Made by a program: the position numbers and the translations under genes. This document shows, one piece after another, positions 1 through 64,000 of a DNA stretch of 64,000 nucleotides (positions are counted from its first letter, which is position 1; each line of letters opens with the position of its first letter). The stretch is from a cyanobacterium endosymbiont of Rhopalodia gibba (GTDB lineage: Bacteria > Cyanobacteriota > Cyanobacteriia > Cyanobacteriales > Microcystaceae). Location: assembly GCA_045159875.1 (NCBI GenBank), contig CP067995.1, positions 2,848,001-2,912,000 on the forward strand, given 5' to 3'. Under the pieces are notes generated by a model. It saw nothing but the letters and a program-made list of their open reading frames with translations, did not search any database and was not told where the DNA came from.

Positions 1-6
1 GAACGA

Positions 7-267
7 ATGATTTTGCTGTGTCAGGATGCTGTCCGTCAACAAGTCTCTCAAAATCGAATTGATCTAGGAGAAATTGTAGGGATTAGCATTGGAACCAGAC
101 AGAGTGTTGAATTTGGAGAATCGGTTAATATTTTTGATATTTCAGATAATCAAAAAAGGGGAGAAGGAAATCTCACATTGTTAAAAGGCTCAAAACAGTA
201 TCAGGTTAGTTATAAATGTACTGTTAACATTTGTCAGGGAATTATAACTGAAACTACGATACAATAA
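7..267 (+). CDS. hypothetical protein (possibly 5'-truncated by the window edge)
   Basis: 86-aa ORF at the window start; no recognised motif. Confidence 0.5.
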   Translation: MILLCQDAVRQQVSQNRIDLGEIVGISIGTRQSVEFGESVNIFDISDNQKRGEGNLTLLKGSKQYQVSYKCTVNICQGIITETTIQ

Positions 268-332
268 TTTAGAGCAAACCGAACTCTACAATTTTAATTT
301 TTATTCCACTTTAGTATAAATAAAAAAGGTTA

Positions 333-1406
333 ATGAGTAACTATAATTCCAGTCAAATTCAACAAATACGAGAATTAGGGGCTTATTTGTGCCAACAAAG
401 ATTGCATCGCTCCTTAACCATAGAGCAAATAGCGACAAGTACCTTCATTCACTTATCTATGCTAAAAGCTCTTGAACAAGGGCAGGTCAATGAATTACCC
501 GAACTCGTCTATGTGCGAGGCTTTGTGCGCCGTTATGGAGAAGTCTTAAATCTCGACGGACATAGCTTAGCTGATCGGCTTCTCCTCCAGCCAGTTGAAG
601 AATCTTCTTCTGAAATTTCCCCTGAATTCTCGATCCCCCTACTAGTTAAATCTTTGGGAGAAGGTTTGTCGTCCTTCTTAGGATGCACACAAACAACCGC
701 AAAAATACGAAAAAAATCGTCTTCTTTCCTAAAAAATTTAATATCCGTGACTGATGAAGAGTTATCGATTCCTCTCATTCCTTTGCCGTCTACACTCAAA
801 GTTTGTGGGTTTGTTTTCCTCTTAGTAGGAGCTGTAACGGGACTTTTTTATATATTCTCTGTTTTTGAATTTTCTTCCCAAAACAAAACTTCCGAAGTGG
901 GAAAATTCCTGTTAAAAGAGACTAAAAACCTAGCCAACCGAAAATCTCAAACTGCTTCCAATATCCTTGAACCTGTTTTCCCTAAGTCCAATATTACCCC
1001 GGCTGCCCAAAATGTAATTCAAAAGCCAGTAGACGATAGCAAGGAAAAACCATCAGTCTTTACTTCGGTAAATACGGACATAAGTGAGAATAGTGCTCCG
1101 AGTACTAGTAATGCTACTTCTGAATTACCCCAAAAGCTAATCCTTTCAAGCCTCAATTCAAATAGTCCTGTAGCTGTCTCTATTGTCCTGGAAGAGGATT
1201 CTTGGATGAGGATTAAGATAGACGGTAAAATTAAATATGAAGGGATTTTAGTAAAAGGCACTCAGCAAACCTGGACTGCCCAAAAAACTTTGATTATTCG
1301 GGCTGGTAATGCGGGAGCAGTCAACCTTGTCGTTAATGACCAGCCTAGCCGAAAGTTGGGAAATATTGGTGAAGTACAAGAAGTTACCCTAACTACTAAT
1401 AGTTGA
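333..1406 (+). CDS. rodZ: RodZ-like helix-turn-helix / DUF4115 membrane protein
   Basis: N-terminal HTH (LKALEQG..LPELVYVRGFVRRYG), one TM segment, C-terminal 'SWMRIKIDG...G.L..G....W.A...L.IRAGNAGAV' domain. Confidence 0.8.
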   Translation: MSNYNSSQIQQIRELGAYLCQQRLHRSLTIEQIATSTFIHLSMLKALEQGQVNELPELVYVRGFVRRYGEVLNLDGHSLADRLLLQPVEESSSEISPEFSIPLLVKSLGEGLSSFLGCTQTTAKIRKKSSSFLKNLISVTDEELSIPLIPLPSTLKVCGFVFLLVGAVTGLFYIFSVFEFSSQNKTSEVGKFLLKETKNLANRKSQTASNILEPVFPKSNITPAAQNVIQKPVDDSKEKPSVFTSVNTDISENSAPSTSNATSELPQKLILSSLNSNSPVAVSIVLEEDSWMRIKIDGKIKYEGILVKGTQQTWTAQKTLIIRAGNAGAVNLVVNDQPSRKLGNIGEVQEVTLTTNS

Positions 1407-1460
1407 ATATCAGTTTCTGCTGAGGATCAATCACCTCTGACCTCTACTCTATGATTTTTG

Positions 1461-1733
1461 TTAAACTCCTTCAAGGAAAGCCAAAGGATCAGCAATAGAG
1501 ATCGATGGGACTTCAAATTCGCCTTTAATAACAAATTCTAAACGTAACTTTAGCCAAGTAATAATCTCTCTGAATTCTAGAGCTTCTATAAAATCGGGTT
1601 GTTTAATCAACCAAAAATCAATTTTTTTATTTATCTCTTCAGAGAGAAGTGTTCTTTCGCTAAACACTTCATCAAGGGGCTCTTCTTCTACAAGAAAACG
1701 TTGGCTGGCTAAAACGTAATAGTAGGTTGTCAT
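1461..1733 (-). CDS. ycf54: Ycf54 (Mg-protoporphyrin IX monomethyl ester cyclase accessory protein) with an apparent internal in-frame deletion; possibly non-functional
   Basis: YYYVLASQRFLVEEEPL..DFWL.KQP.F and ITWLKLRLE motifs; only 90 aa, and the segment normally between them is missing. Confidence 0.85.
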   Translation of the reverse strand: MTTYYYVLASQRFLVEEEPLDEVFSERTLLSEEINKKIDFWLIKQPDFIEALEFREIITWLKLRLEFVIKGEFEVPSISIADPLAFLEGV

Positions 1734-1813
1734 TGGTCAGTGATTAATATCTAATTACTCAAGATCAATTGTTAATCATCAAAAAATTTTTTAGGTTAAG
1801 GATCATTAATAAT

Positions 1814-2536
1814 TTAGAATTTTCCTCTCATAGTTAGTTTCATTTCTCGGACTGCTCGTTCCATTCCTACTAACACGGCACGACTAACAATAGTATGACC
1901 GATATTCAATTCTTCTATCCCCGGTAAACAAGTGACAGGGTAAACATTCTGATAAGTTAAACCATGACCAGCATTTACTCGTAATCCCAAGTTTAATGCT
2001 TGTGTGCATCCTCGTCTTAAAAATTCTAACTCTTTTTGGCGTACTACATAGTTAGGAGCATCTGCATATTTACCCGTGTGGAGTTCAATAAATTGAGCTT
2101 GGGTGTCGGCTGATGCTTGAATCTGGGTTTCTTGTGCATCGATGAATAAACTTACTGGAATGTCTGCACTTTGCAAGCAGGTAACAATTTCTTTTAGACG
2201 ATAATAATTCCCTACAATGTCTAATCCTCCTTCGGTAGTTACTTCTTCTCGCTTTTCAGGAACTAAAGTCACGTAATCTGGTTTAATGTCGAGGGCAAGC
2301 ACAACCATTTCATCAGTGGCAGCCATTTCCAAATTTAAATGAGTGCGAACAGTTTTACGCAACAACCGCACATCTATATCTTGAATATGACGACGATCTT
2401 CCCTGAGATGGGTAGTAATACCATTTGCCCCTCCTAATTCTGCCAAGACAGCAGCAGCGATGGGATTAGGCTCCACCGTACGTCTGGCTTGGCGGATGGT
2501 GGCTACATGATCAATATTAACACCGAGAGTCAGCAA
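1814..2536 (-). CDS. pdxJ: pyridoxine 5'-phosphate synthase
   Basis: [39 protein letters not shown] motifs. Confidence 0.97.
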
Positions 2537-4182
2537 TTAATTTAACCTCGTTTTTTGAACTCATGTGTATCCTTGTATTCTAACATTCACTATTTTAACT
2601 CAAGTCTTTAAAAGTTTTTATTATTGTTTAATAAAACTATTAACTATTATTATAATAATAACCTAATTTATTTTAATTAACTATTTTAAATAGGTTAAGA
2701 AGGTTTAAATCTTAATCCAAGAAAGAATTGATAAGGTTCCAGGTGCATCGTTTTTTATAAAAATGGATTTCCGAAATTAGATTCTAATCTAAACTTCATA
2801 AAAGTACTTGATATAAATTACTTTTTATACAAAGATTTTTCTAGTTTTTTATAAAAAAAGCACCAGAAAAATATTATCTCCTAATTACTTTAAAATTACC
2901 TAAATTTTTAGTGTATAAAAATACACTACTAATATAGTCAGCAACTAATTAAAATATCTCTTGTAATTTCTTTTACTTGTAATTTTTTTTAAGTTTATAT
3001 ACAAATATTTTTATTTTTTAGATATTTCCTCTAGGTATTCCTATTTTAAGATAATTTATATAAAAATTTAGATAAGTAAAAGTTACATAACGATTGAGTT
3101 TTTTTATAAACATCAATATAAGGGTGTGATTGGACAGACTTTTTATCTTGGGTTAAAAAATTAACTATTGCTTAGATAAAATTTATTTGTTTCTATTTTT
3201 GAGAATTAAAATGCTACTACTCATCTCTCACCATTTAATTCTGTTTAAAAGCAAATTTTAGAATATCTAGTTCATGTTTAATGAATATAATTTGGTTAAT
3301 TTTATAATTTTTAGCTTTTTTAAAAAGAGCGCTACTATTGAAGTAGTAATAAAATCCTATATTTAACGAATACTGAAATTTTTTCTAAACTTTTAATTGT
3401 CATCAAAACTTATGTATGATTTTTTTAAAACTATTTACATTATTTTAAAAAAATTTTCTCTTAAAAGATGTTTTATTCTAGATTTTATTGATTAGCTTTT
3501 TTGTTAGTTTTATAAACTATTTCTTGAATAAACTTATGAGCTCTAACAATTAAATTCTATCACTTCATTAATCAAAATCAACTTATTTATCTATTTATTT
3601 AAATTGAGCTTACTATATTTCATGATGGTTGAGATAATTTATAAACATAGGAGACATTTATAATATTGCAATAAATATAGAATATATCTATTCAAATAGA
3701 GATCTACTAGCTTTTATTTTTACTTCTCTTTAAATTTTATCTTTAATAAATCTATTTTAAAATTAGGATTATTGATGTTAATATATTTTAAATATATTCT
3801 TAGTCCACATATATTATTCCAAAATAAAACTAATTTTTGATGGCTTTACAATAAAACAGATGACCTGGTTAGCTTTAAGTATAATTGCATATTTACCGGT
3901 ATTTTATATTTATTTAAATATCTAAAATAGTTTTCTTTGTAAACAAGAAATTATCCCAAACTTTCTTAGGATAAGCTTTGTTAGATTGTGCATATTTTTG
4001 TCTAAGTAATTTTAACAAAAATATCGTTTTCTCTCTATTTTTAATTGAATAGCTGATAAGAAGAGCAAATTATTATAGTTTTATAACTAGATCGCTATAT
4101 ATTAATTTTTCCAGGAATTATCCTCGATTAATTATCAAATTTTGTTTTCAGTGGAAATTTTTTTGGAATACGGCTAAAAATT

Positions 4183-4917
4183 TTAACAAATTTTCCCATC
4201 CCGAAACCAAATCGTTTGTTGACAGTGACGGGCAACTTCTGACTCATGAGTTACAATTACTAGAGTAATACCAGTATCACTAAGTTCTTGAAAAATACCT
4301 AGGATTTCTTGAGTCATTTGGGAATCGAGAGCCCCTGTAGGTTCATCGGCCAGAAGTAACAAAGGATTATTGACAATAGCGCGGGCTATTGCCACCCGTT
4401 GTTGTTGTCCACCCGAGAGTTGATTAGGCTTATTATGAAGACGATTCCCTAATCCCACTTTTTCTAAGGCAGTAGCAGCACGCTCACGTCGCTTTTGAGT
4501 TGTGACTCCCGCATAAACCATCGGTAAGATGACATTTTCTAATGCTGTCATCTGCGGTAGTAGGTGAAATTGCTGAAAAACAAAACCAATTTTGCCATTA
4601 CGAATGGCAGCTAATTGTGTTTCTTCGAGTCTCGACACATTCGTATTGTCAAGGTAATAAGAACCTGAAGTAGGACGATCAAGACAACCGACAATATTCA
4701 TTAAGGTCGATTTTCCTGAGCCCGACGCCCCCATGATAGCATAAGATTTTCCTTTTTCTATAGTTAGACTAACGTTTTTGAGAGCATGGACAGTGGTATC
4801 GCCACTACCATAAATTTTAGAAATCTTTTCTAAGCGAATAATGATGGAGTGATATTCGTTAATTTTATTAAAAAAATTCAAGGTGTCTTGGGTAAATGCT
4901 AGACTGTCAGAGGACAT
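4183..4917 (-). CDS. ABC transporter ATP-binding protein (LolD/MacB-type)
   Basis: Walker A GASGSGKS, signature [14 protein letters not shown], Walker [14 protein letters not shown]-loop VTHE. Confidence 0.93.
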
Positions 4918-5039
4918 TGTGAAGTAAGCGTCAATCTAACTGATTGTTTATCTTGTATTATGACGTACATTACAGAACTTAGACACTTCTTAATAGAATG
5001 GTTGATAATCGCCGTTCTTAGATAGTTTCCATTGAGTCA

Positions 5040-5345
5040 AAATTTTTCACTGATCCAGTGTGTTAGTTAGAGATTTTTTTGATGACTTGTTTTGCACCAA
5101 TTAACAGTTAAATAACTACTTGTCTAATACTAGATCTTTCAGTGGGTCAGTTCATAGGTTTAACTTCTGCTATTAGCACAGCATCTTTAATCTAGGATAG
5201 CCAAAACTTTTCTCCTAATTCATATCGTGCTTAAATTAAGTCCTTGAATGAAGGGAACACGCCGCTAGATTATATCAGTCTAGGAGCCCCTAAATTTCCA
5301 TATTTAGCCGAGTATTCAACCTCTAGCTATAAAAAAAGTTTTCAT
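5040..5345 (-). pseudogene. degraded conserved cyanobacterial hypothetical protein
   Basis: minus strand reads MKTFFIARG*ILG*IWKF..., then DAVLIAEVKP and SIRQVVI with stops and frameshifts. Confidence 0.5.
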
Positions 5346-5399
5346 GATTTTACTTTCAATAGCCATTAGGATAGTAGAAATAATTAATTCATAACCTGA

Positions 5400-6524
5400 T
5401 TGTTCTCGATGACAATTAAACGCTTAGCTAATTTTCAATCGTTTGTTTCCCAATCGTCTACTCCTCAATCATCCTCTAGACAGAAGAAATATTCCCCGTC
5501 TTCTGCAATCGTATTATCAGGAAGAGCTACACCCCCAGAAAAGCAAAAGATAGATGAGACCCTTCGTCCTAGTTGCTTAGCTGATTATATTGGACAAAAA
5601 GGACTTAAAAATATTTTGTCTATTGCCATAGAAGCCGCCAAAACTAGACAAGATTCTCTCGAACACTTACTCTTGTACGGACCTCCTGGACTAGGTAAAA
5701 CCACTATTTCTTTAATTATAGCGACGGAAATGGGAGTTAACTGTACAATTACAGCTGCTCCTGCTTTAGAGCGTCCTAGAAATATTACAGGACTACTAGT
5801 TAATCTTAAGCAGGGCGACATTCTCTTTGTTGATGAAATTCACCGTCTAAACCGATTGACTGAAGAATTACTTTACCCAGCAATGGAGGATTATCGTCTT
5901 GACATTACCCTTGGTAAAGGACAATCTGCTAGAACTCGTACTATTTCCTTGCCTAAGTTTACCTTGATCGGAGCAACGACTAAGATCGGAGAGTTAACCT
6001 CTCCCTTACGCGATCGCTTCGGGCTCATTCAACGATTACAATTTTACAAAATTGATGAATTAACATTGATTGTATTACGAACTGCTAAAATTCTGAAGAC
6101 GGAAATTACTAAAGATGGAGCAGCAGAAATAGCTCATCGTTCACGGGGAACCCCTAGAATTGCTAATCGTTTATTACGGCGAGTGAGAGACTATATACAA
6201 GTTAAAAAACTCGATTGTATTAGTAAAAAATTAGCAGCCGAAGCCTTGGATATTTATCAAGTGGATATTCAAGGACTTGATTCGACGGATCGCCTAATCT
6301 TAGAAACTATGATTAAGCAATTTCAAGGAGGACCCATTGGGCTAGAAGCGATCGCGGCTGCTACGGGAGAAGATGCAAAAACTATTGAAGAAGTTTATGA
6401 ACCCTATTTATTACAAATTGGTTATCTTCGTCGTACACCTAGAGGAAGAGTCGTTACTAACCAAGCTTATCAACATTTAGAGCAAATAACTGAGGGACAG
6501 TTATCTACTATTTTTAATAGATAG
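5400..6524 (+). CDS. ruvB: Holliday junction branch migration helicase RuvB
   Basis: [48 protein letters not shown]...RTPRGR. Confidence 0.97.
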
Positions 6525-6728
6525 TTAATTAAGAGTTCGAAATTAATTGACTGGGCTAGACTAGCCATGACAAAATCACAATATAAAAGACTAAAAATCT
6601 TTCTCTAAAAGTCGCGAATAACTTCTTTCAAAAGAACCAGTCAGAGTTCGATTTAATCACTCAAAAAATAATCTCTCCGAAGAGAGACTTGATTCTAAGC
6701 TTAATAGCTAATTTTTGACCTAATGACT

Positions 6729-7541
6729 TTAACCGGTTACTTGTTGGACTAAAGCAATAACGTCACTACGGCTTAATTTTTTTTTGCCTAAAGCCATCAC
6801 TTCTAGAGTTCCATAGGCCAATGCCAAAGGAATTTTACAAAAATCCAAAGCCGGTCCTGGAGGCAAAGACTTAGTGTAGTAATCAGCTAACGTAAGGTTA
6901 CGACGAGCATATTGATGAATATCTTGTTCTAGCCATCCCTGGGGCAGGAAATTGACTCCCCGTTTCAGATCTTCGCGATGATTACGGACAATATTAACCG
7001 CTTGTAACCCTCGACCAAATCCAATAGCATGAGTTCGGTTAGTTTGAGTCCCATCGTACCAGGCCCACAAGTCAGACAAAAGTAACCCTACTGCCCCAGC
7101 CACACTAAAGGTATATTGATCTAAGTTAGCTTCAGTATTGATTGTCCAGTTATTTTCAGCCCAATAGGCCATACGATCAGCCATTGCTGCTGTAGCATCC
7201 CAAACACGAGGAGCAATGGAGTTAGGAGCCAACAAAGCCCATTCTCCTACCCGCAAAGTTACATCTGGCAAAATAGCATTGTAAGACATTAATCCGACTG
7301 AAAAATTATCAATCCTAGTGTTTTCTGTCCCTGACTGTAAATCGAGACTCATACGGCGTAAGAGTTTAGCTTTGGTAAAATTATCAAGTTGAGGATGATC
7401 TTCTACTTCATCAATAGCCCGCATACATAAATAAGCAGAGGAGACAGCCTCCTGTAACCCATCTGGAAGACGGCTAATGGGAATGTAAAATGTTCTACTC
7501 GTTTCCTTGAGAAATTTTAAGGCATTATTTCGTAAAGTCAT
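6729..7541 (-). CDS. sqs: squalene synthase (phytoene/squalene synthase family)
   Basis: ETSRTFYIPI, AYLCMRAIDEVED, YTFSVAGAVG, GRGLQAVNI.R; length and motifs match cyanobacterial squalene synthase. Confidence 0.85.
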   Translation of the reverse strand: MTLRNNALKFLKETSRTFYIPISRLPDGLQEAVSSAYLCMRAIDEVEDHPQLDNFTKAKLLRRMSLDLQSGTENTRIDNFSVGLMSYNAILPDVTLRVGEWALLAPNSIAPRVWDATAAMADRMAYWAENNWTINTEANLDQYTFSVAGAVGLLLSDLWAWYDGTQTNRTHAIGFGRGLQAVNIVRNHREDLKRGVNFLPQGWLEQDIHQYARRNLTLADYYTKSLPPGPALDFCKIPLALAYGTLEVMALGKKKLSRSDVIALVQQVTG

Positions 7542-7817
7542 TTATTTAACTCCTCACACCAATTTAGGCAATAGCATAGACTTACTTATCTGAAGATATC
7601 TAACTAAACTATTATGAAGTTCCTGACTAAAGGAAAATTTACTATCTAATATGTTAGATATTAAAGACGATGTCCATTGTATTACGCTTAAGTAAAATTT
7701 GCTTTAATTAGATAGTTTCATCAGATTAAGTACATTCTGATTAAGTAAACGACAGCTCTCTATCCTCAATAAAATAAAAAGTTAACAAGTTCTAAAGATT
7801 CAGTTGTGACTCACGAT

Positions 7818-8213
7818 ATGAATAAGTCTCAACCAAGACAAGATCAACTATTGAGTGGTTCTCGGTATTAGAACTGTCTCTCTACCAAATCAAGATCTAA
7901 CCGAGATTTCTGTGGGGCTTTATCTCCTCGGCATTGCAAAAATTAGTGAAGTTGAGCATGGTTTCATCGTTGATTTTTATTTAGGATCGCAATAATACAA
8001 CCAGCGACCACCATGATTAAACTAGCATTTTGGTCAGATTCTTGCCAAGTGATTCTCAAAATTATTCTAGCTACAGCTACTATGATCAGCTTGAATACCT
8101 ATCTAATTGATGCTGTTTCAAGAGTTATCCTGTGCGGACAGTTTAACCGCAGAGAACAAGGATTATTCTCAAGATTTATTAGTTTTTGTTGCTTTGGGAG
8201 AGTTAGTAATTAA
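7818..8213 (+). pseudogene. remnant resembling a prokaryotic pentameric ligand-gated ion channel
   Basis: reads ...TEISVGLYLLGIAKISEVEHGFIVDFYLG..*...RP, like the pLGIC beta1-beta2 region; stops, frameshifts, heavily shortened. Confidence 0.4.
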
Positions 8214-9780
8214 CATTAATACCTGAAAGTTATCAGCTGGTAGTTTTAAGTTTTACTATTATACAATAGTAATTTTGGCTTAAATCAGTAAGATATAGAT
8301 TCTATGGCGATTTTTATTTAGATAGATAAAAGTGAAGAAACAAGGAAAATATTAGTTATATTAAAAATATATATATATGCTCCACAAATATTCCTACTAA
8401 AATAATAAAAATTAACAGTAAAGCCAATTAATAAACTTAGCAAAAACTACTTAATTTTGTTAAATAATTCTTAAAAAAAATAAAGCTACTACTTTTTATC
8501 TAAATATTTGCCTACCCAAAAGATGGGGCTTAAAAGCAAGATCTTGCTCGATAAAATTAGATACCAAAACTAAAATAAACTAAAAAATATATTTCATATA
8601 TTTAAAGTTTACATAAATATATTTAAAACTTTTAGAATTAGTTTGTATTGACCAAACTAGAGTTTATCTAACCATGATTCGTCACCTTCGCAGAAGAACT
8701 CAAAGAAAACAAGCTTATGGAATCTACAATAATGGTAAAAGTCGTATTTTTATTCCCTTATTCTCATAATTTTTAATAGATTAAAAATAGTTGATTAAAA
8801 ATTAAATAATTTTTACAATCTCAAGAATACCAAAATTATACAAAACTCAATCAATCTCATAATTTAGTAATTAATGAGAATATAGTCGGACAGTTTATAG
8901 CACTGCTATTATTATGAGCTATATAATTGAAAACTACTACTAACAAATTATATGGTACTGAGTATTTTCAGCACTAAACTCGGTATGTTACAAATTTTTT
9001 TTCAGAAAATGGAACAAGTAATTTTCTTTACTGTGATTCAAACAGAGCCATGCACCATTATATAAAAATTCTTAAAAAATTAATTACAATCTCTCTACAT
9101 AGAAATTTTAGATATTTAGAAACTCTTCTTTTGAAGAGGAGCTAATATGCTCACATTCATTGTTACCATCAAACTAAGTAAAAAATTACTATGAATGTGA
9201 CCATAAATTAAGCAGAACTGTTACTAGAGGGGAATAAGGAAACTCGTGTAATAAAAGACATTCTAGAAATCAGAATAACTCTAACTTTTTAGAGCTCAGC
9301 TATTTCAGATAAATCTAATAGTTTTACTCCGAAAAAGCTTAAAATATAAGAAAGGATAGGTTGAAAATCTAAAGATAATGAAATGTCTAACATGGTTTAA
9401 AGTATCTCCAATCAATTCTATTTTGTAAGATACTAATCAGCTTTTCTAAACTATTTGACATAAGCTCAAAATTGATTCCAGTTATATATAAAAGTTTCTC
9501 TGTTAAAACAACAGAATAATAGCTGAACATCTCATCATTTACCTTATATAGAAGAGCTCAAAGTATAATCATTTTAAAAATTTTTTTTTGACTCTATATC
9601 TTTGAGAGTTTTCTCTTTATATTTTGGATTTTCTAAAGAACTAAAAATTTTTTTAATATCTTTGGTATTTAGATTTTTTACTTTCTCACTTAGATTTAAC
9701 TCTAGCCTTGTTAACTCATTTTAATATGTTTATATTGTAAATAACTTTTCACCTTATAAACAGACAATTTTTACCTAATG

Positions 9781-10653
9781 TTATTTAACCAAAGGAAATC
9801 CTAATTCATCTCGTTGTTGTAAATATAATTGAGCAATTTCTCTGGCTAAATTGCGAATACGTCCAATATAACGAGTTCTCTCGGCTACTGCGATAACTCC
9901 TCGTGCATCCAACAAATTAAAGCTATGGGAACATTTCAGAATATAATCTAAACTCGGTAACACTAACCCTCGTTTAAGGAGTTGTTTAGCTTCCTGTTCG
10001 TATAGTTCAAATAGTTTAAACAATAATTCGGGATCAGAGGCTTTAAAATTATAGGTACACTGTTCTACCTCACCTTTTAGAAAAATATCACCATAATTCA
10101 CCTGATCGTTCCACTGAATTTTGGTAATGGCTTCTACATTTTGGAGATACATAGCTAACCGTTCCAACCCATAAGTAATCTCGATAGAAACGGGACGACA
10201 ATCAATCCCCCCACATTGTTGAAAATAGGTAAACTGAGTGATTTCCATGCCATCTAACCAAACTTCCCAACCCACACCCCAAGCTCCTAGAGTAGGAGAC
10301 TCCCAATCATCCTCGACAAAACGAATATCATGATCTCCAGGATGAATTCCTAACTTTCTTAGAGAGTCAAGATAAGTTTCTTGAATATTATTAGGAGAGG
10401 GTTTAATAAGTACCTGATATTGAAAATAGTGCTGAAAGCGATTAGGGTTTTCTCCATAGCGGCCATCTGTTGGCCGACGACAGGGTTCTACATAGGCTAC
10501 TGCCCAAGGTTCAGGTCCAATTGCCCGCAAGAAAGTATGAGGACTCATAGTTCCTGCTCCTTTCTCTGTGTCGTAGGGTTGAATGATCAAGCACCCACAA
10601 TCGCTCCAAAACTCATGTAATTTAGTAATGATTCCCTGAAAATTAATCGACAC
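9781..10653 (-). CDS. glyQ: glycine--tRNA ligase alpha subunit
   Basis: [55 protein letters not shown]. Confidence 0.98.
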
Positions 10654-10907
10654 TTAATACCCTCACGTCTCAAAACAAATCTCAATAAACTGTCCAACGT
10701 CCATTCTGACACTCTGACCATTACATTTTCAAGGGTTATCTTGATCTATCTGAACTAGAATTTGCGGAGGAAAGTGTTTAAGCAAGGATGGAAAACTTAA
10801 AATGGATAATGATTTTTGCTTTTTTCTTAAAATATCAGTTTACTAAACAATGAAAAACCCGCCTCAGTCATCAGTCTGAAGAACACTGAGACTAACATGG
10901 ACACTAG

Positions 10908-11180
10908 TAAGTAGGTAGACTTAAATTTAAATAAGTACAAAATAGAAAAGCACTTTTCTATTTTGTACTCACTAAATAAATGTTAGTCTACTTGAAAATT
11001 TAGCTAGTAGAATTAGAAGGGCAAAAACTATCTCCAGAATGAGAATAGAAACAGAAATATTATGTTTACCTGCAACAGGATGGAAAATTTTAGAAATTGC
11101 AGACTGGCTGAAAATTTTTAGAATATAATTAGGAAAACAATTTTCAAATAGATCCTACAAGGAACAGAATGATTGTACAA
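10908..11180 (+). mobile_element. IS630-family remnant (left end plus N-terminal HTH)
   Basis: starts TAAGTAGGTAG; reads EILCLPATGWKILEIADWLK; aligns by eye to the copy at 20111 (aaatttagcta...aattagaag.g.aaaaact; cagaat.agaa.a.aaacagaaat.ttatgttta). Confidence 0.7.
10934..10969. repeat. perfect inverted repeat, 17-bp arms, 2-nt spacer
   Basis: agtacaaaatagaaaag-ca-cttttctattttgtact. Confidence 0.95.
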
Positions 11181-11289
11181 TTTTTCGAGCTACCGTTTGT
11201 CTGAGAACTTGTTATTAAGATTTTTGTCTCTCCATTGAGAATCATATTGCTATTAAGAGAAAATAGACATATTAAGTGGTAGAGTGATC

Positions 11290-11690
11290 TCCCTGATAAC
11301 TATTTCTACAACATACACTCAAAGCATAAATTATGTATTTTTTGATCTAAGCTAATCGCTTCTTGATGTTTTGCTTTAATATCTGCTGTGGAGACATTAC
11401 TTTGGACAATTTGCCGTGAATACCGGCTGGTTACTTGTATTTTTTCCCATAATTTCTCTATTTAAGGACGATATCTTTAACAAATAGAATTGAGTTTGTT
11501 GATTTGCTCATTGCTGAGGTTAAGTTATTCCATTAATTTTTTTTGCCTCTTTTGGACTCGTCTTCCCAAGTTACTACATCTTCGGGCATGCTGTTGATGT
11601 TGACACTTAGAAATAAAACAATCCTGTTGTGGAAAATATTCTGCAAAAACGATGGCACGATGTAACAGAAGGGTGAACAAAGTTATTAGT
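11290..11690 (-). pseudogene. Spy/CpxP-family periplasmic chaperone pseudogene
   Basis: reads KKLME*LNLSNEQINKL...ADIKAKHQEAISLDQKIHNLCFECML*; lies downstream of the ECF sigma remnant. Confidence 0.7.
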
Positions 11691-11739
11691 CGCTTCAGGA
11701 AGTTAATACTGAGATATTAGGTTTCAGGATTTACTAACA

Positions 11740-12030
11740 ACAATCAATTAAAATACAATAGCTTATAAGAGTTTTCACCTAATGTCTTTCCTCGGGGGTT
11801 TGCAAATTTTCCAGCATAAAAGTTTACAGTTCGATTATATTTCTCCTATTTCTTAGAAGAGTTGTAACCAATGATAATTCTTACTAAGAGCTGCTAGTGA
11901 CCACTGCCCCAGGAATAAGCGAAACATCAAGTTAGATTTTCTAACCTTTAAGTACAAATTATGTAGATTAATTAACTTGCAAAAGAGAGTTTTTTAGGAT
12001 AGGCAAGAAACGGTACTTTTTAATAAATTA
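11740..12030 (-). pseudogene. small membrane protein (putative anti-sigma) pseudogene between the ECF sigma and Spy genes
   Basis: fragments LIPGAVVTS and IEL*TFMLENL; position within the three-gene operon. Confidence 0.5.
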
Positions 12031-12034
12031 GATA

Positions 12035-12560
12035 TTATAATACTCTTTTTTTTTCAAGAAACTTACGGACTTGATTGTGAGTATAAAATAAACGAGACTT
12101 TACGGTTCCTACAGGTAACTTCAAAATATTTATAACCTCTTTTTGGGATACACTGTCTAAGTGATGTAATACTAAAGCAAGATAATGTTTTAATCTGAAG
12201 GTTTGTAATCATTGTTAAGCTAAATCTCAAGAATGCATCCGCATTAAGTCAGAAGTATCTGATGACAGAGAAAGGGTCATATTTAAGATTGCGCTATCTT
12301 TAGTTAAAGAGAGACTTTAAGCTAACTTCCGTCTTTTATCAGTAGCTACGTTCCAGGTAATTCCGTACAGCTAAGTAGAAAAATCATTGAAGTTTCGTAG
12401 TCGAGGTAATGCTTTCCAAACTCGGAGAAAGACTTTCTGTACTATGTCTTTGTCTTTTGTATAAGCTTGGTTGTTTGCCAACATGATTGTGCTTTACTTC
12501 ACCAGTCAATTCACTTGTTTAGACTGAGAAGTTATTTGACAGTTTAATCAATGACGAAGA
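12035..12560 (-). pseudogene. sigH: ECF sigma factor (SigH-like) pseudogene
   Basis: reads IVQKVFLRVWKALPRLR..FST*LYGITWNVATDKRRKLA and LVLHHLDSVSQKEVINILKLPVGTVKSRLFY...RKFLEK (regions 2 and 4); internal stops. Confidence 0.8.
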
Positions 12561-13145
12561 AGAATAAATATCTTGCTAGCTTTTAAAAAGTTGTCATTGA
12601 AATGTCATATCCATGCCATTCTTCATATATCTATCCAATTTATATTGGATAGAAAAAAATGAATAAATAGGGGATAAACTGATGCAAGGAGATCAGTGAA
12701 GAAGTTTTGAACAATACCTTTCTCAAAAAGTCTCTTTTACTTTAACTTGCTGAGAATTTAATTGCGTTTTTATTGACTGTCATGACTGTTCTTTATTAGA
12801 GACTTTTTATAAAAAAATATCAAGTAGAATAGACTTAAGTAATTGTTCTTATTATAAGTATCAACCAATGTTAAATTGCACTGTAATGCAACAAGCCCAA
12901 TTAATCTTAATTGTCTTGGGTCTTTTATTGTATTCTACATCCCCTACTGCCTTACTAAGATTTGTCAAAACGACAGTTTCTTAAAAAAGACTTTCTTCCA
13001 AGAGAATGACTTATTAACATATAAATTTTGAGATTAGTAAAAGAGATATATTGATGGTGTGAGCAGTAAATAATTTAGGAAATTTACCTGTAGTTTTATC
13101 GAAAATTAAATCTTCATTTTACAAGGGAAATATTTAAAATCGTAA

Positions 13146-14276
13146 TTATTGATTAGCTATTAGTAAGCGAGAGGCTAAAAGTCTATCCATCCACATTTCT
13201 AAATAAGCGCGATTTTTTTTTTGTTGTTCAAATTCAATTGAATTTAAAGAATAAGGGGCTAATCCTTTAATAGCAGCTGTGATTACACAAAACATAGATT
13301 TTTGAAAAGTCTGAAAAATTTTTACTAATAAGTCGTCTTCTTGACGAATACTTTTTTGGTAAAATTCGTGAAGATAGTCTGGCAAATAATGTCTCATATC
13401 CTGCATCAATAGAGTAGGTGGAATTCCTGCACATCCTACACAGAGAGGATCAGCGTGTAAAGCCCCATAAGTAAATAAACCTTGTTCTTTGGGAATTTTA
13501 TAAGCTTGAGCGTTGTAAGAAATCGTTCCTAAAAAGGGAGTTCCTCGAAAGAAAATTGATTCTATATAAGGAATTGCTGTGTCAGCCAAAAAAGTTAGCC
13601 CAACAGATTTAGGAATAATATCGTAGCTTTTATTAAAAATAAAAACTTGATAAGCAATCGGTTTATTAGCATCTTTAACTAACCCATCTAAGATATGTTT
13701 AACTACTTGTGAAATTGATTTAATTTCTTCTTTGTCATAACGCTCAGAAAGAGACAAAAATAGATCAGCCATGACTCGCCAAAATTGCCCTAAACCACTA
13801 TAATAGGACATCATTCTTATTTGTTCAGGCAAAAATTCAGGAAAAATCTTATCTAAAGCTAACATTAAAAAGTTATTTTTAAACTTAGCTTTAATAATCT
13901 GTTTGACAGTTTCTTTAAACTCTGGAGTATCTAAGTATCTATCTAGTCCTCCTCCTCCATGCCACATCATAGACTTCACACAATATTCAGCATACTCAAA
14001 ATTAATACGGTCATGACCCCAATGGTCCAATAATTTTTGGAAGGAAACCTCACCATTAAAATATTTAAAAAAAGGAAATATTCTTAGGAATTGATTTTCA
14101 GCAATATAAATTAAATTACGGGAATAAGCATCTAATATCATTCCATAACTCTTTAAAATACCTACCACTTCAAGAACATTGTTAGGCGAGTTTTTGAGAA
14201 GTGCTTTTCCTTGTTCTAAACGATAGATGTACTCAGCAAGAGGATGGCACGAAGGTTTCAGTTGGATAGTAACCAT
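13146..14276 (-). CDS. cupB: CO2 hydration protein CupB (ChpX) of NDH-1(4)
   Basis: 376 aa; HWGHDRINFEYAEYC, MMWHGGGGLD, YYSGLGQFWRVM, GIPPTLLMQDMRHYLP, FQKSMFCV. Confidence 0.9.
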   Translation of the reverse strand: MVTIQLKPSCHPLAEYIYRLEQGKALLKNSPNNVLEVVGILKSYGMILDAYSRNLIYIAENQFLRIFPFFKYFNGEVSFQKLLDHWGHDRINFEYAEYCVKSMMWHGGGGLDRYLDTPEFKETVKQIIKAKFKNNFLMLALDKIFPEFLPEQIRMMSYYSGLGQFWRVMADLFLSLSERYDKEEIKSISQVVKHILDGLVKDANKPIAYQVFIFNKSYDIIPKSVGLTFLADTAIPYIESIFFRGTPFLGTISYNAQAYKIPKEQGLFTYGALHADPLCVGCAGIPPTLLMQDMRHYLPDYLHEFYQKSIRQEDDLLVKIFQTFQKSMFCVITAAIKGLAPYSLNSIEFEQQKKNRAYLEMWMDRLLASRLLIANQ

Positions 14277-14428
14277 AGTATATTTACTGAATTTTTGTTG
14301 ACAGTTTAATTGGATGATTGCAGAAAAGTGATTGCCTTCTGTAGTTTTACATGAAGGGATTTAGATACCCCACTTTGTGTGTTAATTTATCAATACTGAA
14401 TGGTACGCATTGCTATATGATGGAAAAC

Positions 14429-15127
14429 GTGATTTCCAAGCGCCACCATCGATTAAAACAAGTTCTAAAGCGACGGCCACCGAATTTGACCCTCCTGACT
14501 GAGGATGTCCATAAACCTCATAATCTATCTGTAATTATACGCACCTGCGACGCTGTAGGAATCTTTGAAGTTCATAGTGTTAATGTTACGGGAGAATTAC
14601 CCACTTTTTTTCAGGTATCTCAGGGCAGTGAGAAATAAATTTTTCTAAATATTCATCCTGAGCCAAAAACGACAATAAGTTACCTTAAAGACCAACAATT
14701 TCAGATATATGCAGCTCATTTTAGTTCCGAATCCTTAGACTATCGTCATATAGATTAGACTCAACCTAGCGCTATTATTTTGGGAGCAGAAAAATCGGGA
14801 GTGACTGAAGAAGCGGCTTAATTAGCCGACGAACATATTGTTATTCCAATGTTGGGAATGGTGCAATCTCTCAATGTATCTATGGCTACCGCAGTTATGT
14901 TATTTGAAGCGCAACGTCAACGGTTAGCAGCACAAATATATGATAATACTCGCCTAGATTCTGAGATATATAATCAAGTTTTATTTGAATGGAGTTATCC
15001 TGAAATAGCACGAGTTTGCCTCCAACAAGAAAAATCTTATCCCACTTTGGGAGAAAATGGAGAAATAAAAGAAAGCTTTTCTAAGTACTTAGACATCAAC
15101 AAACGATTCTATTTTAAAAACTATTAA
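14429..15127 (+). pseudogene. trmH: tRNA (guanosine-18 2'-O)-methyltransferase pseudogene
   Basis: one continuous frame with VHKPHNLS.I.RTCDAVG, LGAEKSGV and IPMLGMVQSLNVS motifs, broken by in-frame stops at 14636, 14756 and 14819. Confidence 0.92.
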
Positions 15128-15299
15128 GGAGGTAGGTAAACTGTCAACTCATACTGAGAAAGTCAAAAAGTTTTCTAAAAAAATAAGCTTAAACAAAACT
15201 TAAAAATAATGGAGACATCAGTTAGTGTAAATTTTACATTAAGTTTTCATCTGCTTGAATAAGATTTAGATTTTTATATTTAAATTTAACTTAGTCAAT

Positions 15300-15690
15300 T
15301 TCCTTGGTTTTTTGATTTTTAATAAAAAGTCTTCCCACTTTTAAACTATTTTGTTCTGAGCCTGATTCGATAGCAATGATAGAAACTATCGCCTATTCAT
15401 GTTAGAAGATGAACGCAAATCAGCTAATTCATCTTCTTTTATTCTTTACCATCTATTTTTAACTCTTGGGAATAAGAATATAACCACCACTTTTAAAACT
15501 AATCTATTTATTTCTAATAAATTAGATATATTTATTTTTTGATAAATTTGTTGTTTTTTAAATTTCTTCTTTGTATAAGAAAGAAGTGACAGCTTGTCAG
15601 AGATTAAAGCCTAATTTATCTAGATATTTTAAACAGGTTCTTTATAGCTAACTTTATATCAAATTTAAAATCAACAAAAGTCTAAGTACT
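15300..15690 (-). mobile_element. IS630-family transposase remnant
   Basis: minus strand fragments LKYLDKLGFNL*QAV (first catalytic Asp region), YSQELK and W*RIKEDELA. Confidence 0.55.
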
Positions 15691-15899
15691 TTGTCAAGCA
15701 AAATAACACTAAAACTTGAATAAAAATAGATTTTTTATTCATAAAAAACATCACCCAAAAGAATATAAGTTTTATTTATTAAAAGTCATAAAAAACTAGA
15801 TTAAGTTTTTTACCCTCTAGAGTAAATAGCTAAATAAAAAAAAATTTTTCTATATAAAGTAGAATTTAATGATAGGGCTAATTATTTATATAATCTTAG

Positions 15900-16295
15900 A
15901 GAAGTAAAATTATCTAAATAATTAGATTAGTGCTTTAAAAGAGAGAAAATTTTTTGCTCCCTTAACTGTTGACGAGAGTCGTAATGAGGATCTATTTGAA
16001 GTTTAATTATCTAAAGATTTAATTTCTTAGTTAGAACTAGAAAATATCATTATTTTGGAGAATGGCATTAATGCCATTCTTTATAAATGAAAAACCATTA
16101 GAGAAATGCTAGAAAATACTGGATGTGAACTATAGTATCTACCACCTGAATTTTCGGATTTAAACAAAATTTAGAATTGTTAATTTTTTGTGTAAACTTA
16201 GTTCAAATAAATATTTACTAAATTTAAAATAGTTAGAGAATGTGTAGACGCCACTTTCGAAAATTATCCTAAGTTTTTTGCAGCCTACAATATTA
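15900..16295 (+). mobile_element. IS630/Tc1 (ISY100-like) transposase C-terminal remnant
   Basis: ISALK..FFAPLTV....NEDLFEV, IIILEN..NA, IREMLENTGCEL*YLPPEFSDLNKI, RECVDATF. Confidence 0.8.
16059..16080. repeat. 22-bp perfect palindrome inside the IS remnant
   Basis: agaatggcatt|aatgccattct. Confidence 0.9.
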
Positions 16296-16504
16296 ATTTA
16301 CCACCTCTTAAAAGTAATTCCAATCACTAAAATCATGTACAGTCAATCTAAGTATAAGTTTTTTGCTGTTTTTGGAAATTTTTAAGTATAAATCTTAACT
16401 TATAGGGTTATTGATTAAGGTGTTATGCCTTTCCTAAAAATCTTTGTAACGGTTTTTATTTGGATAAATTAAAATTGAAAAGTAAAAAAATATTAGTTGT
16501 ACTA

Positions 16505-16883
16505 AAAAATAAAACCTTACTCAAAAGATATTCTTACTGAAATTATAGTAATTAACAATAAGACTAATTAATTAACACAACAACTAGCAGAATATTTTTA
16601 AGTAAATTAAAGTTTTATTATTCATATTTTTAGAGGCTATGAAGTAATGAAAAGTCTAGAATTATTCCCTTATAGGCAAAGAAAGTTTTCCTTAATTGAG
16701 ACAGAGCAGCTTATAAAAAAAAATAACAATGCTACTCTACAAGAACTAATCACTCACATACACAAAAAAATAAGTTTTACAATTGATAATCGCATCATCT
16801 ATCGTTTGATACACAAAATTTACTTAATCAGAAAAAACTTTATTTTTTATAATATCCAAACTTTTATACCTGACTTTAATTAA
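16505..16883 (+). mobile_element. IS630-family transposase N-terminal remnant
   Basis: KPYSKDI..QLAEYF*VN*SFI...NNNATLQEL...; nucleotide similarity to 37230-37380. Confidence 0.75.
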
Positions 16884-17731
16884 TCAAAATGAAGTTTATT
16901 TTTTATAAAATTGGTATTTTACCATAGCTAATAGGATACAGAAATACTCATGATATAACAATAGCTAAGGACTTATTTTATCATGGATAGTTGCCTGCCA
17001 AATATAATAATAAAATTAGATAATTAATAGAATTTATAGGAAAATAATTAGCATTTTTATTCCTTCTTTTTAATAATTTTTGCTATATAAAAAAATAAAG
17101 AATATTGAGAAATTCAAGGATTTCCTAGTTATATACACTTCAATAAAACGCTTTATTTAGTAACCTATAAAGACATGATTGGTTCGTTTGTCCACCGCGG
17201 GGAGAAGATTGATCTTCTCTTAGGCTTAACTTTCTTACTACTGCTTAATTAAATATTTTTTAATTTCTATTAAATGTAGAAATATAGAAATGCCTGTTGT
17301 TAGTGTTATTTTCGAATAGCCCGCGTACCTTTAGGAGAGTATTTAATACCGGTAGCTAGGAATATTGTTATCACCCCCAATATGAACTTAAAAATGGAAG
17401 TTACTGGAAAACTAAGACTCCTTGAAATAGATAGCAGTTAGAAATGTTCGTGTTAAGGTTAAACTGGTTTTAAAATTTAAGTAAGACAATTGGTTGTTGA
17501 GAATCTCAAAATTACTATTACCCTCCAAATTAGTTTCAAAAATCCCAAATTTTTGAGATCAAATTTTTATGATAATTATGTAGTTATTATTAAGTAGGCT
17601 GTTATTGAAATTAGAACTCAATGTTAATTATAATTAAGTCATGTGATTTCTTTAATTCTGTTTCTTATTCACGATTCTCAAATACAAAAAAATCAGATGT
17701 TTCACAAGTAGTAAATATAAAAACTACTATG

Positions 17732-19996
17732 CTAGTTAATTATAATAAAAGGTTGAGTTACATTTTTTTCTAAAACTTTACCGATAATACAGCTATCTTT
17801 AAATCCTGACTTAATAAGATTTAATAAACAATTATCAGCTTTATCTGAAGGAATTGAGGCAAGCAGTCCCCCAGAAGTTTGAGGATCAAATAGTAGGGGA
17901 AATTTATTTCTATGTTTAACTTCTTCTCGATTAAGAATATAATTACTTGCCTGTAAATTTTGAAGGTATAAAGAGCTAGTAATTCCCTGTTTTGTTGTTT
18001 GCATTGCTCCTTCCAAGAGGACAATATCTTCTAAGTCTAAACTAGCCGATATGTTAGAAGCTTTAACCATCTCTACTAAATGTCCTAGTAATCCAAATCC
18101 AGTAACATCTGTACACGCTGTAGCTTCAAATTCTAAGAAAATCTTTGCTGCTTGTTGGTTCGATAGTAACATGGATTTGACAGCATTATCAATCCATCTT
18201 CCTTTAGCTTGATAATTCATATCAGCTGCAAATAAAGTGCCCGTTCCAATTCCTTTAGTTAAAATCAGTTTATCTCCTGAATTCATCCCACTTTTCTTTA
18301 AAAGATTATCTAAAGAAATAAAGCCATTACAGGATAATCCTAATGCTAGTTCTGAGGATTCTATCGTATGACCACCAATTAAAGAAACCCGAGATTGATT
18401 TAAAATTTTAATAACTCCAGAAAGCAATTGATATAGGGTTTCTTCTAGTTTTTTTTCTAACCCATAAGGAAGGGTAACGATTGCTAAAACACTATGAGGA
18501 GTTGCGCCCATGGCGAAAATATCACTTAGACAATGATGAGCAGTAATTTGTCCAAATATAAAGGGATCGTTAATTAAACTTGGGAAAAAATCGATAGTTT
18601 GCACTAATAGATTTTGATTTTTTACAATTATTATTGCTGCATCATCAGGATTATTTAGTCCAACTAAAATATCGTTATTTTGCTTAATTTCTAAACGCTC
18701 TAAAACTTTTTCTAAAATAGAATTTCCAACTTTTGATCCACAGCCAGCACAAGGCATTAAATTATTTGTTCTTAAATTTAAACTATCAATGGTAATGAGT
18801 TGATTTTTATTCATTGAAGGAATTTTTTTAAATTGCTGCATAAATTGTCGATCAATATAATCCTTCCAATGCCATAAAATAGAAGATTCCCAGCCCAAAT
18901 AACCCCAAGAGGCTATCGCTCTTTTGTCTCCTGTTCCAATTAGACTTAAAAAATACTTTTGAGGTTGATAGGATATTAAAGGTTTTTCTAAAATAATTTT
19001 CTGTAAGTTTTTAAATAAAGGCTTTCCTTGTCGAACGGCAAAAACCCCCGCTTTGGGATAGGAAGTATCTTGAATTGTAGCAATATCGCCGGCTGCAAAA
19101 ATATTGGTATGGGAAATAGATTGTAAGTTATTGTTAACTAAGATAAATCCTCTATTATCAGTTTTTAATCCACAATCTTTTATCCAACTAGGTGCTGATG
19201 CTTGAGTTACCCAGAAAACAAAATCACAGTCAACAGCTAAACCTGTATCACAATAAACTTGATAACTATTAGAATTATTGGATGTTACTTTTATTACCCT
19301 CTCCTTGAGAAATAGTTGTATTTTTCTTTTTTCTAATACATTTTTTGATCTCTTACTAACCCAATAATTATGACTGCTTAGTAAGGTTTCTCCTCGATGA
19401 AATAGATTAATTTTTATATTAGATAAAGGCTGGTTAGATTTTTGTAAAATTCCAGTTAAACGGCTGTGTATATTTAAAGCTAATTCAACCCCTCCTGCGC
19501 CGCCACCAACAATACTTATAGAATATTGTTGGTGAGGATCATTAATAACCATTTCAATTAATGCATTCCAAACTGTTAAAAATCTGGAAATAGGTTTAGC
19601 AGTAATCGCATATTGAGAAGCGCCAGGAATATTAACCGTTTCTGGAGTACTTCCAATATCAATAGATAAGTAATCAAAGTCTACTGGAGGATAATTAGCG
19701 CAAATTACTTTGTTATTAATTAGATCTAAATTAATCGCTTTATCAAGATAAAGTTGAGCTTGAGAAAATCGAGCAAGACGACGCAGATCAATATGAGTTT
19801 CATCAAAACTGTAAAAACCAGCTATATGACCTGGTAACATTCCTGAGTAGGGGGTGTGGGAAGTATCTGTAATTAAAGTGAGTCGTACTCCAGGAATTGG
19901 ATTCATTCCCCATAATTTTAGTGTTATTGCATGGCTGTGCCCCCCCCCAATTAGTACTAAATCATGGATAATTGGACTCGGTTTTGATTGCATCAT
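17732..19996 (-). CDS. selD: selenide, water dikinase SelD fused to an N-terminal FAD-dependent pyridine nucleotide-disulfide oxidoreductase domain
   Basis: LIGGGHSH, YSGMLPG, VGGGAGGVE, FAAGD, PKAGVFAVRQG; then CAGCGSKV, DDAA, QTIDFF, SDIFAMG, GGHT, TDVTGFGLLGH, DPQTSGGLL. Confidence 0.95.
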   Translation of the reverse strand: MMQSKPSPIIHDLVLIGGGHSHAITLKLWGMNPIPGVRLTLITDTSHTPYSGMLPGHIAGFYSFDETHIDLRRLARFSQAQLYLDKAINLDLINNKVICANYPPVDFDYLSIDIGSTPETVNIPGASQYAITAKPISRFLTVWNALIEMVINDPHQQYSISIVGGGAGGVELALNIHSRLTGILQKSNQPLSNIKINLFHRGETLLSSHNYWVSKRSKNVLEKRKIQLFLKERVIKVTSNNSNSYQVYCDTGLAVDCDFVFWVTQASAPSWIKDCGLKTDNRGFILVNNNLQSISHTNIFAAGDIATIQDTSYPKAGVFAVRQGKPLFKNLQKIILEKPLISYQPQKYFLSLIGTGDKRAIASWGYLGWESSILWHWKDYIDRQFMQQFKKIPSMNKNQLITIDSLNLRTNNLMPCAGCGSKVGNSILEKVLERLEIKQNNDILVGLNNPDDAAIIIVKNQNLLVQTIDFFPSLINDPFIFGQITAHHCLSDIFAMGATPHSVLAIVTLPYGLEKKLEETLYQLLSGVIKILNQSRVSLIGGHTIESSELALGLSCNGFISLDNLLKKSGMNSGDKLILTKGIGTGTLFAADMNYQAKGRWIDNAVKSMLLSNQQAAKIFLEFEATACTDVTGFGLLGHLVEMVKASNISASLDLEDIVLLEGAMQTTKQGITSSLYLQNLQASNYILNREEVKHRNKFPLLFDPQTSGGLLASIPSDKADNCLLNLIKSGFKDSCIIGKVLEKNVTQPFIIIN

Positions 19997-20110
19997 TCTG
20001 TTTTATACAAAAATAATCTACAGAAAAATTTTATTGGCTATAGTTATCTAACTTATCTTAATTTATCTCATTTTTTGTCTAAAAAACAATACCTAATATT
20101 TATTATATAC

Positions 20111-21064
20111 TAAGTATATAAGCACAAATAAGTCTAAAATAAAAACGTAGTTTAAAAGAAACAATGACTAGATACTAGCCTGTCTAAAATTTAGCTAACA
20201 TAATTAGAAGAGTAAAAACTCTCAAAGTATACTCACGACCTCAAAATTTCTTTCAGAATCAGAACAAAAACAGAAATTTTATGTTTAAATCTAAGAAAAT
20301 AAAAAATAAAAAAAATCTTAGATTGAGCAAAACCATAAGAAGAACAGTTTCTGGACAGATGATTCAAGGAGAGAACTAATTATAGTTATCTTCAAAAAGT
20401 AAAAAAAATAACTTGTAACTAAGAAAATATAAAATTTTTTAAAAAGTACTTAAAAAAAGATAAAATAACTTATGAGAGCTAATGATTATCGAGATTTTTT
20501 TTAAAAAAAAGAGAAGTATAATTTACTTACAGTAAAATCTATATATTTTGAATAAAATAGCTGAAAATAGAGATAGATGAAATTCATCATACAGAATGTA
20601 TAAAGTTATTTGACATAGTAATTATAGAAAAATGACTAAATATGATAATAACATATGAACTGAATAAAAGTTTTAATTATATTTAAAGCAGTAAGTCGCT
20701 TAAAAAATTTAGATAAAGACGTGGATAAAGTTTAAAAAATTGGTAAAAATGAAGGAATAAATAAGGTAATTATTCTTGATTCTGATTCAAGATATATAAA
20801 TAGTTTACTTAAGAAGAAACTGAAAAAATGAGAAGAAAAAATATTTCATTTATTTTTTTACCAACTTCTACTATAAGAAGTTAATTTAATAAAAGGAAAA
20901 CGGACTACATTAAAAAAAAATTAAATCAATGGAAGAATGTTTAAAGATAAATACGATTTAGCTGAGATAGTCAAATAAGATGACATGAGTTAAACTTTAA
21001 TCACTTAAATATGGAAATACAAGATTGTTTGTTTTTTTATCGTTCATCTAAAGCTACCTATTTA
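20111..21064 (+). mobile_element. near full-length degraded IS630-family element
   Basis: 5' part similar to 10908-11180; C-terminal fragments VIILDS, LFFLPT, INGRMFKDKYDLAEIV; ends ...gctacctattta. Confidence 0.75.
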
Positions 21065-21081
21065 GGTAGCTTTAGATGAAC
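21042..21081. repeat. perfect inverted repeat, 19-bp arms, 2-nt spacer, at the IS right end
   Basis: gttcatctaaagctaccta-tt-taggtagctttagatgaac. Confidence 0.95.
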
Positions 21082-21154
21082 ATTATTATACTAGTGAATT
21101 ATGTCTTACACCTAAATTATATAATTCTTAAAAAGATTTTGAAAGAATTAGTGA

Positions 21155-21613
21155 CTATAAAATAGATTTTAATTTAATTTGAATATTGATGTTTTTTCCA
21201 ACTACCAGAATAGCCGATTCACCAAATTTAGGAGGACCGCTCTTAATTATTGGATTGCTAGAAAATCCAAATTTTTCTGTAGGAATTCCTAGAAAATTAC
21301 GATTTAGTTCACCATCTTCGTTATGGTCTAAAAAAACTGCCACAGCATAGGTTTTTGGAGGTAAATTATTGAATGTTACCCGCATAGGATTATCGGTGAT
21401 TTTGACACATTCACTTTCAACTGCATATTTCTTACTGTCTGGAAAACCTCTACTGCTTGAAAATAGACTTAAACAAAGCTGTCCTCGATGTTCTCCCAAC
21501 CCAGAAATTTCAATTGTGAGCTCGCTCATTAAATTGGCATTTACAGAGCTAGAAATACCTAATATTCCCACCAAATATACTAAGCTAGCACTTATTTGAG
21601 ATCTATACTTCAT
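21155..21613 (-). CDS. DUF2141 domain secreted protein
   Basis: signal peptide; G.LCLSLF...GFP, F.NL...YAVAVF.D.N.DG.LN.NFLGIPTE.FGFS.N. Confidence 0.88.
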   Translation of the reverse strand: MKYRSQISASLVYLVGILGISSSVNANLMSELTIEISGLGEHRGQLCLSLFSSSRGFPDSKKYAVESECVKITDNPMRVTFNNLPPKTYAVAVFLDHNEDGELNRNFLGIPTEKFGFSSNPIIKSGPPKFGESAILVVGKNINIQIKLKSIL

Positions 21614-22099
21614 TAGAGTTTCCTATAAAAAAAATATTTAGTATCAATATAATCGTTATTTGTGTCCTTCCAAAGTGGTCGTTTAAGAGAGTGATTTTAT
21701 TACTAGGTTTTATCTTGACTTTAGCATCAATGCTCTCTCAGTCAACACTTCACTAAATATAATATTCTTGTCAAGATTATTAAGTTTTTATTGAATCAGA
21801 ATAATTTTTCTATTACTAGAGTTAAAAAATCTAGTCATTCATTTTTATTAACAGAGTATTATTTTCAATAATATAATTGCTTTTACTGATTTAATAAAGA
21901 TTAACTCAAAAATCTAACTTAATCTTTCAACTAATTTAATTAAAACATATAATGCGCTTTTAGTAAAATTTATAAAAGTTTGAAAAAAAATTAATAATTA
22001 AGTCAGCTAATCGCTAATCATCTTAGCATTCTTCTTAAAATTAGAGATAACCAACATTCAACTTTATTTAAAAATATATGAAAGAAAACTTTCGGGAGT

Positions 22100-22780
22100 C
22101 TTGCCATGTTTCGACCCCAAAAGCTTTTGTCTTTCATTCTTACTCCTCACACATATCTGTCTTGACACAAGTTTTTCCTCAAAGTTCCTATAAAAGTGAC
22201 AGTTTTTTGATTATTACTGTTTAACAGATAACGTTCATAACAGAAACCTTACTTTGACGACCACATTTAGGCATAATTAAATTTTGCCTTTTTAAGCAGA
22301 ACATAAAACTTATCAATCTGTTGATAATCGATGCTCCATTCTGATGTCATAACTGAGATCTGGCAATATAAATCTATAATTTGAAATATAATAACATCCA
22401 TGATACATGCACTAAATCAACTATAATATCGACGATTATCACAATTACAGCCTTAAAGCCTTAAAAAAGGAGAGGTCGATGCTGATCGCAATCGTTCTGC
22501 CCTAATTTAGTCACGGGAGTATAAACTTCTCTTTTATCTAATTTACCAAGCCAGCTTAATCAATATTATCCGTAAATATCTTCATGTTATTAGTCATTGA
22601 GAAGAGAACTAGTCCAGAACCAAAAGAATTCAAAAATCTTGCTGATGGTTATAATGTCTTGTACTTTGTCCACAAATTATAACCATCTCGATTCATCTGT
22701 CACCTTCAAAGCTGTTGAACGGTTACAACTCCTTAATACTAATCTTGAAATTTTACTTGCTAAAGTTAATGTTTGAATTA
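22100..22780 (+). pseudogene. unidentified pseudogene
   Basis: GC-richer than flanks; protein-like fragments LKALKKGEVDADRNRSAL and TFKAVERLQLLNTNLEILL with stops. Confidence 0.4.
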
Positions 22781-23596
22781 AAAATGGAAGAAGAGCAAAA
22801 GAATTTTAGAAGATGCTTAATTTATCCCATTTAAAACTAATATTTTTCTCATAGTGACTTTTTAACTAGCTTCTCAACAAGAAGTGCTCATAAAAAACTA
22901 TCCCAACTCTTATTTTAAAATTTGCTTAATTAGCTTATAAGACGGTAGCATAAAATATTGTGCCTTAGCTCGGTCTTATTCTAACCCAAATTAGGTTGAT
23001 TTTTAGCGTTGTAGATCTTAGCTGAGTACCTAACCTGAGAATTGTAAAGAAAAAGGTCCAGTTGATTAACTGAAAAATTTTAACATTGAACTTAACTTAA
23101 AAATTGTGGCTTTTCTAGCCTAGCTGTAACAGAATTACAATAAAGCATGAGTTCGACAAAATCAAAAAACACTGTCGTTATTCTTAATACATTCAGTTCA
23201 AATCTGACGAAGTTGACGATTTATTATCTGAAATAATAACCGCAAACGATCAAGACCACAATAATTGTTATGAAACAGTGGTAAGCAGGATTAACCTATT
23301 TTTTACTCTAAATTAAGATGAAATTTTTGGGGTAAATAGACGTAAGCAATCAGTGGACTAAAGAGTTCAGTTCTTAAGCAAGATATTCTCGGGCTCAAAA
23401 TAAGTTATCAACTAAATTCTAGATTAATTCAGAAACCAGTTAATAATTATCTATGTAGCTTCGGGGAAACTTAAAAACTTGGGGAACTTCAATGAAAGCT
23501 TGATCAAACTAATTTTCATAATTTTTACTTTAAACATTATCTTTAATGACATAAGCTCTACAGAACGACTATAGCTAATTAGATCAATAAATACCT

Positions 23597-23637
23597 TATT
23601 ATTCTACATTGCAAAAAAATTACAATGTAGAATAATA
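23597..23637. repeat. perfect inverted repeat, 15-bp arms, 11-nt spacer
   Basis: tattattctacattg-caaaaaaatta-caatgtagaataata. Confidence 0.9.
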
Positions 23638-24933
23638 TTTAAATATTTGATTTCCTGAATAAAAACAAATGATTAGTAATTAATTTACTTTATTGCCAAT
23701 AGATAACATTATCTTTTTTTTGCAAAAAATGCTGTCAATTGAGAAACAAAATAACAATTTTGTTTAAAAAAAACTTTTACATAAGTAATTTACATGGTAA
23801 AATACTCCGGTAAGATTAGGATTAAATCTTATATCTCTAGCACTAGACATTGAAAAAATATGCTTTTAGGCTAAAGCTGCTCCTTTCCTTTTGATACCTA
23901 AATTTTTGTCAACCTAACGTTAATCTAGATTTACTTCCTTTCCAAGAAATTACTACATTTTTTTCCAAAATATATAGATCTAAATCTTGGGCTTAACCTT
24001 TCACATGCTAATTAACAATAATTACAACTTGAGCTATTAACATAATCATTATATATCTAAAAATACGCATAAAAACGCATTTTTAATTTATTCTTAAAAC
24101 AAGAAAAGTGCAATTTTGGAGATTGCCTATCAGCACAGGCTATATCTAAAACTATTAGAACTTGTTGGAAAATTCAAATATCAACTATTTTAATAATTTT
24201 ATTATTATTTTTTGTTTGTGTTAACCACTGAGATTATTTATGATTATTGGTAGGAGGAATAATATATTTCTCTTTTAAAAAGTAAAAATTAAGATCAAAC
24301 TTAGTAAAAAATAACTAATTTTTATGTTTTATCAAGGCATAATCTTCGACTGAATCGCAAACACTTAGTGTACATCAATTACCTTATTTTACTGTTTATC
24401 TGATAAAAAGTTATATTCATACGTTGGAAGGATCATTGATTTAATATTCATTAATACCTCTGTTCGACTAGATTGATCTAGATAAACTTTTAAGCTGTGT
24501 AGGAGTCTTCTGTGGATCGTTTTTTTTGTAGAAACTAGTTATATTTTACGATTTTTAATAACTGAAATATACTAAAAAAGGAGTTTAGTATACACTGTGC
24601 TTGGGAGTAATTATAAGAAAAATTATCATAAATAATAAAGAAAGAGCGATCTAAATCTTTCATTTTTTATTTTCTGTATCTGCCATTCATTATAGTATGC
24701 TAATTTTTAATAGTAAAAGGATGTCAATGTAGGCAAATAGACCAAGATTAATTTCAGTGTTTCCATCACTTCACAATTAAATTAATAGTACTCTTAGGTT
24801 ATACTCCCTGTGTATGTTATGATGGGCGAGTAAATAACAAAACCTAAGTTACAAAGCCTCTAGGGGAGATTGCAGTTTTCATCAGAGTTAAAAGCTACAA
24901 CTATTACCAGGTTGAACTGAGGCATTTATTTAA

Positions 24934-25902
24934 TTGAGTCCTTGTCAAATTAGCATGGCTAACTATTCTAAGCAAGAAGTTACCATTGCCGTGGTCGGTG
25001 ATATTCACGGTCAGTGGGAAGAGGATGATAATCTCGCCTTAGAAAATTTAGGAGTTGATCTTGTCCTCTTTGTCGGGGATTTTGGGGACGAAGCAGTTTC
25101 TATTGTTCGTTTAATTGCTGACCTTACTCTCCCTAAAGCCGCGATTATGGGCAACCATGATGCTTGGTACACTGCCTCAGACTGGGGGCGCGAACAATGT
25201 CCTTATGATCGAACTAGAGAAGATTGGCTACAGGCACAACTCGATTTATTAGGGACAGCCCATGTGGGTTATGCGAAGTTAGATTTCGTGGAATTAAACC
25301 TCTCGGTGGTGGGGAGTCGTCCCTACAGTTGGGGTGGATCTCAATGGAAAAACAAAACTTTTTTACGAGATCGTTACGGTGTCACTAGTTTTGCAGAATC
25401 TACTGCTAGAATTGTCGCTGCAGCCAAACAAACAACATACAATACTGTGATTCTTTTGGGACATAATGGACCAACAGGATTGGGAGAAGAACCTGGGGCA
25501 ATCTGTGGACGTGATTGGAAACCCCTGGGTGGTGATCACGGTGACCCTGATTTTGCAGAGGCTATCACTGAAGTTCACGCTTTGGGTAAGCATATTCCCT
25601 TCGTAACCTTCGGGCATATGCACCACCGATTACGATATACAAATTCTCGACTCAGAATTCAAGTTGAACATAATTCAACAAACACAATTTATTTAAATGC
25701 TGCTAGTGTTCCCCGCTACATAAAAAAGGATAAAGTTAAATTACGCAATTTTTCATTAGTTTCTTTAAACCGAGGAGAAGTTAGAGAAATGTCTTTGGTC
25801 TGGGTTAATCCTGATGGGATAATTTTTTCTCAAGAATGTTTGTATCGTCATCAAGATGCTATTGCCCCAGGTGCAGCCTTCCTGAATACCCAACTTTCTT
25901 AA
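24934..25902 (+). CDS. TIGR04168/DevT-like metallophosphoesterase
   Basis: GDIHG, VGDFG, GNHD, GHNGP, FGHMH metallophosphoesterase motifs; true start may be ATG 24955. Confidence 0.88.
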   Translation: MSPCQISMANYSKQEVTIAVVGDIHGQWEEDDNLALENLGVDLVLFVGDFGDEAVSIVRLIADLTLPKAAIMGNHDAWYTASDWGREQCPYDRTREDWLQAQLDLLGTAHVGYAKLDFVELNLSVVGSRPYSWGGSQWKNKTFLRDRYGVTSFAESTARIVAAAKQTTYNTVILLGHNGPTGLGEEPGAICGRDWKPLGGDHGDPDFAEAITEVHALGKHIPFVTFGHMHHRLRYTNSRLRIQVEHNSTNTIYLNAASVPRYIKKDKVKLRNFSLVSLNRGEVREMSLVWVNPDGIIFSQECLYRHQDAIAPGAAFLNTQLS

Positions 25903-26000
25903 CCAATCAACTAATCTTACCTATTTCTGGTACTCATGTGTGGAGCTTTTTACTGGGGATTCATAAAGTCTTATTAATCACGTGTTATTCTAAGAATTTT

Positions 26001-26009
26001 TGATAGAAT
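26001..26009 (+). promoter_or_regulatory. extended -10 element for tRNA-Ser
   Basis: TGaTAGAAT about 20 nt upstream of the tRNA. Confidence 0.5.
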
Positions 26010-26028
26010 GGAATCTGCTCGTATTATT

Positions 26029-26113
26029 GGAGAGGTGGCAGAGTGGTCGAATGCGCCCGACTTGAAATCGGGTTTGGGTAAAACCAACGTGGGTTCGAAT
26101 CCCACCCTCTCCG
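26029..26113 (+). tRNA. trnS: tRNA-Ser(UGA)
   Basis: acceptor GGAGAGG/CCTCTCC, anticodon arm CCCGA-CTTGAAA-TCGGG, long variable arm, GGTTCGAATCC T-loop; CCA not encoded. Confidence 0.96.
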
Positions 26114-26208
26114 TCATGAGATCAATTTTTAAGAAGTTTTTGAGCCAACACAAGGTTTTAAAGTTGAGAAGTCACTTTGAGCGATAAGAATCGACTAAAG
26201 TGGTAGAC

Positions 26209-26790
26209 GATGGCTTATGACCGTTAGAAAACTTCCTGTGTTTTCCTTTCCGGAGGTCGTTTTATTTTGTAGGTCACCCATTCCTCTCCATATCTTTGAA
26301 TTTCTCTATAGTATGATGATAAATACGGTTTTGGAGAATGATAGTTGCTTTGGAGTTTTGATGGTTAATTTTCTCAATGGCAAAATTACTAAAGTGGGTT
26401 ATTGTTCTAAAGTAATTCGATTTCAACGTTTACCTGATGATTGCATGAAAGTTCTTATCCTTGGACAGCGAAGATTTAGACTGCTCGATACCGTTCTAGA
26501 AAAATCCTATCGAGTGGGATTGGCAGAATGGGTCAACGATCAACCTTCATCTAAAGATGATAAGACCTCTAGCCGACGAAGTATAACAGTTATTTAAAAA
26601 TGTTATACGCCTCTCAGCAAAATTGACAGATCAAAAGATTGAATTGTCCAAAAAACCTATTGAGTACATAAAATACTGCAACTCTCTTAAAACGTAAATC
26701 AGAGACCTTAATTTTAAATCCGAGATTTTAACTTGTACCTGTAATCATTTAGCAGCTAGAACGGCTTTTTAAATAGACTGAGCTAGTGCC
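26209..26790 (+). pseudogene. Lon peptidase substrate-binding (N) domain protein pseudogene
   Basis: LPVFSFPEVVLF..PLHIFE, FGVLM, QRLPDD.MK...GQRRFR; frameshift near 26560, later fragments VIRLSAKLTDQKIEL and NHLAART. Confidence 0.85.
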
Positions 26791-26796
26791 AATAGC

Positions 26797-27663
26797 TCAA
26801 AACTGAGCAATATCTATTTTTTTGAGCGATAATACCCGATAAGCCCCAAAAACCTTTAGAGTCTCCGTATAGATTCTCAGTTCAGCTAGAGCTTCTTCAA
26901 TAGAATTTAACTCTGAGTTGATCTCAAGATCGATAAAAAAGAGATATTCTCCCAGTGATCGCTTGGTAGGGCGCGATTCGATACGACTTAAATTAATTCC
27001 CCGTTTGGCAAATACCTCCAAGGGTCTAACCAGGGTGCCAGGGACATTATCAGGAATACTAAATCCTAAGGAAATCCGACTCCCTTCTATGGTGGTTGGC
27101 GTTAATTCCAATATCCAGAACCGAGTACAATTATCGGGATAATCGTTAATATCATTGATCAGAATGGGAAAGTTGTACAGCTTGGCAGCACGGGGAGAGG
27201 CGATTGCCGCCGAGGTGAAATCGAGATCGAGTTGATGTAGAGCTTCAGTGGTCGAATTTGTTGGAATTAAAGAGACAGAGGGTAAATTCTGTTCTAGCCA
27301 ATGTTGACATTGTGCTAAAGCTTGGGGATGGGAATAAACTGTTCTCAGTCCTTTTAGAGATTTTCTTCTTGATAATAAAGCATGGGAGATGGGCAAGACT
27401 AACTCTTGTTGAATCTTGAGTTTGTCTAATTGCCAAAGGCTGTCGAGAATGATAGCCACTGTTCCCTCTGTAGAGTTCTCCACCGGAACAACAGCCTGTT
27501 GAGTTTCCCCATAGGCAACAGCGTATAAAGATTGAGCAATTGTAGGATAGGGACACAGAAGAGATTTTTTTCCCTCTTTTTGCTCTAACCAACGCTGATA
27601 AGCCAGGGTAGCCGTTTCTGCATTAGTTCCCGTCGGACCTAGATGAGCAATGGAAATAGCCAT
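26797..27663 (-). CDS. pheA: prephenate dehydratase
   Basis: LGP.GT, VVPVENSTEG, SHPQALAQC, N.TRF, INLSRIESRP, YLFFID (ACT domain). Confidence 0.96.
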   Translation of the reverse strand: MAISIAHLGPTGTNAETATLAYQRWLEQKEGKKSLLCPYPTIAQSLYAVAYGETQQAVVPVENSTEGTVAIILDSLWQLDKLKIQQELVLPISHALLSRRKSLKGLRTVYSHPQALAQCQHWLEQNLPSVSLIPTNSTTEALHQLDLDFTSAAIASPRAAKLYNFPILINDINDYPDNCTRFWILELTPTTIEGSRISLGFSIPDNVPGTLVRPLEVFAKRGINLSRIESRPTKRSLGEYLFFIDLEINSELNSIEEALAELRIYTETLKVFGAYRVLSLKKIDIAQF

Positions 27664-27902
27664 AGGGAATAAATTTGTAATCTGATTGATTATATCGAGA
27701 TTTGGATCGCTATACTTAAGTAATTTAACTCAATCGAAAGTTCACATGATGAATATCATTTAATTAGTAAAAATTCTTCTCAAAATTTGTCTAATAAAAA
27801 TTTATTTTACAAAAAATAAATTTTCTTGAGCCTTTAAAAGGAGTAAACTAAAATTAAATAAAAAATTTTTCTTTAAAATATTTTCAGGTAAATCAATTAT
27901 CT

Positions 27903-28180
27903 ATGGATGTTTATTTGGGTGCTTTGGAGTTAATATCCATCGTTGTTGAAGATACTTCACTTCAGTGCCCTTGCATAATTTGCGACAACCTCAACTCTTA
28001 GTCGAGGCGATTACCAGTCCAAAATTAATATAATTTATTTCTAAAGGTCTCTTTGAGTTAAAGATGTATCCCCTCCATTTTATGAAGTTTTATCATTTCT
28101 AACCCATAGTTGTTTTAAACGTTAAGACCGATAGTCAAGACAAGGCATATTTAAGATTTCAAGAATACGAAAACTCTGAT
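27903..28180 (+). pseudogene. DUF1997 family protein pseudogene (5' part)
   Basis: LRQPQLLVEAITSPKLI*...FELKMYPLHFMKFYHF*PIVVL; usual position divergent from pheA. Confidence 0.7.
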
Positions 28181-28205
28181 TTTTTTAAATAAAGCGTACT
28201 TTAAA

Positions 28206-28309
28206 GTAGGAAATACTATCACAGAGCTAAATAGCGCTCTGTATCTCACTTTATCTGCTTCCGCAATAACTAATGTCCATAAGGACAATAAATCCAGATT
28301 AATCTCCAT
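28206..28309 (-). pseudogene. rnhB: ribonuclease HII N-terminal remnant
   Basis: MEINLDLLSLWTLVIAEADKVRYRALFSSVIV is a decayed 'IAGVDEVGRGALFGPVV' motif; directly downstream of rne. Confidence 0.7.
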
Positions 28310-28335
28310 AAATATAAGCTGAAGTAATTTTTATT

Positions 28336-28378
28336 ATACATAAGAAGAGATAAAGTTAAATTATCTCTTCTTATGTAT
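28336..28378. repeat. perfect inverted repeat, 18-bp arms, 7-nt spacer; possible rne terminator
   Basis: atacataagaagagataa-agttaaa-ttatctcttcttatgtat, about 23 nt past the rne stop. Confidence 0.92.
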
Positions 28379-28401
28379 CTATTTGGATTCAAAGATAATG
28401 C

Positions 28402-30384
28402 TTAAGCTTCTTTGGCGGAAGAACGACGACGACGACGACGAATTACAGGGCGTTCAGAGTCACTTTCCGGTAGTTTTGTTGATGTTTCTTTATCATCTAT
28501 CTTCTCGTCATTATCAGAAAACTCAGACACCTCAAGGGGAATGGACTGAGGTATAACAAATGATGTGTCTCCACAAGAAACCTCTGGTTCTTCTTTTACC
28601 TTTTGCATCCTTTGTTCCTTTCTTATTTCTTGTGTGTTCGACATATTTACTAAATTTTCAGGGAACTTAACGGATACTAATACAGACTTAGGGTCTTTAA
28701 ACTCACGATCAAGACGCACTAGGGGGGAGACTCCCATTAAGGCATATAGGTTTTGTTCCAAAGGAGTCATTTCCACAGATACCTTTTCCATGGGTATTTC
28801 TTCTCGGCGTAAATGCCTATGCCCTCGTTCTTTCCTGGGTTCAGCTTCTATTTCTCCTAAATAGTCACTCTCTTTTACCACGATATTGGGAACTACTTTA
28901 GTCATTAACTCATCCTTTAACTGAGGTTGAGATTGACGACGACGACGACGACGAGTGGCATTGGAGGCATTCCCCTGTTCTTGATAGCTCGGATGGTGAA
29001 GTAATTCCAGTTGACTAGGGGTCTGGTGTATTTCATTTTCCAAACTAGATTCTCCAATGATTTCAGGCTTTTCCACCAATTTTTCCACTGGTTTCACAAC
29101 AGGAGAAGGGGAAACCACAGTAACCGTTTCCAAAGGAAGCAATTCGGATTGTCCTGGAAGGCGAACCATATGTCCTAAACCACCACAACTGGAACAAGGT
29201 TGACTAAATAATTCGTAAATATTTTTGCCTTGACGTTTTCGAGTCAGTTCAACTAAACCTAATTCCGAAAGTTGTGCAATTTGGGGCCTAGCTTTATCAG
29301 ATTTGAGGGCTTTATTGAAATGTTCTAATAGCTTAAGTTGATCGCGCCGTGAGTCCATATCGATAAAGTCTACAATAATTACCCCTCCAATATTACGTAG
29401 ACGCAATTGACGGGCAATTTCTGTGGCTGCTTCACTATTAGTCCACAGAACCGTTTCTCTGGCTGTTGCTGAACGAGTAAATGAACCAGAGTTAACATCA
29501 ACGACTGTTAACGCTTCGGTTGGTTCAATGATGACGTAACCGCCAGAAGGTAAGTCAACCCTTGGTTTTAGCGCTTCTCGAATTGCGGCATTGACGCGAA
29601 AATAATCTAAAACTCCAAGATGTTCGCGGTGATGATCAATCAACACTCCTTCAGGAGAACGACCACCACTCCAATTCATTAAGTGCTGTTTTACTCGTTT
29701 TACCCCTGCTTGGGAATCTACAACAATGCGGTTTACCTCTGCATTATACATATCTCGTAACACCCGTTGAATAAAATCGTCATCACGGTTGAGTAGAGAA
29801 GGAGGACGAGTTGAAGTAGCTTGAACTTGAATAGATTCCCATTGTCGCTGGAGAAACTCTAAGTCTTCCATAATTGCTTCTTCAGCTTTCCCCTCGGCTT
29901 CGGTTCGAACCAGTAACCCCATTCCTGCAGGTTTAATCAAAATAGCTAAAGCACGTAGTCGACTACGTTCATCATCATTTTTAATTCTTCTAGAAAGGTT
30001 AACCCCTCGACCATAGGGCATTAAAACTAAGTACCGACCTGGCAATGTAATATTTCCTGTGAGTCGTGGACCCTTGTTTCCCGTGGGTTCTTTCATCACC
30101 TGAACCAACACATTTTGTTGAGGAGTCAACAACTCTGTAATGGCTCCCGCACTTCTTTTTAAGCGAAGAGGACCTAAATCGGTGACATGAATAAACCCAT
30201 TGCGTTCTGCATCTCCAATATTGACAAATGCTGCGTCAATGCCTGGAATTACATTTTCGACCACTCCTAAATAAATGTCGCTAACTTGTTGGTTGCCAGT
30301 GGCAACCACTAACTCCTGAATTTGATCTTCCCAGAAAACAGCAGCAATGTGGTGTTGCTCTGCGATAACAATTTGCTTTGGCAT
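28402..30384 (-). CDS. rne: ribonuclease E/G
   Basis: S1 domain (PGIDAAFVNIG...GFIH), KEPTGNKGPRLT, DVNSGSF, RLRNIGGVIIVDFIDM, CxxCxG; Arg-rich disordered tail ending RRRRRRSSA. Confidence 0.97.
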   Translation of the reverse strand: MPKQIVIAEQHHIAAVFWEDQIQELVVATGNQQVSDIYLGVVENVIPGIDAAFVNIGDAERNGFIHVTDLGPLRLKRSAGAITELLTPQQNVLVQVMKEPTGNKGPRLTGNITLPGRYLVLMPYGRGVNLSRRIKNDDERSRLRALAILIKPAGMGLLVRTEAEGKAEEAIMEDLEFLQRQWESIQVQATSTRPPSLLNRDDDFIQRVLRDMYNAEVNRIVVDSQAGVKRVKQHLMNWSGGRSPEGVLIDHHREHLGVLDYFRVNAAIREALKPRVDLPSGGYVIIEPTEALTVVDVNSGSFTRSATARETVLWTNSEAATEIARQLRLRNIGGVIIVDFIDMDSRRDQLKLLEHFNKALKSDKARPQIAQLSELGLVELTRKRQGKNIYELFSQPCSSCGGLGHMVRLPGQSELLPLETVTVVSPSPVVKPVEKLVEKPEIIGESSLENEIHQTPSQLELLHHPSYQEQGNASNATRRRRRRQSQPQLKDELMTKVVPNIVVKESDYLGEIEAEPRKERGHRHLRREEIPMEKVSVEMTPLEQNLYALMGVSPLVRLDREFKDPKSVLVSVKFPENLVNMSNTQEIRKEQRMQKVKEEPEVSCGDTSFVIPQSIPLEVSEFSDNDEKIDDKETSTKLPESDSERPVIRRRRRRSSAKEA

Positions 30385-31676
30385 GCAATTCCCTCAAACT
30401 TTTGTAGCCGACTAGAACACTTTATTAAGTCGAGTGCCTGTCGATATAGATTAGTCAAAAAACTGTCTAAATTTAGTCGCAATTGACTTCAAGCCAACGA
30501 AGAATCAAAGAAAATTATACTCACCCTTATCTTTCACCCGAACGTCGGCTATCTAATTTTAAGCTGACGCAAGTAATCTCGTCTGAGAAGGTTGCTCGTT
30601 TTCTGGATGTATCTCTACCAATCTTAAAACGAGAATTGTAATTCGATATTTAGTAAACCCCTCTTTGAATAAACTTGTCAGCACCAACATTTATTGCATG
30701 TGAGACGCTTCCTAGGTGAACTGAGTTGATGATAGAACCAACAAGAAACACTTCAAATGTTCCTAGCAGTGAACTAACTAATGGTTACAGTCAACTAAAC
30801 GGTTAAGTTCTATTTGTATTAAATTACTTCAGCTGGTTGAGTGATTTTGATTTCGTTGGACATTAATCATTAAGGACAATCTACATGAATACTAGATTAT
30901 TTTAACTCAATTAAAACCTAGTTGAAAACCTAAAACCATACCATTAGCTCACGTTTAGTTTTTGGATAACGTTAGTGTTACCCAATTGTTTCTATTCACA
31001 TTTTCAGGTTGAGCAACCAGTGTGAATCATATTTCCTAGAATCCTATGTGTTTAGAAGTCAGATGTAACTCTATTTAATTACCCTAAGTAGATTCGTTTC
31101 CAGTCATACGTGTCATCTTAACATAGATATGTCCGTCATTTATTTTTCTTATGTAGACTTGAAAGCTAATGCCAGAAGCGCAACATCATATAAACCTTTC
31201 TAAACTATGAGAGAAGAAACCTGTCCTAAATCCGATTGTAAAAACTTACTTCAACTTAAAGAAAGGAAGAGGGACAAAGATTTGAGAAGGTAAGAGAAAA
31301 AGGAGAAGATGAAAACCAAATTGTGATGTCATAGGTTGACACAAAGTAAGAGTGTAGACTGTGAGGGTGAAAAGAGCAAAGAAAAAATTTCCGCCGAACT
31401 TTAACTCAATGGCAATCACATGCCAAAAAAGGTGAGTTTTTTTCCTTTACCCAACTAAAAGCTAAAATTATTCAGTAAGGGAAAAATTTGTCCCACCGAG
31501 TCTATAGAACCTATTTTTTGTCAAAAATTACGAATAAAAGACTTTTTATTTTAAATAAACAAACCCTGGAGTTAACAGAAGTAGGTCATCGGCATCGTTA
31601 AAATTTAGTGTGATAGTCCTAATTTCGGTTTGCGGGGTTGTGGCCTCAATTCCTCCGTCCTTCTTTAACATTAACA
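30385..31676 (-). promoter_or_regulatory. candidate very long rne 5' leader with extended -10 promoter
   Basis: no ORF of 60 aa or more, yet GC stays higher than in decayed DNA; TGtTAATGT at 31676-31668; pyrimidine-rich tract about 31260-31390 on the minus strand. Confidence 0.45.
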
Positions 31677-32222
31677 GAAATGTCTAAGCTGATAAAAAAG
31701 CCTACAGTAGGTTAGAGTTTGTCCGTTCTGTCCCTCTAAAAGTTGGAGATATATTTTTAGTCTACCATTAGACCCACTAGTTAAGAATAGGTTAATAATA
31801 TCAGATTTAGTCATAAAAATACTATTAATGGTAGTATTCACTATATCAATTTTATTTCTATAAAAGTCGTATTTTCTATAGTTAAGCTTAATAATTGTAG
31901 TTTTTTTATACTTTTTTAAAAAAAGTTATTAGCAGTTTTAAGCACTAATTTATATTTTTGATAGTTGTATGTTACAATTTATTTAAAATTATTCTCTTTT
32001 TCAAGAGATAGTTTTAGAGCCTGACTCAAATAGAATATTAACGAATAAAAGTCTAGGTTTTGATTACTTCAAAACCTAAAGAATCAAAAGTTTTTGTATC
32101 TAGAATTATTGGATTGTTAAAAATTAAAATAAAAGCAATATAAGTTAACAACTACTAGCTGTAACACTCAGTTTAAAAGAAATAAAGAAACCGTATAAAT
32201 TTTTATTTTAAATTTTATTTAA

Positions 32223-32261
32223 AGATAGGAATATTTTTGTCAAGCAAAAATATTCCTATCT
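32223..32261. repeat. perfect inverted repeat, 17-bp arms, 5-nt spacer
   Basis: agataggaatatttttg-tcaag-caaaaatattcctatct. Confidence 0.95.
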
Positions 32262-32691
32262 CAATACTGTTTAGTTAAGAGAAAAGATAATTAAGATCCG
32301 CGTAATGTCAACAAAAATATAAGCCTAAAATATTTTTATGAATTTGGATAGTGAGTAAGCCTTGTCAAGGCTCAGTGAGAAATAGTAAATCTAAAAACAA
32401 TTCAATTATTAGATAACCACTTTGATGTTAGTAAATTTTTAAAAACTAATGTAAGGTTTATTAAGCACTCTAGGATTACTAATATTCTGTATTAATAAAA
32501 TTACTTTTAATATTACTTAAATTATTAATTAATTGAAAGATAAATAATTTTTTATACGTTATTTTTTAAGAATTAAAGATAATTTACTAAATAACTTTTA
32601 AGTAGCAAAAATAGCGGAAAAACTCTATTTTTAAAAGAATAAATTGGCTTAAATTACTGCCATAAAGGTTATAAATAATAAATACTATTAC

Positions 32692-32742
32692 TATCCAAAA
32701 ACGATGTAAATTTATTAGATAAATTTACATCGTTTTTGGATA
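32692..32742. repeat. perfect inverted repeat, 24-bp arms, 3-nt spacer
   Basis: tatccaaaaacgatgtaaatttat-tag-ataaatttacatcgtttttggata. Confidence 0.96.
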
Positions 32743-33349
32743 TATTTTGTCAGCGTGCTATTCAAATTAATTTTTAATTATGAGAATATGTTTTCTGGCT
32801 TTTAATGCTAAGACTATACTTTTTATAAAAAATATACTGTTTTTTATCTATTAAATCGGCAATTAAACGATCAACTCTCTTCTACTTTATATCTTAAATA
32901 CTGTTCGAATTATTAGTTCAGATAAATGATTTATTGATTGAACTCTTTGTTCAGCTTCTGTTGTTAGTTAACTTATCAGTCTCCTCAAAAGAAAATGCCA
33001 CAAATATATTTTTTGGAGAATTTTACATAGTTTTTTCAAAAAAGCTACATTTGTCTAAATTAGCTAAAACCCTGCATTAATTAAAATGACAATTGCACTG
33101 ATAAAAAAATTTTTTTTTCTTATATAAATGTTATTGATAGTCTGGCTTATATAACAAATGTTATAATTAATTTTTAAAAAGGCTATCAATGATTTTAGAT
33201 GTCTGGCTATATTGAATAATTGGACTGATAATTATTAAATTCATAAGAAATCTTTAGATAAATAAATTTAAAATCCTCCTTTTTATATATCATTATGTTT
33301 GCGTAGTTTTTATTGTAACTTTTCTCTTGGTACTTCTGTAACTAAAAAA

Positions 33350-33780
33350 GCTAATCAAGGAAATGAATCTCGTGCTGACTACCTAGCTGATACTCTTGAG
33401 ATAGAGCAGGATAAAATAAAACTTATCGAAGAAAAAAAGAGAATATACACCTCCTGGTTGTTGTATGATGTGGTGTTCAGCCTGAAGGCAAAATTAAACC
33501 CTATTGGGCTGTAAACTACAGGCTACTAAAAGGACTTCTTCTACCCAGTCTGAGGAGTTACATGGAGGATATGAGCGTTTGGGAGTTGCAGGGGCTTTAG
33601 CTTATGCTGGAACCGTTATGTACATGAATAGTCGAACATAGCCTTATATTCTGTCTAGAAGTTTTGACTCTTTAGTTGGTCCGATGTCTATAGCTTTAAG
33701 AAAAAAGAACCTTATGACTAATTCGCATTCATATTAAGTGAACATTGACCCCCGGGCAGTCGTTCCTTATGTCTAAATGG
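33350..33780 (+). pseudogene. unidentified pseudogene
   Basis: GC-rich island in AT-rich DNA; fragments ADYLADTLEIEQDKIKL and LHGGYERLGVAGALAYAGTVMYMNSR in different frames. Confidence 0.4.
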
Positions 33781-34216
33781 ATTAAGGTAAAATTTTTAAA
33801 ACATTGACTTTTGCGTATTAAAATTTAAAATTCTACTTAACCTGTAATGTGCGACTAAATACTTGAAAAGGAGGGAACTGAAGACAGATTTTAACTTTTT
33901 AGTTTTTTGAGAGGACTAATAGTCCTCTCGGTATATTGTTTTCTCCATTCCTCTTTCATATGAGCTTTAATTGAGGTAGCACTTATTTTAACTCTGTTGA
34001 ACTCTACTATAATTGTAAGTTCATCCCCAAGAAAAATTGTAGTTAGAAAGTATCGTTTTCCAGTAATGTTCATGCATTTTTTCTAAGTCTTTAAGTTTTT
34101 AAAGTTCTTAATATCCTGATATTTTCTTAATTTCTTTTCCCAACTGTTTCTTGCTCTCGATTTCTAACTATCAGTTTACTATCCTAAGTTAACTAGCACT
34201 GTATATAACCAAAACT

Positions 34217-36301
34217 ATGAGCAACGCAAGTATAAACAATAACTCTTTACTCATTGGGGAAGGACTTCCCCCGTTTCATAAAATTCGGACTGATCAAATA
34301 GTTCTGGCTATAACCGAATTACTTGAAAACTTAGATACTCAATTAACTAACCTAGAAACTAATGTCACTCCCACTTGGGAAGGATTGGTGGAACCTTTAA
34401 CAGAAATTGAAGAACGGTTAAGGTGGAGTTGGGGAATTGTCGAACATTTAATGTCAGTCAAAAATAGTCAAGAATTGCGGAAGGCTTATGAAAAATCTCA
34501 ACCTTATGTTGTTCACTTTATCAATAAAATCAACCAAAGTCAGTTTTTGTATAAGGCATTTAAAGCTCTGCAAAACAGTGAGGGATGGAATACCCTAGGA
34601 TCTGCCCAGAAGCGTATTGTTGAGACAGCTATCCGTGAAGCAGAACTCGCTGGGGTAGGGTTAGAAGGAGAAAACCGAGAACGATTTAATCAAATCCAAT
34701 TAGAATTGGCAGAACTTTCTACTAAGTTTTCTAACAATGTTTTTGATGCAACCAAAGCATTCAGACTGAAATTAAAAACAAAAAAAGAAGTTGATGGTTT
34801 ACCTGCTAGTTTGCTGAATTTAGCTGCTCAAACAGCTAGATCTGAAGGTGAAGAAAATGCTACCCCAGAGACAGGACCTTGGGTTATTACACTTGATTAT
34901 CCTAGTTATGTCCCTTTTTTAAAAAAAAGTAGCAAACGAGACTTACGAGAAAAAGTTTATAAAGCTTTTTTAACTCGCGCTTCTAAAGGAAATTTAGATA
35001 ACAATCCCTTAATAGAACAGATTTTAGAATTACGCAGAGAAAAAGCTCAATTATTAGGCTACAATACTTATGCTGAAATCAGTTTAGCCCGCAAAATGGC
35101 TCCCGATGTAGAAACAGTTGAAAAACTTCTTGAAGAACTACGTCAAGTTAGTTATAAAGCTGCAGTTCAGGACTTAAAAACTTTAAAAACTTTCGCTCAA
35201 ACTGATAACTTAAAACACTGGGATATTAGTTTTTGGGCAGAAAAACAACGGGAAATGAAGTTTGATTTTACTGCCGAAGAATTGCGCCCTTATTTTCCTT
35301 TCCCTCAAGTATTAGAGGGCTTATTTACTCTAGCACAACGGCTCTTCCAGGTAACCATAACTCCTGCTGATGGTCAAGCCTCTGTATGGCACAAAGAGGT
35401 TCGTTATTTCCAGGTTAGCAATGAATCAGGAGAAACGATTGCCTATTTTTATCTTGACCCCTACAGTCGTCCACTAGAAAAACGAGAAGGGGCCTGGATG
35501 AATAATTGTATCAGCCGGGCAAAAATTAAAACAGACGGAAGATTTTATACTCGTTTACCTATCGCTTATCTTATCTGTAATCAAACCCCTCCTGTGGGGA
35601 AAGAACCTAGTTTAATGACCTTTGATGAAGTCCCTATTTTGTTCCATGAATTTGGTCACGGACTTCAACACATGTTAACTCAAGTAGATTATCCAGGGGC
35701 ATCAGGAATTAATAATATTGAATGGGATGCCGTAGAATTACCTAGTCAATTTATGGAAAATTGGTGTTATGATCGCCATACTTTATTTGACCTAGCTAAA
35801 CATTATAAAACAGGGGAAACTTTACCCGAACATTACTACCAAAAACTAGTAGCTGCACGTAATCATATGAGTGGTTTGTCCATGTTACGTCAGTTGCACT
35901 TTAGTTTTTTGGACTTAGAATTACACTATCGTTATAACCACCACAAAAAAGAAACTCCCTCTCAAGTATGTGATCGAATTTCCCAAAAAACAATGGTAAT
36001 GAACCCATTACCAGAAGACTCATTTTTATGTACTTTTTGTCATATTTTTTCAGGAAGCTATGCAGCTGGTTACTACAGTTATAAATGGGCAGAAATATTA
36101 AGCGCAGATGCTTTTGCTGCTTTTGAAGAAGTAGGTTTAGAAAATTATCAAGCTATTGTAAAAGTAGGTCAAAAATTTCGGGATACGGTATTAGCGTTGG
36201 GAGGTAGTGTTCACCCAATGGAAGTATTTAAAACTTTTCGAGGAAGAAACTCTAAAACTGAATCTTTACTAAAACATCGTGGCTTATTACAGTATTTGTA
36301 A
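34217..36301 (+). CDS. prlC: oligopeptidase A (peptidase M3)
   Basis: FHEFGHGLQH zinc motif, WDAVELPSQFMENW, YAAGYYSYKWAE. Confidence 0.95.
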   Translation: MSNASINNNSLLIGEGLPPFHKIRTDQIVLAITELLENLDTQLTNLETNVTPTWEGLVEPLTEIEERLRWSWGIVEHLMSVKNSQELRKAYEKSQPYVVHFINKINQSQFLYKAFKALQNSEGWNTLGSAQKRIVETAIREAELAGVGLEGENRERFNQIQLELAELSTKFSNNVFDATKAFRLKLKTKKEVDGLPASLLNLAAQTARSEGEENATPETGPWVITLDYPSYVPFLKKSSKRDLREKVYKAFLTRASKGNLDNNPLIEQILELRREKAQLLGYNTYAEISLARKMAPDVETVEKLLEELRQVSYKAAVQDLKTLKTFAQTDNLKHWDISFWAEKQREMKFDFTAEELRPYFPFPQVLEGLFTLAQRLFQVTITPADGQASVWHKEVRYFQVSNESGETIAYFYLDPYSRPLEKREGAWMNNCISRAKIKTDGRFYTRLPIAYLICNQTPPVGKEPSLMTFDEVPILFHEFGHGLQHMLTQVDYPGASGINNIEWDAVELPSQFMENWCYDRHTLFDLAKHYKTGETLPEHYYQKLVAARNHMSGLSMLRQLHFSFLDLELHYRYNHHKKETPSQVCDRISQKTMVMNPLPEDSFLCTFCHIFSGSYAAGYYSYKWAEILSADAFAAFEEVGLENYQAIVKVGQKFRDTVLALGGSVHPMEVFKTFRGRNSKTESLLKHRGLLQYL

Positions 36302-36370
36302 CAGTACAATTTGTGTTTTTTTTATTAAAACTTAAAAATAAACAACTGTTGACTCCAGAGTTATCCTAAC

Positions 36371-36396
36371 TCAGAAATCTCTTTCTAGATTTCTGA
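36371..36396 (+). terminator. hairpin downstream of prlC
   Basis: tcagaaatct-ctttct-agatttctga. Confidence 0.5.
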
Positions 36397-36434
36397 TAGT
36401 TTGCTATTTTTAAACGTGAGTTTGACGAAAATTT

Positions 36435-37060
36435 ATGGAGAGAAATAAAAACAATATATTTACACCAGAAGTAGTATTTATTGAGGTCTAGTATCATAGA
36501 TATAAAATCTGTTTTCAATCTCACTGAAGCATTTTGTAATCTAGAACGCTTTCGTTAAATATTTGAACAGCATTCTCATTACGTTCTTCAATTGAAAAAT
36601 TGACAGCGCATATTAGAGAAAGAAGATATTGTTCTCGTTTAAAAATAAGTGAAACTATGACTTTGAGGACCCAGGATATATTGTTCAGCAATTCTTTGAT
36701 ATGAAACTATTTTAGAACCCGGCTATTTTAAGTTTAAGAAATTCGAAAATTCAAAATAAATTTTACTTAAAAAAGTGGCTTTTTCTTTGGACATTGTAGC
36801 AAGTAGAAAAATGAATTTAATAAAACTATTTGAGTTCCCCCGTCGGTCTATTTTTACTGTCGCTAAAAGAAAAGGAATAGAACACCCTATTTTAATTTTA
36901 CAGTATCTTGTTTTGATTATTTGGGAAAAATAGTAAAAGGTACAAGAGAAAACCCAAGTAAAGCTTTAGAGTTTTTACTTTTCGGTGAACTCGAAGCAGT
37001 GTATTTTTTACTTTGTGCCTCCTGTTTTACCTCTGACTGTATTATTTAAACTTATCAATA
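36435..37060 (+). pseudogene. unidentified pseudogene
   Basis: fragments EAFCNLERFR*IFEQH, YDFEDPGYIVQQFFD, RRSIFTVAKRKGIEHPILIL and KALEFLLFGELEAVYF with stops and frameshifts. Confidence 0.45.
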
Positions 37061-37129
37061 AAAAGAGTCTTTAGGGTAAGAGCTTACCTCCTGAAACTAT
37101 TTAATTTTTAGATAATTAGTTTCATTTAG

Positions 37130-38030
37130 ATAGATTGAAGCAAAGAAACCACAAAATATCAGTTGCATTAAAAAATCAAGCAATACTCTATAGATTCGAT
37201 TATTTAAAGCGTATAAAATGATTAAGTTTAAGACTAATTAAAAAAATTAACAACTAGTAGAATATTTTCCAGTTAATTATAGTTTTGCTAATCGTCTTTT
37301 TCGATGTCATGAAATAATAAAAAACATAAAAATACTCCCTTATCTCCGGAAAAAATTTCCCTAAATTAAGACAGAAAAACTACTAGAAACAATACTACTC
37401 TACCCCTACTAAGGTTAACACTTACTTAGGCAACAAAATGAGTGTTATAATTAATAATTACATTATATGTTGTTTAGTCTAAAAACTTAAGTTACCCTCA
37501 CGAAAAGACTTCATGTCTTGATACTTTACACAGATGAAGTATTGAGCGTTACTCAGATAGCTCAAACTTTCAAACCTAGTTGTTATAGATAAAACTGTAG
37601 TTTATCCAGCTGTTCTTGTCACTATGCCAAAGAAAATAAAGTCAAATATATCACGTTAATTGGAGCGCTTGCTACATCAGGTTTTCTGGCTGTTTTAACT
37701 TATGTTACAGAAGTATTTATATCACAATTGTGGCTAGTAAAAGCTTGTGTCGTTACGGATAGTTTATAAACTCATAAATCAATAAAAACTAGAGAAATAG
37801 TAAAATCTTTAGAAGCAGAAGTTATGTTTCATTTCCTCATTTTTTTAATTTCAATTAAATTTAAAATTACTGGTTAAAAATTAAATAATTTTCACAAATT
37901 TAAAAATTTTGAAATTCTAGAGAACTCAATCAGGCTATCAATGAAGTGATTGATTCAGTAACCGATGAAGATACAATTGGCTAGTTTGTCTACTGCTGTT
38001 GTTATGAGCTACGTAACTGAGACCCTTTGC
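37130..38030 (+). mobile_element. full-length degraded IS630-family element
   Basis: NITLIGALA, SQLW..ACVVTDSL*THK, RELNQAINEVIDSVTDEDTIG*FVYCC; 5' part similar to 16560-16710. Confidence 0.8.
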
Positions 38031-38269
38031 AATAATAGAACTACAAATATAAAATAAAATTGTAGATAATCAAAGAGTTGAAAATATCTCGCTAGATATC
38101 TTTAATATTGTCTCAGGCATTAGTTTATTATAAATGACCATTAGTTCTAGATTGAATAATGTTGCTTTGGTTGATATTCCAGTTTTCATTGTTCCTCCCT
38201 GCGAATAGTAAGTCGTGGGTAACTAAAAATTAAAAATAATCTAAAGTTAACAAGAGATAGACACACAAT

Positions 38270-38620
38270 TAAATGAATGAAGTCAGAACTTTGGTAAACA
38301 TAATATTTTTAAAAAATTATTGACGAGTCACATAATGTTGAAAGTTTATCTCATGCAATTGACATCAATTCTAATAAAATTAATGCTCATCATAAATAGA
38401 GATTTAGTTGATAAAAGTTGGGAGATAAATAAACAGCTATTGAAAATTATACTGAAGTTTTACATATTTATTCTAGTTATGTTAAAGTTTACTCTTATCA
38501 AGATATTATTCTAGCAAGGTTAGGGAACTATAAACAAGCGGAAAAATTTAGATCTATCCACCAAATACGACTTTAAGCAAGACGATTTTAAGGGTTATTG
38601 TAAAGCCATAAATATTAACA
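38270..38620 (+). pseudogene. TPR-repeat protein pseudogene
   Basis: SHAIDINSNKINAHHK...LGDK*TAIENYTEVL.I...Y..VY......ARLGNYKQA. Confidence 0.65.
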
Positions 38621-40609
38621 ATTAATTATTATAATAATAGTTCTTTTTTTTAAAAAAATAGATAGCTTTGGACTCATTTATTGATTGTTATGAACAGTAA
38701 AAAATAGACAATAATGAAGTAAATATTAAACTTATTAAAGTGATTTTTATTGTATTTTTTTTATTTAAAAATTAATTTTAAAGTGTTACTTATGAACTAA
38801 AATTATGTGATTGTTTTTCGCAATTTTAGGAAATAAATAGTATTCAATGTAATCAATTTTTTAAAAAATTAACTTGTTAGTTATGGACTTTTTAAAAGTT
38901 TATCAGAGAAGTTATTTGAAGGCTATTTTTCGTTTATTCAAAATAATATTCTATTTTTTCAAACCTATTGCGTAAAAATTAAAAATACATAAATAAAGTT
39001 TAATTATGCTTTTAATGAGCCTAATTATATAGGCAATATAGTAGCGTATTTTAGATTTTAATTAAATTAAAGTCCGATCAAGGTTCTTGCTTTGTTTGTA
39101 TTTTAAATATCAAATCAGACACAAATAACTCCAACAACAACTTGTGTATATTATACTTCAACTATCAGTAAACTTTATCAAAATAAAAAATTCACTATTA
39201 AAGATTCGTCGTGAGCAGAGAAAACGGTCTATCTCAAGATAGATCATCGTCACCTGAAATTTAATTAATGTCAATAACATTAGCAGAATGATTAGGCTAA
39301 CTTAAAAAGAAAATAACATATCCTGAAAGATTAAAAATAAGAATGTAGCTAAAAGGAATGGAGTGAGCGAAAAAAAATAAAAACAATATCTAAGGATTTA
39401 AATTAAGCATTACAAATGTAAAAAGTTAAGACACTAAAACGGTCAACAACTGATAGAATCACTATCCATTAAAAACAGAGAAATAAATTATTATATAGTG
39501 TTAGTATTTTTAGGTAAAATAGTTGCCGTAGAAATTATAAAAAGAAGAATTTATTGAAAAGAAGTAAAATAAGTTGACACCAAGATTAAAGAAGTTAGTC
39601 TAGATTTTTTCAAAAACTCAATATTGTAAATGAATTAATGCCATAAACTGAAGTAGTAACGGATAGATTTTAATCCTATTGAACAAGTTAATACTAAGCT
39701 AAGCGATTTTAAAAAATTTTCACGAAAAAGTCCGAATATATTAAAAATTATGTTAAATTTAAATAAAAAAAAATATATTTTATTAAAAAGTAATAACATT
39801 TAAGAGAAAAAACACAAGTAGAAGTAAACTAGGTATATAAAACTTTATCAATTAAGATAAAAAATAAATTTTTTTCGAAAAATCTAGATTAGGTATCAGA
39901 TTTATTTAAATTAGCTGATTGGCATTAAAAATATTATTTTTTATCTTAAAAAGTTATTGAATAGTTAGTCAGAATATTCAAATTTAAAAATTAGTTAGCA
40001 CAATTAATGAAGTAAGAACTATCAAAGTTTACTCACGATTTAAAAAAATATTTAGAACAAAAATAAGAGCAGAAATATTTTCTTTAAATATCAAACAATG
40101 AAAAGCAAAATGAATTGAAAATTGGGAAAATTTATTACATAATATAAAAAGTTAAAAAATAAAAAAGAAAGGCAATATCGATTTAACTGTAATTGCTTAA
40201 ATGTAAAAATGCACAATTATTTTTTTAAAGTTTGTTTAAATTTACTTGAGCTATGTTGTCCGTGGAGGAATCTGTAGTGGTTTAAATTAATTTGCTAACT
40301 CTTAATTTTAAAGCAGTGAGAGTTCGTCACAACGCTGTCTGGCTCCAACTACCGTTCCAGAAATCCCTGAATGCAAAGTGGATGTGGAAAAGTCAAAGGT
40401 TTATTTTATGACCAAAATTTGGGACTTTTGGGTTTCTTTTCTGGATGTTGCTCCTCAACTCCAGAGCTTTTAGTTAAAGTTTTTTTTGTAAAGCAGACCT
40501 GTCTGAACTGGCTATAACTAAGCTATTGACTATCTATGTATAAGTTATTCTCAAGTAGACGTCATTCCTATTTCTCCTTTCTGAGTGAATTATTCTACTT
40601 CTACTTACT

Positions 40610-40643
40610 ACTGAGTCGTTTGATCAACTGAGTCGTTTGATCA
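40610..40643. repeat. perfect 17-bp tandem duplication
   Basis: actgagtcgtttgatca x2. Confidence 0.92.
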
Positions 40644-40750
40644 TTTGCTCAAAGGAAGGAAACAGTTAACAGTAAATGCTTTCAAGGATTAGAAATGTTC
40701 TAAGATATGGGGCTATTTATTATGATATCCGAAGAAATTTTTTTTAGGGG

Positions 40751-40780
40751 TTGACAAATGCCAGTTAATTTAGTTATATT
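40751..40780 (+). promoter_or_regulatory. sigma70-type promoter of tRNA-Asp
   Basis: TTGACA (40751-40756), 18-nt spacer, TATATT (40775-40780). Confidence 0.75.
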
Positions 40781-40799
40781 TGTAAACGGTTTGAAGAAT

Positions 40800-40873
40800 G
40801 GGACTGTAGTTCAATTGGTTAGAGCACCGCCCTGTCACGGCGGAAGTTGCGGGTTCGAGCCCCGTCAGTCCCG
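40800..40873 (+). tRNA. trnD: tRNA-Asp(GUC)
   Basis: GGGACTG/CAGTCCC acceptor, CCGCC-CTGTCAC-GGCGG anticodon arm, GGTTCGAGCC T-arm. Confidence 0.97.
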
Positions 40874-40899
40874 TACAAATAAAACTGATTTAAAGAAAA

Positions 40900-41420
40900 C
40901 CGTCGGCGATTTGACACTTTGTTGTTGCTTCTAGGTACATAGTTGAGGGGGGAGATTCTTCCCGACGAATTGCGTGGGTGTATAGCGTAGATTTTCCTAG
41001 CTTACAATTAAGATTTTACTGCTTCAGTAGTCTTTTCTAGATAGAAAATGTTGCTATTCATCTACTCTTGTTCGGATACTTCGCCGGGTCAGGACTAAAG
41101 ATTATCTATGGCTTATAATGTATATGTATCATTTTTAACTACTAGAAAGACTGTTTTGAGCTTCTTAAGATTGTTGATTATCTGGCACAACTTAAACTTA
41201 GGTAGTCCCCACTACTGGCTAAAGCGGGCGGGGCTTGTACCTTTATTTTAGCCCGTTTCTAGGGGTCGATTGACTATCCTCTGTTAGTCTTCCTAGCTTC
41301 ATTGTTAAGCCCTTACTTGGCTTTAATTTAAATGCTAAAACATTGCGGATATTCCCTACAATTGGATACATTATACTTAATGTATAGCGCTGAGTTTTCC
41401 AGGTGGGAGCTAACTTCATT
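40900..41420 (+). pseudogene. unidentified membrane protein pseudogene
   Basis: GC-rich; hydrophobic fragments LFGYFAGSGLKII, AKAGGACTFILARF*GSIDYPLLVFLASLLSPYL. Confidence 0.4.
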
Positions 41421-42686
41421 TAAGTCTTAATTATCTTTGCAAAATAAAATCGAACAACATCGTTTTTAAAATACTTTTCAGCACTTTAACTTTCCTTAAT
41501 TAGTTTTAATAAGCGATTGTTTAATTTTTTATTTATATCTGTAAATTTTTAGTAATTACTATTTACAAATAAGATTTCTATTATATAAAAAATTTTTTTT
41601 AAAAGAAACTAATTATTTCCTCTCGTATAATTTGGACAGAGACATTAAGCTAAAATTTTTGACAACATCAGTTAAAAATGTTTGCCTCTATTTAAGAATA
41701 CTATCTTTTTTTTATTGTATTTCTAACCTAGAAAAGAATTTATATTTCTATATATATAACTAATGAATTAACTTTAGTTAATCTTTTTAAGAAGTTTTTA
41801 ATGACTATCTTATCAATATCTAACTCTCAAGCTAATAAGGTAAATTACTTATTTAAGTATTGAATAAATTAACAGGTTCATAAGTTCCTCTTGGCTAGAA
41901 ATAATTTACCTTATCATGAGTAATTTTTGAATTGTTTTTAATAAACAATTCCAGTCTGAATATTGGGATTCAGCAAAACATATAAGCATAGAGGGATAAA
42001 TGATACTCAGCCATTGATTTCTTCATAAAAGTTACGATAACTCCCATTTATTTGATCAGTTTTCTGCTCTTTATTTTTGGTAATAGCTTTATGTTTTCAG
42101 GCAGCTTATATTTAAGTTTATCTGTAAATGCGTAATTTCTAGCACATAGGATAGTCAATCGAATTCTATTTCAAAACTAAAAATCCTTTTTTAGAAGACG
42201 TAGGATTTTTATCCTCTCACGGCAACATAGTTTTCTATCTTGCTTAATACAAATTTACCCACTGATTCTAGCTACTAACTAACTTCATTATCTGATACTA
42301 TACTCAATAGTATTACAAGAATAGAAGATGCCACAGACTTATCAGTAAATTTTAGCTTGGCAGCTATTGATTATAACGACACAAACAAAAAACTGACGCT
42401 ATTCAAACTGCTTTATTATCTAATAATTTTGTTCAATCAAACAAAATACTATCCCAATTTTTAATTCCTGAACAAAGAATAGTTCAGGAGTTGCTTTAGC
42501 CTTTGTTTAGAATCTCTAAGGGTAAATTAGCAAAACAAGAGCTAAATTCGATTATAAAAATAACTAGATTTGTAAAAATAAACATTATTGAGATTTGCTT
42601 ATAAATTTTTAATTATTGTTTAATATTTAAATATAATATTTACTCCTTAAAAGTACAGAAAATCTGTTTCCTTGAAGGAGTAAACA

Positions 42687-43292
42687 TCATCTAAAAAATC
42701 TATTTTTTAGATAAAAGTCAACCTGCTGATAGAGTATATCTAGAGTCAAAGAATTATCTAAAACCACATCAGCTAAAGTTACTTTTTCTTCTAAAGAAAT
42801 CTGACTTTTTATTCTTTTTATAGCCTGTTCTTGAGTTATTTTATTATTTTTTATGAGTCGCTTAATTTGTTCTTCATAAGAACAGTAAACAACCCAAGTT
42901 TCTGTCACTAAAGTAGTTAACTTAACCTCAAAAAGTAGAGGAATGGATAAAATTATGATTGAAGATTTTAATCTACTTATTTCTTGCTTCAACTTATTCC
43001 TGACAAAAGGATGAATTTTACTTTCTAACCACTGTCTTTCCTCTAAATTATTAAAAATAATATCTCCTAATATCTGACGATTTAAGTGTCCATCGGGTAA
43101 CTGAATCAATTGGCCATAGCGAATAAAAATTTCTTGCAAGGTCGGGGAATTTGGTTGAACAGCTTCTCTAGCATAAATATCAGCATCTAAAATAGGGATT
43201 TGATAAATCTTATTAACGTAATTAGAAACTGTAGTTTTTCCTGTGGCAATTCCTCCAGTTAACCCAATAATTCTTTGTGAGTTCGTACTCAT
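42687..43292 (-). CDS. coaE: dephospho-CoA kinase
   Basis: IGLTGGIATGKT, DADIYARE, IHPFV, IPLLFE, ADVVLDN. Confidence 0.95.
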   Translation of the reverse strand: MSTNSQRIIGLTGGIATGKTTVSNYVNKIYQIPILDADIYAREAVQPNSPTLQEIFIRYGQLIQLPDGHLNRQILGDIIFNNLEERQWLESKIHPFVRNKLKQEISRLKSSIIILSIPLLFEVKLTTLVTETWVVYCSYEEQIKRLIKNNKITQEQAIKRIKSQISLEEKVTLADVVLDNSLTLDILYQQVDFYLKNRFFR

Positions 43293-43360
43293 TTCCTATC
43301 CCTATATTTTTAGCAGTTTTAATGTTACAGGCAAGTCTATCTTGTATGTTTTTAGGATAA

Positions 43361-43813
43361 ATGTTAGATATCCTAGAAAAAGAGAATCTTAGTCAGAAAG
43401 AATTTATGAATTTATCAATTTGTCCTAAATGTGAGGGAAATTTAGAAAAAGTTACTTATGAAAAGATCGAAGTAAATCGATGTTGTCAATGTCGGGGAAT
43501 TTGGTTGGACTCTTTAAAAGTCGAACAGCTAAAAAATATTAGAGGTTCTGAGACTATAGATCTAGGAAATTTTCAAAAGGAGAGTCCATCAGAATCATTA
43601 CAAAAAAAAGTAAATTGTCCCCGATGTCAAGTACCAATGCTCAAAATATTTGATTTTGACGAATATCCCCTTTGGTATGAAACTTGTTTAGAATGCCATG
43701 GTCTTTGGTTTGATGCAGGGGAGTTCCAACAATTTAAACAAAATTTTCAACATAAAGGATATTTAGCTCGAGCTATGAAAATCTTACGCTTTAAAAAAAA
43801 TATGCTACCATAA
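43361..43813 (+). CDS. zf-TFIIB (double zinc-ribbon) protein
   Basis: CPKC...C..C.GIWLD and CPRC...C..C.GLWFDAGE. Confidence 0.85.
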   Translation: MLDILEKENLSQKEFMNLSICPKCEGNLEKVTYEKIEVNRCCQCRGIWLDSLKVEQLKNIRGSETIDLGNFQKESPSESLQKKVNCPRCQVPMLKIFDFDEYPLWYETCLECHGLWFDAGEFQQFKQNFQHKGYLARAMKILRFKKNMLP

Positions 43814-43919
43814 ATGGTGGGGAAAGTGGTGTCTTGCAACACTGTCGGCTGTGGGGTGTGCTATCAGCACTGGTAGGGCTCAACAGGGTATTGGCAACTT
43901 CGGGTGATTTAGATTAATT

Positions 43920-45080
43920 ATGTCCCAACGTCCCATTTACCTAGACTGTCATGCGACAACTCCCATGGATGAGCGGGTGCTAGAGGCGATGATGCCTTAT
44001 TTTACTCGATATTTTGGCAACTCTTCAAGTGCTAGTCATATTTATGGATGGGAAAGCGAAGCAGCTGTTAGGAAGGCTAGAGAGACCATAGCGGATGCTA
44101 TCAATTGTTGTCCTGAAGCAATTATTTTTACCAGTGGTGCAACAGAAGCTAATAATTTAGCAATCAAAGGAATTGCTGAGTCTTATTTTAATAAAGGACA
44201 ACATATAATTACCGTCCAAACTGAACATCGAGCAGTGTTGGATCCATGTCATTATTTGGAAACACTAGGATTTGAAGTCACCTTTTTACCCGTTCAAAAG
44301 AACGGATTAATCGATTTAGATGAATTAGAAAAAGCCATTCGTCCTGAGACAATTTTACTGTCAGTCATGGCAGCTAATAATGAAATTGGGGTAATTCAAC
44401 CTTTGGCAAAAATTGGGCAAATTTGTCATGCTCATCAAGTTTTGTTCCATAGCGATGCAGCGCAGGCGATCGGAAAAATTCCTCTAGATGTTCAAACTAT
44501 GAACTTAGATGTTATGTCTTTAACTGCCCACAAAGTTTATGGACCCAAGGGCATTGGGGCATTATATGTCCGTCCTCGTAATCCTAGAGTGCGCTTGGCT
44601 GCCCAGTTGCACGGAGGGGGACAGGAAAAAAGAGTACGAGCAGGAACTCTCTACACTCCCCAAATTGTAGGGTTTGCTAAAGCTGTGAAATTGGGATTAG
44701 AAGAAATAGAATCTGAGGGAAAACGTCAAAGTCAATTGCGCAATCACCTTTGGCATCGACTAAGTCAACTCGACGGTATCCATCTTAATGGTCACCCCAC
44801 TCAACGGTTACCGGGTAACCTTAACATTAGTGTTGAGAAGGTTGATGGATCTGCCTTATTACTAGGATTACAATCAACAGTAGCAATATCTTCAGGAGCT
44901 GCCTGTTCTTCGATTGAAACAACTCCTTCTCATGTTCTCCTAGCTTTAGGACATGAGGATTCCCTCGCTTATGCCTCCTTGCGCTTTGGACTAGGGCGAT
45001 TTACCACCACCCAAGAGATTAAGCAGGTGAGTGAGTCAACAGTAAATACCATTAAGTCTTTACGTCAAACCACTATCTAA
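43920..45080 (+). CDS. iscS: cysteine desulfurase (IscS/NifS family)
   Basis: YLDCHATTP, FTSGATEANN, ANNEIG, HSDAAQ, TAHKVYGPKGIG, SSGAACSS. Confidence 0.93.
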   Translation: MSQRPIYLDCHATTPMDERVLEAMMPYFTRYFGNSSSASHIYGWESEAAVRKARETIADAINCCPEAIIFTSGATEANNLAIKGIAESYFNKGQHIITVQTEHRAVLDPCHYLETLGFEVTFLPVQKNGLIDLDELEKAIRPETILLSVMAANNEIGVIQPLAKIGQICHAHQVLFHSDAAQAIGKIPLDVQTMNLDVMSLTAHKVYGPKGIGALYVRPRNPRVRLAAQLHGGGQEKRVRAGTLYTPQIVGFAKAVKLGLEEIESEGKRQSQLRNHLWHRLSQLDGIHLNGHPTQRLPGNLNISVEKVDGSALLLGLQSTVAISSGAACSSIETTPSHVLLALGHEDSLAYASLRFGLGRFTTTQEIKQVSESTVNTIKSLRQTTI

Positions 45081-45273
45081 CTGTAATTTTCAGTGATAAA
45101 TGGGGCAGTTAACTAATTTACTTAACAAAATCAATGTTATATAAAACCAATATATCTCTTTAAAGGAAACGATTTTGGTTAACTTATCCTTGTTAAGAAT
45201 CTATTAGGTAAAATCTTTGTTTAAGTTAAAATACGGCATAAATTTTAGTAGAACCAATGAGTAAGATGAGCTA

Positions 45274-46035
45274 ATGATTGAACAATCACTAAACTTACTG
45301 GAAGGAGAAAGAGAAGATATTAATCCTTCATCATCAAAGGAGTTTGATTTTAGTCCTTATCTCAGATAAGTCGGGCTGATTCCTCGAACAACCAGTTTGA
45401 CCACTTTTACTAGTTTGGTTCTCAGCGCGCAGAGTCCCTGTACTTACGTAGGTAATTTCTACTTACTCGTTGAGCCTATTACCTTAGCATGGACAGAAGA
45501 AGTTCCTAATGAAAGATTATTTGGTTTAGACTATTCAACAAATCTGGTGTTTTTAACCGGTCCAGAAATGACCTATAAAATTACCAAGTATGTTTATACA
45601 AAAGAAATATTTCGAGAAATGACTGTTATTTGGGAATAAGAGAAAATTTTGTCTTTTAACGCGTTAGTATCGAGGCAAGATTTGCTGTTTTGTATAAGAA
45701 AGAAAATTCGAGTTTATCCCGAAAGTATCATTTAAGATGTACCTATATATAGAGGATTTATAGATCTTAATTGCTGGAAAATTAACTTATGAGACTCCTA
45801 AAAAGTTATGGTCAATAGGATTACAAAAACTAATAGCCGAATCAGCCACACTCTATGAGCTCATAATTTATGATACGATTCACTTTCTGTATAATTCAAA
45901 TATTAAATTGATGGCAGCAAGAATCGATGACATTGTAATGGTAGTACAGATCAACAAAACATCAGTATCTTCAGTTGAAAAAGCGATTAAAGAAATTAGT
46001 CCTTTAAGACTACCTTTGTTAGTAACTGTTAATAA
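45274..46035 (+). pseudogene. wzc: Wzc/GumC-type polysaccharide chain-length protein pseudogene with a large internal deletion
   Basis: N-terminal YVGNFYLLVEP and LDYST fragments joined to C-terminal ELIIYDT..MAARIDDIVMVVQINKT...LPLLVTVNN; only about 760 bp. Confidence 0.7.
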
Positions 46036-46265
46036 TCAAGTTTATTAACTATTAATGATTATGGTCTTAGCTAACTTAGCCTACTAAATCTGCATCTCAA
46101 AATTTCTTAATTTTTTCTTAACATTTTTACAAAAACGCTGTATGTAACTTCTTTAAAGAAAAGGGGATGAAAACTAGCTCTAGGACCTCTTGTATAGTAA
46201 GAGCTTTATTGATGTTCTAGGTTAATCCAAATAATCAAAAATTTAATCATCCTCAACGCGTCAGT

Positions 46266-47684
46266 TTATCTTTCTCCATGGAGATTTTTATCCTTTACTA
46301 CTTCGTGTAAATTCTCCCAACGAAGACTGACTGGTTTAGGGATTTTTGGTAAAGAAATAGGGGGAGCATTTTTTCTTAAAACGTTAATAGCTCCTTTATA
46401 TTGAGGGTCAGCATGAGTTCCCATTAAAGATGGATCATTTCTAAGTTGTATATGTTGCTCCATGCTTAGGTCTAGATAAATATCGGGATTAATCCCTTTT
46501 TGATTAATATCCTTCCCACTGGGAGGATAATACCGCGCAATGGTAACCGCTAACCCAGACCCATCTGATAAGGAGTGAACTGACTGTACAGTTCCCTTCC
46601 CATAAGTGGTAGTTCCCACCACTGTTGCTCGTCCATTTTCTTTCAATGCTCCTGCTAAAATCTCACTGGCACTAGCAGAACCTTCATCGACTAACACCAC
46701 TAAGGGCAAATCTGTTAATGAGGTTCCATTAGCTGAAAAATGGCGATCACCACCACGACGATCAACCGTCATAACAATTTCTCCCTTTTTGAGCCAAAGA
46801 CGAGCAATATCTATACTAGCAAGAAGTAATCCACCTGGATTTCCACGCAAATCTAAAATATAACCGGATACTTCTTTATTTCCTAGATCTTTTATAGCGT
46901 TTCTCATTTGCTCAGCAGCATGGGAACTAAACTCGTCGAGGCGAATATAACCGACGCGAAGTTGAGCTTCCTGTTTGAGGTTATAACTTACAGAAGCAAT
47001 TTCAATCTGTGATCGTGTTAGAGTGACTTGAAACACCCCTTTATTCTCGCGGGACAATTGTAGACTAACATCAGTTCCTAATTCCCCTTGAACTGCATTT
47101 CTAGCTTCTTCAAGAGTCATTAACGCTGTTGGTTTGCCGTTGATGCGAATGATGCGATCACCTCTTTTAATACCCGCCATAGCAGCTGGTGAACTTTTAA
47201 CTGCCTCCACCACGTACAATTGGCTAGTGCGTTTGTCAAATGTTAGCCTAACTCCCACACCAGATAATTCTCCAGAGGTTTGACTAGTAAGGGTAGCAAA
47301 ATTATCAGGGGTCAAAAAACGAGTATAAGGATCTCCCAACCATTTCAATGTCTTTTGAATGGCTTTGTATGCTTGTTTATGATTAGCATAATCTCGGCTG
47401 AGCAATTCTTGACGCTTTTCTTTCCATTCAACTCGATTGAATTCTTTGTCTACAAACTCATTGTTAACAATTTGCCACATCTCATCGATAACCACCTTAG
47501 GATTATCTTCCAAGATGGTTATCGATGATTTAGGAGAACTTAACGCAGGAATGGCCAGAGACTGGAGAGTTATAGCTATGATCGTCCCTCCCCAGAGACA
47601 AATTTGATGCAACCGAACGGGCTTTATCGGAGTATTCATGGGGATTTTTATAGAATAATGACAATATGAAATGGGTTCAAGCAA
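46266..47684 (-). CDS. ctpB: carboxyl-terminal processing protease CtpB (S41)
   Basis: LGDPYTRF, PDZ domain, ILDLRGNPGGL, SASASEILAG, TYGKG.VQ; true start probably ATG 47639. Confidence 0.88.
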   Translation of the reverse strand: MLEPISYCHYSIKIPMNTPIKPVRLHQICLWGGTIIAITLQSLAIPALSSPKSSITILEDNPKVVIDEMWQIVNNEFVDKEFNRVEWKEKRQELLSRDYANHKQAYKAIQKTLKWLGDPYTRFLTPDNFATLTSQTSGELSGVGVRLTFDKRTSQLYVVEAVKSSPAAMAGIKRGDRIIRINGKPTALMTLEEARNAVQGELGTDVSLQLSRENKGVFQVTLTRSQIEIASVSYNLKQEAQLRVGYIRLDEFSSHAAEQMRNAIKDLGNKEVSGYILDLRGNPGGLLLASIDIARLWLKKGEIVMTVDRRGGDRHFSANGTSLTDLPLVVLVDEGSASASEILAGALKENGRATVVGTTTYGKGTVQSVHSLSDGSGLAVTIARYYPPSGKDINQKGINPDIYLDLSMEQHIQLRNDPSLMGTHADPQYKGAINVLRKNAPPISLPKIPKPVSLRWENLHEVVKDKNLHGER

Positions 47685-47759
47685 ATTAACAAGATTTAGG
47701 TAATAGAATTAGCCGTCTTCAACCTCAATAGCTTTGATTAAACCACCACAATGGAAGAA

Positions 47760-48290
47760 TTAAGCGTGAGTAGAGGTGATAACTATATTTTCTTTTTGCT
47801 TTAAGTTGTACTCGAAAAAATCGAGTAGGATTGCCTGATGAACCTTTCCGATGGGATGAACCTTATCGGTTTTTGGAGAATAGCATCGTCCTTGTTTAAC
47901 TATATTCACAGGCACTAATCCAAAATCGACTCCTTCTTGCAAGACTAATTGTTCTATCGCAACAATTAAAGGAGAAGAATAAAGATAACGAGTAATATTC
48001 GGTTCATTATAAACTCTAAACTCAATTGGGTTAGGGACTTTATAATTAATTTCTTCAATTAATTCCCGTTTGAGTGCTTGTTCCGGGTTTTCTCCTAACT
48101 CTATATGACCCCCAAATAAACCCCAATGGTCGGGATAGGCGATCATAGATATATTATCACGCAACTGGAGCAAAAAATTATCCTCTTGGTAAACAATCGC
48201 CAAGGCGACCTGAAGAGGAGATTCAGCGTCTTTGTCCTCAAGGTTAGTTAGAGATAATTGAGGGGGAGACGAGTATTCATGCGATCGCAT
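47760..48290 (-). CDS. NUDIX hydrolase
   Basis: WGLFGGHIELGENPEQALKRELIEE Nudix box. Confidence 0.9.
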   Translation of the reverse strand: MRSHEYSSPPQLSLTNLEDKDAESPLQVALAIVYQEDNFLLQLRDNISMIAYPDHWGLFGGHIELGENPEQALKRELIEEINYKVPNPIEFRVYNEPNITRYLYSSPLIVAIEQLVLQEGVDFGLVPVNIVKQGRCYSPKTDKVHPIGKVHQAILLDFFEYNLKQKENIVITSTHA

Positions 48291-48313
48291 AGTTATTTTA
48301 GTGTAATTTTACT

Positions 48314-48853
48314 TTATTTTGAGTTACTTTTATGGGGTAGTAGAAGTTCATTAACATCCAAATCCGATGTTGATGTAGATTCAGGTTGAGAAGAAGACAA
48401 TGGTTGTGTGGGTTGATCGGGAGTTTTGGTTTGGAGCTCAAGTTGTTCTACCTCTAAAATATACAATTCGCCCAAATCTTGGCCACCAATAGAAATTGGC
48501 TGATACTCTACTCGTCCTTTAATGGTTATAGAATCTCCTGCTTTGGGAAGGGTGCCATTGGTCAGAACCCAAACTGTCCCCGTATCATCTTGGAGTTTAT
48601 AGGAACCATTATCCATAAAAGGCGCATGATCAACCACGGTTCCTTTAATATAATAAAATGCTTCTTGAGTTTGAGAGAGTTCTTTTGGTTGCTGATATTG
48701 GATGATTTCATTGATAGGAGTTACTGGTATTTGAGCTTTTTTTAAAAAATTAAGTCGATTACAACCAATAATTTCTCCTATCAGTAAGAATAGAAATCCA
48801 CCATGGCAAATTCTAATGTTTAAATCTTTCATGATGAGTGGGAGTAGCTTCAC
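48314..48853 (-). CDS. hypothetical OB-fold (lipo)protein
   Basis: signal with IIGC, then G.V...APF...SY.LQDDTG.VWV; ends LLPHK. Confidence 0.7.
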   Translation of the reverse strand: MKLLPLIMKDLNIRICHGGFLFLLIGEIIGCNRLNFLKKAQIPVTPINEIIQYQQPKELSQTQEAFYYIKGTVVDHAPFMDNGSYKLQDDTGTVWVLTNGTLPKAGDSITIKGRVEYQPISIGGQDLGELYILEVEQLELQTKTPDQPTQPLSSSQPESTSTSDLDVNELLLPHKSNSK

Positions 48854-48919
48854 TAAACTGAGATATTTTAACTGAAAGGATACCTTAAAATTTTTACTAG
48901 TTCCAAATTCATTAATTAT

Positions 48920-49795
48920 TTGTCGATGTCTTCTTCAACTTCTTTTATGTTAAATGGTAAGGCTTTAGCAAAAAAAATTCAGTGTAAACTCCAATCCTGG
49001 GTTCAAAAGCAACAACCCAGGATTGGCCGTCCTCCAGGGTTGGCAGTATTGATGGTAGGGGATGATCCGGCTAGTACTGTTTATGTCCATAACAAAGAGC
49101 GGGCTTGCGCTAAGGTAGGAATTGTTTCTTTTGGTCATCATTTCCCGGCTAATATCTCCCAAGACGAATTAGAAACCGTTATTGGACAACTAAATCAAGA
49201 TCCGCGAGTAGATGGGATATTAGTCCAGTTACCTTTGCCCGTCCATTTAGACGCAGTACAATTGTTATTGACTATTGACCCCGATAAAGATGTTGATGGT
49301 CTTCATCCGATGAATTTAGGACGGTTAATACGTGGTGAACCAGGGTTACGCAGTTGTACTCCCGCCGGGGTGATGCGTCTATTAGAAGAAAATCAGATCG
49401 AAGTGGCAGGTAAACACGCAGTGGTGGTAGGAAGAAGCATTTTAGTGGGCAAACCGTTAGGGTTAATGTTACTTGAAAAAAATGCTACAGTGACTATGGC
49501 TCATTCTCAAACCCGAGATTTACGAAATGTGACCCGTCAAGGGGATATTTTAATTGTTGCAGTAGGTAAACCAGAGTTCATTAACGCAGACATGGTTAAA
49601 CCTGGGGCAATAGTTATTGACGTAGGAATTAATCGTGTTGTTCGATCAGATGGAACTTCCCAACTGCTAGGGGATGTGGATTTCAACTCTGTGGCTGATA
49701 CAGCGCAATATGTTACGCCAGTTCCTGGGGGAGTAGGTCCGATGACTGTAGCGATGTTATTAAGCAATACGGTGTTAAGTTATCATCAACGGTAG
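48920..49795 (+). CDS. folD: methylenetetrahydrofolate dehydrogenase/cyclohydrolase
   Basis: [42 protein letters not shown]. Confidence 0.97.
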
Positions 49796-49800
49796 ATACT

Positions 49801-50321
49801 ATGAATGAATTTTTTTAGAATTATACCTGTGAGTTATCCCAAGGGAAAGCCTCGCAGGTGTCCATTATCCCTGAGCAGGATGATGTAGACTTCGATTTGA
49901 TGATTTAAAGAGCCTGTAGGGAATATTATTACCCAATATATATAGTATTAATACTGATGCCTACCGTACATTTACGAGTTTTGTAAGTGGAACCTATTTA
50001 TTTAGAGTCACATCGGTTAAAGAAAGTTGTAAGTTTGCTATTGATGTTAGCCTAGTAACAATTCTTTTTTCTCGTAATTATTCCCATCATCTTGAAAATA
50101 GTGTTGTTTGGAAAGTTGCGGTGATTCCCACCGCGAAGAGCATGGATTTTAATCTTTATATTGAAAATCCCAAGGACCAAGCAATTATTCAAGATAGTAG
50201 TTTCGAGCCTTCTGCAACTTGTGTGTTTACTAGTAATATTGAAGGGAACTATTCTTTTCTGCTTAAATTCCTTAAAGGAATGAGAGATTTTAATTTTCAA
50301 ATTGAGGGATTGATAGAATAA
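49801..50321 (+). pseudogene. hypothetical protein pseudogene (3' part still open at 50121-50321)
   Basis: VSIIPEQDDVDFDLMI* and ...VIPTAKSMDFNLYIENP... fragments with stops. Confidence 0.5.
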
Positions 50322-50346
50322 TTTAATGAAATTAAGTGTATCCACA

Positions 50347-50405
50347 AGTTATCATGAATCCCCAAATATTTAAAATAACTAAATATTTGGGGATTCATGA
50401 TAACT
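50347..50405. repeat. perfect inverted repeat, 26-bp arms, 7-nt spacer
   Basis: agttatcatgaatccccaaatattta-aaataac-taaatatttggggattcatgataact. Confidence 0.97.
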
Positions 50406-50537
50406 CTTTTTAAGATGATAAAATCAGAAAAAATTCAACTTATTATTTATATCTTCTACTAGTTTTAGAGGGTTTTTTGATCAAAAAATACAATAATTTT
50501 TCCAATTCAACACTTAATTATTTTACAAATTTTTAAC

Positions 50538-50589
50538 TACAATAAATAAGCTTTTTAGCTACTTTGTGCTAAAAAGCTTATTTATTGTA
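50538..50589. repeat. perfect inverted repeat, 22-bp arms, 8-nt spacer
   Basis: tacaataaataagctttttagc-tactttgt-gctaaaaagcttatttattgta. Confidence 0.96.
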
Positions 50590-51173
50590 CGTCTAATGTC
50601 TAGTTTCAGCTTTACTCAAAAATTATTTTATATTCCTCTTTAGTTTAATTTATTTTTTAAACTTAAATCTTCTTTATTTGTAAGTAAGATATATGTGTTT
50701 TTAATTTCAACCTAATAAATTTTTTTTCAACTAGCTTTTAAACTATTTCACCTCTCGTTTAAGAACTTTTCTTTGATTGTATCATTGAGTATTAATCTAT
50801 TTCATCTTATGAAATCTATCTGCTACTATTTCAACTTATCGCACTAGTTTATTTAAAGGTAAAAAGTAAGCAGTCAAACGAGATTTTATATCTAAAATAC
50901 CAGACCTCAATAAATGCTGCTTCTAGCATAGAATTGATGTTCTACTCTCTTCATAAATTTACTTGCCTCACAGTAACTTAAAGCAGAGAAATTCGCGCCG
51001 TATGCCTGTATAACTTGTGGAGAGAAGTGTCACAAAATTTTCTACAGTTGTTAGACTAATCTTGTTAGGTAGTTCATTAGTATCTTCCCTATCTGGAGTC
51101 TTTCTTTTAAAATTAGAGATCTAAACGCTATATATAGAGTTTACTTTAGTTAGTCTCGGATAAAGAAGGGATA

Positions 51174-54100
51174 ATGAACCATAAACAGGAATGGCAAGAT
51201 AGCGGTGTTGACGAACAATTGATTAATCTCAATGTGATAGCTTTGGAGGGGAATTCTCCTTTAGAGTATTTGTTTTATTCTGATGCACTTTCTAGACGTA
51301 ATGATGGTCGGGTCAATAATTCCATGTTAAAACGCTATGAACATACAGAACGAGGAGGCTGGTGGTGTTCGGGAATAGATTTATTGACAGGCGGCGAGGA
51401 TTTATGGGGGTGTTTCAAACCCAATTCCCCTCGAACCAGTTATGATAAGCACAAGTTAATCAAATATGAGCATCCCCCTAAAACATCTACAGGGGTTTTT
51501 GCCTTGCGGGTTCCATTGCATCTATGGCGACAATTAGCCCAACGCCACCATCAAGATCTTACTCCAGAAGAGATTAATAATCAACTCCCAGATTTAGGTT
51601 TTTGGCAATGGGTGATAAATCATCCTTCGATTCCCCTTTGTATTACTGAAGGGGCTAAAAAAGCAGGGGCGTTATTAACAGCAGGATATGCTACAATCGC
51701 CCTTCCAGGAATTAATAGTGGCTATCGAACCCCTCGAGATAAGTTGGGCAACCGAATCGGAAAGTCTCATCTCATTCCCCAACTCGAAAAACTAGCGATT
51801 TCAGGGAGGAAAATTTATATTGCTTTTGATCAAGATAGTAAACCAAGTTCTATTAAAGAAGTGAATTCTGCTATTAGAAAATTGGGAAGTTTATTCACTC
51901 AAGCAGGATGTCAAGTTAACGTTATTGTTTGGCTACCGAAATGGGGAAAAGGAGTAGATGATTTTTTAGCGCATAAAGGACTCAAAACTTTTAATGAAAC
52001 TTACGAAAAAGCCTTATCTCTAGAAACTTGGAAAGCACAAAGCTTAAGACAACTAACTTATCCTTCTGATCTTGAAGTCAGTACTCGATATTTAGGAGAT
52101 TTACCCATTCCTACAACTGCTAAATTAGTAGGAATAAAATCTCCAATAGGGACTGGAAAAACTAAGGCTCTTGAAAAGATTGTTGAACAGGCAATCACTT
52201 CTCAACAAAAAATATTAGTAATTGGACATAGAGTTAAGTTAGTTGAGCAACTTTGTCAACGATTTAAAATTCCTTATTTAACAGAAATCGAAGGAAATAA
52301 TGTTAGAAATATAAAAGGATGTGGACTTTGCATTGATTCTCTTCATCCTAATTCTTCATTTAAATTTAATCCTAGTGATTGGACAGATAGTCTAATTATT
52401 ATCGATGAAATTGAACAGGTTTTATGGCATGGATTAAATTCAGATACTTGCAAGGAAAATAGAGTTTCTATCCTAAGATCTTTTAAGAAGTTACTTGAAC
52501 AAAGTTTATATTTTAAAGGAAGAATAGTTATTGCTGATGCAGACTTAAGTGACATTTCTCTTGACTATTTAATTTCTTTGATAGGAATTAAATTAAAACC
52601 CTTTATTGTAATCAACAATTGGAAATCTAACAATAAAGAAGCATGGGGAGTATATAATTATCCAGAAACTACCCCCCAAGAGTGGCTCAAAGATTTAATG
52701 CAACATATCCAGCAAGGGGGTAAACCTTTTGTTTGTCTATCCGCTCAGAAATTAACTAGTAAGTGGGGAACACAAACTCTAGAATTCTACTTAAAAAAAC
52801 GATTCCCAGAAGTGAAAATTCTAAGGATTGATTCTGAATCGTTAACTGACCCTAATCATAACGCTTACCAATCTATCAACCACCTTAATCAAATACTATT
52901 AAATTACGATATCATTTTGGCTAGTCCTTCCATTGAGACGGGAGTAAGTATCGATATTAAAGATCATTTTACCTCTGTTTGGGGATTAGCTCAAGGGATA
53001 CAAACTGCTACCTCTGTCTGTCAATCACTAGGACGAATTCGTGACAACATTCCTCGTTATCTTTGGTGTGCTTCCTATGGGTTTAATAAAGTGGGAAATG
53101 GTTCTACTTCAATTCCTAATTTGTTAACTTCTAGTAATCGCGTTACTCAGTTAAATATTAAGTTATTACAACAATCTGACCTAGAAGCCTTAGATGATAT
53201 AGATATAGAATTTCAAGCAGAATCTTTACTTTGTTGGGCAAAAATGGCGGTTCGCGTTAATGTTTCAATGATTCATTATCGAGAGTCTATATTAAGAAAT
53301 ATTACTGACCAAAATCATCCAGTTCTTCGTAAGAATAAAGTTTTCAAAATTCAAGATATAAAAAAATATAAAAAATATTCGTATGATAGTAAAAATTCTT
53401 GTCAATTAATGAAAGCAATTGAAAGTATTAGAGAACAAAATTATCAAGAAGAATGCCTAATGGTTGCCCAAGGCAAGGAGATTACTGATCAACAATATAA
53501 AGCGTTAAATAAGAGGTTAGTTAAAACTGTAGTTGAACGGCATAACATCAAAAAATATAATTTACAAAGACGCTATTGTATTGAAGTAACTCCTCAATTA
53601 GTTGCCTTAGATAATGAAGGATGGTACGACAGGATTCGTCTCCATTATTTCTTAACTTTAGGACGTTCTTATTTAGCAGATAGAGACACTATTCTTGCTA
53701 AAAAATTCATAGAAAAAGGACAGGGTAGTCTTTTTGTACCTGATTTTAATAGTTCTCAATTAGGGGGAATTATTGGGACAATGGAGGTATTGGGAATTTC
53801 GGTGTTACTCATGAACCATAAGCGAAAGTTAAAACCTACAGATGAAGACTTGCAAGCGATGGCAAGAATTGCTATTAAAAACCGCGCTGAAATCAAAACT
53901 ATTATGGGAATTGGTATTGCCAAAAATTCTAGTCCTATCACGATTATACGGCGGTTGTTGGATAAAATTGGCTATGGATTAACTTGTATTGGTTCTCAAA
54001 AAGTTAACAAAAAACGAGTGCGGGTGTATCAAGTTGTTCTTCCTAATGATGCTAGGCAAAAGGTGTTTAGACAATGGTGGATAAGAGATGGAAAATCCCC

Positions 54101-54209
54101 AGGCAGTTCTGAACCTTGGTTTGAAGAATATACAAATATTAAGTCAGAAATAACTAAAATTCAGCAAGAAGAAAATAAAAATTATATTCAATTAAGTTTA
54201 GAATTTTAG
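51174..54209 (+). CDS. DUF3854 TOPRIM-like primase + superfamily-2 helicase (CyRepA1-type replication protein)
   Basis: KYEHPP, ITEGAKKA, IAFDQD, KGVDD; Walker A SPIGTGKT, Walker B IIIDEIEQ, SPSIETGVSID, QSLGRIR. Confidence 0.9.
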   Translation: MNHKQEWQDSGVDEQLINLNVIALEGNSPLEYLFYSDALSRRNDGRVNNSMLKRYEHTERGGWWCSGIDLLTGGEDLWGCFKPNSPRTSYDKHKLIKYEHPPKTSTGVFALRVPLHLWRQLAQRHHQDLTPEEINNQLPDLGFWQWVINHPSIPLCITEGAKKAGALLTAGYATIALPGINSGYRTPRDKLGNRIGKSHLIPQLEKLAISGRKIYIAFDQDSKPSSIKEVNSAIRKLGSLFTQAGCQVNVIVWLPKWGKGVDDFLAHKGLKTFNETYEKALSLETWKAQSLRQLTYPSDLEVSTRYLGDLPIPTTAKLVGIKSPIGTGKTKALEKIVEQAITSQQKILVIGHRVKLVEQLCQRFKIPYLTEIEGNNVRNIKGCGLCIDSLHPNSSFKFNPSDWTDSLIIIDEIEQVLWHGLNSDTCKENRVSILRSFKKLLEQSLYFKGRIVIADADLSDISLDYLISLIGIKLKPFIVINNWKSNNKEAWGVYNYPETTPQEWLKDLMQHIQQGGKPFVCLSAQKLTSKWGTQTLEFYLKKRFPEVKILRIDSESLTDPNHNAYQSINHLNQILLNYDIILASPSIETGVSIDIKDHFTSVWGLAQGIQTATSVCQSLGRIRDNIPRYLWCASYGFNKVGNGSTSIPNLLTSSNRVTQLNIKLLQQSDLEALDDIDIEFQAESLLCWAKMAVRVNVSMIHYRESILRNITDQNHPVLRKNKVFKIQDIKKYKKYSYDSKNSCQLMKAIESIREQNYQEECLMVAQGKEITDQQYKALNKRLVKTVVERHNIKKYNLQRRYCIEVTPQLVALDNEGWYDRIRLHYFLTLGRSYLADRDTILAKKFIEKGQGSLFVPDFNSSQLGGIIGTMEVLGISVLLMNHKRKLKPTDEDLQAMARIAIKNRAEIKTIMGIGIAKNSSPITIIRRLLDKIGYGLTCIGSQKVNKKRVRVYQVVLPNDARQKVFRQWWIRDGKSPGSSEPWFEEYTNIKSEITKIQQEENKNYIQLSLEF

Positions 54210-54387
54210 AAATTTACTTCAATCCTTGATCTTAAAAACTATATTTTGTAGAGTGGATTAGATGAAGGTCAGATTTTGAATAAAAAAATCGTAAGTTCTT
54301 ATCTACGTCGTAATCCCTATGATGGGAAATCAATCCGAGTATACCGAAAGAATTCAATACGAGTGATAAATTACACCATATCTTATG

Positions 54388-54437
54388 CTAATACATCCGT
54401 AGATACCTTGTATACAAGGTATCTACGGATGTATTAG
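54388..54437. repeat. 50-bp perfect palindrome with no spacer
   Basis: ctaatacatccgtagataccttgta|tacaaggtatctacggatgtattag. Confidence 0.97.
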
Positions 54438-54550
54438 GCAAAAAGGGATACTAAGATGCAGATTTGTATGTAGATGATAGCTAGAAATTTTTAGGAGAAA
54501 CTTAATAGAATTGTTGATTAAATTTTCCCTAAATTCTAGAATAAAAAACT

Positions 54551-55906
54551 TTAACGCATGGTCACAAATTCTTCGGCAGAAGTGGGATGAATACCAACAG
54601 TAGCGTCAAAATCAGCCTTTTTAGCTCCCATTTTTACTGCAATCGCTACTCCTTGAATAATTTCGGCAGCATGATCTCCTACCATATGTGCGCCTAAAAC
54701 CCGATCACTTTCTTGATGAACAACAAGTTTCATCAAAGTTTTTTCCTGTTTGTCAGGCAATACATAATACATGGGACGAAACTCGCTACTATATACTTTG
54801 ATAGCATCTTTCCCATATTGTTCTTTAGCTTTTGCTTCAGTTAGTCCTACTGTAGCAGCTTCCGGAGTACTAAACACGGCAGATGGAACATTTTCATAAC
54901 TCATCAGACACGATTTTCCCCCAAATTTAGTGTCAGCGAAGGCGCGGCTTTCACTAATAGCGACGGGAGTTAGATTAATACGATCTGTACAGTCTCCGAC
55001 TGCATATATATTCGGTTCTGCTGTTTGATTATACTTGTCGACAACGATCACTCCATTTTGCACTTTAACCTCTGTATTTTCTAATCCTAAGTTCTCTAAG
55101 TTAGGAATACGCCCAGTAGCAGCCAACCCAATGATATCGGCTAACACCATGTCATTATTGCTATCCCCTTCTAGAGAAATTGTTAAACCTTGGTTTGTTT
55201 TTTTGACTTCAGAGATGGAAGAGTTCTTTAGGATGCGAATACCATGTTCTTCCATAGACTCTTGGATTGTGGTTCGGATATCGTCATCAAACCCCTTCAA
55301 GATTTTATCGCGGCGAATAATCTGGATAACATCTGACCCTAGTCCATGCATAATACAGGCAAATTCTACCCCAATGTAACCCCCTCCCCAAATGACGACG
55401 CGCTTTGGTTGTTCGGGTAGTTCAAACATAGCATCAGAGGTCACTAAATATTCTTTTCCTGGAATGTTAGGTTTAATGGGACGTCCCCCCACAGCAATTA
55501 AAACTTTATCAGTTGTAACTTTTTTGCCATCTCCGACTTCTACGGTATGGGGATCGAGTAATTTACCATGGGTACGATACAGTTGAACATTGGATTTATC
55601 CAACATTCTTTGGTAAATACCATTAAGACGACCAACTTCCCTATTGATAGCGGCTATCATTTTAGGCCAGTCGAGGATACTTTTAACCGGACTCCATCCG
55701 TATCCTTGGGATTCTTCCAAGACTCTAGGGACGTGAGAAGTATAAACCATTAACTTTTTGGGAATACATCCTCTATTAACACAGGTTCCCCCTAGACGAT
55801 TAAATTCTGCTAACCCGACTTTAGTTCCATATTCGGCAGCGCGTCTAGCAGCAGCAATTCCTCCTGAACCACCACCAATAACAAATAAATCAAAATCAAA
55901 ATTCAT
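54551..55906 (-). CDS. gor: glutathione-disulfide reductase
   Basis: GGGSGG, GGTCVNRGCIPKK, GGGYIGVE, GIHPTSAEEFVTMR. Confidence 0.97.
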   Translation of the reverse strand: MNFDFDLFVIGGGSGGIAAARRAAEYGTKVGLAEFNRLGGTCVNRGCIPKKLMVYTSHVPRVLEESQGYGWSPVKSILDWPKMIAAINREVGRLNGIYQRMLDKSNVQLYRTHGKLLDPHTVEVGDGKKVTTDKVLIAVGGRPIKPNIPGKEYLVTSDAMFELPEQPKRVVIWGGGYIGVEFACIMHGLGSDVIQIIRRDKILKGFDDDIRTTIQESMEEHGIRILKNSSISEVKKTNQGLTISLEGDSNNDMVLADIIGLAATGRIPNLENLGLENTEVKVQNGVIVVDKYNQTAEPNIYAVGDCTDRINLTPVAISESRAFADTKFGGKSCLMSYENVPSAVFSTPEAATVGLTEAKAKEQYGKDAIKVYSSEFRPMYYVLPDKQEKTLMKLVVHQESDRVLGAHMVGDHAAEIIQGVAIAVKMGAKKADFDATVGIHPTSAEEFVTMR

Positions 55907-56119
55907 AATTCTACTAAATCTCCTAAATTATAGGTTTAAACTTTTCCCTTGTGCTTTTTTGTACTATTTTTTATTTTAAGACAGTTAGCTATTCAAACAC
56001 AATCACTACTTCTAATTGCATATTAGACCTTGTTCGTCAGTTTTTCTAACTCCTGGAGATATTGTTACTTTTTTTCCCAATTTAAACTCTGTAACAGATA
56101 ATAGCAATATTTTCCAAAT

Positions 56120-57350
56120 ATACTTTGTTTTCAGATATATAAAAAATTATAAATTTCCAAGGTTTGTTCCACAGATTTAACTTTCAAAATTGACAAAATT
56201 ATTAATAATAAATTTAATTAATTAAGGTAATTTTTTTTCAAACTTTAGACTTTTGAGAGAGTTTATATAGGTTAAAACCGCACAATTTTTTTCTATTGTA
56301 TTTAATGTTAAATTACTAACAAGAACAATAATTTTATTATTGTTTAGTCAATAATGATACTTAATACTTTCAGTTTATATGATAGGTAAATTCTATAGTT
56401 TAAGAATATTGGCAATTTTTTGAAAGGAAGTTATAACCTCAACGTTTTATAACTAGCAAATAAATTAAATTTTAAAAAAAGTAATAATTTAATTGATCTA
56501 CCTTATAGATCAATTAAATTATTTTTAATGATAATATATGTTTTTTAATTTTAATAAGCTATGATTAAAGGCATTAAAGTTATAATTAGCTATTAAGATA
56601 ACAGTTAAGCAATAGCCAATTAACTATAGAAGAATAACGCTTAAAAAAATGGTTTTCTTCAAAAAAAGTATAAAAATATTGTATTTAACCTATTTTAACC
56701 ATTAAATATAATTGACCTGTTGATTTAATCTGTTAAGTTAAAAGTTGTTAATGTTAATATTTATTTTTAATTGTATTTATTATATAAATCTATAAATCAC
56801 AACTGCAATACAATCCCAAAAATATAGCTAAATTAATCACAAAGACTACTAACATCCATCCCAAAAAATTTTTTAACTCCCTTAAAGAAAGTATCCTAAA
56901 ATTATTATCAATAGAAGCTTTAAAAACTAATTTAACCCTAATAAGACTTAATCAAAATTCTTATTAAGAATGATGGTTCAGGGTTATCCCGTCATAATTT
57001 AGTTATTCCAGAAGGATTAGTTACTGTTTGAAGGTTAATGGCTAAGAGATTAAAAGCAGAAACTTATCGTCAATTTGTAGCCTTACTGGAAGTTAATGGA
57101 GCTCTTAAAACTAGTTTAAAAAACATAGTTATTGAAAATAATTTTTAAGTTAACATGGGAACCATATCTGGTATTTCTGGATTGTTGGACTATCTAATTA
57201 TTTCTAGTTATTTCCCTTTAACTATTACGCTATTAGTTTTAATATAAACTACTCAGAAGTTCTTGTGTAAGAAACTAGAAAGGAAGTTGATAGTAGTACT
57301 ATTTGACGTGGTCGATTTATTTAGAAATGTCAAGCTACATGAGGGATAGT
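56120..57350 (+). pseudogene. dacB: D-Ala-D-Ala carboxypeptidase/endopeptidase (PBP4, peptidase S13) pseudogene
   Basis: VCSTDLTFKIDKIIN at the 5' end; DGSGLSRHNLV.PEGLV, VNGALK, decayed KTG motif 'NMGTISGISGL..YL'. Confidence 0.8.
56483..56523. repeat. perfect inverted repeat, 18-bp arms, 5-nt spacer, inside the dacB pseudogene
   Basis: aataatttaattgatcta-cctta-tagatcaattaaattatt. Confidence 0.93.
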
Positions 57351-57482
57351 ATCGTACCATAAGATTTTGTCCTTAAGTGTAATACAAAAAAGGCAAAAAT
57401 TATACATTAGGAGTAGTTGAAATGATGAAAGAAAAGAATAAGTTTTAATGAAAAATAGCTGATAATCCATTAGTCACTTCAA

Positions 57483-58097
57483 TTATTTCATAGCCGCTAA
57501 TAAAGCAATAAGGGCATTGTTTTCATGGGGATTAATTTCTTGATCTAACCAAGCAATCCTTACCGCAATGGGAAAGGCGCTCGCCGCTACATCCGGGTCA
57601 AGTTTTTTCAATAATTCTGGTGACTGAGGAACCTTCAGAGCCGATTTGATACTAATCAGAATAGATTTATCTAACTTAAGGGGAGAAAGCTGAGTTTCTA
57701 CCTCATGCCAGTCAATCTTATCCTTGGGAATTCCTAGTTGAATTAAATAAGCCAGTAATCTAGACAGTTTCAATTGTTGGCCATCATTCATATGGCTATA
57801 ATTACCATTGGTAGGGCTATCAATTTTAGAGTGTGATTGCCCAATCTGCATTTCCGATGATCGCAGATTTTCAAGAATTTGTTGCCAGTCTTTAGCATCA
57901 CATGAATCAGGTTTAGCTACTGTCAGACAAACATTAATGCATTCAGCATGAGGAGAAAGTTGAGTCACCCTCGCCTGGACCCCAAGATAACCTAACCAAC
58001 GAGCAATGGTGTTAACTAGAGTCGCTTGGGTAGCTTGAGAATTTGCTAACAAGCGGATTTGGGTTTGAACTAGGGGGCGAACAATTTGGGAGAGCAT
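57483..58097 (-). CDS. conserved cyanobacterial hypothetical protein
   Basis: 204-aa ORF with gene-like composition; TerB-like C-terminal ending (IAWLDQEINPHE..AL). Confidence 0.75.
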   Translation of the reverse strand: MLSQIVRPLVQTQIRLLANSQATQATLVNTIARWLGYLGVQARVTQLSPHAECINVCLTVAKPDSCDAKDWQQILENLRSSEMQIGQSHSKIDSPTNGNYSHMNDGQQLKLSRLLAYLIQLGIPKDKIDWHEVETQLSPLKLDKSILISIKSALKVPQSPELLKKLDPDVAASAFPIAVRIAWLDQEINPHENNALIALLAAMK

Positions 58098-58978
58098 GAT
58101 AACTAAGATGCTTTAATTTCTCTTCTTTCCGTAATATAGATCAATTGTCAAGTTTAATGTTGTCACAAGGATAGCGAAACCAATTTCGAAGAAAAGTGTA
58201 AACTTACAAATCATAGTTTTAGTATAGGCGATTTGGGTGATAAAGAATTTTTTCGGAATACATAGGAAATTATCAGGCAGTTGCTTCTCTTTAAGCTTTT
58301 TTAGTCTCGGTACCCCATTTTTACTCACGAAGCAGATTCGTTCTGACTTCCTTGTATGGTTGATTGGTGTAATTAATTCCTAGATTTTGTCAAGATCTCT
58401 TAGGATTTTGCTATTTTTAAACAAAAAAACAAAGGATGTTCAGGCTGTTTACTCAAACTGTTTTTATTAAAAGGGCGATAGTCCTTAAAGTTAGTAAAAC
58501 TAAAACTAGAATTTTACCTATTTTTTTAGTTTTTCCTCTTAAAGTTTGTGCTTTTCTTTGTCTATAGTCGTTCTCAATAAAAAAACACCGATTACAGTAA
58601 AATTATCAGTTATATGTAAATCAATCAAGCTTGACTTTAAAAGTATCATTTAAACGGAAATTTACACGGACAAATGTTAATCTCAAAACCCGTTAGTCAC
58701 GTTTTTTCTGAATTTTCTAAAAAAGAAGATTAAGTGATATTTAAATTTTTTAAAAAAATACAGTTAAATTGCTATTGCTAACCAACAATTCCATCGCATC
58801 AAAGAATTAGTTAAGAATCCTCAAGTCAGCAAAATCTTTATAAGAGCAACAACTTACTTTGGGCTAAGTTAAAAACGCTATATTACCAAAGTTGAGAGTT
58901 AAAAATTGTCTCTAATTAGTCTGTGCTAAAAAGGACAAAGTTTGCTAAACTATACGAAAATTGTTTTTTCCAACTTTT

Positions 58979-59854
58979 ATGGAATGTATCATTAGCCGCC
59001 GTGCTCAATTCTCTGCGAGTCATCGGTATTGGCTACCCGAATTCGATGAAGAGGAAAATCAACGATTATTTGGGGCTTGTACATGGTTTCCTAGTCACGG
59101 ACACAACTATGTCCTCTACGTTTCTTTAATCGGAGAAGTCGATAATTATGGCATGGTCGAAAACCTTTCCACTGTCAAGCGAGTTATAAAAAAAGAAGTT
59201 ACTGGTCAACTCGATTATAGTTATCTCAACGACGTTTGGGAAGAATTCCAACACACCTTACCCACCACCGAAAACCTAGCAAGGGTAATTTGGCAAAGGT
59301 TAGCGCCCCATTTATCTCTTGCTAATATCCAATTATTTGAATATCCCCAATTATGGGCGCAATACCAAGGAAATGCCATGAAAGCTAGTTTAACCATTCG
59401 TACCCATTTCAGTGCGGCACATCGCTTAGCTCTTCCCGAATTAAGCTTAGAAGAAAACACCAAAATTTATGGAAAATGCGCCCGTCCCCACGGACACGGG
59501 CACAATTATCATCTCGAAGTTTCCGTTACTGGAGAGATTGATCCACGTACAGGGATGTTAGTGGATTTAGTTGCCTTACAAGAGGTGGTCAATAACTACG
59601 TAGTTGAACCGTTTGACCATAATTTTCTTAACAAAGATGTTCCTTACTTTGCTCAAGTCGTTCCTACCGCCGAAAATATTACCCTTTATATTGCTCAATT
59701 ACTGCAAAAACCTATTGGAGAACTCGATGTAGACCTTGATAAGGTTAAATTAATTGAGAGTCCCAACAACTCCTGTGAGATCTATTGTCGTAAGTCTCCT
59801 CAACTCCCTCAAGGATTAACCCATCAAAAATCTGTTTTAGCAACAACTAATTAG
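58979..59854 (+). CDS. queD: 6-carboxytetrahydropterin synthase (two-domain QueD/PTPS)
   Basis: two repeats of FSA.HR...C...HGHNY...PT.EN; ATG at 58979 preferred over TTG 58961. Confidence 0.9.
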   Translation: MECIISRRAQFSASHRYWLPEFDEEENQRLFGACTWFPSHGHNYVLYVSLIGEVDNYGMVENLSTVKRVIKKEVTGQLDYSYLNDVWEEFQHTLPTTENLARVIWQRLAPHLSLANIQLFEYPQLWAQYQGNAMKASLTIRTHFSAAHRLALPELSLEENTKIYGKCARPHGHGHNYHLEVSVTGEIDPRTGMLVDLVALQEVVNNYVVEPFDHNFLNKDVPYFAQVVPTAENITLYIAQLLQKPIGELDVDLDKVKLIESPNNSCEIYCRKSPQLPQGLTHQKSVLATTN

Positions 59855-60070
59855 TGAATTAAAATTAAAATAAGTTCACCTCAAACTGCTAAAAATTGAT
59901 TTAAAATTAAAACTCGAAGATTACAACAGAAAGTTAACAGTTGTTTGCAGGAAATGATCTAGCCATTAGTGTGTCTGGTAATATGGGCAAACGCTAGGCA
60001 GTATACTAAATGATACGACTGTCTTGTCGCCTGCAAAAATCTCCAATCTTAGATTAAGGATAGATGTACG

Positions 60071-60523
60071 ATGGAATCCCAAGCTCAAGAAAAAACGATC
60101 CCTCAAGGCTTAGATACTGACCTTCAAGGCTTAGATACTGACCTCCAAGGCTTAGATACTGAAGTTCCAGGGATATTGACAAAGCAAACGTCTATGACTG
60201 ATCAGCCTTGGCAGGAGTGGCTAGAACCTATAATTGATCTTCTTTCTAATGCCTCTGATTACATTGGACAATGGTTCAACACTTACAAACAATTGCTGAC
60301 GACTATCGGCATTGTCCTTCTTGCCATTATCAGCGTTAAGATTATTGTGGCTGTTCTCGGAGCAATTAGTGATGTTCCTCTTTTGGCTCCTGTTTTGCAA
60401 CTTGTAGGATTAACTCACGCTGCTTGGTTTGCGTGGCGTTATCTTTGGAAGGCATCTAACCGCCAAGAGTTAATGGCTGAATTTGATGCCCTAAGAAATC
60501 AAATTTTTGGCGAAAACGCCTAA
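60071..60523 (+). CDS. curT: CAAD-domain thylakoid curvature protein CurT
   Basis: AVLGAISDVPLLAPVLQLVGL...WF.WRYL.KAS.RQEL. Confidence 0.88.
   Translation: MESQAQEKTIPQGLDTDLQGLDTDLQGLDTEVPGILTKQTSMTDQPWQEWLEPIIDLLSNASDYIGQWFNTYKQLLTTIGIVLLAIISVKIIVAVLGAISDVPLLAPVLQLVGLTHAAWFAWRYLWKASNRQELMAEFDALRNQIFGENA
60101..60163 (+). repeat. 3 x 21-bp in-frame tandem repeat in curT
   Basis: cctcaaggcttagatactgac / cttcaaggcttagatactgac / ctccaaggcttagatactgaa = (P/L)QGLDT(D/E) x3. Confidence 0.95.
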
Positions 60524-60541
60524 ATCAACTTTTTAGTCGAC

Positions 60542-60579
60542 AAAAATCCCTCCGACTATCATAGTACGGAGGATTTTTT
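60542..60579 (+). terminator. intrinsic terminator after curT
   Basis: aaaaatccctccgactat-c-atagtacggaggattttt: imperfect GC-rich stem with T tract. Confidence 0.75.
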
Positions 60580-60749
60580 ATTTACATCCCATTAATTGTC
60601 TTGCATATAAATATAAAGGAATCCATTAGGATTTAACAATTATGCCATTGTTCAACGAAACATCGGTAAAGATTTTATGATATATTCAGAACCGAAGGTG
60701 AACGTGAAAGTTTTCCCAAGGTTAGCAGATTTTAGGAGACTTATAACTT

Positions 60750-61349
60750 ATGACGACAGAAGGACGCTTGCAGGTCGGTCAACCTGCGCCAGACTTCACC
60801 GCTACAGCCGTTATTGATCAAGAATTTCAGACCAAAAGACTATCTAGCTATCGTGGTAAATATGTTGTCTTATTGTTCTATCCCTTAGATTTTACCTTTG
60901 TTTGTCCTACTGAGATCATAGCATTTAACGATCACTATGACGAATTTGCCAAACTTAACACAGAAGTTTTGGGGGTATCGGTCGATAGTGAGTTCTCTCA
61001 CCTAGCTTGGATTCAAACTGATCGTAAAGAAGGGGGAATTGGTGATATTAATTATCCCCTAATTTCTGATATTAAGAAAGAAATTAGCACTGCTTATAAT
61101 GTCTTAGATCCAGAAGCGGGAGTTGCTTTACGAGGACTATTCATCGTTGACAAAGAAGGAATTGTTCAACATTCCACTATTAACAATCTTTCCTTTGGCC
61201 GTAGTGTTGAAGAAACCTTGCGGACTCTTAAGGCAATTAAGCATGTTCAAACCCACTCCAATGAAGTCTGTCCTGTAGATTGGAAGGAAGGAGACAGAAC
61301 TATGATTCCTGATCCTGTGAAAGCGAAAGTATATTTTTCAACTGTTTAG
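60750..61349 (+). CDS. 2-Cys peroxiredoxin
   Basis: [13 protein letters not shown] and EVCP motifs. Confidence 0.96.
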
Positions 61350-62131
61350 TTTCTCTTTACCTGAACTAAACAAATTCCATAAGCCTCCACTGATTAAAAA
61401 TCGGGAGTCAGGTTCTGCCTGCAGTTGGAGATGTCTTAGTGTTGAAAGTTGATTTTAAAATGATTAATTTTAATCAGGGATAATGTTAACTTCTCCGAAT
61501 TTAAATTGCTTACATAAACGTTTTTGACTTTTCTCGACTAACGCGCGACAAATTAATAGCTAGGTGAAATAAGACCTTCAGTTTTTTTTATTATGATTTT
61601 GTTACAGTTAGACTAGAAGAGTCACAATTTCTTCTCGGTTTTTGTTGTTGATTGTTTACCTTGAGTTAGCATTGACTCTAATTCTGTTTTACAGCAATTA
61701 CCCGTAACGACTCCTCAAAACTATAATTTTTAGCGATAATATCCCCTGATCTTAATTTTTACACTATTTATTCACTAATAAATAATGTTTTCTTTTTTAT
61801 TATCTTCATAATACAGTAAGATCTCTTAGCCGAAATTATAAAAAGTTTGTGTAGCGAAGAATGGAGGATTAATTAATGATTACTAGTACCAATCAACAAC
61901 AAAACCGAATTGTAGTTAGGGAAGGATTTAGTATTAAAATTAAAAAATTCTGACTATTAAGTGTTCGGATGTATACACGGGAAAGTTCTAAATATACCCT
62001 TTCCAGCAAAACTTATCTGAAATCAAAAAAAATATAATATAAACATTTATTTTTTGTTCTTAAGCCCAACATGAGTGTTTACAAGTCCCAAAAATTTTCT
62101 AGCTTGAGGTAACTTTAAAAAAATTTAAATT

Positions 62132-63525
62132 ATAACCTGGTGTGGGAGTTCTTCTCCAATTTTATTTCACAAATGAACTTAGTACAAGTATCTGCTTCAA
62201 GATCTAAAAGAGTTTCTTTTGATTTTTCTCTACCGAACGATTCAAGTTCAGGGTATTTCTGCCAAATTTTTTTAATGTCTTTTTTAAAATTATGTAATTA
62301 TTTTTTGGATAAAATAATAAAATTTTTCTTTTAAATCAGTATTTTTTTTTGTTTATTGGATAGTCTAAAACTCTTTTTAAAACAACACAATATGCTAATA
62401 TTTTAGAGGATTTTTAATAAATTTTAATAAATAGATTAACTACCAATTATTAATATTTTTTTAATTATTTATTGAGTTATTAATCCTTCAAACAAAAAAG
62501 CAAATAAAACTACTCTAAATATAGTATCGATATTTTTTATCTTTTAGGTAATAGAGTAAAAATACTTAATTTTAATGTAATGGAATACATACTCAGTAAG
62601 ATGATTTTTAAAAAATATTTTCTTGTTCACTTTTAAACGTAGTTTTTGTTAAAGTTAACGTTTTTTACTGAACTAAAATTATCCGGTATCTGGAAGTAAT
62701 TTTAGAAATTAAGCTTTAATCAATCCTAGATTATCATCTGATCCATTAAATAGAAAATAATTACGATAATTTATGACGTATTCAAGAATAACAAATTATA
62801 AATTTATTCTAAATGCTACTACAATTTTCCCAATTTATCTAATTATTTTGTTATTCAATGGGTGTTCTAGGTATAAAATAGAGTTAAAGATTGTTATTCT
62901 AAGAGAACATCAAACTATTTAGTATAAAAGTATACTCTGAAGATCTACTAAAAAATTAAATTTAATCTCGATTTACACAAAAGGACAGAAACTTATAATA
63001 GTCTTAGGAAGAAAGAAATATTTATGTTTGATATAAACCAAATTAATAATTTAAAAAAGCGATGACCACTGTCCCCTTATTAGATATAATTTTTTACTAA
63101 CTTCTAAGTCTCGAAATAGATGCCAATAGCTCACCTCTACTAATAAAGCAATTGCAAGAGATAAAGTAGTGAATTTACTAAAAGTTAAGGAGGGCTAGTG
63201 ATAGAACTAATGATTCCAACTACAGCACAAAGAACAAAAGGACAATAATTGATTGTGAACTTAAGTCAACGAAATATTTCAAGCGACTTCAAAGTAAGAG
63301 AGGTGAGAGAGAAATTTCTAGGATTGTCTCTACGGATAAACTGACTGAACGGATATCCATAAAAACTAAAGTCAATCCAACAATAACAAAACTCAGGAAA
63401 GAGTATATGAGGATTTGACGAATCTAAGAAATAATCGCCGTACTAAAAGAAGCCGGTAAGACTATTGAAAACTTCTTAAGATTAGCCTTTATCATTACAT
63501 CAGCTGCATGTAGAGTCCAAACCCA
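62132..63525 (-). pseudogene. nhaS1: Na+/H+ antiporter (CPA1, NhaS1-like) pseudogene
   Basis: IKANLKKFSIVL, VIVGLTLVFMDIRSVSLSVETILEISLSPLL*, and C-terminal KYPELESF..ETLLDLEADTCTKFI; many stops. Confidence 0.8.
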
Positions 63526-63695
63526 TTATATTATTTCTAATTGCTGAATATCTGAGATCACTTAAGGTTAATAATTAGCCCGATGACTAAATGAATTGAG
63601 AATTAGGTAATCTCTTTACGAGCCAGTTTAAAATAGTTAGGTAAACCAATGATACAACTACTGATAACGTGCTATTGAGGAGGGGAGCTCAATCA

Positions 63696-64000
63696 ATGTC
63701 TTCTACTGTTGAAATGTCAATATCTGTGATCAGTTGGACAGAATCTTCTTTAACTAAAGTTCCAACTTCAGAAGAACTTGAACGGATCAATATCCATTTA
63801 GACTTAATATTGTTAGGATTAGAAGCTTTAACTAATCTTCATGATAATAGTCTGATTGAAGTAGCTACTGAACTAAGCTTACAGACAACCATGATTCAAA
63901 GTTGGCTTCCATGGGCACAAAGACAATCTCTAACGTCATACGAGAGCCAAAAATCAAAACCATTAAAAGTAGAAGAAGCGCGCTCGCTAATCGTTATTAT
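63696..64000 (+). CDS. DUF3038 domain protein (runs off the window)
   Basis: open frame MSSTVE...HLDLILLGLEALT...LKVEEARSLIVI; absent from the ORF track because there is no stop in the window. Confidence 0.75.
   Translation, partial: MSSTVEMSISVISWTESSLTKVPTSEELERINIHLDLILLGLEALTNLHDNSLIEVATELSLQTTMIQSWLPWAQRQSLTSYESQKSKPLKVEEARSLIVI

Follow-up and report, generated by a model that had tools for sequence, protein, structure and literature searches.

The endosymbiont chromosome analyzed here contains 350 perfect inverted repeats (arms of at least 15 bp, loops of at most 12 nt), against 1, 0, and 0 in three local shuffles, which excludes chance as their source. These hairpins are real and specific to the lineage, number ∼120 per Mb with arms of 15 to 38 bp (155 with arms of at least 20 bp), and lie mostly in non-coding DNA; they likely arose through template switching over short distances while DNA was being synthesized, with one arm acting as template for the other. 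A sequence check of the window, i.e., the whole 64,000-nt stretch under study, recovered 11 of 11 listed inverted repeats (at least 10 perfect repeats plus the palindrome at 16059), each at the start first assigned to it (Table 1). Folding z-scores were −6.7 to −13.9 in all seven sites folded, and the three Rfam matches at gathering score in the window (two tRNAs and Cyano-1) did not coincide with a hairpin. No window site lies inside an ORF of at least 90 aa, although 50347 abuts a 97-aa ORF. The early impression that intact coding sequences are spared thus holds for the window but not strictly genome-wide, where 349 of 367 hairpins avoid genes, 10 overlap gene ends, and 8 fall inside called ORFs, according to our own gene calls (1,620 genes, 52% coding, short genes being missed).

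Table 1. Inverted repeats and the rnhB remnant in the window (positions in the 64,000-nt window; a dot denotes a strandless feature)
Feature	Position	Strand	Remarks
Perfect inverted repeat, arm 17, loop 2	10934..10969	.	Left arm ancestral, right arm replaced (de novo-type)
22-bp palindrome, arm 11, loop 0	16059..16080	.	9-bp insertion inside decayed dispersed repeat
Perfect inverted repeat, arm 19, loop 2	21042..21081	.	Grown from short ancestral stem; 74 bp beyond stop of DUF2141 gene
Perfect inverted repeat, arm 15, loop 11	23597..23637	.	Non-coding desert; X5 contig bridges site
rnhB remnant, N-terminal catalytic region	28199..28309	-	Directly downstream of rne; beside hairpin 28336
Perfect inverted repeat, arm 18, loop 7	28336..28378	.	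24 bp past rne stop, ahead of dead rnhB
Perfect inverted repeat, arm 17, loop 5	32223..32261	.	Right arm ancestral, left side expanded (vs G001)
Perfect inverted repeat, arm 24, loop 3	32692..32742	.	No spanning orthologue found
Perfect inverted repeat, arm 26, loop 7	50347..50405	.	Just 3′ of broken PPC-domain gene
Perfect inverted repeat, arm 22, loop 8	50538..50589	.	Edge of ISL3 remnant
50-bp perfect palindrome, arm 25, loop 0	54388..54437	.	Between convergent CyRepA1 and gor genes
Perfect inverted repeat, arm 18, loop 5	56483..56523	.	Grown from short ancestral stem; X5 contig bridges

Read runs were compared at the contig level, leaving out the small-share runs X17 to X22. Contigs of X5, a near-identical strain from another study, bridge 23597, 28336 (1 difference over 2.4 kb), 50538, and 56483; an RNA contig of run X2, from the same sample, bridges 50347 without a difference, and the X5 and X6 contigs end at 54427, as predicted by a perfect core. 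Comparison of contigs and sister genomes did not directly capture a single mutation event. At 50538, X5 has the same arms as the window but a reverse-complemented 8-nt spacer, whereas X6 and X7 combine the X5-type inverted spacer with a right arm 8 bp shorter and a perfect core of only 5 bp; the direction of these changes is deduced from three runs together with a single sister that aligns weakly. The X2 RNA contigs break at this site, where a second allele and a cDNA artefact are indistinguishable from contigs, and the break was therefore disregarded. A near-inversion of a spacer also separates G031 from G032. At 24 of 176 alignable sites, two genomes with flanks ∼75% alike both carry a perfect stem (at least 15 bp), and several of these sites show mirrored substitutions or indels in both arms, as do sites compared between G031 and G032. 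Clustered changes in one arm that match the reverse complement of the other comprise the 8 bp at 50538 and the 9-bp insertion at 16059, which corresponds to a gap in G001 and G003 and is accompanied by absence of the palindrome from four paralogous copies in the genome. Because of the spacer flip, the 8-bp arm repair, and the mirrored changes in sisters, the arms have likely been homogenized by template switching, in agreement with the ongoing fold-back process postulated at the outset.

The same comparisons revise the notion that the hairpins were written de novo. This pattern was found in 15 of the 62 sites that could be polarized, i.e., about a quarter, whereas most hairpins derive from imperfect ancestral stems that were perfected and lengthened from both sides (polarization reached 71 of 143 sites, the best-conserved ones). 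Of 1,001 polarized stem pairs, 224 were unpaired in the ancestor; ancestral pairing applied to 78% of stem pairs, compared with 54% in simulated single de novo copies. One arm may indeed be ancestral, as at 10934, where identity to the G003 and G006 orthologues is 94% for the left arm and 56% for the right. Change was one-sided in 9 of 35 sites versus 4.2 by chance (summed asymmetry p = 0.07), and in 7 of 28 sites versus 124 of 234 in simulated single copies; a simple count of arm-identity asymmetry gave a weak signal (23 of 176 sites, 15.1 expected). With one-sidedness thus not clear-cut, template switching requires more than a single event at each site, and repeated events would indeed leave fewer one-sided sites than the simulated single ones. 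Net length change centers near zero (83 of 176 sites within 2 bp), so scars of deletion repair, as once proposed, are not the rule. A leading- or lagging-strand bias was not apparent either (left arm new at 12 sites, right arm new at 11; no usable GC skew), and fork direction is not assignable because dnaA is a pseudogene in this genome and the cumulative GC skew is flat and noisy.

Stem length and perfection are associated. Perfect stems relate to one-mismatch stems as 184:93 at 15 to 19 bp, 114:30 at 20 to 24 bp, and 38:2 at 25 bp or more, while a planted substitution remained detectable in 44%, 69%, and 76% of stems in these classes, respectively; six other reduced genomes agree in direction. 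The mismatches (34 G.T and 27 A.C) correspond to DNA transitions and show no wobble bias. Of 368 hairpins, 25 lie in dispersed repeats; among the other copies of these repeats, a perfect arm of at least 12 bp occurs in just 3 of 121. A pair of hairpins forms part of a decayed repeat family in which the stem is ancestral. A hairpin of initially 8 bp has reached 18 and 22 bp within uvrA of G006 and G001, rewriting several codons there. We envisage that a polymerase, presumably replicative or acting in repair, would copy one arm using the other as template, so that chance or ancestral imperfect stems become perfected, lengthened, and sometimes spacer-flipped, and new mutations in stems would be re-perfected by further switching. 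Long stems may be corrected faster than they decay, a putative self-maintaining feedback. The two reduced lineages would have a higher rate of fixation, with small population size and a shared change in replication or repair as likely reasons.

It is most improbable that the hairpins are fold-back artefacts of amplification or assembly, or members of a mobile family of palindromes. The evidence for them does come from assembled contigs, and the pair in a decayed family fits mobility, but the pattern recurs in seven separate assemblies and at orthologous sites with mirrored changes, contigs of another study bridge four sites, genes are avoided, and arms are alike no more than by chance. Specifically, 46 of 225 arms of at least 18 bp had a 90% match elsewhere, versus 52 of 225 matched non-coding controls, without a shared consensus of the REP/MITE type beyond chance, as originally stated. 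Selection for RNA structures (terminators or 3′ stabilizers) that offset lost transcription control amid dead DNA is slightly less remote, yet still quite improbable as a general explanation. It would account for the 29 hairpins within 25 bp of gene 3′ ends (8.2 expected), those overlapping gene ends, the scarcity near 5′ ends (2 versus 8.3), the high proportion of ancestrally paired stem positions, and the retention of imperfect stems at 3′ ends at 28336, in terminator position and imperfect in three sisters, and 54388, imperfect with different letters in four of four sisters. Against it, hairpins are uniform across non-coding DNA more than 25 bp from gene 3′ ends, and their density is equal in all four gene orientations, with 2.2 to 2.5 per 10 kb between divergent and convergent genes alike. 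Nor do they have the G+C-rich stem followed by a U-tract of intrinsic terminators: arms are 23% G+C compared with 28% for non-coding DNA, T-rich flanks (40 of 734, 34.2 expected) are not in excess, no G.U bias exists near 3′ ends (13 versus 8), and a terminator scan of 49500 to 57000 called none of the four hairpins there. Twenty-five unbroken Watson-Crick pairs are, moreover, unneeded for selection at the RNA level. In the template-switch reading, most hairpins are probably functionless, and about a tenth, those just past a gene 3′ end or overlapping a gene end (∼39 of 367), probably act as terminators or as stems at mRNA ends, so that the idea of a source of new terminators survives for that fraction at most.

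Repair of extruded hairpins or cruciforms, with cutting by SbcCD or a resolvase and copying of an arm by RecA-dependent repair or gap filling, is unlikely as well. The genes sbcC, sbcD, ruvB, polA, and uvrD are intact, correction increases with stem length, and changes in both arms are what cleavage plus recombination would also produce. However, the seeds at 10934 and 16059 are ∼5 bp or less, too short for extrusion, net length change centers on zero, and cleavage of palindromes is expected to delete rather than extend them. A much stronger contender, to which we grant appreciable weight short of an even chance, accepts template switching but at an ordinary rate, the excess arising from drift and 1.4 Mb of unselected DNA, and thus competes with a mutator step. 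Escherichia coli also has over-represented and maintained perfect repeats, according to the available part of PMC5941160, but its non-coding arms are all reported to be <20 bp, unlike the 155 longer ones here. Four reduced sister genomes contain 232 to 550 hairpins per Mb of non-coding DNA, as do two 1.4- to 1.5-Mb genomes from a second genus that is likely to be the UCYN-A/nitroplast group. Hairpins at this level are absent from relatives of free-living size; eight other genomes have no arms of at least 20 bp (19.6 expected), a small control of 167 kb of non-coding DNA richer in G+C and functional DNA; the pooled count omits G326 and G014, which showed 0 hairpins over 42 and 32 kb, and G429 fragments (<2.1 kb) were left out. 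G031 and G032 are ∼76% coding and nevertheless the densest per non-coding base, which speaks against mere abundance of dead DNA. Coding DNA shows an excess only in reduced genomes: arms of at least 10 bp in long ORFs number 96 versus 42.8 after shuffling in the diatom-symbiont type and 29 versus 9.2 in the 1.4- to 1.5-Mb type, compared with 13 versus 13.9 in other genomes, and 1,290 genes hold 9 repeats with arms of at least 13 bp versus 0, 0, and 1 in synonymous shuffles. Three small genomes that keep rnhB have 0 hairpins (47 to 49% G+C, lifestyle not established). On the other side, G076 has no excess despite lacking a detectable rnhB, and the genomes compared include no reduced A+T-rich symbiont keeping this gene.

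Deficiency in SbcCD, ssDNA exonuclease (RecJ), or MutS, which the initial annotation proposed to check, as well as in UvrD or Pol I, is rejected as the cause, these genes being intact in all reduced genomes examined for them: sbcD and two recJ genes are present in 21 of 21 genomes, and uvrD, mutS, sbcC, and polA are intact in five of five. The xseA gene exceeds the cut-off in 8 of 21 genomes and is missing in five reduced genomes and G005 (it was not found in G031 to G033, G076, and G588), but it is also missing in the hairpin-poor G007 and its loss is therefore not sufficient. The DEDD exonuclease family PF00929 was uninformative, being found only in G002 among five genomes. Both hairpin-rich lineages lack RNase HII, DnaA, and one RecQ paralogue. 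RNase HII is present in 399 of 401 genomes of the class, whereas PF01351 had no match in G000, G001, G003, G004, G006, and G031 to G033. A genome-wide tblastn revealed no rnhB remnant. One emerged from a targeted test next to rne, the position expected from the rne-rnhB-pheA order of G002 and G007; in G000 it outscored 99.6% of 2,000 random non-coding windows, and in G001 and G006 every one (G004 was left out, its slice lying inside rne). Loss of rnhB accompanies a hairpin excess in G031 and G032 but not in G076 (5.5 Mb, free-living size), which has 6 repeats of at least 15 bp, none of at least 20 bp, 4 of them being one repeated family also found in G070; this comparison omits the rnhB-negative G490 and five other family genomes. 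RNase HI is reported as present in the accessible part of PMC12903740. Among the shared losses (rnhB, dnaA, the RecQ paralogue, and xseA), that of rnhB stands out as the candidate cause most specific to these lineages, a tentative assignment that we consider rather doubtful.

Equally speculative is the broader scenario in which diatom spheroid bodies and the UCYN-A/nitroplast group, nitrogen-fixing endosymbionts of separate evolutionary origin, might have converged on a template-switch mutator via RNase HII loss, alone or with DnaA loss, leaving self-maintaining hairpins and multi-codon rewriting as a mutational signature from which early organelle evolution could be read. The hairpins document, in nature, a kind of mutation for which reporters are the usual object of study, and the many sister genomes allow events to be dated; that both lineages have lost RNase HII, DnaA, and a RecQ paralogue makes it experimentally askable what suppresses template switching in cyanobacteria. 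The template-switch mechanism itself is already known; a genome-wide, putatively self-maintaining hairpin load in two young nitrogen-fixing endosymbioses did not appear in the literature searched.

Like intrinsic terminators and REP/MITE palindromic elements, the hairpins are intergenic stem-loops with a subset at gene 3′ ends, but they lack a consensus, T-tract or G+C enrichment, and wobble pairs, and are evenly spread in dead DNA. The absence of a class-2 RNase H from both hairpin-excess lineages recalls yeast, where RNase H2 loss leads to quasi-palindrome mutagenesis, an effect seen in a reporter and dependent on high transcription, as described in the available part of PMC3820800. Unlike in yeast, transcription dependence is not visible here, as judged from the even density across gene orientations, and the accessible sections of PMC5676920 do not report the like for bacterial rnhB mutants; there, loss of the gene is said to be non-mutagenic in E. 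coli and to cause GC-to-AT transitions in Bacillus subtilis. Resemblance is closest to quasi-palindrome mutation as the accessible portions of PMC8604942, PMC5941160, and PMC6357072 describe it: perfect arms derive from imperfect ancestors, spacers are short and may be inverted (a described mark of inter-strand switching; PMC8604942), multi-base and indel changes match the other arm, and amino acids change inside genes. The differences lie in the density and arm length reached here relative to E. coli non-coding DNA, and in correction that appears to outrun decay in stems of at least 25 bp. Mitochondrial palindromes of Nematomorpha, for which active arm conversion has been proposed (PMC6649704, in the part available), similarly comprise many unique perfect repeats and few imperfect ones, with species-level gains and losses in a host-contained genome; those palindromes reach 284 bp and lie inside genes, whereas the endosymbiont hairpins are shorter, 95% non-coding, and cyanobacterial.

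All 11 perfect inverted repeats listed in the initial annotation were recovered in the window, with arms and spacers as described. The chromosome of the source genome (G000; 3.06 Mb, 34% G+C, with a second contig of 6.5 kb) holds 350 perfect repeats with arms of at least 15 bp and loops of at most 12 nt, whereas three locally shuffled versions gave 1, 0, and 0, bearing out the expected excess over shuffled sequence. Five further repeats of this kind lie on the small contig (6,464 bp), which carries seven when arms of at least 12 bp are counted, one of them 35 bp, and is more densely populated than the chromosome. As had been proposed, the arms do not form one shared family, 46 of 225 being repeated elsewhere compared with 52 of 225 matched non-coding controls. 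That amplification or assembly generated the hairpins is scarcely credible. A contig of X5, a run on a close strain from another study, bridges 28336 with one difference over 2.4 kb, and other contigs likewise bridge 23597, 50538, and 56483, this evidence consisting of contigs rather than raw reads. Contigs of X5 and of a second run (X6) both stop at 54427, within the 54388 palindrome, as expected where a perfect 50-bp palindrome folds an assembly graph. Since hairpins occupy orthologous positions and bear mirrored changes in separate assemblies, amplification cannot be their source.

Hairpins and other features of the window and of the G000 chromosome
Feature	Location	Strand	Observation
Hairpin 28336	window		adjoins rne, 3′ of the gene
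Hairpin 21042	window		3′ of DUF2141 gene
Hairpin 54388	window		between convergent CyRepA1 and gor
Hairpin 16059	window		within decayed repeat
Hairpin 50538	window		edge of ISL3 remnant
rnhB remnant	window 28199-28309		just past hairpin 28336
CyRepA1-family plasmid-type replication protein	window 51174-54209	+	intact, 1,011 aa; NF042913, E 2e-162
trmH	window 14351-15127		broken into two ORFs
PPC-domain gene	window ~49768-50318		frameshifted
Cyano-1 RNA	window 22080-22156	-	persists in otherwise decayed DNA
polA-end hairpin	G000:C1:633075-633110		17-bp arms; overlaps final codons of polA
dnaA pseudogene	G000:C1:2619293-2619965		decayed, many stops

High densities are shared by the reduced genomes of the genus. 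Per megabase of non-coding DNA, G000 has 245 repeats and its four reduced sisters (G001, G003, G004, and G006, sampled over 200-400 kb) have 232 to 437; two 4.8- to 5.2-Mb genomes of the same genus have 0 and 31. Values of 550 and 419 (200 kb each) were obtained for G031 and G032, genomes of 1.4-1.5 Mb from another genus of the family that, judged by their size and gene losses, likely belong to the UCYN-A/nitroplast group; the spheroid-body and UCYN-A/nitroplast symbioses are treated as independent in the accessible text of 10.64898/2026.03.19.712447. A pool of eight other genomes (167 kb of non-coding DNA) yielded 11 repeats with arms of at least 15 bp versus 45.1 expected and none with arms of at least 20 bp versus 19.6 expected. 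Repeat coverage (arms of at least 10, spacers of at most 8) was 6.3 to 11.5 bp/kb in seven reduced genomes and 0 to 3.4 in eight others; our measure counts the spacer too and possibly does not match exactly that of PMC13155455, whose accessible text gives a bacterial mean of 3.14 and 9.7 to 12.0 for the top phyla.

Related genomes reveal how individual hairpins change. At 50538, the arms in X5 are unchanged and the 8-nt spacer is reverse-complemented relative to the window, while X6 and a further run, X7, combine the X5-type spacer with a right arm that lacks 8 bp, so that the perfect core is only 5 bp long. The right arm of 10934 has been replaced beside an ancestral left arm, and the 16059 palindrome was created by a 9-bp insertion. 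Sister alignments spanned the site for 176 of 258 hairpins tested; at 24 of the 176, two genomes each carry a perfect hairpin despite flanks about 75% alike, and substitutions or indels in one arm are frequently mirrored in the other. Dispersed repeats contain 25 of 368 hairpins, and a perfect arm of at least 12 bp occurs in only 3 of 121 of their other copies. Template switching is described as yielding arm homogenization with indels and spacer inversion in the accessible parts of PMC8604942, PMC6357072, and PMC5941160. The homogenization and inversion seen here match those products and thus favor intra- and inter-strand template switching, which probably produced the hairpins. Repair of extruded cruciforms is an unlikely source, and selected RNA structure is an even less likely one for the bulk of hairpins. 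Among G000 repeats with loops of at most 15 nt (n = 367), 349 are non-coding, 8 are internal to called ORFs, and the other 10 straddle the end of a gene. Gene 3′ ends are enriched (29 hairpins within 25 bp versus 8.2 expected) and 5′ ends depleted (2 nearby versus 8.3); these effects apart, hairpin number tracks non-coding length, equally in every gene orientation. The arms are A+T-rich and show neither T-tracts nor wobble bias.

The proposal that perfect hairpins are written de novo by fold-back copying stands in part: a de novo origin fits 15 of 62 sites, but 78% of polarized stem pairs, compared with 54% in simulated single copies, were already paired in the ancestor, polarization having succeeded for only 71 of 143 sites. 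Arm changes are at most weakly one-sided (p = 0.07). With rising length class, perfect and one-mismatch stems number 184:93, 114:30, and 38:2, a planted substitution being still detectable in 44%, 69%, and 76% of stems, respectively. On a steady-state argument, correction of long stems appears to outpace decay, but recent birth with fast deletion could mimic the deficit of mismatched long stems. Long ORFs of the two reduced groups also contain more inverted repeats than synonymous shuffles (96 versus 42.8 and 29 versus 9.2), and those of other genomes show no such excess (13 versus 13.9). The uvrA stem measures 8 bp in G000 but has grown to 18 bp in G006 and to 22 bp in G001, and several residues differ. 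In G001 (L033, near 13740) and the G006 orthologue, this hairpin rewrites residues directly before the first zinc-binding cysteines. We conclude that the hairpins are genuine and form a mutational signature, still being produced and for the most part neutral.

Of the suppressor nuclease and repair genes flagged initially for checking, sbcC, sbcD, mutS, and two recJ genes are intact; uvrD and polA are likewise intact. Both reduced groups have lost xseA, dnaA, a 490-aa RecQ paralogue, and rnhB (RNase HII). xseA is missing as well from the hairpin-poor genome G007. dnaA is present in G007 and in a further genome, G002, is a pseudogene in G000, was not found in G001, G031, and G032, and falls below the cut-off in 24 of 151 genomes of the order. 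The CyRepA1 region is kept in all four sisters and sits on a chromosome with a dead dnaA; its protein is a candidate factor for DnaA-independent initiation. G002 and G007 share the gene order rne-rnhB-pheA, and an rne-rnhB dicistron is described in the accessible text of PMC10989914. RNase E of G004 carries a 12-residue tandem repeat expansion close to its C terminus (L066 region).

Why these genomes accumulate hairpins may be explained in several ways. Drift combined with an ordinary template-switch rate is a plausible cause, though short of an even chance, and RNase HII loss a more tentative one; the remaining probability falls to other changes shared by both reduced groups. RNase HII loss is common to both groups, yet the gene is near-universal in the class (399 of 401 genomes), and in yeast RNase H2 loss increases exactly this mutation class, according to the accessible text of PMC3820800. 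Against it, G076, a genome without rnhB, shows no clear excess over 160 kb, bacterial rnhB mutants have other mutation spectra in what is accessible of PMC5676920, and no link of hairpins to transcription is visible. Moreover, the two lineages supply just two events, in which drift and the loss of dnaA act as confounders. Of the 89 genomes of the family, RNase HII was detected in 75; those lacking it number 14 and comprise five of diatom-symbiont type, G031-G033, and six others, the latter mostly drafts. Its absence from these symbionts is published, with no comment on mutation in the accessible part of PMC12903740. G076 is near-complete and of free-living size (5.5 Mb, two contigs). Neither rnhB nor dnaA is present in G490 (3.8 Mb, one contig), possibly a third reduced lineage; G508, from its genus, has only a dnaA scrap, and G523 keeps dnaA. 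The opposite combination, rnhB present without dnaA, occurs in G019, G324, G531, and G588.

Our search of the literature on these symbionts, with subscription journals mostly and supplements outside its reach, found no report of palindromes, hairpins, or inverted repeats, and the term "palindrom" is absent from the text of two published genome papers on them. The significance of the signature rests on its convergence in a second lineage and on a testable candidate cause. In size and G+C content, as in its sparse coding, small plasmid, and loss of dnaA, G000 agrees with the diatom spheroid-body endosymbionts as portrayed in the accessible text of 10.64898/2026.03.19.712447. Within the literature covered, the closest natural parallel to the hairpins is provided by the palindromes of Nematomorpha mitochondrial genomes, as far as the accessible text of PMC6649704 describes them.

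Follow-up and report, generated by a model that had tools for sequence, protein, structure and literature searches.

The closest described relatives of the protein analysed here are the CyRepA1 proteins of cyanobacterial plasmids, which published work presents as proven Reps; among them is CyRepA1 (Slr7037), the Rep of plasmid pSYSA of Synechocystis sp. PCC 6803. Ohdate et al. 2024 (PMC10899382) found chromosomal CyRepA homologues in 80 of 145 cyanobacteria. In the supplementary table of that paper, diatom-endosymbiont and UCYN-A genomes appear with a single chromosomal copy each, and two strains of Geminocystis, a genus described as lacking dnaA (PMC7198777), with none. As presented there, the chromosomal homologues are given no function and validation is said to be needed. 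Multiple origins are described for related DnaA-independent species (PMC7198777), and S. elongatus deleted for dnaA came to replicate its chromosome from an integrated plasmid origin (Ohbayashi 2016, via PMC7198777). Our literature search found no paper tying CyRepA proteins to DnaA-independent replication. Beyond the cyanobacteria, UL9, the origin-binding protein of HSV-1, belongs to the SF2 helicases and, in OriS, recognises boxes on both sides of an AT-rich spacer.

We analysed a window of 64,000 nucleotides from the chromosome of a cyanobacterial endosymbiont of Rhopalodia gibba (contig CP067995.1, positions 2,848,001 to 2,912,000), in which a 1011-aa open reading frame with TOPRIM-like and SF2 helicase motifs had been predicted. 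The reading frame holds up, with every catalytic motif intact (Table 1). The helicase core contains GTGKT, IIDEIEQ, DADLS, ETGVSID and QxxxRxR, and the NCBIfam CyRepA1 model NF042913 matches residues 316–937 over model positions 2–593 of 595 with 542.2 bits (curated cut-off, 200 bits). TEG, FDQD, GVDD, GTGKT and IIDEIEQ are common to the chromosomal and plasmid relatives; the E of TEG and the first D of both FDQD and GVDD are invariant across 31 sequences, and the aligned relatives likewise show no variation at G and K in GTGKT or at D-E in IIDEIEQ. At the profile level, the Toprim-like part also weakly matches a DNA primase chain (E = 0.025). Judged from its sequence, the protein is a member of the CyRepA1 family, with a full model score, a DUF3854 domain with acidic motifs and an SF2 core with Walker A and DExx motifs. 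Plasmid CyRepA1 proteins are 39–51% identical to it over about 96% of the length: Slr7037 (39% over 96%) has the same architecture and motifs, and other plasmid members of NF042913 reach 51% with the same full-length architecture. Unlike these, the gene here belongs to a chromosomal clade that is inherited vertically and evolves slowly, and it is not plasmid-encoded: its position is 2.90 Mb on the 3.06-Mb contig, in housekeeping surroundings.

Table 1 Features at the locus (positions within the window; aa, residues of the 1011-aa protein)
Feature	Position	Strand	Basis or remark
CyRepA1-family primase-like/helicase protein gene, intact, 1011 aa, chromosomal clade	51174..54209	+	ORF, family models, orthologues, dN/dS
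DUF3854/Toprim-like domain, aa 143–270, with TEG, FDQD, GVDD	51600..51983	+	Pfam PF12965 (E = 5 × 10−52), motif columns
CyRepA1 model region, aa 316–937: SF2 helicase core and helical C-terminal part	52119..53984	+	NF042913, UL9 match
Three helices and beta-hairpin, aa 891–955	53844..54038	+	Secondary structure of AlphaFold2 model
Stretch immediately ahead of the gene, well conserved in the five reduced genomes: presumed promoter, operator, 5'UTR with RBS	51033..51173	+	Upstream alignments
Box 1, CCTATCTGGAGTCTTT, one half-site of type TAT-N-TAG-N-GT	51088..51103	+	24-genome upstream alignment; also G152, G129
TAAAAT, putative -10-like hexamer within AT-rich inter-box spacer	51108..51113	+	Alignment; absent from consensus scan calls
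Box 2, palindrome, core ACGCTATATATAGAGT at 51125–51140	51122..51142		Alignment, pattern search
Decayed PPC-domain gene, frameshifted here	49792..50321	+	172 aa intact in G001, G004, G006; largely deleted in G003
Palindrome 1, 26-nt arms, 25 nt past stop of decayed gene, terminator-like remnant	50347..50405		Partly kept as inverted repeat in G006
Palindrome 2, 22-nt arms, within non-coding DNA of poor conservation; specific to this genome	50538..50589		Comparison with sisters
Dispersed repeat copy, about 80 nt	50876..50960	+	14 further chromosomal copies, 74–88% identity
Palindrome 3, perfect 50 bp (25+25), between convergent rep and oxidoreductase genes	54388..54437		Hairpin kept with compensatory changes; terminator-like

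The AlphaFold2 model of the protein (pLDDT 85) is most similar to the HSV-1 origin-binding protein, which is the top match both in Foldseek (E = 3.8 × 10−14; next family, about 1 × 10−8) and in VIA-align (Z = 22.9 over 526 residues, model 290–997 against chain 36–843; also Z = 22.1, rmsd 4.2, 391 residues), on a scale on which SF2 helicases score about 16–23 and generic SF2 helicases about 18. The best sequence-profile match is UL9 as well (E = 3.5 × 10−6). UL9 (PDB 9hgi, 9hgj) is the closest profile and fold match for the helicase plus C-terminal part, and the modelled structure is of UL9 type, an SF2 helicase with a C-terminal part of like fold, the resemblance being one of fold only: identity is only 12–17%, UL9 is viral and has no Toprim domain, and DNA binding by the cyanobacterial protein is a putative activity. 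In the model, residues 891–955 may form a winged-helix-like DNA-binding module.

To place the gene in its evolutionary context, we compared it across related genomes. Each of the 24 genomes from the same family (24 of 24) has a full-length orthologue. The 24 sampled chromosomal copies group in a single clade with an SH-aLRT of 100, and its branching matches kinship. The gene is intact and syntenic in four of four sister reduced genomes, with gene order kept across the five reduced genomes, and an orthologue is retained in the 1.5-Mb genome G019. The copy in G018 could be taken as broken; we rejected this reading, as the gene merely stops at residue 971, ahead of the disordered tail. The dN/dS of the gene is 0.11–0.19 (21 pairs), similar to that of neighbouring genes (0.07–0.47). 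The neighbours, which encode CoaE, a class-V aminotransferase, an S41 peptidase, a NUDIX protein, FolD, a pyridine-nucleotide disulphide oxidoreductase, PTPS and a peroxiredoxin, are all housekeeping genes, and no integrase or plasmid gene was found among them. The original prediction is correct in that the gene has no integrase or plasmid gene as a neighbour and is under purifying selection, and the gene is neither broken nor absent in the four sister genomes. A recent, symbiont-specific domestication of a Rep does not agree with these data, because the chromosomal clade is old and extends to dnaA-bearing free-living relatives. The results establish the reading frame as an intact gene from an old chromosomal lineage of the CyRepA1 plasmid-initiator family, passed on vertically and maintained by purifying selection as a host gene. 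It is a homologue of the kind tabulated in PMC10899382; the account of chromosomal homologues given there does not extend to the clade of orthologues or the selection on it, nor to the box element or the likeness to UL9.

Directly upstream of the gene, Box 1, an AT-rich spacer and Box 2 occupy 51088–51142, 31–86 bp ahead of the start codon. Both boxes are conserved upstream of 26 orthologues (24 aligned, plus those of G152 and G129), and their spacing is fixed, the alignment having no more than one gap column between the two. The core pattern of Box 2, ACNCTANATATAGNGT, searched with 0 mismatches, has a single site in the whole genome, the one upstream of rep. The boxes were not found upstream of the four plasmid CyRepA1 genes examined, one of which has three 22-bp direct repeats instead. 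As far as sequence comparison can tell, Box 1–spacer–Box 2, rather than the long palindromes discussed below, looks like the real cis partner of the gene. A consensus promoter and terminator scan gave 18 promoter-like sites compared with 18.3 in shuffles, and the conserved upstream block was not listed by it. There were no iterons or tandem arrays in 49700–54700, where the only direct repeats are short, have two copies and lie in DNA particular to this genome; with no direct-repeat array beside the gene, the locus does not qualify as an iteron-type plasmid origin. We also considered whether the protein is the Rep of the 6.5-kb second contig (C2), and rejected this: a Box 2-like site is absent from C2, and each of the four sister reduced genomes consists of a single contig.

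Our preferred explanation, to which we assign a probability of roughly 60%, is an old chromosomal CyRepA1 gene with the boxes as its cis partner, self-regulation and a possible part in DnaA-independent start or restart. In the protein, a Toprim-type primase-like domain is joined to an SF2 helicase resembling UL9 and to a helical C-terminal part. Through the last of these, the protein would bind Box 1 and Box 2 and in this way regulate its own promoter. Plasmid Rep proteins likewise control their own promoters. Less surely than it controls itself, the same protein–site pair may open and prime DNA at the boxes, which would provide a DnaA-independent start or restart of chromosome replication. 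A role in DnaA-independent chromosome copying is plausible but unproven.

The same observations could describe a housekeeping primase-helicase without an origin role that acts in replication restart, gap priming or repair, the boxes being an autoregulatory operator only. Orthologues are present in 23 of 31 genomes with dnaA and in 8 of 10 without a dnaA match over the cut-off; they are about equally common in the two groups, and such conservation whatever the dnaA status agrees with a housekeeping role, as do the -10-like hexamer between the boxes, just upstream of the gene, and the weak PriA-like matches of the helicase part. However, genes for DnaB, DnaG and PriA all persist in this genome. 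The protein consequently replaces none of the three, an idea that we rejected on this ground, and with PriA and DnaG in place there is no obvious gap for a housekeeping primase-helicase to fill. The nearest relatives by sequence and fold, moreover, are initiators and not repair enzymes, and we consider a purely housekeeping role rather unlikely.

A stronger version of the initiator idea treats the protein and Box 1–spacer–Box 2 as the chromosomal initiator and origin of the dnaA-less reduced genomes, comparable to UL9 and OriS or to a plasmid Rep and its ori. The expected absence of dnaA was confirmed: the gene is a relic riddled with stops in this genome, no copy of it turned up in the four sister reduced genomes, and searches of G014, G019 and G031 gave no match over the cut-off. 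All of these genomes keep the orthologue. An intact dnaA with a DnaA-box cluster, the mark of a DnaA–oriC system, was not detected, and DnaA boxes are not in excess (TTATCCACA-like sites number 17 in the window compared with 19.3 expected). The exact box pattern, unique in the genome, would suit an origin, and the UL9-like fold of the model and the plasmid relatives described as proven Reps would suit an initiator. The rescue of a dnaA deletion by an integrated plasmid origin in S. elongatus (PMC7198777) is similar in that a plasmid-type replicon in a cyanobacterial chromosome was able to take over initiation; that case was a laboratory suppressor event, whereas the gene here is ancient and stands beside dnaA in free-living relatives.

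Several observations argue against such an origin. The cumulative GC-skew minimum and the TA-skew maximum fall near 2.01 Mb, so the skew check proposed for an origin at this locus points about 0.9 Mb away from the gene. In relatives that carry dnaA the orthologue is, as noted, just as frequent. G039 has neither dnaA nor a homologue; the chromosomes of the two Geminocystis strains have no CyRepA in the supplement of PMC10899382; and G025 has only 34%-identical copies, on small contigs. Box 2 is most degraded in G019, the most reduced genome, where 4 of 13 specified positions differ, a decay more in keeping with relaxed regulation than with an essential origin. The multiple origins described for related DnaA-independent species (PMC7198777) also contrast with the single site here. 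We regard an initiator–origin pair of this kind as unlikely, and judge no differently the wider proposal that chromosomal CyRepA1 and its boxes replicate dnaA-less endosymbiont chromosomes in the manner of UL9 and OriS and are also the source of the DnaA-independence of free-living relatives.

The original prediction had instead placed a possible cruciform-forming origin in three long palindromes that bracket the gene. The palindromes are real and perfect and have exactly the positions and arms described (26 nt, 22 nt and 25+25), and the decay reported near the intact gene is evident in the adjacent, frameshifted 172-aa PPC-domain gene. Palindrome 1 lies 3' of this dead gene. G006 lacks the region of Palindrome 2, which in G003 is not palindromic and in G001 and G004 cannot be aligned. 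Palindrome 3 is a hairpin in which 12 of 25 predicted pairs show a double change (5 sequences). It resembles intrinsic-terminator-like or mRNA-stabilising hairpins in lying between two convergent stop codons with its pairing kept by compensatory changes; unlike intrinsic terminators, it is followed by no T-run, and the consensus terminator scan lists none of the palindromes. Nor do palindromes accompany the gene as conserved flanks, given that seven other relatives have no long perfect inverted repeat 3' of it, and the stop of the intact upstream gene in G006 lies only about 220 bp from the annotated rep start.

The bracketing is not statistically remarkable either, because such clusters occur near chance level genome-wide. 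The chromosome has 94 perfect inverted repeats with arms of at least 22 nt, 93 of them outside long ORFs (ORFs of at least 120 aa cover only 49% of the chromosome), and three such repeats fall within 4.1 kb on 3 occasions compared with 0.66 expected under uniform placement; at least one such cluster arises in 46% of random placements. The upstream stretch is AT-rich as claimed, at 28% GC, a value that is ordinary for the non-coding DNA of the window (20–28% GC). Each palindrome sequence is found once in the genome, which excludes a repeat family, and Rfam gives only sub-threshold matches, to microRNA hairpin models. Three RNA-library runs and one DNA run contain the stretch as assembled contigs. 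Contigs from DNA and RNA runs alike break within perfect palindromes, which we read as an assembler effect, and we rejected the RNA-run contigs as evidence of transcription or transcript ends. Sequence comparison establishes that the three palindromes are incidental to the rep gene, two as hairpins at gene 3' ends and the third as a lineage-specific product of decaying non-coding DNA. With no iterons and no excess of DnaA boxes at the locus, a model in which long palindromes extrude to form an origin on which the Rep acts is largely refuted by these comparisons, and we give it almost no credence.

How chromosome replication starts in cyanobacteria that are without DnaA or do not need it is presented as an open question (PMC7198777). 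The locus described here is a concrete candidate: a primase-helicase of the plasmid-initiator type that is intact in genomes that shed dnaA, together with an adjoining conserved, binding-site-like element whose exact core pattern is unique in the genome. The comparison also removes a false lead, as the conspicuous palindromes lie outside the system.

The original prediction singled out an intact DUF3854/CyRepA1-like open reading frame with no integrase or plasmid genes nearby, and both observations are borne out: the gene is real, a CyRepA1-family member conserved as a host gene. Its product matches the NCBIfam CyRepA1 model NF042913 over residues 316–937 (542 bits; cut-off, 200) and Pfam DUF3854 at residues 143–270 (E = 5 × 10−52), with weak Pfam matches to ResIII, Toprim and the herpes origin-binding protein. 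All of the Toprim and helicase motifs are retained, in chromosomal and plasmid copies alike; one orthologue, that of G018, stops at residue 971. The neighbouring genes are housekeeping genes (CoaE, class-V aminotransferase, S41 peptidase, NUDIX, FolD, pyridine-nucleotide disulphide oxidoreductase, PTPS, CAAD protein and peroxiredoxin), and no integrase or partition gene was found among them.

Features of the CyRepA1 locus, in window coordinates
Feature	Position	Strand	Detail
Palindrome 1	50347–50405		26-nt arms
Palindrome 2	50538–50589		22-nt arms
Box 1	51088–51103		CCTATCTGGAGTCTTT; 24-orthologue upstream alignment
Box 2	51122–51142		TAAACGCTATATATAGAGTTT; 24-orthologue upstream alignment
ORF, CyRepA1 family	51174–54209	+	1,011 aa
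Palindrome 3	54388–54437		perfect 50-bp palindrome

We searched for orthologues in 41 genomes, comprising this genome (G000) and its relatives, and found a match in 39. Within the same family, full-length copies are present in each of the 24 other genomes, at 74–91% identity in the 7 genomes of the same genus and 54–69% in the remainder, which include the 1.5-Mb genome G019 (61%). Full-length copies also occur in five other families of the order (54–58% identity), and in a sixth (G037) the copy is split over two adjacent matches of 57% and 65% identity. Among 251 genomes of the class, copies with at least 54% identity were seen in this order only, other matches being at 34–45%; plasmid-borne CyRepA1 proteins share 39–51% identity with the gene product (39% for the pSYSA Rep). 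A quick LG+G4 tree with 37 proteins, constructed without seven further orthologues (G012, G013, G016, G022, G023, G035 and G037), places the 24 best-hit chromosomal copies in a single clade (SH-aLRT 100), a grouping that is partly circular because these rows were picked as the best match per genome. Branching within the clade mirrors kinship, and the clade adjoins one plasmid copy and lies apart from the pSYSA group. In the light of these copies, the domesticated Rep that had been proposed is an old chromosomal orthologue and no recent domestication. The gene order around it is common to the five reduced genomes (G000 and its sisters G001, G003, G004 and G006). The free-living G007 does not keep this order, and in G002 the oxidoreductase gene nearby is the only one shared. 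Pairwise comparison of seven genomes gives dN/dS (NG86) values of 0.11–0.19 throughout (21 pairs), in line with the purifying selection originally suggested; seven neighbouring genes give 0.07–0.47.

The five reduced genomes align well over the approximately 140 bp immediately before the start codon. Aligning the sequences upstream of the 24 sampled orthologues defined two sites, Box 1 and Box 2, with at most one gap column between them and a −10-like TAAAAT in their AT-rich spacer. The core of Box 2 has the palindromic pattern ACNCTA-N4-TAGNGT, and the right half of Box 2 recurs as Box 1. Both boxes are also found upstream of the G152 and G129 orthologues; Box 1 is poor in G032 and Box 2 is most altered in G019. 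To judge from the sequence, the gene has an apparent operator-like site to itself: an exact match to the pattern ACNCTANATATAGNGT is found in the genome only 5′ of the gene, and allowing one mismatch gives 8 other strand-hits versus 5 for a control pattern. The boxes are absent upstream of four plasmid CyRepA1 genes examined; one of these four, from a Chondrocystis plasmid, is preceded instead by three tandem, iteron-like 22-bp direct repeats (locus L057:61–123). They are also absent before distant chromosomal homologues in G201, G266 and G235 (another family, 41–43% identity), which have other upstream blocks in common. One such block, beginning AAAAATTAATCATGCAC, is present in two of these three loci (L066, L067 and L068).

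The three long palindromes lie exactly where they had been located. They are bystanders to the gene, and their assignment to a replication module fails on conservation: palindrome 2 is unconserved, and no long perfect inverted repeat is found 3′ of the gene in seven relatives (G002, G005, G007, G009, G010, G011 and G019). We aligned the intergenic DNA around the gene across the five reduced genomes. Palindrome 1 starts 25 nt past the stop codon of a PPC-domain gene (172 aa), which G001, G004 and G006 retain intact and which is frameshifted in G000 and mostly deleted in G003; an inverted repeat with different letters occupies its site in G006. For palindrome 2, G006 lacks the DNA, G003 has it in non-palindromic form, and the sequences of G001 and G004 could not be aligned there. 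The rep and oxidoreductase genes converge on palindrome 3, which forms a hairpin in each of the five genomes, with both-sided changes in 12 of 25 predicted pairs. Each palindrome sequence occurs once in the genome, among 221 inverted repeats that pair perfectly over arms of at least 18 nt; 218 of the 221 fall outside long ORFs, and in 94 the arms are at least 22 nt long. Triplets within 4.1 kb number 3, versus 0.66 expected under uniform placement, and the expectation would be higher still with placement limited to non-coding DNA. Of the 218 repeats outside long ORFs, just 32 lie within 150 nt of the 3′ end of one (10% for random non-coding positions), so most are not ordinary terminators of intact genes. 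Within all three palindromes (window 50363–50369, 50557–50570 and 54408–54417), contigs from public runs, DNA and RNA alike, are broken. We read these breaks, which could pass for transcript ends, as an effect of the assembler.

The hairpins noted within approximately 850 bp of AT-rich upstream DNA are present. Part of that stretch is a copy (window 50876–50960) of a dispersed repeat of approximately 80 nt, also located at window 36429–36514, which has 14 further chromosomal copies at 74–88% identity and may be a MITE-like element or a promoter/sRNA module. The upstream copy is also found in G001 and G004, and in G006 only about 220 bp separate the stop codon of the intact upstream gene from the annotated rep start. 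DNA unique to G000 (window 50738–50839) holds three short CTATTTCA(N)CTTAT-like words in direct orientation, which are not conserved in the sisters.

No intact dnaA was found in this genome, a check that the original prediction had called for. With presence defined as a TIGR00362 score over the cut-off, dnaA was found in 31 of the 41 genomes and not in G000, G001, G003, G004, G006, G014, G019, G025, G031 or G039. G000 retains only fragments with many stop codons (contig C1:2619209–2619965; L004:1417–2173) and none was found in its four reduced sisters, so G000 may preserve a late stage of loss. A full-length orthologue of the gene is present in 8 of the 10 genomes without a dnaA match and an orthologue in 23 of the 31 with one; its presence therefore does not track dnaA loss. 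Of the two remaining genomes without dnaA, G025 has 34%-identical copies on small contigs and a weak chromosomal match only, and the genome search found no homologue in G039. The only standout of this comparison is the persistence of the gene through strong genome reduction. The chromosome of G000 (C1; 3,058,178 bp, 33.9% GC), of which the window covers positions 2848001–2912000, has only 49% of its length covered by ORFs of at least 120 aa, which fits a genome in decay; dnaB, dnaG and priA are intact. The DnaB match (L027, C1:124981–127773) spreads 434 model positions over 2,793 nt in a 946-aa open frame, suggesting a large insertion; an intein would be typical of cyanobacterial DnaB. The second contig, C2 (L059:1–6464; 6,464 bp, 26% GC), may be a small plasmid. 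Its genes are for an aquaporin (MIP), FeoA and FeoB, a tyrosine recombinase and a protein of 363 aa that has a weak CopG-like match; no terminal overlap, CyRepA gene or Box 2 site was found on it.

An AlphaFold2 model of the gene product from a 31-sequence alignment (mean pLDDT 85, pTM 0.78) has as its top Foldseek match the HSV-1 origin-binding protein on OriS DNA (E = 3.8 × 10−14 to 2 × 10−12, approximately 770 columns), followed by Mfd and Mtr4 (approximately 10−8). VIA-align placed it on the same protein with Z = 22.9 (526 aligned residues, model 290–997) and, in a second match, Z = 22.1 (391 residues, rmsd 4.2), compared with up to about 18 for generic SF2 helicases; a sequence-profile comparison with solved structures likewise ranks the viral protein first (E = 3.5 × 10−6). 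Residues 891–955 of the model, three helices and a beta-hairpin, can be read as winged-helix-like.

CyRepA1 (Slr7037) and CyRepA2 were named, with a DUF3854 + DEXDc architecture, in PMC10079941. Chromosomal CyRepA homologues are reported in 80 of 145 cyanobacteria, with their function said to need validation (PMC10899382); the supplementary table of that paper gives one each for two diatom-endosymbiont genomes, UCYN-A, ‘Nostoc azollae’ and PCC 6803, and none for two Geminocystis strains. According to PMC7198777, dnaA has been lost in symbionts and in free-living Geminocystis, related free-living strains replicate independently of DnaA, and an integrated plasmid origin rescues a dnaA deletion. 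Our literature search found no paper linking CyRepA with DnaA in cyanobacteria. The skew pattern of the G000 chromosome is irregular, as described for DnaA-independent cyanobacteria (PMC7198777). Its cumulative GC-skew range is 3,512 versus 1,989 ± 435 in shuffled 1-kb blocks (reached by 0.25% of shuffles), with a maximum at 1.332 Mb. The minimum, at 2.006 Mb, coincides with the TA-skew maximum (2.012 Mb) and the gene-orientation minimum (2.011 Mb), outside the window and away from the gene at 2.899 Mb, where an origin had been suspected. A role for this conserved gene in DnaA-independent initiation is a reasonable hypothesis, for which the comparative support is mixed.
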